This document shows positions 1 through 64,000 of a DNA stretch of 64,000 nucleotides, piece after piece (positions within the stretch are counted from its first letter, which is position 1; each line of letters begins with the position of its first letter). The position numbers and the translations under genes were made by a program. Source of the stretch: Heptranchias perlo (taxonomy: Eukaryota); NCBI RefSeq assembly GCF_035084215.1, contig NC_090370.1, forward strand, positions 25,482,001 through 25,546,000, written 5' to 3'. The notes below the pieces were generated by a model. The model was given only the letters and a program-made list of their open reading frames with translations. It was not told the DNA's origin and did not search any database.

Positions 1-3000
1 TGACAGATACAGAATGAATCCCACACTCACATACATTTTCAGAGACTGACAGATACAGAATGAATTGCACACTCACACAGAGTATCAGAGACTGACAGAT
101 GCAGAATGAATCCCACACTCACATACAGTAGCAGAGACTGACAGATACAGAATGAATCCCACACTCACAAACAGTATCAGACACTGACAGATACAGAATT
201 AACCCCACACTCACACACAGTACCAGAGACTGTCAGATACAGAATGAATCCCACAATCCCACAGAGGATCAGAGACTGACAGACACAGAATGAATCCCAC
301 ACTCACATACAGTATCAGAGACTGACAGATACAGAATGAATCCCACACTCACATACAGTACCAGAGGCTGACAGATACAGAATGAATCCCACACTCACAT
401 ACAGTACCAGAGGCTGACAGATACATAATGAATCCCACAACCCCACAGAGTATCAGAGACTGACAGACACAGAATGAATCCCTCACTCACATACATTGTC
501 AGAGACTGACAGATGCAGAATGAATCCCACACTCGGACACAGAACCAGAGACTGACAGATGCAGAATGAATCCCACACTCACACACTGTATCAGAGACTG
601 ACAGATGCAGAATGAATCCCTCACTCACACACAGTACCAGAGACTGACAGATACAGAATGAATCCCACACTCACACACAGTATCAGAGACTGACAGATAC
701 AGAATGAATTGCACTCTCACACACAGTATCAGAGACTGACAGAAACAGAATGAATCCCACAGTCACACACAGTACCAGAGACTGACAGATGCAGAATGAA
801 TCCCACACTCACATTCAGTACCAGAGACTGACAGATACAGAAATAATCCCACACTCACAAACTGTATCAGAGACTGACAGATACAGAATGAATCCCACAC
901 TCACACACAGTAACAGAGACTGTCAGATGCAGAATGAATCCCACACTCACACACAGTATCAGAGACTGACAGATACAGTAAGAATCCCACACTCACACAC
1001 ATTATCTGAGACTGACAGATACAGAATGAATCCCACACTCACACACTGTATCAGAGACTGACAAATACAGAATGAATCCCACACTCACACACTGCATCAG
1101 AGACTGACAGATGCAGAATGAATCCCTCACTCACACACAGTACCAGAGACTGACAGATACAGAATGAGTCCCACACTCACATACAGTATCAGAGACTGAC
1201 AGATACAGAATAAATCCCACACTCACACACAGTACCAGAGACTGACAGATACAGAATGAATCCCACACTCACATACAGTATCAGAGACTGACAGATACAG
1301 AATGAATGCCACACTCACACACAGTATCAGAGACTGACAGATACAGTAAGAATCCCACACTCACACACAGTATCAGAGACTGACAGAAAAAGAAAGAATC
1401 CCACACTCACGCACAATACCAGAGACTAACAGATACTGAATGAATCCCACACTCACACACAGTACCAGAGACTGACAGATAGAGAATGAATCCCACACTC
1501 ACATGCAGTATCAGAGACTGACAGATGCAGAATGAATCCCACACTCACACACATTATCAGAGACTGACAGATACAGATTGAATCCCACACTCACACACAG
1601 TATCAGAGACTGACAGACACAGAATGAATCCCACACTCACATACAGTTACAGAGACTGACAGATACAGAATGAATCCCACACTCACACACAGTATCAGAC
1701 ACTGACAGAAACAGAATGAATCCCACACTCACACACAGTACCAGAGACTGACAGATACAGAATGAATCCCACACTCACACACAGGACCAGAGACTGACAG
1801 ATACAGAATGAATCCCACACTCACGAACAGTACCAGAGACTGACAGATACAGAATAGATCCCACACTCACATCCATTTTCAGAGACTGTCAGATACAGAA
1901 TGAATCCCACACTCCCACAGAGTATCAGAGACTGACAGACACAGAATGAATCCCACACTCACATACAGTATCAGAGACTGACAGATACAGAATGAATCCC
2001 ACACTCACATACAGTACCAGAGGCTGACAGATACAGAATGAATCCCACACTCACACACAGTATCAGAGACTGTCAGATGCAGAATGAATCCCACACTCAC
2101 ACACTGTACCTGAGACTGACAGATACAGAAATAATCCCACACTCACACACTGTATTAGAGACTGACAGATGCAGAATGAATCCCACACTCACACACAGTA
2201 ACAGAGACTGTCAGATGCAGAATGAATCCCACACTCACACACAGTATCAGAGACTGACAGATACAGTAAGAATCCCACACTCACACACAGTATCAGAGAC
2301 TGACAGATAAAGAAAGAATCCCACACTCACGCACAATACCAGAGACTAACAGATACTGAATGAATCCCACACTCACACACAGTACCAGAGACTGACAGAT
2401 ACAGATTGAATCCCACACTCACACACAGTATCAGAGACTGACAGATACAGAATGAATCCCACACTCACACACAGTATCAGAGACTGTCAGATGCAGAATG
2501 AATCCCACACTCACACACTGTACCTGAGACTGACAGATACAGAATGAATCCCTCACTCACATACATTGTCAGAGACTGACAGATACAGAATGAATCCCAC
2601 ACTCACACACAGTATCTGAGACTGACAGATACAGAATGAATCCCACACTCACACACTGTATCAGAGACTGACAGATGCAGAATGAATCCCTCACTCACAC
2701 ACAGTACCAGAGACTGACAGATACAGAATGAATCCCACACTCACACACAGTATCAGAGACTGACAGATACAGAATGAATTGCACTCTCACACACAGTATC
2801 AGAGACTGACAGAAACAGAATGAATCCCACAGTCACACACAGTACCAGAGACTGACAGATACAGAATGAATCCCACACTCACATACAGTACCAGAGACTG
2901 ACAGATACAGAAATAATCCCACACTCACACACTGTATTAGAGACTGACAGATGCAGAATGAATCCCACACTCACACACAGTACCAGAGACTGACAGATAC

Positions 3001-6000
3001 AGAATGAATCCCACACTCACACACAGTAACAGAGACTGTCAGATGCAGAATGAATCCCACACTCACACACAGTATCAGAGACTGACAGATACAGTAAGAA
3101 TCCCACACTCACACACAGTATCAGAGACTGACAGATAAAGAAAGAATCCCACACTCACGCACAATACCAGAGACTGACAGATATAGAATGAATCCCACAC
3201 TCACATGCAGTATCAGAGACTGACAGATGCAGAATGAATCCCACACTCACACACATTATCAGAGACTGACAGATACAGATTGAATCCCACACTCACACAC
3301 AGTATCAGAGACTGACAGACACAGAATGAATCCCACACTCACATACAGTTACAGAGACTGACAGATACAGAATGAATCCCACACTCACACACAGTATCAG
3401 ATACTGACAGATACAGAATGAATCCCACACTCACACACAGTACCAGAGACTGACAGATACAGAATGAATCCCACACTCACACACAGTACCAGAGACTGAC
3501 AGATACAGAATGAATCCCACACTCACATACAGTACCAGAGACTGACAGATACAGAATGAATCCCACACTCACACACTGTATCAGAGACTGACAGATGCAG
3601 AATGAATCCCTCACTCACACAAAGTACCAGAGACTGACAGATACAGAATGAGTCCCACACGCACATACAGTATCAGAGACTGACAGATACAGAATAAATC
3701 CCACACTCACACACAGTACCAGAGACTGACAGATACAGAATGAATCCCACACTCACATACAGTATCAGAGACTGACAGATACAGAATGAATCCCACACTC
3801 ACACACAGTATCAGAGACTGACAGATACAGTAAGAATCCCACACTCACACACAGTATCAGAGACTGACAGAAAAAGAAAGAATCCCACACTCACGCACAA
3901 TACCAGAGACTAACAGATACTGAATGAATCCCACACTCACACACAGTACCAGAGACTGACAGATATAGAATGAATCCCACACGCACGTACAGTACCAGAG
4001 ACTGACAGATACAGAAATAATCCCACACTCACACACTGTATCAGAGACTGACAGATGCAGAATGAATCCCACACTCACACACAGTACCAGAGACTAACAG
4101 ATACAGAATGAATCCCACACTCACACACAGTGACAGAGACTGTCAGATGCAGAATGAATCCCACAGCCAACAGAGTATCAGAGACTGACAGACACAGAAT
4201 GAATCCCACACTCACACACAGTACCAGAGACTGACAGATCCAGAATTAATCTCACACTCACATACAGTAACAGATACTGACAGATACAGAATGAATACCA
4301 CACTCACACACAGTACCAGAGACTGACAGATACAGAATGAATACCACACTCACGCACAGTACCAGAGACTGACAGATCTTGAATGAATCCCAAACTCTCA
4401 CACTGTGCCAGAGACTGACAGACACAGAATGAATTGCACACTCACGCACAGGATCAGAGACTGACAGGTACAGAATGAATCACACACTCACCTGCAGTAT
4501 CAGAGATTGCCACATACAGAATGAATCCCACATTCACACACAGTACCAGAGACTGACAGATACAGAATGAATCGCACACTCACATGCAGTATCTGAGATT
4601 GACAGATACAGAATGAGTCCCACACTCACATGCAGTATCTGAGATTGACAGATACAGAATGAGTCCCACACTCACATACAGTATCAGAGACTGACAGATA
4701 CTGAATGAATCCCACACTCACACACAGTACCAGAGACTGACAGACACAGAATGAATCCCACACTCACATGCAGTTACAGAGACTGACAGATACAGAATGA
4801 ATCCCACACTCACACACAGTATCAGATACTGACAGATACAGAATGAATCCCACACTCACACACAGTACCAGAGACTGACAGATACAGAATGAATCCCACA
4901 CTCACACACAGTACCAGAGACTGACAGATACAGAATGAATCCCACACTCACATACAGTACCAGAGACTGACAGATACAGAATGAATCCCACACTCACATA
5001 CATTTTCAGAGACTGACAGATACAGAATGAATTGCACACTCACACAGAGTATCAGAGACTGACAGATGCAGAATGAATCCCACACTCACATACAGTAGCA
5101 GAGACTGACAGATACAGAATGAATCCCACACTCACAAACAGTATCAGACACTGACAGATACAGAATTAACCCCACACTCACACACAGTACCAGAGACTGT
5201 CAGATACAGAATGAATCCCACAATCCCACAGAGGATCAGAGACTGACAGACACAGAATGAATCCCACACTCACATACAGTATCAGAGACTGACAGATACA
5301 GAATGAATCCCACACTCACATACAGTACCAGAGGCTGACAGATACAGAATGAATCCCACACTCACATACAGTACCAGAGGCTGACAGATACATAATGAAT
5401 CCCACAACCCCACAGAGTATCAGAGACTGACAGACACAGAATGAATCCCTCACTCACATACATTGTCAGAGACTGACAGATGCAGAATGAATCCCACACT
5501 CGGACACAGAACCAGAGACTGACAGATGCAGAATGAATCCCACACTCACACACTGTATCAGAGACTGACAGATGCAGAATGAATCCCTCACTCACACACA
5601 GTACCAGAGACTGACAGATACAGAATGAATCCCACACTCACACACAGTATCAGAGACTGACAGATACAGAATGAATTGCACTCTCACACACAGTATCAGA
5701 GACTGACAGAAACAGAATGAATCCCACAGTCACACACAGTACCAGAGACTGACAGATGCAGAATGAATCCCACACTCACATTCAGTACCAGAGACTGACA
5801 GATACAGAAATAATCCCACACTCACAAACTGTATCAGAGACTGACAGATACAGAATGAATCCCACACTCACACACAGTAACAGAGACTGTCAGATGCAGA
5901 ATGAATCCCACACTCACACACAGTATCAGAGACTGACAGATACAGTAAGAATCCCACACTCACACACATTATCTGAGACTGACAGATACAGAATGAATCC

Positions 6001-9000
6001 CACACTCACACACTGTATCAGAGACTGACAAATACAGAATGAATCCCACACTCACACACTGCATCAGAGACTGACAGATGCAGAATGAATCCCTCACTCA
6101 CACACAGTACCAGAGACTGACAGATACAGAATGAGTCCCACACTCACATACAGTATCAGAGACTGACAGATACAGAATAAATCCCACACTCACACACAGT
6201 ACCAGAGACTGACAGATACAGAATGAATCCCACACTCACATACAGTATCAGAGACTGACAGATACAGAATGAATGCCACACTCACACACAGTATCAGAGA
6301 CTGACAGATACAGTAAGAATCCCACACTCACACACAGTATCAGAGACTGACAGAAAAAGAAAGAATCCCACACTCACGCACAATACCAGAGACTAACAGA
6401 TACTGAATGAATCCCACACTCACACACAGTACCAGAGACTGACAGATAGAGAATGAATCCCACACTCACATGCAGTATCAGAGACTGACAGATGCAGAAT
6501 GAATCCCACACTCACACACATTATCAGAGACTGACAGATACAGATTGAATCCCACACTCACACACAGTATCAGAGACTGACAGACACAGAATGAATCCCA
6601 CACTCACATACAGTTACAGAGACTGACAGATACAGAATGAATCCCACACTCACACACAGTATCAGACACTGACAGAAACAGAATGAATCCCACACTCACA
6701 CACAGTACCAGAGACTGACAGATACAGAATGAATCCCACACTCACACACAGGACCAGAGACTGACAGATACAGAATGAATCCCACACTCACGAACAGTAC
6801 CAGAGACTGACAGATACAGAATAGATCCCACACTCACATCCATTTTCAGAGACTGTCAGATACAGAATGAATCCCACACTCCCACAGAGTATCAGAGACT
6901 GACAGACACAGAATGAATCCCACACTCACATACAGTATCAGAGACTGACAGATACAGAATGAATCCCACACTCACATACAGTACCAGAGGCTGACAGATA
7001 CAGAATGAATCCCACACTCACACACAGTATCAGAGACTGTCAGATGCAGAATGAATCCCACACTCACACACTGTACCTGAGACTGACAGATACAGAATGA
7101 ATCCCTCACTCACATACATTGTCAGAGACTGACAGATACAGAATGAATCCCACACTCATACACAGAACCAGAGACTGACAGATGCAGAATGAATCCCACA
7201 CTCAAACACATTATCTGAGACTGACAGATACAGAATGAATCCCACACTCACACACTGTATCAGAGACTGACAGATGCAGAATGAATCCCACACTCACACA
7301 CAGTACCAGAGACTGACAGATACAGAATGAATCCCACACTCACACACAGTATCAGAGACTGACAGATACAGAATGAATTGCACTCTCACACACAGTATCA
7401 GAGACTGACAGAAACAGAATGAATCCCACAGTCACACACAGTACCAGAGACTGACAGATACAGAATGAATCCCACACTCACATACAGTACCAGAGACTGA
7501 CAGATACAGAAATAATCCCACACTCACACACTGTATTAGAGACTGACAGATGCAGAATGAATCCCACACTCACACACAGTAACAGAGACTGTCAGATGCA
7601 GAATGAATCCCACACTCACACACAGTATCAGAGACTGACAGATACAGTAAGAATCCCACACTCACACACAGTATCAGAGACTGACAGATAAAGAAAGAAT
7701 CCCACACTCACGCACAATACCAGAGACTAACAGATACTGAATGAATCCCACACTCACACACAGTACCAGAGACTGACAGATACAGATTGAATCCCACACT
7801 CACACACAGTATCAGAGACTGACAGATACAGAATGAATCCCACACTCACACACAGTATCAGATACTGACAGATACAGAATGAATCCCACACTCACACACA
7901 GTACCAGAGACTGACAGATACAGAATGAATCCCACACTCACACACAGTACCAGAGACTGACAGATACAGAATGAATCCCACACTCACACACAGTATCAGA
8001 GACTGACAGATACAGTAAGAATCCCACACTCACACACAGTATCAGAGACTGACAGATAAAGAAAGAATCCCACACTCACGCACAATACCAGAGACTAACA
8101 GATACTGAATGAATCCCACACTCACATACAGTACCAGAGACTGACAGATACAGAATGAATCCCACACTCACATACATTTTCAGAGACTGACAGATACAGA
8201 ATGAATTGCACACTCACACAGAGTATCAGAGACTGACAGATGCAGAATGAATCCCACACTCACAAACAGTATCAGACACTGACAGATGCAGAATTAACCC
8301 CACACTCACACACAGTACCAGAGACTGTCAGATACAGAATGAATCCCACAATCCCACAGAGTATCAGAGACTGACAGACACAGAATGAATCCCACACTCA
8401 CATACAGTATCAGAGACTGACAGATACAGAATGAATCCCACACTCACATACAGTACCAGAGGCTGACAGATACAGAATGAATCCCACACTCACATACAGT
8501 ACCAGAGGCTGACAGATACATAATGAATCCCACAACCCCACAGAGTATCAGAGACTGACAGACACAGAATGAATCCCTCACTCACATACATTGTCAGAGA
8601 CTGACAGATGCAGAATGAATCCCACACTCGGACACAGAACCAGAGACTGACAGATGCAGAATGAATCCCACACTCACACACTGTATCAGAGACTGACAGA
8701 TGCAGAATGAATCCCTCACTCACACACAGTACCAGAGACTGACAGATACAGAATGAATCCCACACTCACACACAGTATCAGAGACTGACAGATACAGAAT
8801 GAATTGCACTCTCACACACAGTATCAGAGACTGACAGAAACAGAATGAATCCCACAGTCACACACAGTACCAGAGACTGACAGATACAGAATGAATCCCA
8901 CACTCACATTCAGTACCAGAGACTGACAGATACAGAAATAATCCCACACTCACAAACTGTATCAGAGACTGACAGATACAGAATGAATCCCACACTCACA

Positions 9001-12000
9001 CACAGTAACAGAGACTGTCAGATGCAGAATGAATCCCACACTCACACACAGTATCAGAGACTGACAGATACAGTAAGAATCCCACACTCACACACATTAT
9101 CTGAGACTGACAGATACAGAATGAATCCCACACTCACACACTGTATCAGAGACTGACAAATACAGAATGAATCCCACACTCACACACTGCATCAGAGACT
9201 GACAGATGCAGAATGAATCCCTCACTCACACACAGTACCAGAGACTGACAGATACAGAATGAGTCCCACACTCACATACAGTATCAGAGACTGACAGATA
9301 CAGAATAAATCCCACACTCACACACAGTACCAGAGACTGACAGATACAGAATGAATCCCACACTCACATACAGTATCAGAGACTGACAGATACAGAATGA
9401 ATGCCACACTCACACACAGTATCAGAGACTGACAGATACAGTAAGAATCCCACACTCACACACCGTATCAGAGACTGACAGAAAAAGAAAGAATCCCACA
9501 CTCACGCACAATACCAGAGACTAACAGATACTGAATGAATCCCACACTCACACACAGTACCAGAGACTGACAGATAGAGAATGAATCCCACACTCACATG
9601 CAGTATCAGAGACTGACAGATGCAGAATGAATCCCACACTCACACACATTATCAGAGACTGACAGATACAGATTGAATCCCACACTCACACACAGTATCA
9701 GAGACTGACAGACACAGAATGAATCCCACACTCACATACAGTTACAGAGACTGACAGATACAGAATGAATCCCACACTCACACACAGTATCAGACACTGA
9801 CAGAAACAGAATGAATCCCACACTCACACACAGTACCAGAGACTGACAGATACAGAATGAATCCCACACTCACACACAGGACCAGAGACTGACAGATACA
9901 GAATGAATCCCACACTCACGAACAGTACCAGAGACTGACAGATACAGAATGAATCCCACACTCACATCCATTTTCAGAGACTGTCAGATACAGAATGAAT
10001 CCCACACTCCCACAGAGTATCAGAGACTGACAGACACAGAATGAATCCCACACTCACATACAGTATCAGAGACTGACAGATACAGAATGAATCCCACACT
10101 CACATACAGTACCAGAGGCTGACAGATACAGAATGAATCCCACACTCACACACAGTATCAGAGACTGTCAGATGCAGAATGAATCCCACACTCACACACT
10201 GTACCTGAGACTGACAGATACAGAATGAATCCCTCACTCACATACATTGTCAGAGACTGACAGATACAGAATGAATCCCACACTCATACACAGAACCAGA
10301 GACTGACAGATGCAGAATGAATCCCACACTCAAACACATTATCTGAGACTGACAGATACAGAATGAATCCCACACTCACACACTGTATCAGAGACTGACA
10401 GATGCAGAATGAATCCCACACTCACACACAGTACCAGAGACTGACAGATACAGAATGAATCCCACACTCACACACAGTATCAGAGACTGACAGATACAGA
10501 ATAAATTGCACTCTCACACACAGTATCAGAGACTGACAGAAACAGAATGAATCCCACAGTCACACACAGTACCAGAGACTGACAGATACAGAATGAATCC
10601 CACACTCACATACAGTACCAGAGACTGACAGATACAGAAATAATCCCACACTCACACACTGTATTAGAGACTGACAGATGCAGAATGAATCCCACACTCA
10701 CACACAGTAACAGAGACTGTCAGATGCAGAATGAATCCCACACTCACACACAGTATCAGAGACTGACAGATAAAGAAAGAATCCCACACTCACGCACAAT
10801 ACCAGAGACTAACAGATACTGAATGAATCCCACACTCACACACAGTACCAGAGACTGACAGATATAGAATGAATCCCACACTCACATGCAGTATCAGAGA
10901 CTGACAGATGCAGAATGAATCCCACACTCACACACATTATCAGAGACTGACAGATACAGATTGAATCCCACACTCACACACAGTATCAGAGACTGACAGA
11001 CACAGAATGAATCCCACACTCACATACAGTTACAGAGACTGACAGATACAGAATGAATCCCACACTCACACACAGTATCAGATACTGACAGATACAGAAT
11101 GAATCCCACACTCACACACAGTACCAGAGACTGACAGATACAGAATGAATCCCACACTCACACACAGTACCAGAGACTGACAGATACAGAATGAATCCCA
11201 CACTCACACACAGTATCAGAGACTGACAGATACAGTAAGAATCCCACACTCACACACAGTATCAGAGACTGACAGATAAAGAAAGAATCCCACACTCACG
11301 CACAATACCAGAGACTAACAGATACTGAATGAATCCCACACTCACACACAGTACCAGAGACTGACAGATATAGAATGAATCCCACACTCACATGCAGTAT
11401 CAGAGACTGACAGATGCAGAATGAATCCCACACTCACACACAGTATCAGAGACTGACAGACACAGAATGAATCCCGCACTCACATACAGTTACAGAGACT
11501 GACAGATACAGAATGAATCCCACACTCACACACAGTATCAGATACTGACAGATACAGAATGAATCCCACACTCACACACAGTACCAGAGACTGACAGATA
11601 CAGAATGAATCCCACACTCACGCACAATACCAGAGACTAACAGATACTGAATGAATCCCACACTCACACACAGGACCAGAGACTGACAGATAGAGAATGA
11701 ATCCCACACTCACATGCAGTATCAGAGACTGACAGATGCAGAATGAATCCCACACTCACACACATTATCAGAGACTGACAGATACAGATTGAATCCCACA
11801 CTCACACACAGTATCAGAGACTGACAGACACAGAATGAATCCCACACTCACATACAGTTACAGAGACTGACAGATACAGAATGAATCCCACACTCACACA
11901 CAGTATCAGACACTGACAGATGCAGAATGAATCCCACACTCACACACAGTATCAGAGACTGACAGATACAGAATGAATCCCACACTCACACACAGTACCA

Positions 12001-15000
12001 GAGACTGACAGATACAGAATGAATCCCACACTCACAAACAGTAGCAGAGACTGACAGATACAGAATGAATCCCACAATCACATACAGTAGCAGAGACTGA
12101 CAGATACAGAATGAATCCCACACTCACAAACAGTATCAGACACTGACAGATACAGAATTAACCCCACACTCACACACAGTTCCAGAGACTGTCAGATACA
12201 GAATGAATCCCACACTCCCACAGAGTATCAGAGACTGACAGACACAGAATGAATCCCACACTCACATACAGTATCAGAGACTGACAGATACAGAATGAAT
12301 CCCACACTCACATACAGTACCAGAGGCTGACAGATACAGAATGAATCCCACACTCACACACAGTATCAGAGACTGTCAGATGCAGAATGAATCCCACACT
12401 CACACACTGTACCTGAGACTGACAGATACAGAATGAATCCCTCACTCACATACATTGTCAGAGACTGACAGATACAGAATGAATCCCACACTCATACACA
12501 GAACCAGAGACTGACAGATGCAGAATGAATCCCACACTCAAACACATTTTCTGAGACTGACAGATACAGAATGAATCCCACACTCACACACTGTATCAGA
12601 GACTGACAGATGCAGAATGAATCCCTCACTCACACACAGTACCAGAGACTGACAGATACAGAATGAATCCCACACTCACACACAGTATCAGAGACTGACA
12701 GATACAGAATGAATTGCACTCTCACACACAGTATCAGAGACTGACAGAAACAGAATGAATCCCACAGTCACACACAGTACCAGAGACTGACAGATACAGA
12801 ATGAATCCCACACTCACATACAGTACCAGAGACTGACAGATACAGAAATAATCCCACACTCACACACTGTATTAGAGACTGACAGATGCAGAATGAATCC
12901 CACACTCACACACAGTACCAGAGACTGACAGATACAGAATGAATCCCACACTCACACACAGTAACAGAGACTGTCAGATGCAGAATGAATCCCACACTCA
13001 CACACAGTATCAGAGACTGACAGATACAGTAAGAATCCCACACTCACACACAGTACCAGAGACTGACAGATACAGAATGAATCCCACACTCACAAACAGT
13101 AGCAGAGACTGACAGATACAGAATGAATCCCACACTCACACACAGTATCAGTGACTGACAGATAAAGAAAGAATCCCACACTCACGCACAATACCAGAGA
13201 CTGACAGATATCGAATGAATCCCACACTCACATGCAGTATCAGAGACTGACAGATGCAGAATGAATCCCACACTCACACACATTATCAGAGACTGACAGA
13301 TACAGATTGAATCCCACACTCACACACAGTATCAGAGACTGACAGACACAGAATGAATCCCACACTCACATACAGTTACAGAGACTGACAGATACAGAAT
13401 GAATCCCACACTCACACACAGTATCATATACTGACAGATACAGAATGAATCCCACACTCACACACAGTACCAGAGACTGACAGATACAGAATGAATCCCA
13501 CACTCACACACAGTACCAGAGACTGACAGATACAGAATGAATCCCACACTCACATACAGTACCAGAGACTGACAGATACAGAATGAATCCCACACTCACA
13601 TACATTTTCAGAGACTGACAGATACAGAATGAATTGCACACTCACACACTGTATCAGAGACTGACAGATGCAGAATGAATCCCTCACTCACACACAGTAC
13701 CAGAGACTGACAGATACAGAATGAGTCCCACACTCACATACAGTATCAGAGACTGACAGATACAGAATAAATCCCACACTCACACACAGTACCAGAGACT
13801 GACAGATACAGAATGAATCCCACACTCACATACAGTATCAGAGACTGACAGATACAGAATGAATCCCACACTCACACACAGTATCAGAGACTGACAGATA
13901 CAGTAAGAATCCCACACTCACACACAGTATCAGAGACTGACAGAAAAAGAAAGAATCCCACACTCACGCACAATACCAGAGACTAACAGAAACTGAATGA
14001 ATCCCACACTCACACACAGTACCAGAGACTGACAGATACAGAATGAATCCCACACTCACATGCAGTATCAGAGACTGACAGACACAGAATGAATCCCACT
14101 CTCACATACAGTTACAGAGACTGACAGATACAGAATGAATCCCACACTCACACACAGTATCAGACACTGACAGATACAGAATGAATCCCACACTCACACA
14201 CAGTACCAGAGACTGACAGATACAGAATGAATCCCACACTCACACACAGTACCAGAGACTGACAGATACAGAATGAATCCCACACTCACATACAGTACCA
14301 GAGACTGACAGATACAGAATGAATCCCACACTCACATACATTTTCAGAGACTGACAGATACAGAATGAATTGCACACTCACACAGAGTATCAGAGACTGA
14401 CAGATGCAGAATGAATCCCACACTCACACACAGTACCAGAGACTGACAGATGCAGAATGAATCCCACACTCACAAACAGTATCAGACACTGACAGATACA
14501 GAATTAACCCCACACTCACACACAGTACCGGAGACTGTCAGATACAGAATGAATCCCACACTCCCACAGAGTATCAGAGACTGACAGATACAGAATGAAT
14601 CCCACACTCACATACAGTACCAGAGGCTGACAGTTACAGAATAAATCCCACACTCACACACAGTAACAGAGACTGTCAGATGCAGATTGAATCCCACACT
14701 TACACACAGTATCAGAGACTGACAGACACAGAATGAATCCCACACTCACATACAGTTACAGAGACTGACAGATACAGAAATAATCCCACACTCACACACT
14801 GTATCAGAGACTGACAGATGCAGAATGAATCCCAAACTCACACACAGTACCAGAGACTGACAGATACAGAATGAATCCCACACTCACATGCAGTACCAGA
14901 GACTGACAGATACAAAATGAATCCCACACTCACATACAGTACCAGAGACTGACAGATACAGAAATAATCCCACACTCACACACTGTATCAGAGACTGACA

Positions 15001-18000
15001 GATGCAGAATGAATCCCACACTCACACACAGTACCAGAGACTGACAGATACAGAATGAATCCCACACTCACACACAGTAACAGAGACTGTCAGATGCAGA
15101 ATGAATCCCACACTCACACACAGTACCAGAGACTGACAGATGCAGAATGAATCCCACACTCACATACATTGTCAGAGACTGACAGATACAGAATGAATCC
15201 CACACTCACACACAGTACCAGAGACTGACAGATATTGAATGAATCCCACACTCACATACAGTTTCAGAAACTTACAGATACAGAATGAATCCCACACTCA
15301 CACACAGTACCAGAGACTGACAGATACAGAAATAATCCCACACTCACACACTGTATCAGAGACTGACAGATGCAGAATGAATCCCACACTCACACACAGT
15401 ACCAGAGACTGACAGATACAGAATGAATCCCACACTCACACACAGTAACAGAGACTGTCAGATGCAGAATGAATCCCACACTCACACACAGTATCAGAGA
15501 CTGACAGATACAGTAAGAATCCCACACTCACACACAGTATCAGAGACTGACAGATAAAGAAAGAATCCCACACTCACGCACAATACCAGAGACTAACAGA
15601 TACTGAATGAATCCCACACTCACACACAGTACCAGAGACTGACAGAAAGAGAATGAATCCCACACTCACATGCAGTATCAGAGACTGACAGATGCAGAAT
15701 GAATCCCACACTCACACACATTATCAGAGACTGACAGATACAGATTGAATCCCACACTCACACACAGTATCAGAGACTGACAGACACAGAATGAATCCCA
15801 CACTCACATACAGTTACAGAGACTGACAGATACAGAATGAATCCCACACTCACACACAGTATCAGATACTGACAGATACAGAATGAATCCCACACTCACA
15901 CACAGTACCAGAGACTGACAGATACAGAATGAATCCCACACTCGCACACAGTACCAGAGACTGACAGATACAGAATGAATCCCACACTCACATACAGTAC
16001 CAGAGACTGACAGTTACAGAATGAATCCCACACTCACATACATTTTCAGAGACTGACAGATACAGAATGAATTGCACACTCACACACAGTATCAGATACT
16101 GACAGATACAGAATGAATCCCACACTCACACACAGTACCAGAGACTGACAGATACAGAATGAATCCCACACTCACACACAGTACCAGAGACTGACAGATA
16201 CAGAATGAATCCCACACTCACATACAGTACCAGAGACTGACAGATACAGAATGAATCCCACACTCACATACATTTTCAGAGACTGACAGATACAGAATGA
16301 ATTGCACACTCACACAGAGTATCAGAGACTGACAGATGCAGAATGAATCCCACACTCACATACAGTAGCAGAGACTGACAGATACAGAATGAATCCCACA
16401 CTCACAAACAGTATCAGACACTGACAGATACAGAATGAACCCCACACTCACACACAGTACCAGAGACTGTCAGATACAGAATGAATCCCACACTCCCACA
16501 GAGTATCAGAGACTGACAGACACAGAATGAATCCCACACTCACATACAGTATCAGAGACTGACAGATACAGAATGAATCCCACACTCACATACAGTACCA
16601 GAGGATGACAGATGCAGAATGAATCCCACACTCACACACAGTATCAGAGACTGTCAGATGCAGAATGAATCCCACACTCACACACTGTACCTGAGACTGA
16701 CAGATACAGAATGAATCCCTCACTCACATACATGTCAGAGACTGACAGATACAGAATGAATCCCACACTCATACACAGAACCAGAGACTGACAGATGCAG
16801 AATGAATCCGACACTCAAACACTTTATCTGAGACTGACAGATACAGAATGAATCCCTCACTCACACACAGTACCAGAGACTGACAGATACAGAATGAATC
16901 CCACACTCACACACAGTATCAGAGACTGACAGATACAGAATGAATTGCACTCTCACACACAGTATCAGAGACTGACAGAAACAGAATGAATCCCACAGTC
17001 ACACACAGTACCAGAGACTGACAGATACAGAATGAATCCCACACTCACAAACAGTACCAGAAACTGACAGATACAGAAATAATCCCACACTCACACACTG
17101 TATCAGAGACTGACAGATGCAGAATGAATCCCACAGTCACACACAGTACCAGAGACTGTCAGATGCAGAATGAATCCCACACTCACACACTGTACCTGAG
17201 ACTGACAGATGCAGAATAAATCCCACACTCACACACAGTACCAGAGACTGTCAGATATTGAATGAATCCCACACTCACATACAGTTTCAGAGACTGACAG
17301 ATACAGAATGAATCCCACACTCACACACAGTACCAGAGACTGACAGATATTGAATGAATCCCACACTCACATACAGTTTCAGAGACTGACAGATACAGAA
17401 TGAATCCCACACTCACACACAGTACCAGAGACTGACAGATATTGAATGAATCCCACACTCACATGCAGTATCAGAGACTGACAGATGCAGAATGAATCCC
17501 AAACTCACACACAGTACCAGAGACTGACAGATACAGAATGAATCCCACACTCACATACAGTACCAGAGACTGACAGAAACAAAATGAATCCCACACTCAC
17601 ATACAGTACCAGAGACTGACAGATACAGAAATAATCCCACACTCACACACTGTATCAGAGACTGACAGATGCAGAATGAATCCCACACTCACACACAGTA
17701 CCAGAGACTGACAGATACAGAATGAATCCCACACTCACATACAGTATCAGAGACTGACAGATACAGAATGAATCCCACACTCACACACAGTATCAGAGAC
17801 TGACAGATACAGTAAGAATCCCACACTCACACACAGTATCAGAGACTGACAGAAAAAGAAAGAATCCCACACTCACGCACAATACCAGAGACTAACAGAT
17901 ACTGAATGAATCCCACACTCACACACAGTACCAGAGACTGACAGATATAGAATGAATCCCACACTCACATGCAGTATCAGAGACTGACAGATGCAGAATG

Positions 18001-21000
18001 AATCCCACACTCACACACATTATCAGTGACTGACAGATACAGATTGAATCCCACACTCACACACAGTATCAGAGACTGACAGACACAGAATGAATCCCAC
18101 ACTCACATACAGTTACAGAGACTGACAGATACAGAATGAATCCCACACTCACACACAGTATCAGACACTGACAGATACAGAATGAATCCCACACTCACAC
18201 ACAGTATCAGAGACTGACAGATACAGGATGAATCCCACACTCACACACAGTATCAGACACTGACAGATACAGAATGAATCCCACACTCACACACAGTACC
18301 AGAGACTGACAGATACAGAATGAATCCCACACTCACACACAGTACCAGAGACTGACAGATACAGAATGAATCCCACACTCACATACAGTACCAGAGACTG
18401 ACAGATACAGAATGAATCCCACACTCACATACATTTTCAGAGACTGACAGATACAGAATGAATTGCACACTCACACAGAGTATCAGAGACTGACAGATGC
18501 AGAATGAATCCCACAATCACACACAGTAGCAGAGACTGACAGATACAGAATGAATCCCACACTCACAAACAGTATCAGACACTGACAGATACAGAATTAA
18601 CCCCACACTCACACACAGTACCGGAGACTGTCAGATACAGAATGAATCCCACACTCCCACAGAGTATCAGAGACTGACAGATACAGAATGAATCCCACAC
18701 TCACATACAGTACCAGAGGCTGACAGATACAGAATAAATCCCACACTCACACACAGTAACAGAGACTGTCAGATGCAGATTGAATCCCACACTCACACAC
18801 AGTATCAGAGACTGACAGACACAGAATGAATCCCACACTCACATACAGTTACAGAGACTGACAGATACAGAAATAATCCCACACTCACACACTGTATCAG
18901 AGACTGACAGATGCAGAATGAATCCCAAACTCACACACAGTACCAGAGACTGACAGATACAGAATGAATCCCACACTCACATGCAGTACCAGAGACTGAC
19001 AGATACAAAATGAATCCCACACTCACATACAGTACCAGAGACTGACAGATACAGAAATAATCCCACACTCACACACTGTATCAGAGACTGACAGATGCAG
19101 AATGAATCCCACACTCACACACAGTACCAGAGACTGACAGATACAGAATGAATCCCACACTCACACACAGTAACAGAGACTGTCAGATGCAGAATGAATC
19201 CCACACTCACACACTGTACCTGAGACTGACAGATGCAGAATGAATCCCACACTCACATACATTGTCAGAGACTGACAGATACAGAATGAATCCCACACTC
19301 ACACACAGTACCAGAGACTGACAGATATTGAATGAATCCCACACTCACATACAGTTTCAGAGACTTACAGATACAGAATGAATCCCACACTCACACACAG
19401 TACCAGAGACTGACAGATACAGAAATAATCCCACACTCACACACTGTATCAGAGACTGACAGATGCAGAATGAATCCCACACTCACACACAGTACCAGAG
19501 ACTGACAGATACAGAATGAATCCCACACTCACACACAGTAACAGAGACTGTCAGATGCAGAATGAATCCCACACTCACACACAGTATCAGAGACTGACAG
19601 ATACAGTAAGAATCCCACACTCACACACAGTATCAGAGACTGACAGATAAAGAAAGAATCCCACACTCACGCACAATACCAGAGACTAACAGATACTGAA
19701 TGAATCCCACACTCACACACAGTACCAGAGACTGACAGAAAGAGAATGAATCCCACACTCACATGCAGTATCAGAGACTGACAGATGCAGAATGAATCCC
19801 ACACTCACACACATTATCAGAGACTGACAGATACAGATTGAATCCCACACTCACACACAGTATCAGAGACTGACAGACACAGAATGAATCCCACACTCAC
19901 ATACAGTTACAGAGACTGACAGATACAGAATGAATCCCACACTCACACACAGTATCAGATACTGACAGATACAGAATGAATCCCACACTCACACACAGTA
20001 CCAGAGACTGACAGATACAGAATGAATCCCACACTCACATACAGTACCAGAGACTGACAGATACAGAATGAATCCCACACTCACATACATTTTCAGAGAC
20101 TGACAGATACAGAATGAATTGCACACTCACACAGAGTATCAGAGACTGACAGATGCAGAATGAATCCCACACTCACATACAGTAGCAGAGACTGACAGAT
20201 ACAGAATGAATCCCACACTCACAAACAGTATCAGACACTGACAGATACAGAATGAACCCCACACTCACACACAGTACCAGAGACTGTCAGATACAGAATG
20301 AATCCCACACTCACATACATGTCAGAGACTGACAGATACAGAATGAATCCCACACTCATACACAGAACCAGAGACTGACAGATGCAGAATGAATCCGACA
20401 CTCAAACACTTTATCTGAGACTGACAGATACAGAATGAATCCCTCACTCACACACAGTACCAGAGACTGACAGATACAGAATGAATCCCACACTCACACA
20501 CAGTATCAGAGACTGACAGACACAGAATGAATTGCACTCTCACACACAGTATCAGAGACTGACAGAAACAGAATGAATCCCACAGTCACACACAGTACCA
20601 GAGACTGACAGATACAGAATGAATCCCACACTCACAAACAGTACCAGAAACTGACAGATACAGAAATAATCCCACACTCACACACTGTATCAGAGACTGA
20701 CAGATGCAGAATGCATCCCACAGTCACACACAGTACCAGAGACTGTCAGATGCAGAATGAATCCCACACTCACACACTGTACCTGAGACTGACAGATGCA
20801 GAATAAATCCCACACTCACACACAGTACCAGAGACTGTCAGATATTGAATGAATCCCACACTCACATACAGTTTCAGAGACTGACAGATACAGAAATTAT
20901 CCCACACTCACACACTGTATCAGAGACTGACAGATGCAGAATGAATCCCACACTCACACACAGTACCAGAGACTGACAGATACAGAATGAATCCCACACT

Positions 21001-24000
21001 CACACACAGTAACAGAGACTGTCAGATGCAGAATGAATCCCACACTCACACACTGTACCTGAGACTGACAGATGCAGAATGAATCCCACACTCACATACA
21101 TTGTCAGAGACTGACAGATACAGAATGAATCCCACACTCACACACAGTATCAGATACTGACAGATACAGAATGAATCCCACACTCACACACAGTACCAGA
21201 GACTGACAGATACAGAATGAATCCCACACTCACACACAGTACCAGAGACTGACAGATACAGAAAGAATCCCACACTCACATACAGTACCAGAGACTGACA
21301 GATACAGAATGAATCCCACACTCACATACATTTTCAGAGACTGACAGATACAGAATGAATTGCACACTCACACAGAGTATCAGAGACTGACAGATGCAGA
21401 ATGAATCCCACACTCACATACAGTCGCAGAGACTGACAGATACAGAATGAATCCCACACTCACAAACAGTATCAGACACTGACAGATCCAGAATGAACCC
21501 CACACTCACACACAGTACCAGAGACTGTCAGATACAGAATGAATCCCACACTCCCACAGAGTATCAGAGACTGACAGACACAGAATGAATCCCACACTCA
21601 CATACAGTATCAGAGACTGACAGATACAGAATGAATCCCACACTCACATACAGTACCAGAGGATGACAGATGCAGAATGAATCCCACACTCACACACAGT
21701 ATCAGAGACTGTCAGATGCAGAATGAATCCCACACTCACACACTGTACCTGAGACTGACAGATACAGAATGAATCCCTCACTCACATACATGTCAGAGAC
21801 TGACAGATACAGAATGAATCCCACACTCATACACAGAACCAGAGACTGACAGATGCAGAATGAATCCGACACTCAAACACTTTATCTGAGACTGACAGAT
21901 ACAGAATGAATCCCTCACTCACACACAGTACCAGAGACTGACAGATACAGAATGAATCCCACACTCACACACAGTATCAGAGACTGACAGATACAGAATG
22001 AATTGCACTCTCACACACAGTATCAGAGACTGACAGAAACAGAATGAATCCCACAGTCACACACAGTACCAGAGACTGACAGATACAGAATGAATCCCAC
22101 ACTCACACACTGTATCAGAGACTGACAGATGCAGAATGAATCCCACAGTCACACACAGTACCAGAGACTGTCAGATGCAGAATGAATCCCACACTCACAC
22201 ACTGTACCTGAGACTGACAGATGCAGAATAAATCCCACACTCACACACAGTACCAGAGACTGTCAGATATTGAATGAATCCCACACTCACATACAGTTTC
22301 AGAGACTGACAGATACAGAATGAATCCCACACTCACACACAGTACCAGAGACTGACAGATATTGAATGAATCCCACACTCACATACAGTTTCAGAGACTG
22401 ACAGATACAGAATGAATCCCACACTCACACACAGTACCAGAGACTGACAGATATTGAATGAATCCCACACTCACATGCAGTATCAGAGACTGACAGATGC
22501 AGAATGAATCCCAAACTCACACACAGTACCAGAGACTGACAGATACAGAATGAATCCCACACTCACATACAGTACCAGAGACTGACAGAAACAAAATGAA
22601 TCCCACACTCACATACAGTACCAGAGACTGACAGATACAGAAATAATCCCACACTCACACACTGTATCAGAGACTGACAGATGCAGAATGAATCCCACAC
22701 TCACACACAGTACCAGAGACTGACAGATACAGAATGAATTCCACACTCACACACAGTAACAGAGACTGTCAGATGCAGAATGAATCCCACACTCACACAC
22801 TGTACCTGAGACTGACAGATGCAGAATGAATCCCACACTCACATACATTGTCAGAGACTGACAGATACAGAATGAATCCCACACTCACACACAGTATCAG
22901 AGACTGTCAGATACAGAATGAATCCCACACTCCCACAGAGTATCAGAGACTGACAGATACAGAATGAATCCCACACTCACAAACAGTATCAGAGACTGAC
23001 AGATACAGAATGAATCCCACACTCACACACAGTATCAGAGACTGTCAGATGCAGAATGAATCCCACACTCACACACTGTACCTGAGACTGACAGATACAG
23101 AATGAATCCCTCACTCACATACATTGTCAGAGACTGACAGATACAGAATGAATCCCACACTCACACACAGAACCAGAGACTGACAGATGCAGAATGAATC
23201 CCACACTCAAACACATTATCTGAGACTGACAGATACAGAATGAATCCCACTCTCACATGCAGCATCAGAGACTGACAGATACAGAATGAATCCCAAACTC
23301 ACACACATTATCAGAGACTGACAGATACAGAAGGAATCCCACACTCACACACAGTATCAGAGACTGACAGATACAGAATGAATCCCACACTAACACACAG
23401 GACCAGAGACTGACAGATACAGAATGAATCCCACACTCACATACAGTACCAGAGACTGACAGACACAGAATGAATCCCACACTCACACACTGTATCAGAG
23501 ACTGACAGATGCAGAATGAATCCCACACTCACACACAGTATCAGAGACTGACAGATACAGAATGAATCCCACACTCACATACAGTACCAGAGACTGACAG
23601 ATACAGAATGAATCCCACACTCACACACAGTACCAGAGACTGACAGATACAGAAGGAATCCCAAACTCACACACAGTATCAGAGACTGACAGATACAGAT
23701 TGAATCCCACACTCACACACAGAATCAGAGACTTACAGATACATAATGAATCCCACACACACACAGTACCAGAGACTGACAGACGCAGAATGAATCCCAC
23801 ACTCACATGCAGTATCTGAGATTGACAGATACAGAATGAATCCCACACTCACGTACAATATCAGAGACTGACAGATACAGAATGAATCCCACACTCACGT
23901 ACAATATCAGAGACTGACAGATACAGAATGAATCCCACACTCACACACAGTACCAGAGACTGACAGATGCAGAATGAATCCCACACTCACATACAGTATC

Positions 24001-27000
24001 TGAGACTGACAGATGCAGAATGAATCCCACACTCACACACAGTATCAGAGACTGACAGATACAGAATGAATCCCACACTCACACACAGTATCTGAGACTG
24101 ACAGATGCAGAATGAATCCCACACTCACACACAGTATCAGAGACTGACAGATACAGAATGAATCCCACACTCACACACAGTACCAGAGACTGACATATAC
24201 AGAATGAATCCCACACTCACACACAGTATCAGAGACTGACAGATGCAGAATGAATCCCACACTCACACACAGTACCAGAGACTGACAGATACAGAATGAA
24301 TCCCACACTCACATACATCATCAGAGACTGACAGATACAGGATGAATCCCACACTCACACACAGTATCAGAGACTGACAGATACAGAATTAATCCCACAC
24401 TCACACACAGGACCAGAGACTGACAGACACAGATGGAATCCCACACTCACATACATTATCAGAGACTGACAGATACAGAATGAATCCCACACTCACACAC
24501 AGTAGCAGAAACTGACAGATACAGAATGAATTCCAAACTCACACACAATACCAGAGACTGACAGATACAGAATGAATCCCACACTCACACACAATACCAG
24601 AGACTGACAGATGCAGAATGAATCCCACACTCACACACAGAACCAGAGACTGACAGATACAGAATGAATCCCACACTCACATACAGAATCAGAGACTGAC
24701 AGATACAGAATGAATCCCACACTCACACACAGTATCAGAGACTGACAGATACAGAATTAATCCCACACTCACACACAGTACCAGAGACTGACAGATATTG
24801 AATGAATCCCACACTCACATGCAGTATCAGAGACTGACAGATGCAGAATGAATCCCAAACTCACACACAGTACCAGAGACTGACAGATACAGAATGAATC
24901 CCACACTCACATACAGTACCGGAGACTGACAGATACAGAATGAATCCCACACTCACAGACAGTACCAGAGACTGACAGACACAGAATGAATCCCACACTC
25001 ACAGACAATGTCAGAGACTGACAGAAACAGAATGAATCCCACACTCACATACATTATCAGAAACTGACAGATACATAATGAATCCCACACTCACACACAG
25101 TATCAGAGACTGACAGATGCAGAATGAATCCCACACTCACATACATTATCAGAAACTGACAGATGCAGAATGAATCCCACACACACACAGTACCAGAGAC
25201 TGACAGACGCAGAATGAACCCCACACTCACATCCAGTATCTGAGATTGACAGATGCAGAATGAATCCCACACTCACGTACAATATCAGAGACTGACAGAC
25301 ACAGAATGAATTGCACACTCACACACAGTATCAGAGATTGACACAAAAAAATGAATCCCACATGCACACAGTACCAGAGACTGACAGATACAGAATGAAT
25401 CCCACACTCACACACAGTATCAGAGATTGACACAAAAAAATGAATCCCACATGCACACAGTATCAGAGACTGACAGATACAGAATGAATCCCACACTCAC
25501 ACACAGTATCAGAGACTGACAGATACAGAATGAATCCCACACTCACATACAGTACCAGAGAATGACAGATACAGAATGAATCCCACACTCACACACAGTA
25601 CCAGAGACTGACAGATACAGAAGGAATCCCAAACTCACACACAGTATCTGAGATTGACAGATACAGAATGAATCCCACACTCACGTACAATATCAGAGAC
25701 TGACAGATACATAATGAATCCCACACTCACACACAGTACCAGAGACTGACAGATGCAGAATGAATCCCACTCTCACATGCAGTATCAGAGACTGACAGAT
25801 ACAGAATGAATCCCAAACTCACACACTGTATCAGAGATTGACAGATGCAGAATGAATCCCACACTCACAGACAGTAACAGAGACTGACAGATACAGAATG
25901 AATCCCACACTCACACACAGCACCAGAGACTGACAGATACAGAATGAATCCCACACTCACACACAGTGTCAGAGACTGACAGATACAGAATGAATCCCAC
26001 ACTCACACACAGTTTCAGAGACTGACAGATACAGAATGAATCCCACACTCACATACCGTATCAGAGACTGACAGATACAGAATGAATCCCACACTCACAT
26101 GCAGTATCAGAGACTGACAGATGCAGAATAAATCCCGCACTCACACAAAGTATCAGAGACTGACAGATACAGAATGAATCCCACACTCACACACTGTATT
26201 AGAGACTGACAGATACAGAATGAATCCCACACTCACACACATGATCAGAGACTGACAGATACAGAATGAATCCCACACTCACATACAGTTGCAGAGACTG
26301 ACAGATACAGAATGAATCCCACACTCACACACAGTATCAGAGACTGTCAGATACAGAATGAATCCCACACTCACATACAGTACCAGAGGCTGACAGATAC
26401 AGAATGAATCCCACACTCACACACAGTATCAGAGACTGTCAGATACAGAATGAATCCCACACTCACATACAGTACCAGAGGCTGACAGATACAGAATGAA
26501 TCCCACACTCACACACAGTATCAGAGACTGTCAGATGCAGAATGAATCCCACACTCACACACTGTCCCTGATACTGACAGATACAGAATGAATCCCTCAC
26601 TCACATGCATTGTCAGAGACTGACAGATACAGAATGAATCCCACACTCACACACTGGACCTGAGACTGACAGATGCAGAATGAATCCCACACTCACATAC
26701 ATTGTCAGATACTGACAGATACAGAATGAATCCCACACTCACACACAGTACCAGAGACTGACAGATATTGAATGAATCCCACACTCACGTCCAGTACCAG
26801 AGACTGATAGATACAGAATGAATCCCACACTCACACACAGTATCAGAGACTGACAGACACAGAAAGAATCCCACACTCACACACAGTGCCAGAGACTGAA
26901 AGATGCAGAAAGAACCCCACACTCACACACAGTACCAGAGACTGTCAGATACAGAATGAATCCCACACTCCCTCAGAGTATCAGAGACTGACAGATACAG

Positions 27001-30000
27001 AATGAATCCCACACTCACATACAGTATCAGAGACTGACAGATACAGAATGAATCCCACACTCACACACAGTAACAGAGACTGACAGATGCAGAATGAATC
27101 CCACACTCACACAAAGTACTGGAGACTGACAGATACAGAATGAATCCCACACTCACACACATTATCAGAGACTGACAGATACAGAATGAATCCCACACTC
27201 ACACACATTGTCAGAGACTGACAGATACAGATTGAATCCCACACTCACACACAGTATCAGAGACTGACAGATACAGAATGAATCCCACACTCACATTCAG
27301 TTGCAGAGACTGACAGATGCAGAATGAATCCCACACTCACATACAGGAACAGAGGCTGACAGATGCAGAATGAATCCCACACTCAAACACATTATCAGAG
27401 ACTGACAGATACAGAATGAATCCCACTCTGACATGCAGTATCAGAGACTGACAGATACAGAATGAATCCCAAACTCACACACAGTATCAGAGACTGACAG
27501 ATACAGAATGAATCCCACACTAACACACAGTACCAGAGACTGACAGATACATAATGAATCCCACACTCACATACGGTACCAGAGACTGACAGATACAGAA
27601 TGAATCCCACACTCACACACTGTATCAGAGACTGACAGATGCAGAATGAATCCCACACTCACAGACAGTAACAGAGACTGACAGATACAGAATGAATCCC
27701 ACACTCACACACAGTATCAGAGACTGACAGATACAGAATGAATTGCACGCTCACACACAGTATCAGAGACTGACAGAAACAGAATGAATCCCACAGACAC
27801 GCACAGTACCAGAGACTGACAGATACAGAATGAATCCCACACTCACATACAGTACCAGAGACTGACAGATACAGAAAGAATCCCACACTCACACACTGTA
27901 TCAGAGACTGACAGATGCAGAATGAATCCCACACTCACACACAGTACCAGAGACTGACAGATACAGAATGAATCCCACACTCACACGCAGTATCAGAGAC
28001 TGTCAGATGCAGAATGAATCCCACACTCACACACTGTACCTGAGACTGACAGATACAGAATGAATCCCAAACTCACACACAGTACCAGAGACTGACAGAT
28101 GCAGAATGAATCCCACACTCACACACAGTATCAGAGACTGACAGGTACAGAATGAATCCCACACTCACACACAGTATCAGAGACTGACAGATACAGAATG
28201 AATCCCACACTCACACACAGTACCAGAGACTGACAGATATTGAATGAATCCCACACTCACATACAGTATCAGAGACTGACAGATGCAGAATGAATCCCAA
28301 ACTCACACACAGTTCCAGAGACTGACAGATACAGGATGAATCCCACACTCAAACACATTATCAGAGACTGACAGATACAGAATGAATCCCACACTCACAT
28401 CCAGTACCAGAGACTGACAGATGCAGAATGAATGCCACACTCACACACTGTATCAGAGACTGACAGATGCAGAATGAATCCCACACTCACACACAGTACC
28501 AGAGACTGACAGATACATAATGAATCCCACACTCACACACAGTACCAGAGACTGACAGATACAGAATGAATCCCACACTCACATGCAGTACCAGAGACTG
28601 ACAGATACAGAATGAATCCCACACTCACATACGTTTTCAGAGACTGACAGATACAGAATGAATTGCACACTCACACACAGTGCCAGAGACTGAAAGATAC
28701 AGAAAGAACCCCACACTCACACACAGTACCAGAGACTGACAGATACAGAATGAATCCCACACTCACATACATTTTCAGAGACTGACAGATACAGAATGAA
28801 TCCCACACTCACATACATTTTCAGAGACTGACAGATACAGAATGAATCCCACACTCACACACAGTACCAGAGACTGACAGATGCAGAATGAATCCCACAC
28901 TCACATGCAGTGCCAGAGACTGAAAGATACAGAAAGAACCCCACACTCACACACAGTACCAGAGACTGTCAGACACAGAATGAATCCCACACTCACACAC
29001 AGTATCAGAGACTGACAGATGGAGAATGAATCCCACACTCACACACAGTATCAGAGACTGACAGATACAGAATGAATCCCACACTCACACACAGTATCAG
29101 AGACTGACAGATACAGAAAGAATCCCACACTCACACACAGTGCCAGAGACTGAAAGATACAGAATGAATCCCACACTCACACACAGCACCAAAGACTGAC
29201 AGATACAGAATGAATCCCACACTCACATACAGTATCAGAGACTGACAGATACAGAATGAATCCCACACTCACACACAGTACCAGAGACTGACAGATACAG
29301 AATGAATCCCACACTCACATACAGTATCAGAGACTGACAGATGCAGAATGAATCCCACACTCACACCAAGTACTAGAGACTGACAGATACAGAATGAATC
29401 CCACACTCACACACATTATCAGAGACTGACAGATACAGATTGAATCCCACACTCACACACAGTATCAGAGACTGACAGATACAGAATGAATCCCACACTC
29501 ACATTCAGTTGCAGAGACTGACAGATGCAGAAAGAATCCCACACTCACATCCTGTACCTGAGACTGACAGATACAGAATAAATCCCTCACTCACATACAT
29601 TGTCAGAGACTGACAGATACAGAATGAATCCCACACTCACATACATTATCAGAGACTGACAGAGACAGAATGAATCCCACACTCACACACAGTACCAGAG
29701 AGTGACAGATACAGAATGAATCCCACACTCACACACAGTTTCAGAGACTGACAGATACAGAATGAATTGCAAGCTCACACACAGTATCAGAGACTGACAG
29801 AAACAGAATGAATCCCACACTCACACACAGTACCAGAGACTGACAGATACAGAATGAATCCCACACTCACATACAGTACCAGAGACTGACAGATACAGAA
29901 TGAATCCCACACTCACATGCATTTTCAGAGACTGACAGATACAGAATGAATCCCACACTCACATACATTTTCAGAGACTGACAGATACAGAATGAATCCC

Positions 30001-33000
30001 ACACTCACATGCAGTATCAGAGACTGACAGATGCAGAATAAATCCCACACTCACACAAAGTACTGGAGACTGACAGATACAGAATGAATCCCACACTCAC
30101 ACACAGTATCAGAGACTGACAGATACAGAATGAATCCCACACTCACATACAGTTGCAGAGACTGACAGATACAGAATGAATCCCACACTCACATACAGTA
30201 CCAGAGGCTGACAGATGCAGAATGAATCCCACACTCACACACTGTACCTGATACTGACAGATACAGAATGAATCCCACACTCACATACATTGTCAGAGAC
30301 TGACAGATACAGAATGAATCCCACACTCACACACAGTACCAGAGACTGACAGATATTGAATGAATCCCACACTCACATACAGTTTCAGAGACTTACAGAT
30401 ACAGAATGAATCCCACACTCACACACAGTACCAGAGACTGACAGATATTGAATGAATCCCACACTCACATACAGTACCAGAGACTGATAGATACAGAATG
30501 AATCCCACACTCACACACAGTATCAGAGACTGACAGATACAGAATGAATCCCACACTCAAACACAGTGCCAGAGACTGAAAGATACAGAATGAATCCCAC
30601 TCTGACATGCAGTATCAGAGACTGACAGATACAGAATGAATCCCAAACTCACACACAGTATCAGAGACTGACAGATACAGAATGAATCCCACACTAACAC
30701 ACAGTACCAGAGACTGACAGATACATAATGAATCCCACACTCACAGACAGTAACAGAGACTGACAGATACAGAATGAATCCCACACTCACACACAGTATC
30801 AGAGACTGACAGATACAGAATGAATTGCACGCTCACACACAGTATCAGAGACTGACAGAAACAGAATGAATCCCACAGACACGCACAGTACCAGAGACTG
30901 ACAGATACAGAATGAATCCCACACTCACATCCAGTACCAGAGACTGACAGATACAGAAAGAATCCCACACTCACACACTGTATCAGAGACTGACAGATGC
31001 AGAATGAATCCCACACTCACACACAGTACCAGAGACTGACAGATACAGAATGAATCCCACACTCACACGCAGTATCAGAGACTGTCAGATGCAGAATGAA
31101 TCCCACACTCACACACTGTACCTGAGACTGACAGATACAGAATGAATCCCAAACTCACACACAGTACCAGAGACTGACAGATGCAGAATGAATCCCACAC
31201 TCACACACAGTATCAGAGACTGACAGGTACAGAATGAATCCCACACTCACACACAGTATCAGAGACTGACAGATACAGAATGAATCCCACACTCACACAC
31301 AGTACCAGAGACTGACAGATATTGAATGAATCCCACACTCACATACAGTATCAGAGACTGACAGATGCAGAATGAATCCCAAACTCACACACAGTTCCAG
31401 AGACTGACAGATACAGGATGAATCCCACACTCAAACACATTATCAGAGACTGACAGATACAGAATGAATCCCACACTCACATACAGTACCAGAGACTGAC
31501 AGATGCAGAATGAATGCCACACTCACACACTGTATCAGAGACTGACAGATGCAGAATGAATCCCACACTCACACACAGTACCAGAGACTAACAGATACAT
31601 AATGAATCCCACACTCACACACAGCACCAGAGACTGACAGATACAGAATGAATCCCACACTCACATGCAGTACCAGAGACTGACAGATACAGAATGAATC
31701 CCACACTCACATACGTTTTCAGAGACTGACAGATACAGAATGAATTGCACACTCACACACAGTGCCAGAGACTGAAAGATACAGAAAGAACCCCACACTC
31801 ACACACAGTACCAGAGACTGACAGATACAGAATGAATCCCACACTCACATACATTTTCAGAGACTGACAGATACAGAATAAATCCCACACTCACATACAT
31901 TTTCAGAGACTGACAGATACAGAATGAATCCCACACTCACACACAGTACCAGAGACTGACAGATGCAGAATGAATCCCACACTCACATACAGTGCCAGAG
32001 ACTGAAAGATACAGAAAGAACCCCACACTCACACACAGTACCAGAGACTGTCAGACACAGAATGAATCCCACACTCAGACACAGTATCAGAGACTGATAG
32101 ATGGAGAATGAATCCCACACTCACACACAGTATCAGAGACTGATAGATACAGAATGAATCCCAGACTCACATACATTTTCAGAGACTGACAGATACATAA
32201 TGAATCCCACACTCACATACAGTACCAGAGACTGACAGATGCAGAATGAATCCCACACTCACACACAGCACCAAAGACTGACAGATACAGAATGAATCCC
32301 ACACTCACATACAGTATCAGAGACTGACAGATACAGAATGAATCCCACACTCACACACAGTACCAGAGACTGACAGATACAGAATGAATCCCACACTCAC
32401 ATACAGTATCAGAGACTGACAGATGCAGAATGAATCCCACACTCACACCAAGTACTGGAGACTGACAGATACAGAATGAATCCCACACTCACACACATTA
32501 TCAGAGACTGACAGATACAGATTGAATCCCACACTCACACACAGTATCAGAGACTGACAGATACAGAATGAATCCCACACTCACATTCAGTTGCAGAGAC
32601 TGACAGATGCAGAAAGAATCCCACACTCACATCCTGTACCTGAGACTGACAGATACAGAATAAATCCCTCACTCACATACATTGTCAGAGACTGACAGAT
32701 ACAGAATGAATCCCACACTCACATACATTATCAGAGACTGACAGATACAGAATGAATCCCACACTCACACACAGTACCAGAGAGTGACAGATACAGAATG
32801 AATCCCACACTCACACACTGTATCAGAGACTGACAGATGCAGAATGAATCCCACACTCACACACAGTGCCAGAGACTGACAGATACAGAATGAATCCCAC
32901 ACTCACACACAGTTTCAGAGACTGACAGATACAGAATGAATTGCAAGCTCACACACAGTATCAGAGACTGACAGAAACAGAATGAATCCCACACTCACAC

Positions 33001-34820
33001 ACAGTACCAGAGACTGACAGATACAGAATGAATCCCACACTCACATACAGTACCAGAGACTGACAGATACAGAATGAATCCCACACTCACATACATTTTC
33101 AGAGACTGACAGATACAGAATGAATCCCACACTCACATACATTTTCAGAGACTGACAGATACAGAATGAATCCCACACTCACATGCAGTATCAGAGACTG
33201 ACAGATGCAGAATAAATCCCACACTCAAACAAAGTACTGGAGACTGACAGATACAGAATGAATCCCACACTCACACACAGTATCAGAGACTGACAGATAC
33301 AGAATGAATCCCACACTCACATACAGTTGCAGAGACTGACAGATACAGAATGAATCCCACACTCACATACAGTACCAGAGGCTGACAGATGCAGAATGAA
33401 TCCCACACTCACACACTGTACCTGATACTGACAGATACAGAATGAATCCCACACTCACATACATTGTCAGAGACTGACAGATACAGAATGAATCCCACAC
33501 TCACACACAGTACCAGAGACTGACAGATATTGAATGAATCCCACACTCACATACAGTTTCAGAGGCTTACAGATACAGAATGAATCCCACACTCACACAC
33601 AGTCCCAGAGACTGACAGATATTGAATGAATCCCACACTCACATACAGTACCAGAGACTGATAGATACAGAATGAATCCCACACTCACACACAGTATCAG
33701 AGACTGACAGATACAGAAAGAATCCCACACTCACACACAGTGCCAGAGACTGAAAGATGCAGAAAGAATCCCACACTCACACACAGTACCAGAGACTGTC
33801 AGATACAGAATGAATCCCACACTCCCACAGAGTATCAGAGACTGACAGATACAGAATGAATCCCACACTCACATACAGTATCAGAGACTGACAGATACAG
33901 AATGAATCCCACACTCACACACAGTACCAGAGACTGACAGATGCAGAATGAATCCCACACTCATACTAAGTACTGGAGACTGACAGATACAGAATGAATC
34001 CCACACTCACACACATTATCAGAGACTGACAGATACAGAATGAAACCCACACTCACATTCAGTTGCAGAGACTGACAGATGCAGAATGAATCCCAAACTT
34101 ACATCCTGTACCAGAGACTGACAGATACAGAATGAATCCCTCACTCACATACATTGTCAGAGACTGACAGATGCAGAATGAATCCCACACTCACATACAT
34201 TATCAGAGACTGACAGATGCAGAATGAATCCCACACTCACACACAGTCCCAGAGACTGACAGATACAGAATGAATCCCACACTCACACACAGTACCAGAG
34301 AGTGACAGATACAGAATGAATCCCACACTCACACACTGTATCAGAGACTGACAGATGCAGAATGAATCCCACACTCACACACAGTACCAGAGACTGACAG
34401 ATACAGAATGAATCCCACACTCACATACAGTACCAGAGACTGACAGATACAGAATGAATCCCACACTCACATACATTTTCAGAGACTGACAGATACAGAA
34501 TGAATTGCACACACACACAGAGTATCAGAGACTGACAGATGCAGAATGAATCCCACACTCACATACAGTATCAGAGACTGACAGATACAGAATGAATCCC
34601 ACACTCACATACATTATCAGAGACTGACAGATGCAGAATGAATCCCACACTCACACACAGCACCAGAGACTGACAGATACAGAATGAATCCCACACTCAC
34701 ACACAGTTACAGAGACTGACAGATACAGAATGAATCCCACACTCACATGCATTATCAGAGACTGACAGATGCAGCATGAATCCCACACTCACACACAGTA
34801 CCAGAGACTGAGAGATACAA
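1..34820. repeat. 46-bp tandem satellite array (~750 monomers), consensus TGACAGATACAGAATGAATCCCACACTCACACACAGTAYCAGAGAC; open at left window edge
   Basis: TGACAGA recurs at 1, 47, 93 and onward (period 46) with no non-repeat interruption until ~34820. Plus strand is A/C-rich and almost free of CpG. Confidence 0.99.
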
Positions 34821-37015
34821 AGTGAATCTCATCGTCACCTGCATTTGTGCAGGCTGAGTTCCAAATTACATAGCAAAGCAAAAATCTCACAGTTGTTGAT
34901 TGAAAGTTACCATCTCAATTCCATCAATGCAGGCTTAGTTGCACATTTGGTACCAGTCCAAAAATCTCTTACAGTATCAGACTGATAGATACAGTGTCAA
35001 TTTCTTTAGTGCAGGATAAGCTACATATTACATACCAGTCCAAACATCTCATACAGTGTCAGACGCAGATAGAGAATTAATCCAATTATTGCAGACTGAA
35101 CTGCACATTGCATACCAGTCCAGTAATTTCACTGTGAACATATTGAAAGATACATTATCATTCACAATAGATTTCAGAGATTAAGATGTAACACTACTCC
35201 AAAACTCACACACATTGTTTGATTAACGAAAATCGAAAAGTAATCCCTATTTACAAATTAAATACTCGAAAAAGAACTGTATATATTTTAAAGTATTAAA
35301 GATACAGTTTCAAATAAGGTACTGTAAACTGAAATAAGAATATGGAATGAATTCACACTTGCACATTGTCTCAGAGACTGAATTACAGAATGAATCCCTG
35401 ACTGAGATAAAGTAGCAGAGAATGGCAGATACAGAATGACTGACAGATGCAGAATATACCCCATGCTCACAGTCAGTACCAGAGACTGACAGATGCAGAA
35501 TGAATCCCACACTCACATACATTATCAGAGACTGACAGATGCAGAATGAATCCCACACTCACACACAGTCCCAGAGACTGACAGATACAGAATGAATCCC
35601 ACACTCACACACAGTACCAGAGAGTGACAGATACAGAATGAATCCCACACTTACACACTGTATCAGAGACTGACAGATGCAGAATATACCCCATGCTCAC
35701 AGTCAGTACCAGAGACTGACAGATATAGAATGAATCCTACACTCACATACAGTACCAGGAAAAGAATGAATCTCACTCATGCACAGTACCAGGGACTGAC
35801 AGATACAGAATGAATCTCACACTCACAAACAGTACCAGAGACTGACAGATTCAGAATGAATCACACACTCACATACAGTGTCAGAGACTGACAGATACAG
35901 AATGAATCTCACATTCACATTACTGCAGACTGAGCTGCACATTACATACCAGTCCAAAAATCTCATCGGGTCAGATTGAAAGATATCGTATCAATTCCTT
36001 TGGTGCAGACTGAGCTACATATTTGATATATTGGTAAGTGCTCGTGTTATACTGAAATAAACATTATCAATGCCATTGGTACAGACTGAGCTATTTCTTA
36101 CATACGAGTCCAAAAATCAAATAAATGATCAGACTGAAAGATATACTCTAAATTCTATTAGCACCATCTGAGCTAAATATTATATAACAGTCCAACAATC
36201 TCATACAATATTGGACTGAAAGATACAGTATCGATTCCATCAGTGCAGACTGAGCCACACATTATACAACAGTCCAAGAATGTCATCGGCCTATCAGACT
36301 CAAAGATACAATATCAATTCCATTAGCACAGACTGAGCTATATGTTACTCACCAGTCCAAAAATCTTATACAGTGTTTGACTCAGATACAGAATTAATCC
36401 CATTGTTGCAGACTGAACTACACATTACATACCAGTCCATAATTTCAACGTGAACAGATTGAAAGGTACATTATCATTCACAATAGAGTTCAGAGATTAA
36501 ATGAAATACTACTCCAAAACTCACACACATTGTTTGATTAAAGAAAATCGAAAAGTGTATCCATATTAACAAATTAAATACTCGACAAAGAACTGCATAT
36601 ACTTTGAAGTGGTAAAGATATAGTTTCAAATACAATATTCTAAACTGAAATAAGAATCTAGAATGAATCCAGACTTGCACATTGTCTCAGAGACTGAATT
36701 ACAGAATGAAACCCTCACTCAGATAAAGTAGCAGAGAATGGCAGATACAGAATGTATCCCCCACACACACAGACAGTACCAGACACTGACAGGCACAGAA
36801 TTATGCCCACACTCACATAAAGCACCAGGGACTGACAGATACAGAACGAATCCATCACTTATATATAGTAGCTGAGACTGACTGATGCAGAATATACCCC
36901 ATGCTCACACTCAGTTCCAGAGACTGACAGATACAGAATGAATCCCAAACTCACACACAGTACCAGAGACTGACAGATACACAATAAACCCCACTCTCAC
37001 ATCCAGTACCAGAGA
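34821..37015 (+). repeat. Degenerate satellite flank (module A): alternating ~81-bp repeats, AT-rich linker and short 46-mer tracts
   Basis: Units like CAGACTGAGCTACACATTACATACCAGTCCAAAAATCTC alternate with 46-mers at ~35400-35920 and ~36690-37015. 35040-35430 resembles 36370-36760 (internal duplication). Confidence 0.85.
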
Positions 37016-37047
37016 CTGGCATCTACTGGACGTAAGCGAGAACTGTA
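37016..37047 (-). promoter_or_regulatory. CTCF-like site (core plus upstream motif) at the end of a satellite tract
   Basis: Reverse strand reads TACAGTTC-TCGCTTACGT-CCAGTAGATGCCAG, resembling the CTCF core CCASYAGRKGGCR with a TGCAG-type upstream module. Confidence 0.6.
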
Positions 37048-37299
37048 AAAGAGCGGAACAAATTCACATTATCTGTCGTGGTTGGAGAAACAGGACAATG
37101 TGCAATGTGAGGAAAGTTTCTGTCTGTAACTTTTACTCTCGTATTTTTGCACTTTTTGATCGTGAAAAATGAAGACAATTTATTCATAATAACGTTTTTG
37201 TTTCACTCATTCAATCGTTTTGAATTTACCCCATTATATTTCACTGTACGTTGCGCAGTATTTCTCTCTGATTTCTCAGGTCACGATTTACATTTTTCC

Positions 37300-37470
37300 T
37301 CCATCCCATTTAGACTGTAATTTTCCAAGCAGTATGTGGCCTCCTTATTCCCTCTCGCGAAATGAAGCATCGCAAACCTTTCCATATTGCAATTCAATGG
37401 CCATTTCCACTGCCGTTCAGCAAGTTTATTTTGCCGCAGACTTCCTCTGTTTAACTATACCTCCTAAATC
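37300..37470 (-). mobile_element. Old CR1-clade LINE RT fragment (module A copy)
   Basis: Homologous to 42165-42340, which encodes CR1 RT-like residues. Confidence 0.6.
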
Positions 37471-37479
37471 AACTACAAG

Positions 37480-37750
37480 AATGTAACACAGCATTACAAC
37501 TAATGTTTGGTCTAACAAAATGTACTTGCAGCTCGTCTCCATTCCCAGTTTTTCTAAATCCCACTCGTGCAATATAATGTGAAGAATTAGTTTCTGTTCT
37601 GTCCCTCTCTCATCTGCAAACTTCACTGTCCCGGGGTTTGGGGACATCTACTGGCCGGAAGCAGAACTGCAACAGTTCGGAACAAATTGCTGAAACCGGA
37701 CAATGTGCAGTGTGAGCGTGTTTGTGATTGGTGGCAGGTACTAAATCAGA
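37480..37750 (+). promoter_or_regulatory. Truncated H2B upstream module A with CTCF-like site (37640-37671, minus); no H2B gene follows
   Basis: Near-identical to 42370-42526 joined to 43209-43320. Similarity ends at CTAAATCAGA (~37750). Confidence 0.85.
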
Positions 37751-38234
37751 TTTTTTAAACCTGCCCATTAACCTTTAGTGTTTGTTATTGAACAGTAAAC
37801 AGAGCCGGACAGTAAGGATACGGGGAGTTATACAAAGAGCATTTATGGCAGGCATCAGGTGAGATGTTTGAAGGACACATTTTAAGCAGCGTCTGTTTTG
37901 TTTCGGTTCAATGGTTCGTCCCAAGGGAATGGGAAACAGAAATCTGATATGTTCAAAGGTCCCCGCCCCATCGGGTAGTCCCATTCATGGATCAGTGCAG
38001 GGGTTGGGTTGTGTCTGGTTGTCACTAAATTGTTGTAAAACAGCCCAACACACCTGGTGTGCAGAAGCTGAGAGCTGCAGTACTGCAGTGGAGTCAGACA
38101 CTGACACTGTTTGTATCGCTGGTTTTCATTTGTGGTTATTACAATGATTATTAACAGAGAGATTCAATTGATCACTTTTGTATTTTCTACTTCACCTGTT
38201 CTTGAGTTACAAGAGATACTTTTTCTTCCTACAG

Positions 38235-38325
38235 TCAAATCCTTGAAGGACCCAGAATCAGTGTGATGTTTACTCCACCCGAGGCACAAGGAGCAGTCAG
38301 TGCAGCCAGCTCCTTCTCACACACA
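38235..38325 (+). other. Putative non-coding internal exon (orphan copy)
   Basis: Acceptor TTTTCTTCCTACAG and donor GTAAGT. Both splice signals are retained in the inverted paralog at 51122-51208. Confidence 0.5.
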
Positions 38326-38789
38326 GTAAGTACATTATCACTCACAGAGCACAGAGACACAGACAGGTCATCAGTCCCATAGTCTCAGACAGCAGAAATA
38401 GTCAGTCCCACACTGATCCCAATCCAACACTCAAACAGAGCAGGAGAGACAGACGTAATTTCCATTTCACAACGACTCAGTACTGCTGACCGGCAGATAA
38501 ATAATTCCCAGTCCAAAATCACACCCAGTATCAGATTGAAAGGCACTGTGTCAATCTCACATTAGTTCAGCCTTAGCTACAAATTAAATACCAGATAGAA
38601 CTGACACATGGTACTGATTGATCGGTACAGAATGAATCACAATAGTGTACTCCAAGATTCAAATTAAATACCAGCCCACAACTCACACACATTATGAGTT
38701 TAAAGATGCAATATTCATGCCACTATTGTACACTGAGATACAAATTAGACACCAGTTCAGATGTTACCCATTTTTGACTCACATATATG

Positions 38790-39700
38790 TCCAAAAACTT
38801 CATAGTATCAGAATGAAATGTACAGTTTCAATTCATTCACTGCAGACTGAGGTACACATTAGATACCAGTCCAAAATTCTCATACAGGAATGACTGAAAG
38901 ACACAGTATCAACCCCATTAGTGCAGACTGAGCTACACGTCACATACCAGTCCAAAAATCTCAGTGTCAGGTTGAAAGATACAGTATAAATTCCATTAGT
39001 GCAGACTGAGATACACATTAGTTACCTGTCCAAAAATCACATTGTGTCAACCTGAGAGGCAGAGTATCAATTCCATTACTGCAGATAGAGGTTTACATTA
39101 GATACCTGTCCAAAAATCGGGTACAATATCAGACTGAAAGATATAGTATCGATTTGATTAGTACAGACTGACCTACACGTTACATACCAGTATATAATCT
39201 CACACAGTATCAGACTGGAAGATACAGTATCAATCCCATTAGTGCAGACTGGGGTATACATTAGATACCAGTCCAAAAGTCACATTCAGTGTCAAATTGA
39301 AAGATACAGTATCAATTCCATTAGTGCAGACTGAACTACACCTTATAAACCAGTCTAATCATATTACACCATATCAGACTGAAAGGTACATCATGAATTC
39401 CATTAGTGCAGACTGAGCGACACATTATATACCTTCCAAAAATCTCATACTTTATCATAATGAAACATACAGTATGAATCCTATTAGTGTAGACTAAGCT
39501 AAACATTAGAAACCAGTCCAAAAATCTCTCACAGTGTCTGACTAATAGATACAATATCAGTTCCTTTAGTGCTGACTGAAACACACATTACACACCAGTC
39601 CAAAAATCTAATACAGTGTCAGGCTGAAAGATACAATATCAATTCCATTAGCCCAGACTGAGCTACACAATAAATACCAGTCCAATAATTTCACAGTAAA
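38790..39700 (+). repeat. Degenerate ~81-bp tandem repeat (~11 copies) related to the 46-mer
   Basis: CCAGTCCAAAAAT-like anchors at 38866, 38947, 39025, 39105, 39187, 39268, 39350, 39432, 39513, ~39594 and 39677. Confidence 0.9.
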
Positions 39701-39934
39701 GTTTGAAGTGAACATTATCTTCACAGAGATTAAGATACAATCCTACAATAAAACTCACACAAGTTGTTTGATTAAAAAAAATCCAAAAGTGCATCCGTAT
39801 TTACAAATTAATGCGAGACAAAATATTTGCATACATTAATGAATTAAAGATACAGTTTCAAGCACCATACTGTAAACTGAAATAAGAATACAGAACGAAT
39901 CCAGACTTGCACTTTGCCCAGTGACTGAGTTACA

Positions 39935-40372
39935 TAATGAATCCCACACTGAGATAAAATACCAGAGATTGACAGATACAGAATGAATCCAACACTCACA
40001 CACAGTACCAGAGACAGACAGATACAGAATGAATCCCACACTCACACACAGTACCAGAGACAGACAGATACAGAATGAAGCCCACACTCACACACAGTAC
40101 CAGAGACTGACAGATACAGAATGAATCCCACACTCACACACAGTACCAGAGACTGACAGATACAGAATGAATCCCACACTCACACACAGCACCAGAGACT
40201 GACAGATACAGAATGAATCCCACACACACACAGTACCAGAGACTGACAGATACAGAATTAATCCCACACTCACACACAGTACCAGAGACTGACGGATACA
40301 GAATGAATCTCACACTCACACACAGTACCACAAACTGACAGACAGAGAATTAATCTCACACTCACATACAAT
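39935..40372 (+). repeat. Short tract (~9 copies) of the 46-bp satellite monomer (module B)
   Basis: Same consensus as the large array; ends at a CTCF-like site. Confidence 0.95.
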
Positions 40373-40404
40373 CTGACACCTACTGGCCATAAGTGAGAAC
40401 TGTA
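40373..40404 (-). promoter_or_regulatory. CTCF-like site
   Basis: Reverse strand reads TACAGTTC-TCACTTATGG-CCAGTAGGTGTCAG, a strong match to the CTCF core. Confidence 0.7.
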
Positions 40405-40741
40405 ACAGAGTGGAATAAATTCACATCATCTGTCGTTGTTACAGATTCAGGACAATGTGCAATGTGAGGAAATAGTTTCTCTCTGTAACTTCTACTCTCG
40501 TATTTTTTCATATTTTGTCAGTGAAAAATGAGACAATTGATTCATAATAAAGTTTTTGTTTTGCTCATTCGAAAGTTGCCCCATTATATTTCGCTCTACT
40601 TTGCGCAATATTTCTGTCTGATTTCTCAGGACACGATTTATATTAATTCAAATAAACCAAACTGAAACACAAATAAAAACTGAGCGCAAAGTTTCAACGG
40701 CGACCGTCAAAAGTGAAAGGGATAAAATATAGAAAAAATTA

Positions 40742-40842
40742 AAACCGAAAATGTTGGAAAGACTCAGCAGGTCCGGCAGCATCTGTGGAGAAGAGAAGCT
40801 CGGGTTAACGGTTCAGGACAATGACCCTTCTCTCGATCAGAA
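40742..40842 (-). mobile_element. Fragment of a common chondrichthyan interspersed repeat, probably a Penelope-like terminal repeat
   Basis: AAATGTTGGAAAGACTCAGCAGGTCCGGCAGCATCTGTGGAG...GTTAACGGTTCAGG..ATGACCCTTC, recognised from memory. Second copy at 63765-63866. Confidence 0.45.
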
Positions 40843-41122
40843 AGGTTAATCAGACATAATTTAAAAAAGGAACGGGAATCAGCAGAGGGAAAAACTTCAG
40901 AAAAACAATTAATTTCACTGAATCCGAGCAATTGTGTCCCGTATCCACCGTACAGATCAGGACAAATAATAATACAAAGAACAGAGTTAAATTCAACACT
41001 ATGATGGAAATAAATGAATTTTAATAGTATTTTTTATATAAATTAGACCCGTTTGTGTTTTGGAAACACTGTCCCTCTGAACATCATCAAATTCAGTTCC
41101 AGTCTTGGTGTTCCTGAATTCA

Positions 41123-41190
41123 GCGTGCTGGGATTCAAACCTGTTGGAATTAACTGCTTGGAAGGCAGCGATACTCACCATTATAGCGCC
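41123..41190 (-). pseudogene. tRNA-Gly(TCC)-derived pseudogene
   Basis: Reverse strand TATAATGGTGAGTATCGCTGCCTTCCAAGCAGTT...GGTTTGAATCCC aligns with vertebrate tRNA-Gly-TCC (TATAGTGGTGAGCATAGCTGCCTTCCAAGCAGTT..GGTTCGATTCCC). Acceptor stem and B box are damaged. Confidence 0.75.
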
Positions 41191-41369
41191 TTATTTCACC
41201 AGGAGGGAGAAGTCGAGTGTTTCTGTGGAGTTTCGGACTGAATTGCTCCCTTTGGGTTTCTGGCACTTTAATCATAGACAATAAATAGTTCCCAAACATC
41301 AGTCCCTGAACAGACACAAGAAGCTGGTGGAATTTCTCATTCATAGATATTAAATAAGAGGATGGCAAA

Positions 41370-41990
41370 AGCGAATAGGAAGAGGTTCGGAAGAAGTCAC
41401 CAAAACAATTAGGGAAGCAAACAGGAACCAGGAAATCAAATTATCAAGGAATATGAAAATAAATAGTAAATTATTCCACAGATACAAAAATAACAAAAGG
41501 AAAATCAGAATTGCTTGAGTGATGCACAAGATAAACTCACAGATAACGTCAGCGAAATGACAGCAATATTGAATTATTACTTTGCCTCAGTATTTACCTG
41601 AGAGATTAACAGGGTGAATATGATATTGGAGGAAGAGATCAATAAAGATATAAAGACATTTAAGTTCGAAAGGGCGGTTAAACTCCCGGTCCAGATGGAT
41701 TGCACCCGCACATATTAAATGAAGCAAAGGAAGAGATCGCAGAGGCAATGTTACATGTGTAGGAAAAATCATCACAAGAAGGAACAGTGACAGAGGACTG
41801 GATGACAGCTAATGTGATTCTTATATTTTAATACAGGAGATAGAACAAGTCCAGGGAACTATAGACCAGTTAACTAAAGGTCGGTGGCAGGAATGATCAT
41901 GGAATCTTTTACTCAATGATGCAATAGAAAAACATCTAGAAACCGAAAATATAATAAAGAATAGTCAGCACGGATTTCAGAAAGGGAAGG
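41370..41990 (+). mobile_element. Decayed CR1-clade LINE ORF2 fragment
   Basis: Piecewise translation gives ILNYYFASVFT, PGPDGLHP.IL, EDW.TANV, PGNYRPV and SQHGF, with frameshifts. Confidence 0.85.
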
Positions 41991-42039
41991 TTTAACAGTT
42001 TGGCCAAAGGTTTGACAGTTTAAATTACAGTTCAACATA

Positions 42040-42345
42040 ACTTATTTGCTTTTCAATTCTATTCCTCTGGAAATAAACCACAGTGCTGTGTTTGCTTTTT
42101 TATGTCCATATCATCCTGTGCTGCTACTTTTAATGATTTGTCAATCTGTACCCCGAAATCCCTTTGCTCTTTTACCCCATTTAGACTCTTATTTTCCAAG
42201 CAGTATGTGGCCTCCTTATTCCCCCAAGCAAAATGCACCACCTCACACCTTTCTACATGGAAATTCAATGGCCATTTACACCGCCTTTCAGCAAGCTGAT
42301 TAAAGTCGTCTTGTATTTTGTTGCAATCTTCCTCGGTATCGACAA
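42040..42345 (-). mobile_element. Decayed CR1-clade RT fragment, inverted relative to the preceding fragment
   Basis: ORF 42059..42268 reads FHVERCEVVHF...QRDFGVQIDKSLK, matching the CR1 C-terminal RT region (F..KC.V.H...RDLGV). Confidence 0.85.
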
Positions 42346-42526
42346 TACCCCCTAAATTAATTGCAAGAATTTAACACACCATTACAACGAAGGTTTCGTC
42401 TTACAAAATGTACTTGCAGCTCGTCTTCATTCCCAGTTTTTCTAAATCCCACTCGTGCAATATAATGTGAAGAATTAGTTTCTGTTCTCTCCCTCTCTCA
42501 TCTTCAAACTTCACTGTCCCGGGGTT

Positions 42527-43196
42527 CGGGCTGCTCCTGCACACTCTCCAATTTCTCGCCCTCGTCTCTCGCCCGGACACGCCCTGGCGTACCATCCTGC
42601 CGTCCGGCGGAGGCGGGGGTCCCCAGTGGAGGGCTCTGTACTCAGGGATCCTCCCGTGTTACATCGGGGATCTGGGGTGGAGGGTGTTGCACGGAGCAGT
42701 CGCGTCCAATAGGCGTTCACGCCATTTCACGGACACCCAGGCCGCCTGCAATTTCTGCGGCCTGGAGGAGTCCGTGTTTCACTTGTTCACCGGGTGTGGG
42801 AGACTGCAGCCCCTGTTTGATTATTTGGAGGGGCTGCTCCTGAAGTTCTGGCTGCACTTCAGTCCCACGCTCCTGATCTTTGGCCGCCCGGTGAGGAGGG
42901 GGGCGGGCAGGTCGGTGGACGTCCTCGTGGGCCTGCTCCTGGGCCTGTCCAAGGTGGCCATCCACAGGTCCAGGTTGCTCGGGGCCCGTGGGGGCGGTCG
43001 CTCGGCCTGTCTGCCTCTCTTCCGCGGAATGCTCCGTGCCCGGGTGGCCCTGGAGATGGAGCACGCGGTGTCTGCCGGTACGCTTGAGGCTTTCCGCCAC
43101 CGGTGGGCACCGCAGGAGCTGGAGTGTATCCTGGACGAGGGAAATAAAATTTTAATTTGACACTTGGTTTTTGGTTTAAAAAAATAATTTAAAAAA
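42527..43196 (+). mobile_element. 5'-truncated Tx1-like (L1 clade) non-LTR retrotransposon with 12-bp TSD TGTCCCGGGGTT
   Basis: GC-rich open frame from 42525 to 43160 with GDLGWRVLHGAV and zinc knuckle CNFC-x7-H-x4-C. A-rich 3' end. TSD at 42515-42526 and 43197-43208. Empty sites exist in three paralogous modules. Confidence 0.9.
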
Positions 43197-43209
43197 TGTC
43201 CCGGGGTTT

Positions 43210-43500
43210 GGGGACATCTACTGGCCGGAAACAGAACTGCAACAGTTCGGAACAAATTGCTGAAACCGGACAATGTGCAGTGTGAGCGTGTTTGTGATTG
43301 GTGGCGGATACTAAATCTGATTGGTTTCTTCAGATAGCCAATCAGAGAGTGAAAATAATAGACGACGTTGCATCTCTCCCAATGACCCAATCACAATCAT
43401 TGCCTTCACCCATCCTTCATTACCATAGGGCTGTGGGGCTGTCGATTTAATCCGAGCTCGGAGCGGATTTGGGTCATTTCTGGGTCTGAAATTGAGTTTG
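43210..43500 (+). promoter_or_regulatory. H2B promoter: CTCF-like site (43210-43241, minus), several CCAAT boxes, octamer-like ATTACCAT (43419-43426)
   Basis: ATTGG/CCAAT at ~43297, 43320, 43338, 43379 and 43387. Conserved in modules C and D. Confidence 0.7.
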
Positions 43501-43503
43501 AAA

Positions 43504-43878
43504 ATGCCTGAGGACAAGAAAGCAGCTCCCAAAAAGGGCGCCAAGAAAACCTTGAGTAAAGCACCGGGCAAGGGCGGCAAGAAGCGGAGAAAGTCGAGGA
43601 AAGAGAGTTACTCCATCTACATCTACAAAGTGATGAAGCAGGTTCACCCCGACACCGGCATCTCGTCCAAGGCCATGAGCATCATGAACTCCTTTGTGAC
43701 CGACATTTTCGAGCGCATCGCAGGTGAGGCTTCCCGCCTGGCCCATTACAACAAGCGGGCGACTATCAGCTCCCGGGAGATCCAGACCGCCGTGCGCCTG
43801 CTGTTGCCCGGGGAACTGGCCAAGCACGCCGTGTCAGAAGGGACAAAGGCGGTGACCAAATACACCAGCTCCAAGTAA
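43504..43878 (+). CDS. H2B: Histone H2B (copy 1, 124 aa, N67T relative to canonical)
   Basis: [12 protein letters not shown]...[26 protein letters not shown]...AVTKYTSSK. True ATG at 43504. Confidence 0.98.
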
Positions 43879-43912
43879 AACTCCACAATGAACTGAAAAA
43901 AATAAACACAAA

Positions 43913-43953
43913 GGCCCTTTTAAGAGCCACCCACAGTCTCTCTGAAGACGCTG
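43913..43953 (+). terminator. Histone 3' stem-loop with one stem mismatch and variant downstream element
   Basis: GGCCCT-TTTA-AGAGCC followed by ACCCA, then GAAGACGCTG. Confidence 0.9.
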
Positions 43954-43971
43954 TACCGACACCTCTATATT

Positions 43972-44140
43972 TCAATTGCTAAATTTAAATCTGAGAGAGA
44001 TAGCTTTTTGGCAACCAAAGGTATTAAGGGATATGGGCCAAAGGCGGGTATATGGAGTGAGATCACAGATCAGCCACGATCTTATCAAATGGCGGAGCAG
44101 GAAAGAGGGGCTGAATGGCCTACTCCCTGTTCCTATGTTC
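43972..44140 (+). mobile_element. 3' end of a CR1-clade LINE (shark HER1-like tail)
   Basis: GGTATTAAGGGATATGGG...GGGGCTGAATGGCCTACTCCCTGTTCCTATGTTC. Same family as 46281-46550. Confidence 0.85.
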
Positions 44141-44599
44141 TTTTTCTTTTGTAATTTCTCTTGAAATCTGGAAGTTTCTCCTATTCACTGCGCGGTATAA
44201 TCTATGTGTCGCTTTTTTATTTAATCCCAATAACCAAAAACGTGTCCTTGATCCTCTTATTCCCGCTAATATTCCGCCCTTTCCCCCGCATCTGGCCCGT
44301 CAGAGCCGTTTTAAGGCGGTGGATTACACTTCAGTCATTTCTTTCTCCTTTTCACCTTTGTTCATTATTCGGGAATATCACTTTCAGAACCGCAATCCTT
44401 TGTAAAGCAGCAATCCCGAAAGGGTGTTCACACCGAGTGCAGAACAGTCTAAAGACTCTGTCACTGTTCGACTTCTGACACCAGGAGTCTCGGCTCCGGT
44501 TTCGATCGCGCTGCAGCTCCTGTGAACAGGGATCAATCCACAATCTGTGGTTTGTTACTTTTACAAAGATTGAGCTGGAATCTGTCCCGTTACAAAATG

Positions 44600-45411
<812 letters not shown>

Positions 45412-45441
45412 AGCGGCCAAGATTTAATCTGATAACCCAAA

Positions 45442-45482
45442 GGCTCTTTTAAGAGCCACCCACTGTATCTTTGAAAGGGCTG
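45442..45482 (+). terminator. Histone stem-loop and downstream element
   Basis: GGCTCT-TTTA-AGAGCC ACCCA ... GAAAGGGCTG. Confidence 0.95.
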
Positions 45483-45584
45483 GTTACTGACTGAAGAGAG
45501 TCAGGGATCAATTTAATAAGGACTTGATTCCGATTCGAGAACTAACAATAACTTGTTGATTACAAATGATCCAGATCGGTCTGT

Positions 45585-45617
45585 TGAAGTACTCGCTTCC
45601 GGACAGCAGATGTCGCC
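45585..45617 (+). promoter_or_regulatory. CTCF-like site downstream of H2A
   Basis: TGAAGTAC-TCGCTTCCGG-ACAGCAGATGTCGCC. Confidence 0.6.
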
Positions 45618-45944
45618 AACCTCCAATAGATTGATATTTGCAGTTTGTGTGGTGAATGAGACAAAATATCAAAATTGTCATTAAACTGGGCGGGTGGGAT
45701 ACAGAAATACCAGGGACGTTTGATCATCGGCATCAAGAGGCATTCTGTTGTGTTCCACCCAATATTATTTACAGTCTTATCCTCCGACAACACTTGTTCG
45801 CTCTTTATTATTTTACCCAGATTTGTAGAGCAGAAGCTGACTGATGTGTTGATTATTGTGTCAGCGATTACTGAATCAGTGAATCACATTTGTCTGTTAT
45901 TGGATGTGAGCGAGGGAATTATTCTGTTCCTGTGTCAGTTGCGA

Positions 45945-46025
45945 CTTCGTGCGGCCGTTGGCTGGTGCTTTACTGAAGGATTTCTTGGTGCCTTTCTTGG
46001 GAGCTGTTTTCTTGTCCTCAGGCAT
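45945..46025 (-). pseudogene. H2B: Truncated H2B pseudogene (first ~27 codons)
   Basis: Reverse strand reads MPEDKKTAPKKGTKKSFSKAPANGRTKS and then unrelated sequence. H2B 5' UTR and promoter homology continues at 46026-46165. Confidence 0.9.
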
Positions 46026-46165
46026 TTTCAAATTAAATTTCTGAACCAGAAATGAGACAAATCCGCTCCGAGCTCTGATGAAATAGGCAGCCCCACAGCC
46101 CTATGGTAATGAGGGATGGGTGAAGGCAATGATTGTGATTTGACGGATGGGAGTGATGCCACCTG

Positions 46166-47050
46166 ACATAGAAAATATGAGTAAGAGTCGGCCATTCCGG
46201 CCTTCGGGTCTGCTCCGCCATTCGAAATGATCATAGCTGATCGTCGAACTCAGTACCCTGTTCCTGCTTTTTCCCCATATAGAAACATAGGAACAGGAGC
46301 AGGCCATTCAGCCCCTCCTGCCTGCTCTGCCATTTGATAAGATCATGGCTGATCTGTGATCGAACGCCATGTATTCGCCTTTGGCCCATATCCCTTAATA
46401 CCTTTGGTTGCCAAAAAGCTATCCATCTCAGATTTAAATTTAGCAATTGAGCTGGTATCAATTGCCGTTTGCGGAAGAGAGTTCCAAACTTCGACCACCC
46501 TTTGTGTGGAGAAATGTTTTTTAATCTCGCTCCTGAAAGGTCTGACTCTAATATCCCTTGATCCCTTTAGCAGTAAGAAATATATCTATCTCATTCTTGA
46601 ATACATCTAATGACTTGGCCTCAACTGCCTTCTGTGGTGGAGAATTCCACAGGTTCACCACCCTCTGAGTGAAGAATTTTCTCCTCATCTCGGTTCCAAA
46701 TTGCATACCCCGTATCCTGAGACTCTGACCCCTGGTTCTGGACTCTCCAGCCATCGGGAACATCCTCCCTGCATCTGGTCTGTCTCGTCCTGTTAGAATT
46801 TTATATGTTTTGAAGAGATCACCTCTCATTCTTTTAACTCTAGTGAATACTGGCCGAGTCGACCCAATCTCTCCTCATACGTCAGTTCTGCCATCCCAGG
46901 AATCAGTCTGGTTAACCTTCGTTGCACTCCCTCCATGGCAAGGACATCCTTCCTCAGATAAGGAGACCAGAACTGCACACAATACTCCAGATGTGGTCTC
47001 ACCAAGGCCCTGTATAACAGCAGTAAGACATCCCCAAAGACATCCCTGTT
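46166..47050 (-). mobile_element. CR1-clade LINE 3' fragment inserted in the psi-H2B promoter, with a nested second CR1 tail (46281-46550)
   Basis: LYRALVRPHLEYCVQFWSPY...; RRKFFTQRVVNLWNS. The nested element is flanked by ATAT (46277-46280 and 46551-46554). Confidence 0.9.
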
Positions 47051-50000
47051 TCTTTCACTCTCTGATTGGATATCTGAAGGAATCAATCAGATTTAGTACC
47101 TGCCACCAATCACAAACACGCTCACACTGCACATTGTCCGGTTTCAGCAATTTGTTCCGAACTGTTGCAGTTCTGCTTCCGGCCAGTAGATGTCCCCAAA
47201 CCCCGGGACAGTGAAGTTTGCAGATGAGAGAGGGACAGAACAGAAACTAATTCTTCACATTATATTGCACGAGTGGGATTTAGAAAAACTGGGAATGGAG
47301 ACGAGCTGCAAATGCATTTTGTTTGACCAAACATTAGTTGTAATGCTGTGTTACATTCTTATAATTGATTTAGGGGGTTATAGTCAATACTGAGGAAGAC
47401 TGCAACAAAGTAAGTCTGCAGAACGGCCGTGTTCATGACCATTGAATTTCAATATAGAAAGGTGTGAGCTGGTGCATTTTGCCTGGGGAACAAGTTGGCC
47501 ACATACTGCTTGGAAAATAAGAGTCTAAACGGGGTAGAGGAGCAATGTAAATCGAGCTGAGAAATCAGAGAGGAATACTGCGCAATGTACAGTGAAATAT
47601 AATGGGGAAAATTCACAACTATTGAATGAGTAAAACAAAACTTTATTATGAATATATTGTCCTCATTTTTTTACGATCAAAATGTGGAAAAATACGAGAG
47701 TAGAAGTTGGAGACAGAAACTTTCCTCACATTGCACATTGTCCTGTTTCTGTAACCACGACAGAAAATGTGAATTTGTTCCACTCTTTTGCAGTTCTCGC
47801 TTACGTCCAGTCGATGCCAGTCTCTGGTACTGTATATGAGAGTGGGGTTAATTCTGTATTTGTTGGTATCTGGTACTGTACACGAGTGTGGGATTTATTC
47901 TGTATCTGTCTGTCTCTTTTACTGTGTGTGAGTGTGGGATTTGTTCTGTATCTGTCAGTTTCTGGTACTTTACATGAGTGTGGGATTTATTCTGTATCTG
48001 TCAGTCTCTGGTACTGTCTGTGCGTGTGGGATTCATTCTGTGCCTGTCAGTCTCTGGTACTGTACATGTTTTTGGGGTTTATTCTGTATCTTTCACTCTC
48101 TGGTACTGTAAGCCAGTGTGGGCTTTATTCTGAATCTGTCTGTCTCCGGTGCTGTGTGCGAGTGTGGGTTTTATTCTGTATTTGTCACTCTCTGATACTG
48201 TATATGAGTGTGGGGTTTTATTCTGTATTTGTCACTCTCTGATACTATATATGAGTGTGGGACTAATTCTGTAACTGACATTCTCTGGTTCTTGCTGTGA
48301 GTGTGGGATTCATTCTGTATCTGTCATTCTCTGGTTGTTGCTGTGAGTGTGGAATTCATTCTGTATCAGCCATTCTCTGCTACTTTATCTCAGTGTGGGA
48401 TTCATTCTGCAATTCAGTCTCTGAGCCAATGTGCAAGTCTGGATTCACTCTGTTTTCTTATTTCAGTTTACATTATTTTATTTGAAACTATATATTTAAT
48501 ACTTTAAAGTACATGCTTTTTTGTCGAGTGTTTAATTTGTAAATATTGATACACTTTTGGATTTTCTTTAATCAAACAATGTGTGTGAGTTTTGGAGCAG
48601 TGTTATATCTTAATCTCTGAACTCTATTGTGAATGACAATGTACCTTTCAATCTGTTCACGGTGAAATTATTGGACTGGTATATAATGTGTAACTCAGTC
48701 TATAATAATAGAATTAATTCTGTATCTCAGTCTGATACTGTATGAGATTTTTGGACTGGTGCGTAACATGTAGCTCAGTGCATGCTAATGGAATTGATGT
48801 TGTATCTTTGAGTCTGATATGGTATGAAATTGTTCGACTGCAATGTAATGTTTTGCTCAGTCTGCACTAATCGAATTCAAACATTATCTTTCAATATGAC
48901 AATATAAGATTTTTGGACTGGCTTGTTATGTGTAACTCCGTCTGCAATAATGTGACTGTGAGATTCATTCTGTATCTGTCTGACTGTGGTACTTTGTGAT
49001 TCATTCTGTTACTGTCAGTCTCCGGCACGTGTTAATTTGGGATTCACTCCATATCTGTCAGTCTCTGATGCTGTATTTGAGTGAGACATTCATTCCATTT
49101 CCATCAATCTCTGATACTGTCTATGAGTGATATAAATTCTGTATCTGTCAGTCTGTGCTACTGTCTGTGAGTGTGGGATTTGTTCTGTATCTATCAATCA
49201 CTGGAACATTGTGTGAGTGTGAGAATCATTCTATTTGTCAGTCACTGTCACTGGATCTGAGTATGAGATTAATTCTTTATCTGTATCTAATTTGTATCTG
49301 TGTTTAGAATATGGCGTTCAAAACTGTATCTTTCATACCTAAATGTATAAATAATTTTTCCCAGTATTTAAGTGGTAGATAATCATATACTTTAAAATGT
49401 GATGCTGCAGGTTATAATCAGAGAATGAGTGCACTTTTTGGGCTACTCTTAAATCTGCATCGATGTGAACACAACTGTGATTTAGTGCATCTTCCAAACT
49501 GATATGGTGGCACTTTTGAACTTGTATATAATGTGTAGGTCAGTCTGCATGAATGCAATACTGTATATTTCAGTCTGAATCTGCATCAGATATTTTTTGT
49601 AGTGGTTTATAATATGTAGCTCAATCTGCACTAATGGAATTGATACTGTATCTTTCAATCTGACACTGAGATTTTTGGACTGGTACGTAATTTGTAACTC
49701 AGCCTGCACAAATGGAGGTGACTGCGAGATTGACTTTGTATCTCTCACTCCGTGATACTGTGTGGGATTCATTCTGTTTCTGTCAGTTTCCAGTATTGTA
49801 TGTGGGTGTTGAATTCATTTTAAATATGCAATTTCTCAAACTGTCTGCCCGTGTGGGATTGAATCAATAACCTGGTACTCTATGATTTGAGAGATTCATT
49901 CTGTATATACAATCGCTGGTACTGTGTGTGAGTGTGGGATTCATTCTGTATCTAAGTCTCTGGTACTGTGTGTGAGTGTGGGTTTCAGTCTTTTTATACA

Positions 50001-51680
50001 GTCTCTAATATTGTGTGTGTTGAATTCATTACATATATGCAGTTTCTCAAACTCTAAGTTTGTGATTCAGTCTGAATCTCTCAGTCTCTGGTACTGTGAG
50101 TGTGGGATTCATACTTTATCTGCCAGTATCTGGTACATTATGAGAGTGTGGGACTCATTCTGTATCTGTCAATTCTGGTACCATACATGAGTGCGGGATT
50201 CATTCTGTATCTGTCTATAATTATTCTCTCAGATTATATTATGGCATTCAATACTGTAGCTTTAATATCTTCATGTTTAGTTTTTCTCACTATTTAATTG
50301 GTAAATATGGATAAACTTTAGGATTTGTTGCTGGAGGTTTTTAATCAGATAATTTGTGTGCTTTTTGGACCACTATTAAATCTATATTTCTGTGTAATAT
50401 TGTGAATGATAATATATATTTCAAACTGATAGTGATTTTTGAATTGGTACATAATGTGCAGCTCAGTCTGTACTATTGTAATCGATACTGTGTCTTTCAA
50501 TCTAATATTGTATGAGAATTTTGGACTGGTATGTAATTTATATCTCAGTCAGCACTAATAGAATTGATACAGGATCTTTACATCTCATACAATGAGTGTA
50601 TTATAAACTGGTCTATAATTTGTTTCTCAGGTTACACTGTCACAGCATTTCTCAATCTGATAATGTACATGTGTTTAAGACTTGCCTGCAGTTTGTCTCT
50701 CATGATAACACTATTTGAATCGATACTGCATGTATTAAACTCACATGTGAGAGTTCAGGGCGAGTATTCAATTGAAATCTCGAGGTACATTATTGGGGTT
50801 CATTCTGTACCTTTGAATCGGGTACCATGTGTGATTTCTATCTGGTATTTAATTCGGAGCTAATGTTGCCCTATTGTGAGATTGACACAGTGCCTTTCAA
50901 TCTGAAAGCATGATTTTGAACTGGGATTTTTGCATCCACCTGTCAGCGGGACTGAGTTCGGGGGAAATGGTGAACAGCGTCTGCCTCACCTGCTCTGTTT
51001 GATGGTTGGATTGAAAATGTGTCTCTGGAACTTGGGATCAGTGTGGGACTGACCACTTCTGCTGTCTGAGACTGTGGAACTGATGACCTGTCTGTGTCTC
51101 TGTGTGTGATAATGTACCTACTGTTTGTGAGAAGGAGCTGGCCGCACTGTTCCTTCTGCCTCGGGTGGAGGAAACATCACATTTATTCTGGGTCCTTCAA
51201 GGATTTGCCTGTAGAAAGAAAATTATATCTTGTTACTCAGGAACAGGTGAAGTAGAAAATACAAAAGTGATCAATTTAATATCTCTGTTAATGATCATTT
51301 CGAATATCCACAAGTGAAAACCAGTGATACAAAGAGTGTCAGTGTCTGACTCCACTGCAGTACTGCAGCTCTCAGCTTCTGTATACCAGGTGTGTTGGGC
51401 GATTTTAAAACAATTTAGTGACATCCAGACAGAACCCAACCCCTGCACTGAACCATGAATGGGACTACCCGATGGGGCGGGGACCTTTGTGCAGGTCAGG
51501 TTTCGAATCTCCTCTCCCATGGGACTAACCGTTCAACTGAAAGCAAAGAGCCGCTGTTTGAAATGTGTCCTTCACACTTCTCACCTGGTGCCGGCAGTAG
51601 ATGCTTTTTGTTTCACTCCCCACATCCTGACTGTCCGGCTCTGTTTCCACTGTTCACTGTCCAATCACAATAAACAGAAT
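47050..51680 (-). repeat. Inverted spacer module C (paralog of 34.8-37.75 kb and of 37.78-38.7 kb), with CTCF-like sites at 47166-47197 and 47789-47820 and degenerate satellite tracts at 47821-50220
   Basis: The reverse complement is collinear with module A; compare ORF pairs 37426-/47190+, 37911+/51233- and 37775-/51459+. Confidence 0.9.
51122..51208 (-). other. Putative non-coding exon 2
   Basis: Reverse strand: TTTTCTTTCTACAG|GCAAATCC...AAACA|GTAGGT. Confidence 0.5.
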
Positions 51681-51934
51681 GAGACTGGAACTAAACCAGG
51701 AACAATTCACTCCTGGTTTGGGGAGTCAAAGCAGCAATGATTTTAATAGCAGGTTCTTGACATTCTGTCTCCCTTCCCCTGGACACACACAGCAGGTTCT
51801 TCCCATTCTGTCTCCCACACCCTGGACACACACAGCCCGAGAATGCCCTCTCCCTTCCCCCACTCACTCCATGTTCCGGGACCAGTTCCTGATCCACTCC
51901 GCCTCTTACAAACAGCCCCCGGACTCCCCCTGAC

Positions 51935-52200
51935 CTTCCCCCGGACTCAATGCCGATCTCTGAGCCCATCTGCGGACACGGTCCCGAAGCGATGAGCTGC
52001 TGTAACGAGGCTGCTCTTTGCTCCCTTCCCCCGGGGGCCGTGATCTCTCCATTCCCGGCTGTTTTTAACCATCTTCTTCCGCTCACTGAGGGAATGTCGC
52101 CCACAGGCCGAGCTGGGGGGGGGGGAGCGCGCATGCGCTCTTCTGCTCACCAGCGCTGAGGGCGGGGCTGAATCACGCATGCGCAGATATCTGGTTTAAT
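51935..52200 (-). promoter_or_regulatory. CpG-rich promoter with two NRF1-type palindromes and a GC box; putative first exon ending at donor AAG|GTCAGG
   Basis: GCGCATGCGC 52129-52138, GGGCGGGGC 52160-52168, ACGCATGCGCA 52175-52185. Direction inferred from the splice donor at 51934. Confidence 0.6.
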
Positions 52201-52944
52201 TCCCGATACAAAAATCGATGGAAACTTTCCCCAATTGGAATTTTTCAGAGTCTGAGCAAAGGAAGTGGGGGAAAGGTCAGAGGGAATGGGGTCCACAGGC
52301 AGTGCAGGAACAGGCACCAGAATGGGAAACAGATGGGATTCCACCGGTGCCGAACGCTGGAATCCAGACTGACTTTACAATCTCCAACTATTGAACGAGA
52401 TGTTTCCATCCCTGCTGTTCCTCTCGGTATATTTTGATGGTAAAGGGTCTATCAGAGATAACGTGGGCGGCTGTGGAATGAGCCAACGTGTTCTGTTCAT
52501 TCTTGGTTCCTCTACTGATAAAGTAACGCGTGAACCCGAAACTGGAGGGAGGATTTCTCAAACCAATCCTGGAGAAACATGGGAGGAAAGTGGGGCTCGG
52601 TGTATTTGCTGGGACTGTGCAGGATGAATATCTGACGGCAACAGTCCCAGTTTATTTCAATCAGAGTGAAACTCTCGGTCACTGAGAGTAATACTGAACG
52701 GCCCTCTGCTGCAAGATTACAAAGGGTACAATATGCAAGAGAGGATTAAATGTGTGACACTGTCCCTGAGAGTGGGATTAATAACGTGTCTGTCTCTGGA
52801 ATAAGATCAGTTAGAGATGAGACTGCATCTTCTGTCATTCAACCTTGGAATAGCAATTGGAATGGAATGATTCCCTATTTGTTACTGGGTGAAAACCGCT
52901 CATTACAGCTCAGTTTCTCTGTCTCTCTTGTACTTTATATGGAG

Positions 52945-53260
52945 GTGCGATACTGTTATTGAGCATCATACAGACACACTGATGGGAAGTGTGAGACTGA
53001 TACTGTGCCTGTCTGTATCTCTCTCTCGAGCGCTGTCCATGAAGCTGGGATAATGTTTGCTGAGCGTGAAACGGACACATTGATGGGATGTGTGAGACTG
53101 ATTCTGCGTCTGTCTGACTGTGTCTCTGTCTGTCCGTTTATCAGCCGGTCCGTCTCTCTCTCTCTCTCTCTTTAGTTCTGCACATGAATGCGGGGCACTG
53201 TTACTGAGCGTAATATAGACCCACTGATGGAATGTGAAAGACTGATTCTGTGTCTGTGTT
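52945..53260. repeat. Three degenerate 100-145-bp repeats and a short (CT)n
   Basis: TGAGC....AGACACACTGATGG.A.GTG.GAGACTGAT.CTG at ~52960, ~53060 and ~53205. Confidence 0.6.
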
Positions 53261-53855
53261 CTGTTGGTGAGACGATTACTCTCCCTTCTACTGTATATGA
53301 GCCGGTCTGACGGTGCATTTATCCGCCGAAAAGTAAAGGTGGCGAGAAACAGCCTGTAACAGTCTGACTCCGGACTGTCTGTGAGTGTTGAATTTATTCA
53401 GTAACCAGCCGTCTCTGGGTGTTGAGAATGGGATGGATCGGACGCCAGTTACTATTGCCTGTCAGTCAGTTTAGCAGGAGAAGGAAACACAGAGAGACTG
53501 GAGGAGCCCAGAGCGGATAATTTGAATTTTCAACTTAACCAAACATATTTCTGTGTGCGAACAATACAATAATGTAAAAGCAGACATGGATTATCACAGC
53601 CAGAGCTGTGATTGGCTCCTGTCCCTGAATCTGGAGACCAGAGACTGTGAGGAGCGCCGGCCTCAGAGTGTTTAACAGTTCCTGAGCTGGGAAACTACAA
53701 CCAACCCCGAGAATCCGCAGCACAGGCCGAGCGGGGAGGAAAGTCTGTCCCGGGAATTGTCAATGTGGCGAACAGTTTGTCCTGTGAATGTACAGATGTG
53801 AACATTGTGTCAGAGAGAGTGTGTGAAATGGGCGGGCGGGTTACATTAATGCCAC

Positions 53856-54285
53856 TGTGTTTGTGTGGCCGGTCTCATCGCCGGATGTCCGAGTCCCTTT
53901 TGAGTAAAATTAAAAAAAAATCCCTGTCAAAGGATCGCCCTCCTCCCCTGCCGAGACCCGAAGTGAAAATATAAGGTCCGGTTTTAGTTCAATTCAAGAT
54001 TTCAGCCGAAAAACAGAAATCATGTCAGCGATCGGGTGAGAGAGCGCGATCAGTGCAGCAATGAAACGGGTTTAAATCGAAACTGGTGCTTTTAATTCCG
54101 GTGAAAGTTTTTCGACAGCAAACATTCCGGTGTTGGAGATGGGAAGGGGCTAGTCTGGGACTCTGGAGTGCTGGATTATAATTAGAATCGGGTAGTTTAA
54201 GAGGAGAGAGAAACACAGAGAGGCTGGAGGTGCCGAGAGCTGACAGCAGGGTGTCTCCGCCCCGTCCGCTCTGGGCCTTTAAGTT
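53856..54285 (+). promoter_or_regulatory. H1 promoter: TG box TGTGTTT (53856), H1/AC box AAACACA (54211), GC box (~54257), TATA-like TTTAAG (~54278)
   Basis: Motifs read directly. TG box to AC box spacing is 355 bp. Confidence 0.75.
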
Positions 54286-54361
54286 GCTCTGTGCCGCCGC
54301 CTCTCGTTTCATTTCTGACCCAGCTCTGACTGACAGAGAGATTTTCTTCAGAGTCCCGGAC

Positions 54362-54988
54362 ATGACAGATACTGCAGCCGCCGAAACCGCACCTCCCGCT
54401 GCCGCTCAAACCAATGCTCCGAAGAAGAAGAAGGCGGTTCACCGACCCAAGACAGCCGGTCCCAAATTGGGCGAACAGATCCTCAAGATTGTGGCGGATT
54501 GCAAGGATCGCAAGGGGATATCCCTGGCCGCGATAAAGAAGGTTCTGGCTACCAAAGGCCTGGATGTGGAGAAGCACCGGACCCAGATCAAATTAAGTAT
54601 CAAGAGAAATGTGGAAAAAGGCTCCCTGGTGCAGATCAAGGGCACGGGCGCCTCGGGCTCCTTCAGAGTCGCTAAGAAGGAAGCCCAGGAAAAAGTGGGA
54701 AAGAAGGTGAAGAAACAAGGAACCAAGAAATCTCCCGGAAAGAAACCAGCGGCCAAGAAACCAGCGGCCAAGAAACCAGCGGCCAGGAAATTAACGGCCA
54801 AGAAACCAGCGGTCAAGAAAACAGCTGTCAAGAAATCGACCACAAAGAAGGCGGCGAAATCACCAATTAAGAAGAAAGCGGCTGTGAAGAAGCCCAAGAC
54901 CCCCAAGCCAGTAAAGGCGAAGGCGAAGAAGGTACAAAAACCGAGCGCCAAGCCCAAACCGAAGAAAGCAGCAGGCAAAAAGAAGTAA
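54362..54988 (+). CDS. H1: Histone H1 (208 aa)
   Basis: [12 protein letters not shown]...; globular domain ending [15 protein letters not shown]; K/A/P-rich tail with KKPAA repeats; stem-loop follows. Confidence 0.97.
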
Positions 54989-55024
54989 AAAGTCAAGTGC
55001 AACTTGTGACCATCTGAACCCAAC

Positions 55025-55066
55025 GGCTCTTCTCAGAGCCACCCACGTCTCTCAGAAAAGAGCTGA
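55025..55066 (+). terminator. Histone stem-loop and downstream element
   Basis: GGCTCT-TCTC-AGAGCC ACCCA ... GAAAAGAGCTG. Confidence 0.95.
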
Positions 55067-55730
55067 TCCCGGAATCAGATGATTCCTGTCCCGGGGCCGG
55101 GCTCAGATTTCAGATTGAACTCATTTACAATAAACACAGGGTCCTGGTGACTCGCTGACATTCCCAACCCCCGCCCCACTCCCACTGTCTGATATAAAAT
55201 AGAGAGAATGGGATACCCGGGCCGGGTCTCACTGTAACTGGGGGCGTGTTCACCTCCAGTCCCAGTTCATTCTTTTTCTCACAGATTCAGGGCCAGGGTC
55301 CGTGACAGGGGAAAACTGGCGGAGATCCGCCGCTATCACAATTCAAACCCCAACACATGAGATTCTCCAAATCAGCTGGAATAATGTGTTTGTAAACTGC
55401 TGAATCCGTCTGGGAGGGGATGCGTGGGAGATAGAATCGGGTCTGGGACTGAAATGGAAGCCGGCGGGTTGACTAGTGACAGAAAGGACTGTATTTAGGC
55501 AGAAATATTACTGACTGATAATTGTAACGGGGCTTATTTAAAAGCTCCGGGTTTCTGTAAATCCTTGAATATGAAGCCCGAGTCTGTCAGGGTTTGTGCG
55601 GAGCGCTGTGATTCGGTTCTATTATCGATGAACGGTTTAAAATTGGCGGGTGGAGAAAGCTGGAGTTGGAGCTGGAAGATCAGATACCGCTCTCCGCCCT
55701 GTCCATCACTCTGACTCTATCGCCCCTCCC

Positions 55731-55893
55731 TGTTTAATCTCACTCTGTCTGCTCCCCTCCATGTTTAATATCTCACTCTGTCTCCTCCCCTCCCTGTTTA
55801 ATTTCTCACTCTGTCTCCGCCCCTCCATGTTTAATATCTCACTCTGTCTCCTCCCCTCCCTGTTTAATTTCTCACTCTGTCTCCTCCCCTCCC
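55731..55893. repeat. ~33-bp minisatellite (5 copies) in the H4 promoter
   Basis: TGTTTAATWTCTCACTCTGTCTCCTCCCCTCCC starting at 55731, 55762, 55795, 55828 and 55861. Confidence 0.92.
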
Positions 55894-55979
55894 ACTTTCA
55901 CTCTGTGCATGTTTCAGTCAGGTCGGGGCAGTCTGCATAAAAAAGGGAACCAGCACGAGTTCGCTGTTCATTTCAGTGA

Positions 55980-56300
<321 letters not shown>

Positions 56301-56335
56301 ACGACTCGACCCTTTCCAACCAAACACAAAACAAA

Positions 56336-56378
56336 GGCTCTTCTAAGAGCCACCCACCGCCTCACAGAGAGAGCAGTG
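56336..56378 (+). terminator. Histone stem-loop and downstream element
   Basis: GGCTCT-TCTA-AGAGCC ACCCA ... AGAGAGAGCAG. Confidence 0.93.
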
Positions 56379-57053
56379 ACCTGGGAAGGGGGAGTGGGAC
56401 AATCTCGGGGTGGGGAAGTAGTTTCCGATATTCTATTAATATGGGGAGATTTCTCCAGCACTCGTTACAGGGAGATCAGAAAAACGGCCGGGGTTCTCGG
56501 CCATCCCGAGAGAAGGAGCGGAATTCCCGGTTTCACGGTATAAATGAACGGGCGGGGATGCAGAGTCTTTCCACAGACATTACATTCTTCACTCAGAGTA
56601 AAATCCCTCCTCACTCCCTCTCCCGCTCTGTTCTCTCTGCTCGGTGTTTATTTCTTGCCCTCATTCAAATATCAGTTCGATGTGAAGTTTCTGTTTGAGG
56701 AGCCGTTCACCGGGCCGGAACTGGCGGGATTTTTGAAATCGAAGCTGGACTTTGTCCCGCTTCCCACGGAAAGCAATGACCGGGACTTTATTCCCACCCG
56801 TTTACAGATAGGTCAGAGAATGAACCGGAATGTGAATCAGCCTGAGATTTGTGCTGACGAGTAGGAAATAATGGAGATTATAAAGAGAGAGATTCTTAAA
56901 TTGCTGGAGCGAAATGAGATTTTCTTCAAACTGTTATTTGATGCTCTGAAATTGGCGGGCTTTTTGAAATTGATGATTAATTTCAGCTCAGCCAATTGGG
57001 GCCCAAGACCTCCCGCCGTTTCGTTCTGACTGTCAGAGCTCGGTTCAAATCTG

Positions 57054-57674
<621 letters not shown>

Positions 57675-57707
57675 ACCCGACCCGCCTTCAGCACCAAGTG
57701 CAACAAA

Positions 57708-57748
57708 GGCTCTTTTCAGAGCCACCAAATCAGCAAAGGAAAGAGCTG
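57708..57748 (+). terminator. Histone stem-loop and downstream element
   Basis: GGCTCT-TTTC-AGAGCC ACC ... GAAAGAGCTG. Confidence 0.95.
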
Positions 57749-58249
57749 TGATCTCCGGGGTTGAAATCGCAGGGCCGTGCAGTTCACAGAAATTTGATTA
57801 AATGGGAAATGCATAAAGGGGAGGGAGCGGATGTCAGACGCAAGGCCTGACAATCTGTTGGCCCATCATAACAGCGGAGAGATGGGAACAGAGCCGATCT
57901 ACGTTTTGTGGCAGAAACAGCTGCTGTTCATTTTGGACGAAGATTCAGCACCAGAGAGGAGTGCCAATTCCAGACTGACCAACATGAGGAATTTGAAACG
58001 GAAACAGTTTCATTTTCACACACACGCAGGACTGGAGGGAGGTGAATTCCATCAGACTGACTCTCATCACCACCAGTGCCTCATTCGGACAGAGAAAGTT
58101 CTGGCAAACAGCTGCAGAAAGTTCTGATTCCGACCCCACTCTTTCACATGAGGTACATACACCCCCAGTGTCAAACTTACTGGGACATATATGCAGAGAG
58201 GGACTCGTGGAAAGCACGAGAGATACAAGTTCTCATTTCCAATGTCGTG

Positions 58250-58400
58250 TCAGCTTGGCTCGGTTGGAAACACTCGAATGTCGGAGTCAGGGGTTTCAAA
58301 GTTCAAGCCTCACTCCAACACTTTACTGGACATTTGAGTCCAGCACTGAAGGACAGGTGCAATCGGACGGGTCCTGAAACCCATGCTGGATGTAAGGAAT
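58250..58400 (+). mobile_element. Old degenerate tRNA-derived SINE
   Basis: A-box-like TGGCTCGGTTGG and B-box-like GTTCAAGCC, with GAGTCAG between them and CACTCCA after, resembling shark tRNA-SINE heads (from memory). Confidence 0.45.
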
Positions 58401-58901
58401 CAGACTCGGATCATATAACGTTTCAGTCTATTCTCCCCCTGCAGATATAGTGGCAGAGGCTGTTTCAATGCAACTCGCACCAATAGATCGAAAGGCAGTG
58501 TGTCTTGCTCTCTATCAGCGCTAGAATCAGAAGCAGTGTAAAACATTAGTGTTACGTTCACTAACACTCGTAACTGATACAGGGTCAGAATCAATCCCTC
58601 AATCACATCCAACAACACGGGCAAATTTAACTCACATTCTTGATTCAGCAATCGCTGACACAATATTCAACACATCAGTCAGCTTCTGTTGCACAAATCT
58701 GGGTAAAATAACACAGACCGAGCAAGTGTTGTCGGAGGATGAGACTGTAAATAATATTGGGTGGAACACAACAGAATGCCTCTTGATGCCGATGATCAAA
58801 CGTCCCTGGTATTTCTGTATCCCACCCGCCCAGTTTAATGACAATTTTGATATTTTGTCTCATTCACCACACAAACTGCAAATATCAATCTATTGGAGGT
58901 T

Positions 58902-58934
58902 GGCGACATCTGCTGTCCGGAAGCGAGTACTTCA
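58902..58934 (-). promoter_or_regulatory. CTCF-like site (inverted copy of 45585-45617)
   Basis: GGCGACATCTGCTGTCCGGAAGCGAGTACTTCA. Confidence 0.6.
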
Positions 58935-58996
58935 ACAGACCGATCTGGATCATTTGTTATCAACAAGTTATTGTTAGTTCTAGGATCGGAATAATA

Positions 58997-59530
58997 ATTC
59001 ATAGAGTTCATAGAGTTATACAGCACGGATACAGGCCCTTCGGCCCATCGTGTCCGCGCCGGCCATCAGCCCTGTCTACTCTAATCCCATATTCCAGCAT
59101 TTGGTCCGTAGCCTTGTATGCTATGGCATTTCAAGTGCTCATCCAAATGCTTTTGAATGTTGTGAGGGTTCCTGCCTCCACAACCCTTTCAGGCAGTGAG
59201 TTCCAGACTCCAACCACCCTCTGGGTGAAAAAGTTCTTTCTCAAATCCCCTCTAAACCTCCCGCCTTTTACCTTGAATCTATGTCCCCTTGTTATAGTCC
59301 CCTCAACGAAGGGAAAAAGCTCCTTAGTATCCATCCTATCTGTGCCCCTCATAATTTTGTACACCTCAATCATGTCCCCCCTCAGCCTCCTCTGCTCCAA
59401 GGAAAACAAACCCAATCTTCCCAGTCTCTCTTCACAGCTGAAGCGCTCCAGCCCTGGTAACATCCTGGTGAATCTCCTCTGCACCCTCTCCAAAGCGATC
59501 ACATCCTTCCTGTCGTCCGGCGACCAGAAC
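58997..59530 (-). mobile_element. Young CR1-clade LINE 3' fragment
   Basis: ALERVQRRFTRMLPG...FFTQRVVGVWNSLP with an (ACTCTATGA)-type tail. Absent from the paralogous site near 45525. Confidence 0.93.
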
Positions 59531-59584
59531 TTATTAAATTGAGTCCTTATTAAATTGATTCCTGACTCTCTTCAGTCAGTAACA

Positions 59585-59624
59585 AGCCCTTTCAAAGATA
59601 CAGTGGGTGGCTCTGAAAAGAGCC
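59585..59624 (-). terminator. Histone stem-loop and downstream element
   Basis: Reverse strand GGCTCT-TTTC-AGAGCC ACCCA ... GAAAGGGCTTG. Confidence 0.93.
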
Positions 59625-59654
59625 TTTGGGTTATCAGATTAAATCTTGGCCGCT

Positions 59655-60095
<441 letters not shown>

Positions 60096-60872
60096 TCACC
60101 CTTCTGACAGACTGAAAGATTATCTGATTGGTTGTCCCTTGTTACACCTCATTTGCCTATTTCATTAACCAATCAGATAGCTGGAAATTAGAAGAGGGCG
60201 GGATTTACCGGCCTCAACGGTCAGACGAGGAATTTTATGAATTTCAAAAAGCCCGCCAATTTCAGTGCAGTGAAGGATCGGATTTCGATCAATGTCGCCC
60301 TGAGCACAAGATTTTAAACCCGTTCTTTGTATCTTGTCTTATTCAGCGCTCCCCGTCACTAATCGCTCGCCCTGTTTTAAAATCTGCTTTAAATTATGGC
60401 TCATTCGACCATCGCTTTCAAACTGCACCGGACGGGACTAAAGCCCCATTCACAGCATTCCGTGAAAGGACACATTTGAATTTAGTGTTTAGAAAAGTGA
60501 AACGTTATAGATTGGTCCCTTCTCAGAGCCGGGAGTGCTTCTGTGAAAAGAGGGACCCGGACAGAGCTCTCATTCTGCCCCGATTCCGCTGTTACTACAA
60601 GGGGTGGGGTTACTGTTAATCTGGGGACTTTCACGTCAGTCCATAAATATTTCAGAAACTGCATTCATAGAACGGAATTGCTGAGGGGGTCATAAAGGGG
60701 ATGAGAGGCCAGAATAGTAATGCTTTAAGAACAAAACAAATCGGAAGGAGCGGATGATAAACTCGTGTTCATTTTTGGGGCCAGGGATTTGAACGGGGTA
60801 GTTCGAGTCACTTTTCGATTGGAATAATAATATTGCTGCAATAAAATGATCCTTAGTAAATATACAGGAAAT

Positions 60873-60914
60873 GCAGCTCTTTCAGCGAGGTTGTGGGTGG
60901 CTCTTGAAAGAGCC
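60873..60914 (-). terminator. Histone stem-loop and downstream element
   Basis: Reverse strand GGCTCT-TTCA-AGAGCC ACCCA ... GAAAGAGCTG. Confidence 0.95.
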
Positions 60915-60944
60915 GTTGTTTTTTTTTCACTTCATTGTGGAGTT

Positions 60945-61319
60945 TTACTTGGAGCTGGTGTATTTGGTCACCGCCTTTGTCCCTTCTGACACGGCGTGCT
61001 TGGCCAGTTCCCCAGGCAGCAGCAGGCGCACGGCGGTCTGGATCTCCCGGGAGCTGATAGTCGCCCGCTTGTTGTAATGGGCCAGGCGGGAAGCCTCACC
61101 TGCGATGCGCTCGAAAATGTCGTTCACAAAGGAGTTCATGATGCTCATGGCCTTGGACGAGATGCCGGTGTCGGGGTGAACCTGCTTCATCACTTTGTAG
61201 ATGTAGATGGAGTAACTCTCCTTCCTCGACTTTCTCCGCTTCTTGCCGCCTTTGGCTGGTGCTTTACTCAAGGTTTTCTTGGCGCCCTTCTTGGGAGCTG
61301 CTTTCTTGTCCTCAGGCAT
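60945..61319 (-). CDS. H2B: Histone H2B (copy 2, 124 aa, canonical core)
   Basis: [15 protein letters not shown]...FVNDIFERI...YTSSK. Confidence 0.98.
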
Positions 61320-61780
61320 TTTCAAACTCAATTTCAGACCCAGAAATGACCCAAATCCGCTCCGAGCTCGGATTAAATCGGCAGCCCCACAGCCCTATGG
61401 TAATGAGGGATGGGGGAAGCTAATAATTGTGATTGGGTCATTGGGAGTGAGGTCACAATAATTATTAACTGTAACTCTCTGATTGGTTTCTTCAAATATC
61501 CAATCAGATTTAATAACTGCCACCAATCACAAACACGCTCACACTGCACATTATCCGGTTTCAGCAATTTGTTCCGAACTGTTGCAGTTCTGCTTCCGGC
61601 CAGTAGATGTCCCCAAACCCCGGGACAGTGAAGTTTGCAGATGAGAGAGGGACAGAACAGAAACTAATTCTTCACATTATATTGCACGAGTGGGATTTAG
61701 AAAAACTGGGAATGGAGACGAGCTGCAAGTACATTTTGTTGGACCAAACATTAGTTGTAATGCTGTGTTAAATTCTTGTA
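61320..61780 (-). promoter_or_regulatory. H2B promoter module D with octamer-like site (61397-61404), CCAAT boxes and CTCF-like site (61583-61614, plus)
   Basis: Inverted paralog of 42370-43500 without the Tx1 insertion. Confidence 0.8.
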
Positions 61781-61789
61781 ATTAATTTA

Positions 61790-62690
61790 GGGGATGCAGC
61801 CTACACTGAGGAAGAATGCGACAAAATACAAGAAGAATTAATAAGCTTGCCGAAAGGCGGTGTAAATGGCCATTGAATTTCCATATAGAAAGGTGTGAGG
61901 TGGTGCATTTTGCTTGGGGGAATAAGGAGGCCACATACTGCTTGGAAAATAAGAGTCTAAATGGGGTAAAAGAGCAAAGGGATTTCGGGGTACAGATTGA
62001 CAAATCATTAAAAGTAGCAGCACAGGATGATAATGCCATAAAAAGCGAACAAAGCACTGGGGTTTATTTCTAGCGGAATAGAATTGAAAAGCAAATAAGT
62101 TATGTTGAACTGTAATTTAAACTGTCAAACCTTCTGTCAAACTGTTTTATTATATTTTCGGTTTCTGGATGTTTTTCTGTTGCATCATTGAGTAAAAGAT
62201 TCCATGATCAATCCAACCACCGACCTTTAGTTAACTGGTCTATAGTTCCCTGGACTTGTTTTATCACCTGATTTAAAATGTAAGAATCAGATTCGCTGTC
62301 ATCCAGTCCTCTGGCACTATTCCTTTTTGTGATGATTTTTTCCTATATATGTAACAATGCCTCTGCTATCTCTATCCTTGCTTCATTTAATATGCACAGA
62401 TGCAATCTCTCTGGACCAGGAGTTTAACCATGCTTTCTAACTTAAATGCCTTGATATCTTTATTGACCTCTTCCTCTAACGTATTCACCCTGTTAATCTC
62501 CCGGGTAAATACTGAGACAAAGTAACAATTCAATATTTCTGCCATTTCGCTGACGTTATCTGTGAGTTTATCTCGTGCATCACTTTGTGGCACTCAAGAT
62601 ATTCTGATTTTCCTTTTGATATTTTTGTGTCAGTGGAATAATTTACTATTTCTTTTTATATTCCTTGATAATTTGATTTCCTGGTTCCTG
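61790..62690. mobile_element. Old CR1 fragments (inverted paralogs of 41370-42345)
   Basis: ORFs 61816+ (CEVVHF...QRDFGV) and 62387- (MAEILNCYFVSVFT). Confidence 0.85.
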
Positions 62691-62706
62691 TTTACTTCTT
62701 CCGAAC

Positions 62707-63222
62707 ACGACAGGAAGGATGTGATCGCTTTGGAGAGGGTGCAGAGGAGATTCACCAGGATGTTACCAGGGCTGGAGCGCTTCAGCTATGAAGAGAGACT
62801 GGGAAGATTGGGTTTGTTTTCCTTGGAGCAGAGGAGGCTGAGGGGGGACAAGATTGAGGTGTACAAAATTATGAGGGGCACAGATAGGATGGATACTAAG
62901 GAGCTTTTTCCCTTCGTTGAGGGTTCTATAACAAGGGGACATAGATTCAAGTTAAAAGGCGGGAGGTTTAGAGGGGATTTGAGAAAGAACTTTTTCACCC
63001 AGAGGGTGGTTGGAGTCTGGAACTCACTGCCTGAAAGGGTTGTGGAGGCAGGAACCCTCACAACATTCAAGAAGCATTTGGATGAGCACTTGAAATGCCA
63101 TAGCATACAAGGCTATGGACCAAATGCTGGAATATGGGATTAGAGTAGACAGGGCTGATGGCCGGCGCGGACACGATGGGCCGAAGGGCCTCTATCCGTG
63201 CTGTATAACTCTATGACTATGA
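62707..63222 (+). mobile_element. Young CR1-clade LINE 3' fragment
   Basis: Uninterrupted frame DRKDVIALERVQRRFTRM...QGYGPNAGIWD plus 3' UTR. Inserted at CCGAAC^CTCTTCC, which is empty near 41385. Confidence 0.95.
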
Positions 63223-63416
63223 CTCTTCCTATTCGCTTTTGCCATCCTCTTATTTAATATCTATAAATGAGAAATTCCACCAGCTTGTTGTGTCTGTTCA
63301 GGGACTGATGTTTGGGAACTATTTATTGTCTATGATTAAAGTGCCAGAAACCCAAAGGGAGCAATTCAGTCCGAAACTCCACAGAAACACTCGACTTCTC
63401 CCTCCTGGTGAAATAA

Positions 63417-63484
63417 GGCGCTATAATGGTGAGTATAGCTGCCTTCCAAGCAGTTCATTCCAACAGGTTTGAATCCCAGCACGC
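63417..63484 (+). pseudogene. tRNA-Gly(TCC)-derived pseudogene
   Basis: TATAATGGTGAGTATAGCTGCCTTCCAAGCAGTT...GGTTTGAATCCCAGCACGC. The anticodon arm CTGCCTTCCAAGCAG is intact. Confidence 0.78.
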
Positions 63485-63764
63485 TGAATTCAGAAACACC
63501 AAGACTGGAACTGAATTTGATGATGTTCAGAGGGACAGTGTTTCCAAAACACAAACGGGTCTAATTCATGTAAAAATAATTCTAAAATTAATTTATTTCC
63601 CCCATATCGTTGAATTTAACTCTGTTCCTTTGTATTATTATTTGCCCTGATCTGAATGGTGGATACGAGACACAATTGCTCGGATTCAGTGAAATTCATT
63701 GATTTTCTGAAGGTTTTCCGTCTGCTGATTCCCGTTCCTTATTTAAATTATATCGGATTAACCT

Positions 63765-63866
63765 TTCTGATCTCTGGAAGGGTCATAGCCCTGAACCTTC
63801 AACCCGAGCTTCCCTTCTCCACAGATGCTGCTGGACCTGCTGAGTCTTTCCAGCATTTTCGGTTTT
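63765..63866 (+). mobile_element. Penelope-like terminal repeat fragment (paralog of 40742-40842)
   Basis: GAAGGGTCAT...CTCCACAGATGCTGCTGGACCTGCTGAGTCTTTCCAGCATTTTC. Confidence 0.45.
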
Positions 63867-64000
63867 AAGTTTTTCGATAATTTGTCCCTTTCACTTTTGA
63901 CGGTCGCCGTTCAAACTTCCAGATTTGCGCTCGGTTTTTATTTGTGTTTCAGTTCGGTTTATTTGGATTGATATAAATCGTGTCCTGAGAAATCAGACAG

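Follow-up and report, generated by a model that had tools for sequence, protein, structure and literature searches.

A giant 46-bp satellite array in a histone-linked module of the shark Heptranchias perlo and its probable growth in place

The histone locus and its repeat tracts

The window, namely the whole 64,000-nucleotide stretch analysed (positions 25,482,001 to 25,546,000 of contig NC_090370.1, here termed C49), contains histone genes together with several tracts of a 46-bp tandem repeat, the largest of which fills its left part (Table 1; fetched loci are denoted by L-numbers, such as L006 and L027). The tracts are parts of a multi-copy module, the order of which is a CpG-rich promoter, exon 1, exon 2, a 46-bp tract, a segment resembling an 82-bp repeat, further tracts and an H2B-upstream block, and these modules sit among the histone genes. 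Intact histone genes are present on each side of the giant array; the nearest histone genes on its left are broken H2A copies, and the nearest intact ones on its right point away from it. An Rfam scan of 33000-64000 recovered four histone stem-loops and no other structured RNA.

Table 1. Features of the window (positions are those of the window)
Feature	Position	Strand	Remarks
Giant array	1..34829	+	46-bp monomer; right 40% of 87.0 kb
Monomer of modal type	3448-3493		inside giant array
Right junction	34808..34860	+	last, altered monomer passing into 82-bp-repeat-like segment
Second short 46-bp tract	35438..35920	+	10.8 copies
Third 46-bp tract	36742..37018	+	degenerate
H2B-upstream block	37545..37745	+	
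Second exon-2 copy	38235..38325	+	AG/GT intact, first base T
82-bp tandem repeat	38808..39685	+	10.8 copies; sequence kin of 46-mer
Short homogeneous 46-bp tract	39931..40366	+	9.5 copies
Histone H2B, intact	43504..43878	+	oriented away from array
Histone H2A, intact	45022..45411	+	stem-loop 45437-45482
H2B 5' fragment	45870..46025	-	end of module C
Module C distal 46-bp tract	47818..48409	-	12.8 copies
Module C junction and ~10 degenerate monomers	49695..50220	-	site equivalent to giant array
Exon 2 of module C	51122..51208	-	87 nt, AG/GT
Exon 1 and CpG-rich promoter of module C	51935..52200	-	faces away from H1; start site predicted
Histone H1	54362..54988	+	
Histone H4	55989..56300	+	
Histone H3	57264..57674	+	
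Histone H2A	59655..60044	-	
Histone H2B	60945..61319	-	

The complete array spans C49:25,429,867-25,516,829 without N and comprises 1,891 monomers, the 52.1 kb outside the window lying further left and ending at L006:7867. TRF delineates 1-34828 of the window at period 46, with 757.4 copies and a match of 89%. The array, put at more than 34.8 kb by the first-pass annotation, is thus 87.0 kb long. The monomers are arranged head-to-tail as in satellite DNA, 1,861 of the 1,891 being exactly 46 bp long, and their similarity to the modal monomer stays at ~94% all along the array. Exact copies of 5-monomer blocks are found 108, 84, 62, 68, 25 and 148 monomers apart, each of these spacings being restricted to one local domain, so that the array is homogenised and carries multi-monomer duplications; a single higher-order repeat was looked for across the entire array and not found. 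The 46-mer is likely related to the 82-bp repeat of the same module, as judged by a local alignment score of 67.4 (maximum 50.4 in 500 shuffles), and this kinship points to a local origin. Derivation by a clean 36-base deletion of the 82-mer was considered separately; the best case agrees at 30 of 46 positions (mean 22.1 and maximum 28 in 200 shuffles), which again makes kinship likely but does not demonstrate this route.

Array edges and the relationships of module copies

The first-pass annotation had matched the right junction of the array to the reverse complement of 49695-49750 in module C, and this correspondence is borne out with 47 of 53 columns identical. The pair is the top local match within the non-array part of the window (score 79, next non-overlapping match 40), and the last 43 bases of the junction (34818-34860) reach a score of 61, whereas 100 shuffles yield at most 29. 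The ~10 degenerate monomers described at 49750-50220 are likewise present, with a mean of 77% to the modal monomer, and the far-left flank of the array, the comparison set beforehand as a test, matches reverse-complemented module C in 2259 of 2498 columns (90%). The claimed collinearity of module C with module A, which continues rightwards from the junction, up to the H2B promoter is real but uneven: identity is 279/377 (74%) just right of the junction, large indels intervene across the middle tracts, and 400/448 (89%) and then 669/732 (91%) are reached farther right, with the H2B-upstream block of A being identical to 47092-47292 of module C at all 201 positions. Module A ends at this block and is followed by a second exon-2 module, with an intact H2B beginning only at 43504; the H2B of module C is a 5' fragment that stops early. 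The promoter and exon 1 part of module C is identical at 501 of 509 positions to its counterpart left of the giant array (L006 ~5800-6315). Between copies that are otherwise 90% alike, identity thus rises to 98% in the promoter core and to 100% in one block. In addition, a 165-bp piece of the array end (34162-34326) recurs exactly in the next tract at 35484-35648. These identities suggest that the paralogs may exchange sequence, which weakens the polarity drawn from nesting in a tree.

In a midpoint-rooted tree of 39 left flanks, all of them paralogs of one genome with no root from an outside species, the 11 copies with giant arrays form a single clade with 100/100 support nested inside short-tract copies, which carry 5-33 monomers at the first tract; the majority of the copies sampled are of this kind. 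A short precursor at the same site is accordingly found in the outgroup copies, these outgroups being paralogs only. Module C splits off close to the base of the tree and is one of the most remote copies in the sample. In aligned columns its left flank shows 90% identity to that of the array copy, whereas short-tract copies from other contigs show 93% and the ten sister arrays 97-99% (97-100% across the eleven copies); its own sister, at 95%, lies 100 kb to the left. All 11 clade members run into long arrays of at least 9.4 kb, and the right junction is present at 99-100% in 7 other C49 copies. An inverted partner module lies 20-24 kb upstream in 10 of the 11 sisters, and H4 lies 41-45 kb upstream in 8 of the 11, among the matches listed. 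The 25 exact H4 matches over C49:20.7-26.9 Mb are interleaved with the arrays, and the histone clusters are hence split by long tracts of one satellite. None of the fetched loci contains N bases.

The first 8 monomers of the array have 24 rare variants in common, in register, with sister L027 and 11 with the short-tract copy L063; at a one-monomer shift 13-14 are common to L066 and the inverted neighbour, other offsets yield 0-4, and module C in register yields 1. This retention of rare variants in register with short tracts supports growth in place. From the left edge the sisters remain collinear with the array for ~6-50 monomers and then diverge, with collinearity being lost after ~6-8 monomers in L026-L030, which have 2-10 variant types in common with it. 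Interior variant monomers are largely common to the close sisters L048 (21/22), L050 (15/22) and L054 (15/22), and sparse in the more distant clade members L026 (2/87), L027 (2/40), L029 (2/29) and L030 (6/70); this low sharing also fits parallel growth from a small common seed. Variant monomers are barely shared by L053 (0/46) and by the second-tract array of L019 (3/68). The other C49 arrays with almost no variants in common, one of ~383 kb (sampled) at the same site (C49:26.91-27.30 Mb) and others at the next tract, suggest that expansion recurred. Hence, of the first-pass proposals, growth in place from a short tract is upheld by the left-flank match, the nesting among short-tract modules and the surviving old edge monomers. 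The view of the window as a snapshot of the unexpanded and expanded states fails on the distant position of module C, and that of a single local event fails on the presence of at least 11 sister arrays besides separately expanded ones.

Beyond C49, 58 loci picked by their module matches were fetched, of which 54 carry a tract of at least 3 copies (median 18.65, maximum 79.2), and none of these 58 has a tract longer than 79.2 monomers. Each fetched tract lies among module parts, and the listed matches on C2 and C3 are module copies; L032 (C2:7.02 Mb) is a fetched copy with neither exon 2 nor histone genes within 10 kb. A 75-base stretch of the window has 1,446 exact matches genome-wide, with 100 places among the matches listed. 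The rough expectation is ~900, taking 0.35-0.4 per kb over the ~1.3-1.4 Mb that the C49 arrays occupy and adding the short tracts, and further arrays elsewhere are thus possible. Contigs from organisms A and B also match the module, and are too short to show array length.

Promoter and exons facing the array

The histone "spacer" contains the CpG-rich promoter and two exons, which point into the array. Splice joints were sought in sequencing runs, none of which is listed as RNA; nine are guessed to be RNA, with shares of 0.09-0.18, and X1 and X4, the RNA nature of which is only guessed, derive from one sample. Among the joints listed, minus-strand GT-AG joints occur at 51207-51867 (X1 and X4) and 51207-51934 (X4), the short side of these canonical joints being 23-28 letters at 85% likeness, under the 31-letter bridging rule. 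Contigs of X1 and X4 also join exon 2 to exon 2, with an added base that matches the T-starting exon-2 copies, 9 of 13 of which are downstream copies; this joint could reflect back-splicing. All such joints are family-level, being assignable to no given paralog, and the contigs give neither strand nor start. The exon-2 splice sites are conserved among distinct copies (AG in 65/65, GT in 64/65); around exon 2, 30 of the 153 remaining dinucleotides are just as conserved. In the array copy, exon 2 lies at C49:25,428,939-25,429,024; its donor at C49:25,429,025 and the acceptor at window position 38234 are both intact, and the second exon-2 copy is the predicted acceptor exon closing the array-containing intron, its assignment to this very copy being inferred. 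Taken together, the promoter, the two exons and the GT-AG joints in putative RNA predict that the array lies within an intron of ~91 kb, rather than being reached by read-through from histone genes.

A coding role of exon 1 is disfavoured, since its frame of 48 codons (51909-52052) extends to no longer protein in any of 27 candidates, a weak test. A zinc-finger host gene was also considered and rejected: the C2H2 motif is absent from 212 kb of module regions, made up of 132 kb on C3, the 60 kb that follow the window on its right and 20 kb of C1275, and a stricter motif is also absent from L001-L080. With a looser C2H2 motif, a solitary match occurs in the left 48 kb. A search of the literature found no spliced promoter within shark histone spacers, and the portions of PMC10620051 and bioRxiv 10.1101/443036 that were available do not mention the 46-bp repeat.

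Origin of the array and comparison with other satellites

The 87-kb array stands at the first 46-bp tract of the histone-linked module, which occurs in many copies. Given these observations, it probably grew at that site in an ancestral copy, and this copy was later duplicated together with its flanks; the tract is predicted to lie within intron 2 of a transcript that is spliced and likely non-coding. The ancestral state would have been a short tract, growing through unequal exchange or template switching in blocks of tens of monomers; this growth would have overwritten the middle and right of the old tract, leaving the first ~7 monomers as fossils. A cassette of the array with ~65-75 kb of flanks may then have been segmentally duplicated over C49:20.7-26.6 Mb, after which each array would have changed in length, to about 9 to 115 kb. 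Sister modules appear to have undergone at least two further, separate expansions, the first tract being enlarged in one case and the following tract in another. The promoter of the module itself would transcribe the array, with exon 2 being spliced to the downstream exon-2 copy over ~91 kb. Most likely the arrays are passengers that the locus tolerates, because splicing removes intronic length. A bolder proposal, speculative and rather doubtful, holds that several hundred spliced non-coding units stand back-to-back with histone genes and that their intron 2 is a satellite nursery, which on one chromosome repeatedly produced arrays of 10-380 kb (>1 Mb in total); these would continue to be transcribed and spliced, and either they or their RNA would serve as a histone locus body scaffold or a centromere seed.

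The alternative to be taken most seriously, though unlikely, is that the module was duplicated with a small tract of tens of monomers and that the 11 copies expanded separately, with exchange producing the common variants. Such parallel growth would accommodate the short edge collinearity and few common variant types of L026-L030, the separate expansions that do occur in sister modules, and the local copying from the array to the neighbouring tract. However, every clade member is long, close sisters have most interior variants in common, and their right junctions are 99-100% identical, which makes one expansion at the base of the clade the simpler account. It is improbable that the 46-mer was a large satellite elsewhere that entered the module, with the short tracts as its remnants. 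The greater degeneracy of short tracts, as in module C, the incompletely accounted genome-wide matches and the copy L032 would suit such invasion or decay, but the fetched tracts outside C49 all lie among module parts, the flank tree places the long arrays as tips nested within it, and the 46-mer has its kin in the module's own 82-bp repeat.

In the literal form of the first-pass proposal, module C is the unexpanded state of the same array and transcription is by histone read-through as in newt. Both array flanks do match module C, and long satellite tracts do separate histone clusters on C49; yet module C is among the most distant copies, has a single rare edge variant in common and has a closer sister of its own, and the nearest intact histone genes are far off or face away. 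That reading is very improbable, and by the flank tree the status of module C as direct ancestor state is largely refuted. Least probable of all is that the near-identical C49 arrays stem from one or a few genuine arrays that were duplicated during assembly. Long satellites are hard assembly targets and the flanks are 97-100% identical, but the 1-3% flank differences follow a tree-like pattern, monomer order and content differ within tens of monomers of the edge, and the fetched loci are free of N.

The step from short tract to satellite usually has to be reconstructed by comparing species. In the shark a single genome offers the whole series at one homologous site, from 5-33 monomers through arrays of 9 kb and of 40-115 kb to one that probably measures ~380 kb, ordered by a flank tree and including repeated expansions, so that growth rate, polarity (with the left edge frozen and the right end homogenised) and the link to segmental duplication become directly measurable.

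Amplification of a short or single non-coding precursor has been described for the CapA satellite, seeded from an NOS1AP intron, and for potato 2D8, from an rDNA spacer, in the portions consulted of PMC8210747, PMC5615363 and PMC8122249. The shark array probably has a similar origin, from a short tract situated in non-coding sequence of a gene or gene array. In those cases, as far as these portions go, the precursor was traced across species or the satellite departed from its source, whereas in the shark short and long states coexist at one site among paralogs and every anchorable long array remains within the module. CharSat01-52 of characiform fish, with a repeat of ~50 bp, is present as short, transcribed arrays within non-coding sequence of a gene and has expanded in one lineage, and its intronic array is taken by its authors, in the part of PMC8210747 drawn upon, as an insertion and not a source. 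In contrast to this library model, growth in place is favoured in the shark, both by the trees of flanking sequence and by the fossil monomers at the array edge, with paralogs inside one genome taking the part of the "library". The Drosophila Y fertility genes combine small exons with giant satellite-filled introns, according to the sections used of PMC6508621 and PMC6508613, and the shark exons are also small, with a predicted satellite-filled intron between them. The Drosophila introns are, by the same sections, of megabase size and belong to single protein-coding genes, unlike the predicted ~91-kb intron of an apparently non-coding, multi-copy host, for which array transcription is a prediction.

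In the newt Notophthalmus, long tracts of satellite 1, with a monomer of ~222 bp, lie between histone clusters, and shark histone clusters are similarly separated by long satellite tracts, with a monomer of 46 bp. Loci of the newt type are further characterised by transcription of both strands on the lampbrush loops of oocytes, at histone locus bodies. Histone promoters are read through into satellite DNA in Notophthalmus oocytes in the available part of PMC11602149, and the consulted parts of PMC5615363 and PMC12046345 describe or mention read-through in general terms. The first-pass analogy with this system fits in layout, but in the shark a separate promoter with spliced exons faces the array and the nearest intact genes point away, and this anatomy disfavours histone read-through into it. 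If the module promoter does transcribe the arrays, it would offer a route to satellite RNA at the histone loci of vertebrates other than the read-through so far invoked. Also unlike that of the newt, the shark repeat belongs to a module with many unexpanded copies, and its growth can be traced on a tree of paralogs.

Probable expansion of the 46-bp satellite in place

The giant 46-bp array begins at C49:25,429,867, within the 100 kb fetched leftward of the window, and attains a full length of 87.0 kb, comprising 1,891 monomers of 498 types with ~94% identity to the mode. At its right junction, 47 of 53 positions are identical to the reverse complement of 49695-49750 in module C, the inverted module copy of the window, a similarity above chance. 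Module C bears ~10 degenerate monomers (77% to the mode) at the equivalent site, and is collinear with module A, the unit at the array's right end, in patches of 74%, 89%, 91% and 100% identity separated by large indels. The left flank of the array likewise matches module C at 50220-52836 (2259 of 2498 columns identical, with a core of 501/509), implying that the array occupies the site of the short tract in C. Thus, the array, junction and short tract described in the first-pass annotation were all recovered, as was the left-flank match to reverse-complemented module C that it had proposed looking for.

Junction searches uncovered seven other copies of the right junction on C49 at 99-100% identity (among the best 40 of 1,655 candidates scored) and ten of the left junction at 98-100% (among the best 40 of 2,634), all ten of which enter arrays reaching the end of the fetched stretch. 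In a midpoint-rooted tree of 39 left flanks the 11 array-bearing copies form a single 100/100 clade inside a set of copies whose tracts hold 5-33 monomers. Rare variants of the array's first monomers show 11 in-register matches with the short-tract locus L063, and 13-14 are shared with two other short-tract copies at a one-monomer shift. The left-flank match, the nesting and these edge variants support the earlier proposal that the satellite grew in place from a short tract. Module C, which had been taken as the unexpanded half of a before-and-after snapshot, does not fit that role: it branches close to the midpoint root, beside a 95% sister copy located 100 kb from it (whose zero monomers in the tree reflect a LINE insertion) and shares one rare edge variant with the array, which itself belongs to the 11-copy clade. 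Rare variants are almost absent from the right end of the array, and its left 200 monomers constitute a separate domain; growth therefore looks polar.

The 46-mer aligns with the 82-bp repeat of the module at a score of 67.4, above the maximum of 50.4 in 500 shuffles. Its derivation from the 82-mer by a single deletion is marginal (30/46 versus a shuffle maximum of 28). Two blocks are nearly identical in modules that are otherwise ~90% alike (see table), which might reflect selection or conversion, and the next short tract contains an exact copy of ~3.5 monomers located close to the end of the array, suggesting recent conversion from the array to its neighbor.

Related arrays on C49 and elsewhere in the genome

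The 11 arrays of the clade measure approximately 115, 107, 87, 72, 66, 65, 54, 47, 39, 21 and 9.4 kb, of which those of 87 and 9.4 kb were read end to end and the others estimated from end pairs and interior probes (5/5 satellite). In 10/11 copies a partner module in inverted orientation lies 20-24 kb upstream, and in at least 8/11 (among the H4 matches listed) there is an H4 gene 41-45 kb upstream, an arrangement indicating a duplicated cassette. Three members of the sister clade have 26-28 monomers at the first tract and long arrays at the next, whose variants are common among themselves (24/26, 10/22) and hardly ever shared with the 87-kb array. The left flank of a far larger satellite region, probably a single ~383-kb array of the same 46-mer (11/11 samples satellite), falls in this sister clade; its samples each have 0-3 variant types in common with the 87-kb array. 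This region carries locally private variants and is a candidate centromeric or subterminal block. Of 14 further probes, nine were satellite or partly so and five were not, and 46-mer arrays are estimated to total ~1.3-1.4 Mb on C49. Six loci (L012, L014, L015, L017, L018, L046) have arrays interrupted every 1.6-9 kb by junction-plus-82-bp segments; on their sequence, array end and flank are tandemly duplicated together.

Genome-wide matches number 287 for an H4 35-mer, 558 for the exon-2 motif and 1,446 for a 75-base satellite stretch, with 100 listed places examined per query. The listed satellite matches on contigs C2 and C3 are module copies that mostly lie close to histone genes; one on C2, L032, has neither exon 2 nor a histone gene within 10 kb. 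Among 58 loci outside C49 (490 kb in all) selected by module matches, a tract is present in 54, the longest having 79.2 copies and three reaching a locus end.

Coordinates of features (window positions unless a contig or locus is named)
Feature	Location	Strand	Details
46-bp array in window	1-34828		period 46, 757.4 copies
~383-kb array	C49:26,912,000-27,295,300	one	probably a single array; samples L017, L057, L058, L101-L106, L053, L040; ~1 Mb from contig end
H2B-upstream block	37545-37745; 47092-47292		100% identical
Promoter/exon 1 block	L006 (left side of array) ~5800-6315; 51863-52371		98% identity
Copied monomers	34162-34326; 35484-35648		exact copy
H2B/H2A module	40614-43946; 60881-64000 (to ~25,551,600 in L093)	inverted	87-98% identity
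Altered H2A	59655-60044		compared with H2A at 45022
LINE 3' ends	58999-59516; 62707-63222		98% identical; in histone spacers
33-bp repeat 5' of H4	55723-55893; C3 ~141,534,000-141,536,400		5.2 copies in window; appears far longer in C3
H3 promoter unit	57053-57179		50 bp with CCAAT box, 2.6 repeats
Tandem unit	C3:141,501,001-141,633,000		~31-35 kb; paired modules, degenerate histone genes; tracts <=80 monomers

A probable transcription unit in the histone spacer

To the left of the array lies a CpG-rich segment that has an o/e of 0.72 (0.05 for the array itself) and contains NRF1-like motifs; it is mirrored in module C, as is exon 2 (83-91 nt, AG/GT ends; at least 67 copies listed). Among distinct copies, these ends are kept in 65/65 and 64/65, but 30 of 153 nearby dinucleotides are equally conserved. 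Four sequencing runs presumed to be RNA were placed on 47050-54350. Contigs of X1 and X4, two such runs of one sample, contain the joint 51207-51867, and those of X4 the joint 51207-51934, both GT-AG on the strand facing the tracts. An exon 2-to-exon 2 joint in X1/X4 contigs has an added base fitting exon-2 copies that begin with T; of 13 such copies, 9 are second copies on the downstream side, as is the one at 38235-38325. The short sides of the joints (23-28 letters) fall below the bridging rule of the mapping tool, and the joints are assignable to the module family rather than to a single paralog. The histone-module spacer appears to be a transcription unit at the level of the module family. 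In the array-bearing copy, the donor and the acceptor at 38235-38325 are both intact and flank the array, which would accordingly lie in a predicted 91.2-kb intron. Neither a zinc-finger exon in the 212 kb of module regions scanned nor a protein match to the exon-1 frame turned up.

In newts, long satellite 1 tracts interspersed in histone clusters are transcribed by read-through, and the first-pass annotation had drawn this analogy. Such histone read-through is disfavored by gene orientation and decay: the H2B and H2A right of the array point away from it, and to its left both of the closest H2A copies are broken.

Histone genes of the window and known systems

The window (C49:25,482,001-25,546,000 of a 3.25-Gb genome) has intact H2B, H2A, H1, H4, H3, H2A and H2B genes, with Rfam stem-loops at four of them; the closest named relatives of its H1 are labeled Heptranchias perlo, a sevengill shark, and those of further sharks and of rays come next. 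The inverted recurrence of the H2B/H2A module implies that the cluster was assembled from large inverted repeats. One H2A, with several conserved residues changed (e.g. R to W, Y to D, N to D), is possibly a decaying copy. The two LINE fragments, presumably CR1/L2-like, are recent insertions, and the 33-bp pyrimidine-rich repeat appears to be a second expanding minisatellite in the histone cluster.

No description of the shark 46-bp repeat or its module was found in the literature searched. Comparable elements are seen in other systems: newt histone loci (PMC11602149) have a layout like that of the shark array locus, satellites that arose from an intron or an rDNA spacer have an origin like that proposed for the 46-mer (PMC8210747, PMC5615363, PMC8122249), and satellite-filled giant introns resemble the predicted gene structure of the shark module (PMC6508621, PMC6508613).

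Follow-up and report, generated by a model that had tools for sequence, protein, structure and literature searches.

The window analysed here, that is, the whole stretch of DNA under study, comprises 64 kb of the forward strand of Heptranchias perlo NC_090370.1 (25,482,001-25,546,000; G000:C49), from a genome of 3.25 Gb. It opens with an array of a 46-bp repeat and then carries, in order, H2B, H2A, H1, H4, H3, H2A and H2B, with blocks of the 46-mer and of an 82-mer in between (Table 1). An Rfam scan of the window placed the histone 3' stem-loop only after H2A, H1, H3 and H2A, and none scored above threshold after H2B or H4 (43504-43878, 55989-56300 and 60945-61319). The second H2A (59655-60044) has R20W-like and Y39D-like substitutions that are unusual relative to the first, and by its sequence is possibly a decaying copy.

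On the minus strand of this cluster lies a cassette which an earlier note on the same DNA had proposed from the letters as a spliced non-coding unit, running leftwards from a CpG-rich promoter with two NRF1 palindromes and a GC box, more than 2 kb from any histone start. These promoter elements are all present, and the closest histone start is that of H1 at 54362, at a distance of 2.18 kb. The NRF1-type core CGCATGCG has two occurrences in the entire 64-kb window, at 52130, where it forms a perfect 10-mer palindrome, and at 52176, with one mismatch. The CpG richness is real (GC 0.61 and CpG observed/expected 0.76 over 51850-52220) yet common in this cluster, where most 500-bp bins of 42500-64000 score 0.4-0.9. 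NRF1 and Sp1 sites are a mark of constitutive TATA-less promoters, and the composition of the cassette promoter makes it likely to be a constitutive polymerase II promoter of this NRF1/Sp1 type.

Table 1. Features of the window and of the array that enters it (window positions, except where C49 is given)
Feature	Position	Strand	Remarks
Analysed stretch	NC_090370.1 25,482,001-25,546,000	forward	64 kb
Giant 46-mer array	C49:25429872-25516828; window part 1..34828	+	86,957 bp, ~1891 copies
Second exon-2 copy, T-start	38235..38325	+	91 nt; belongs to the unit containing the giant array
LINE-derived exon (start)	41837..41990	+	acceptor between 41836 and 41837, 1.7 kb upstream of H2B; 3' end not fixed
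H2B	43504..43878	+	sense target of the array-containing unit
Segment found upstream of H2B in other copies	45945..47815	-	interrupted here by a LINE piece
Repeat-bearing stretch behind exon 2	47815..51121	-	46-mer blocks 49893-50210, 49042-49130 and 47818-48423, and degenerate 82-mer
Exon 2	51122..51208	-	87 nt; sequence signals and RNA contigs
Intron 1	51209..51934	-	726 nt, GT-AG; joints in RNA contigs
Exon 1	51935..52110	-	non-coding; most conserved part of the family; 5' end approximate
Promoter core	52100..52185	-	NRF1-type palindromes 52129-52138 and 52175-52184; GC box 52160-52167

The splice signals proposed earlier were likewise found. The donor AAG/GTCAGG has 51935 as its last exon base, exon 2 is framed by a good pyrimidine tract with AG and by GT, and the paralogous exon at 38235-38325 keeps both AG and GT at a length of 91 rather than 87 nt. 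Exon-2 AG and GT were retained in 51/51 copies that include this exon, while the body of exon 2 has diverged as much as the intron (diversity 0.100 vs 0.101), and both NRF1 cores were retained in 43/53 copies; thus these signals are kept beyond chance. Only 33/53 copies have the exon-1 donor in register. In several copies it is taken out by a 22-bp deletion (L115:5781-5790, at G000:C49:25548981, and L002, L019 and L020), the occurrence of which on different branches of the tree of units suggests gene conversion.

Behind exon 2 the cassette runs into a repeat-bearing stretch that corresponds to intron 2 of paralogues linked to zinc-finger genes, and its last 46-mer block contains six AATAAA. 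By eye, the 46-mer shares a 13-letter CA-rich match with the exon-2 end and its GT donor (51122-51135); the 46-mer may have grown out of the exon-2 end, or the match may be a low-complexity coincidence. The following segment, which is without a zinc-finger exon, ends in a 5' H2B fragment (46162-45945), beyond which lies a convergent H2A. The proposed orientation towards H2B was thus borne out, by this fragment in the window and, in most of the other copies sampled, by an H2B that is intact.

Copies of the cassette and the giant arrays

A 32-mer of exon 1 was found at 768 places in the genome at no more than one mismatch, and its reversed control at none. The order of promoter, exon 1, intron, exon 2 and 46/82-mer blocks is shared by copies from C49, C2, C3, C23, C402, C1275, C1392 and C1456, the sampled copies being a non-random set, namely the first places among the matches listed. 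The majority of them sit among histone genes. Most sampled histone-type copies have an intact H2B downstream in sense at 4-12 kb, which some reach through a second copy of exon 2, and other copies, that of the window included, end in the broken H2B-upstream segment facing H2A. Where places were selected through the 46-mer instead, 8/9 had the cassette upstream in sense. In copies among tRNA genes both NRF1 sites have been lost as a single 92-bp block, and tRNA genes were found around 6/6 such loci scanned. These copies (L041, L044, L045, L047, L056 and L059) belong to a repeated unit, present on several contigs, that also contains genes for tRNA-Leu, Lys, Val, Asn and Ile and an upstream H2A. 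Two copies (L052-L053 on C402 and L060-L054 on C1392) carry a near full-length LINE, with ORF1 and ORF2, antisense in intron 1. Derivatives of the 46-mer with periods of 36 and 39 bp were observed in L100, L102 and L114 (C1275) and in L076-L082; these periods, as multiples of three, give long low-complexity ORFs, which are likely to be mis-annotated as proteins.

Exon 1 stands out by its conservation. In 19 copies not chosen via exon 1 its diversity was 0.027, against 0.065-0.095 for the intron, that is, about threefold less divergence. In contrast, seven NRF1-deleted copies showed no such difference (0.026 vs 0.023-0.031), and exon-1 conservation thus tracks an intact promoter. Selection for an active first exon could explain this, as could a lower mutation rate at an unmethylated promoter. 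The fold of exon 1 was not unusually stable (z = -0.05), and the unit had no Rfam match at E up to 1.

It had also been suggested that the array of more than 35 kb at the start of the window lies inside such a unit. This holds. A complete unit with both NRF1 cores, a GC box and intact splice sites was found at C49:25427867-25429250, 54 kb left of the window, and the array starts 0.85 kb behind its exon 2; downstream of the array follow the 38235 exon, further repeats and then H2B. The suggestion had been conditional on module A sharing the layout of the window cassette. The array does stand behind a complete unit, but the 38235 exon has no promoter or exon 1 of its own and follows the array, after which it is likely to be the next exon. 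A second array (951 copies, 43.7 kb, C49:20733017-20776741) matches this layout, both arrays beginning ~0.85 kb past exon 2 and being followed by a second exon 2, and the two may share ancestry. No higher-order structure was found in the giant array, where the mean distance between units was 3.7-4.3 at all lags. AATAAA occurs in 47/101 last 46-mers near the downstream segment, compared with 70/373 elsewhere and 22/1129 in the giant array, and in 139/234 46-mers of zinc-finger introns, where it is spliced out. The minus strand of the array (C49:25429872-25516828), opposite to the unit, holds 1562 GTGAGT 5' splice-site hexamers, and antisense transcription would yield RNA dense in U1 sites.

Splicing of the cassette in RNA contigs

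Nine contig sets guessed to be RNA were available, with 8-17% of words shared, and six of them were compared (X1, X3, X5, X6, X7 and X8). All consist of unstranded contigs labelled 'RNA?', X1 and X3 are one sample, and the source organisms may be related species. In X1 the depth over 50650-53900, a sum over contigs that cannot rank the parts, was 186 000 and 175 000 in the exon bins, 0.3-6.8 thousand in purely intronic bins and ~70 upstream. X3 and X6 displayed the same pattern at a lower level, and X5 displayed no exon enrichment. The predicted junction from 51935 to 51208 was recovered in one X3 contig, which skips exactly 51209-51934 (GT-AG; the shorter arm spans 23 letters), but with the alleles of paralogues. 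Further GT-AG joints in X1 and X3 connect donors near 52086, 51867 and 51584 to the acceptor at 51208, and the contigs also contain an alternative intron 1 acceptor near 51656. Among the joints listed, those at these exons came from X1 and X3 only, with none for X5, X6, X7 or X8. A drop in contig depth from 52097 to 52148 hints weakly at a start near 52100-52120 that fires mainly leftwards.

The alleles of this RNA differ from those of the window copy. At 51143 the window allele accounted for ~5 of 281,020 depth in X1, and at 52097 for 0 of 46,685; several C49 copies carry the window letters at both positions, yet the RNA is nearly without them. The RNA alleles fit copies of the tRNA clusters at 20-23 of 23 sites, and three zinc-finger-linked copies at 33-35 of 38 diagnostic sites, these being the best-supported differences between RNA and window. 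Thus the spliced, leftward, non-coding unit stands at the level of the family, through an exact junction in an RNA contig, while expression of the window copy is unproven. The latter, which has none of the three downstream partners described below, is likely weak or silent in these samples.

Three partners downstream of exon 2 were seen in the RNA, and all of their joints skip the repeats. The first is a second exon 2 beginning with T, joined to the end of exon 2. First exons 2 start with GC in 51/53 motif hits (overlapping loci counted twice), and the T-start form comprises four second copies and one single-exon unit; the joint fits splicing across the repeats, since the T start marks second copies, and back-splicing is possible. 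The second partner is a LINE-derived exon, the joint to which had a depth of 1012 in X1 and 525 in X3 and letters identical to two neighbouring histone-type copies on C49. The third, a foreign exon in two X1 contigs, is the acceptor of the last exon of a C2H2 zinc-finger gene (204 matches; Pfam). The joints listed after exon 2 reach ~0.1-1 thousand depth, against ~281 thousand on exon 2. The three partners therefore make up a minor share of the depth on exon 2, and the joints listed do not reveal its main partner downstream.

The earlier note had further expected a satellite RNA, and a stable RNA containing the repeats did not emerge from the contigs, the downstream joints listed all passing over them. 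Bins of the 46-mer had high summed depth in 4/4 runs (77 000, 53 000, 17 000 and 36 000, with 56 000 in a second X1 bin) and 82-mer bins 0.7-6 thousand, values in which many genomic repeat copies collapse onto few, so that intron and last exon are indistinguishable. Since all three downstream joints skip the repeats, the satellite is likely intronic. Some RNAs may end inside the repeats as an exon, in keeping with the high 46-mer depth and the AATAAA-rich last 46-mers.

Three other candidates for the downstream end were set aside. A predicted third exon at 40630, with a good acceptor and AATAAA, and a predicted poly(A) site at 47647, retained by 19/30 aligned segments, had low cover in the matching bins, which lends them no support and proves nothing. 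A segment common with the tRNA-cluster copies, considered as exon 3, turned out to be LINE sequence.

Possible roles of the cassette and known systems

Taken together, the cassette is probably a constitutively transcribed element of ~770 copies, mainly of the histone repeat and spliced as a family, with an NRF1/Sp1-type promoter and the repeats as intron, which splices to any acceptor downstream. It would fire independently of the S-phase histone programme, and polymerase II would read through the repeat-bearing second intron and join exon 2 to whichever acceptor is available. Repeat length, being intronic, would be free to change, and unequal exchange within the histone array would spread the whole unit. 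On this account the satellite RNA would be mostly nascent intron made at the histone loci, conservation would concern an active promoter with its first exon, and not a protein or fold, and zinc-finger genes would have captured the cassette secondarily. The RNA is more likely to be a by-product of a maintained promoter than to have a scaffold role.

Such a scaffold role would be that of an architectural RNA, a nuclear CA-rich satellite transcript resembling hsr-omega, which binds hnRNP-type proteins and organises the histone locus. The layout matches that of hsr-omega as far as the available part of its description goes (PMC1636489); the repeat lies constantly in one orientation behind the unit and has ~8 CA dinucleotides per 46-mer; the 87-kb array, read in sense, has no acceptor with a pyrimidine tract and just 28 AATAAA; and 46-mer contigs occur in all four runs, from a repeat estimated at ~40,000 copies genome-wide (11,804 exact matches, calibrated at 548/1891). 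However, besides the joints skipping the repeats, arrays range from 5 to 1891 copies, no RNA was tied to the giant array itself, and the cassette also occurs in clusters of tRNA genes and of zinc-finger genes. We regard this role as doubtful. To the same degree we hesitate over the wider proposal that sharks have a polymerase II lncRNA cassette of ~770 copies in the histone repeat whose CA-rich satellite, grown to 44-87 kb in some copies, would be transcribed at the histone loci and act as an hsr-omega-like scaffold RNA, and whose portable promoter would have founded a zinc-finger subfamily.

The reverse derivation, in which the cassette was ancestrally the promoter and 5' UTR of C2H2 genes, and the copies in the histone clusters are debris without a coding exon, is less probable still. 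It draws on 7/7 exact-acceptor loci (C1456 and C1562) at which the full cassette is followed on the same strand, after 5.4-7.6 kb, by a zinc-finger exon (Pfam zf-C2H2, PF00096; E 4e-51 and 1.2e-26) and intron 2 contains 36-56 46-mers, as well as on the upstream RNA alleles, which as mentioned above fit zinc-finger-linked copies far better than the window. In silico splicing makes exons 1 and 2 the 5' UTR of these genes, every frame stopping ahead of the zinc-finger start codon. In contrast, ~45-51 zinc-finger acceptors (51 with a tighter pattern, 44 of them on C1456/C1562) stand against the 768 exon-1 copies, and the cassette was absent at 10/10 one-mismatch zinc-finger-type acceptors on other contigs (5-10 kb searched, in two cases mostly on the wrong side). 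This C2H2 subfamily thus shares promoter and both exons with the cassette, whereas the other zinc-finger loci sampled showed no cassette, and the window and most sampled copies are without a zinc-finger exon. In 194 kb around the window no such exon was found, except for a 71-bp acceptor-like piece and a stop-containing chance motif.

A tree of 51 units, midpoint-rooted and with a weak backbone, from which two units with a LINE in intron 1 were left out, unites the seven linked copies in one clade (support 0.993) nested among histone-type copies; gene conversion among copies is likely. They also retain histone-cluster flanks. Because of this nesting and these flanks, a zinc-finger exon is more likely to have captured the cassette than the other way round, although the root is weak. 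Exon 1 is moreover conserved in copies that are not linked to zinc fingers (0.036 vs 0.068-0.097), and one RNA joint, that to the LINE-derived exon, is letter-identical to histone-type copies. The alternative of 'a lncRNA or 5' UTR' left by the earlier note is thus answered by both. The exons do belong to a known protein-coding family elsewhere, but only as the 5' UTR of a minority of copies.

A cassette acting as an alternative upstream promoter of H2B, giving a spliced and cell-cycle-independent H2B mRNA, would suit the histone-type copies, most of those sampled, that face H2B in sense and an acceptor-like site at 46041, immediately ahead of the H2B fragment's start codon. No exon 2-H2B joint was present among the joints listed, with the complete unit and the 5' end of H2B as reference, many copies are convergent with H2A or H4 or have no histone gene downstream, and the three ATGs of exon 1 would lie upstream of the H2B start codon; we consider this reading very unlikely. 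A small protein encoded by the exons can practically be dismissed: the 87-nt exon does have one open frame continuing an exon-1 ATG kept in 64/64 copies, but the three exon-1 frames have pN/pS of 1.11, 1.50 and 1.49 in these copies, with indels in 10 and a premature stop in one frame in 48/64, exon 2 varies in length without preserving frame (83, 86, 87 or 91 nt), and the one exon-1 frame tested had no Pfam hit and only two marginal hits (E ~9e-4, 29-37%) among 1.84 billion proteins, so that the non-coding nature claimed for the unit is upheld. A reading as a piRNA cluster was dropped, the embedded LINE pieces lying in both orientations.

Vertebrate histone repeats are usually viewed as histone genes with an inert spacer. 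In this genome that spacer contains hundreds of copies of a conserved and spliced non-histone unit, which also encloses the cluster's largest satellites. We found no paper describing such a unit in sharks in the literature covered, which takes in few subscription papers and no supplements. This analysis contributes the number of copies, the placing of arrays within the unit, the partners that follow exon 2, the probable capture by zinc-finger genes and the dependence of exon-1 conservation on the promoter. The cassette also illustrates a route for new genes, in that one zinc-finger subfamily seems to owe its promoter and 5' UTR to a histone repeat. Should the RNA be no more than a by-product, the main interest would be evolutionary.

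Among known systems, the closest in layout is hsr-omega (93D), a Drosophila lncRNA described, in the accessible part of the source, as having two small exons, a 700-bp intron and long 3' tandem repeats (PMC1636489). The cassette likewise has two short exons, an intron of ~700 bp, kilobases of short tandem repeats and short ORFs without protein evidence. The comparison concerns layout only, with no homology claimed. By that same partial account, hsr-omega is one locus with a long nuclear RNA that keeps the intron and repeats, whereas the cassette has ~770 copies and the joints seen remove the repeats (PMC1636489). In chicken, LL2R and the 41-bp PO41/CNM repeats are lampbrush tandem-repeat transcription units that form RNP nuclear domains (PMC7151628). 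Like the cassette, they have a short tandem repeat (~40-46 bp) that is transcribed as one unit. They differ in that RNP domains were shown and no histone-repeat setting is described in the portion of that paper available.

At the histone loci of the newt Notophthalmus, satellite is transcribed by read-through from histone promoters, according to excerpts of the reports (PMC11602149 citing Diaz and Gall 1985; PMC2114352; PMC5615363). A transcribed satellite beside histone genes is common to both systems (PMC11602149, PMC2114352), and satellite blocks lie between the histone genes here too. Read-through from histone promoters is possible in shark oocytes. However, a start at histone promoters is not what was found, the arrays beginning directly behind exon 2 and RNA cover beginning at exon 1 of the cassette. 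Thus, in contrast to the read-through model drawn from the available newt passages, in which transcription starts at histone promoters (PMC11602149, PMC2114352), the repeats here lie behind a spliced non-histone promoter and exons of their own, which would give satellite transcription at histone loci a defined promoter.
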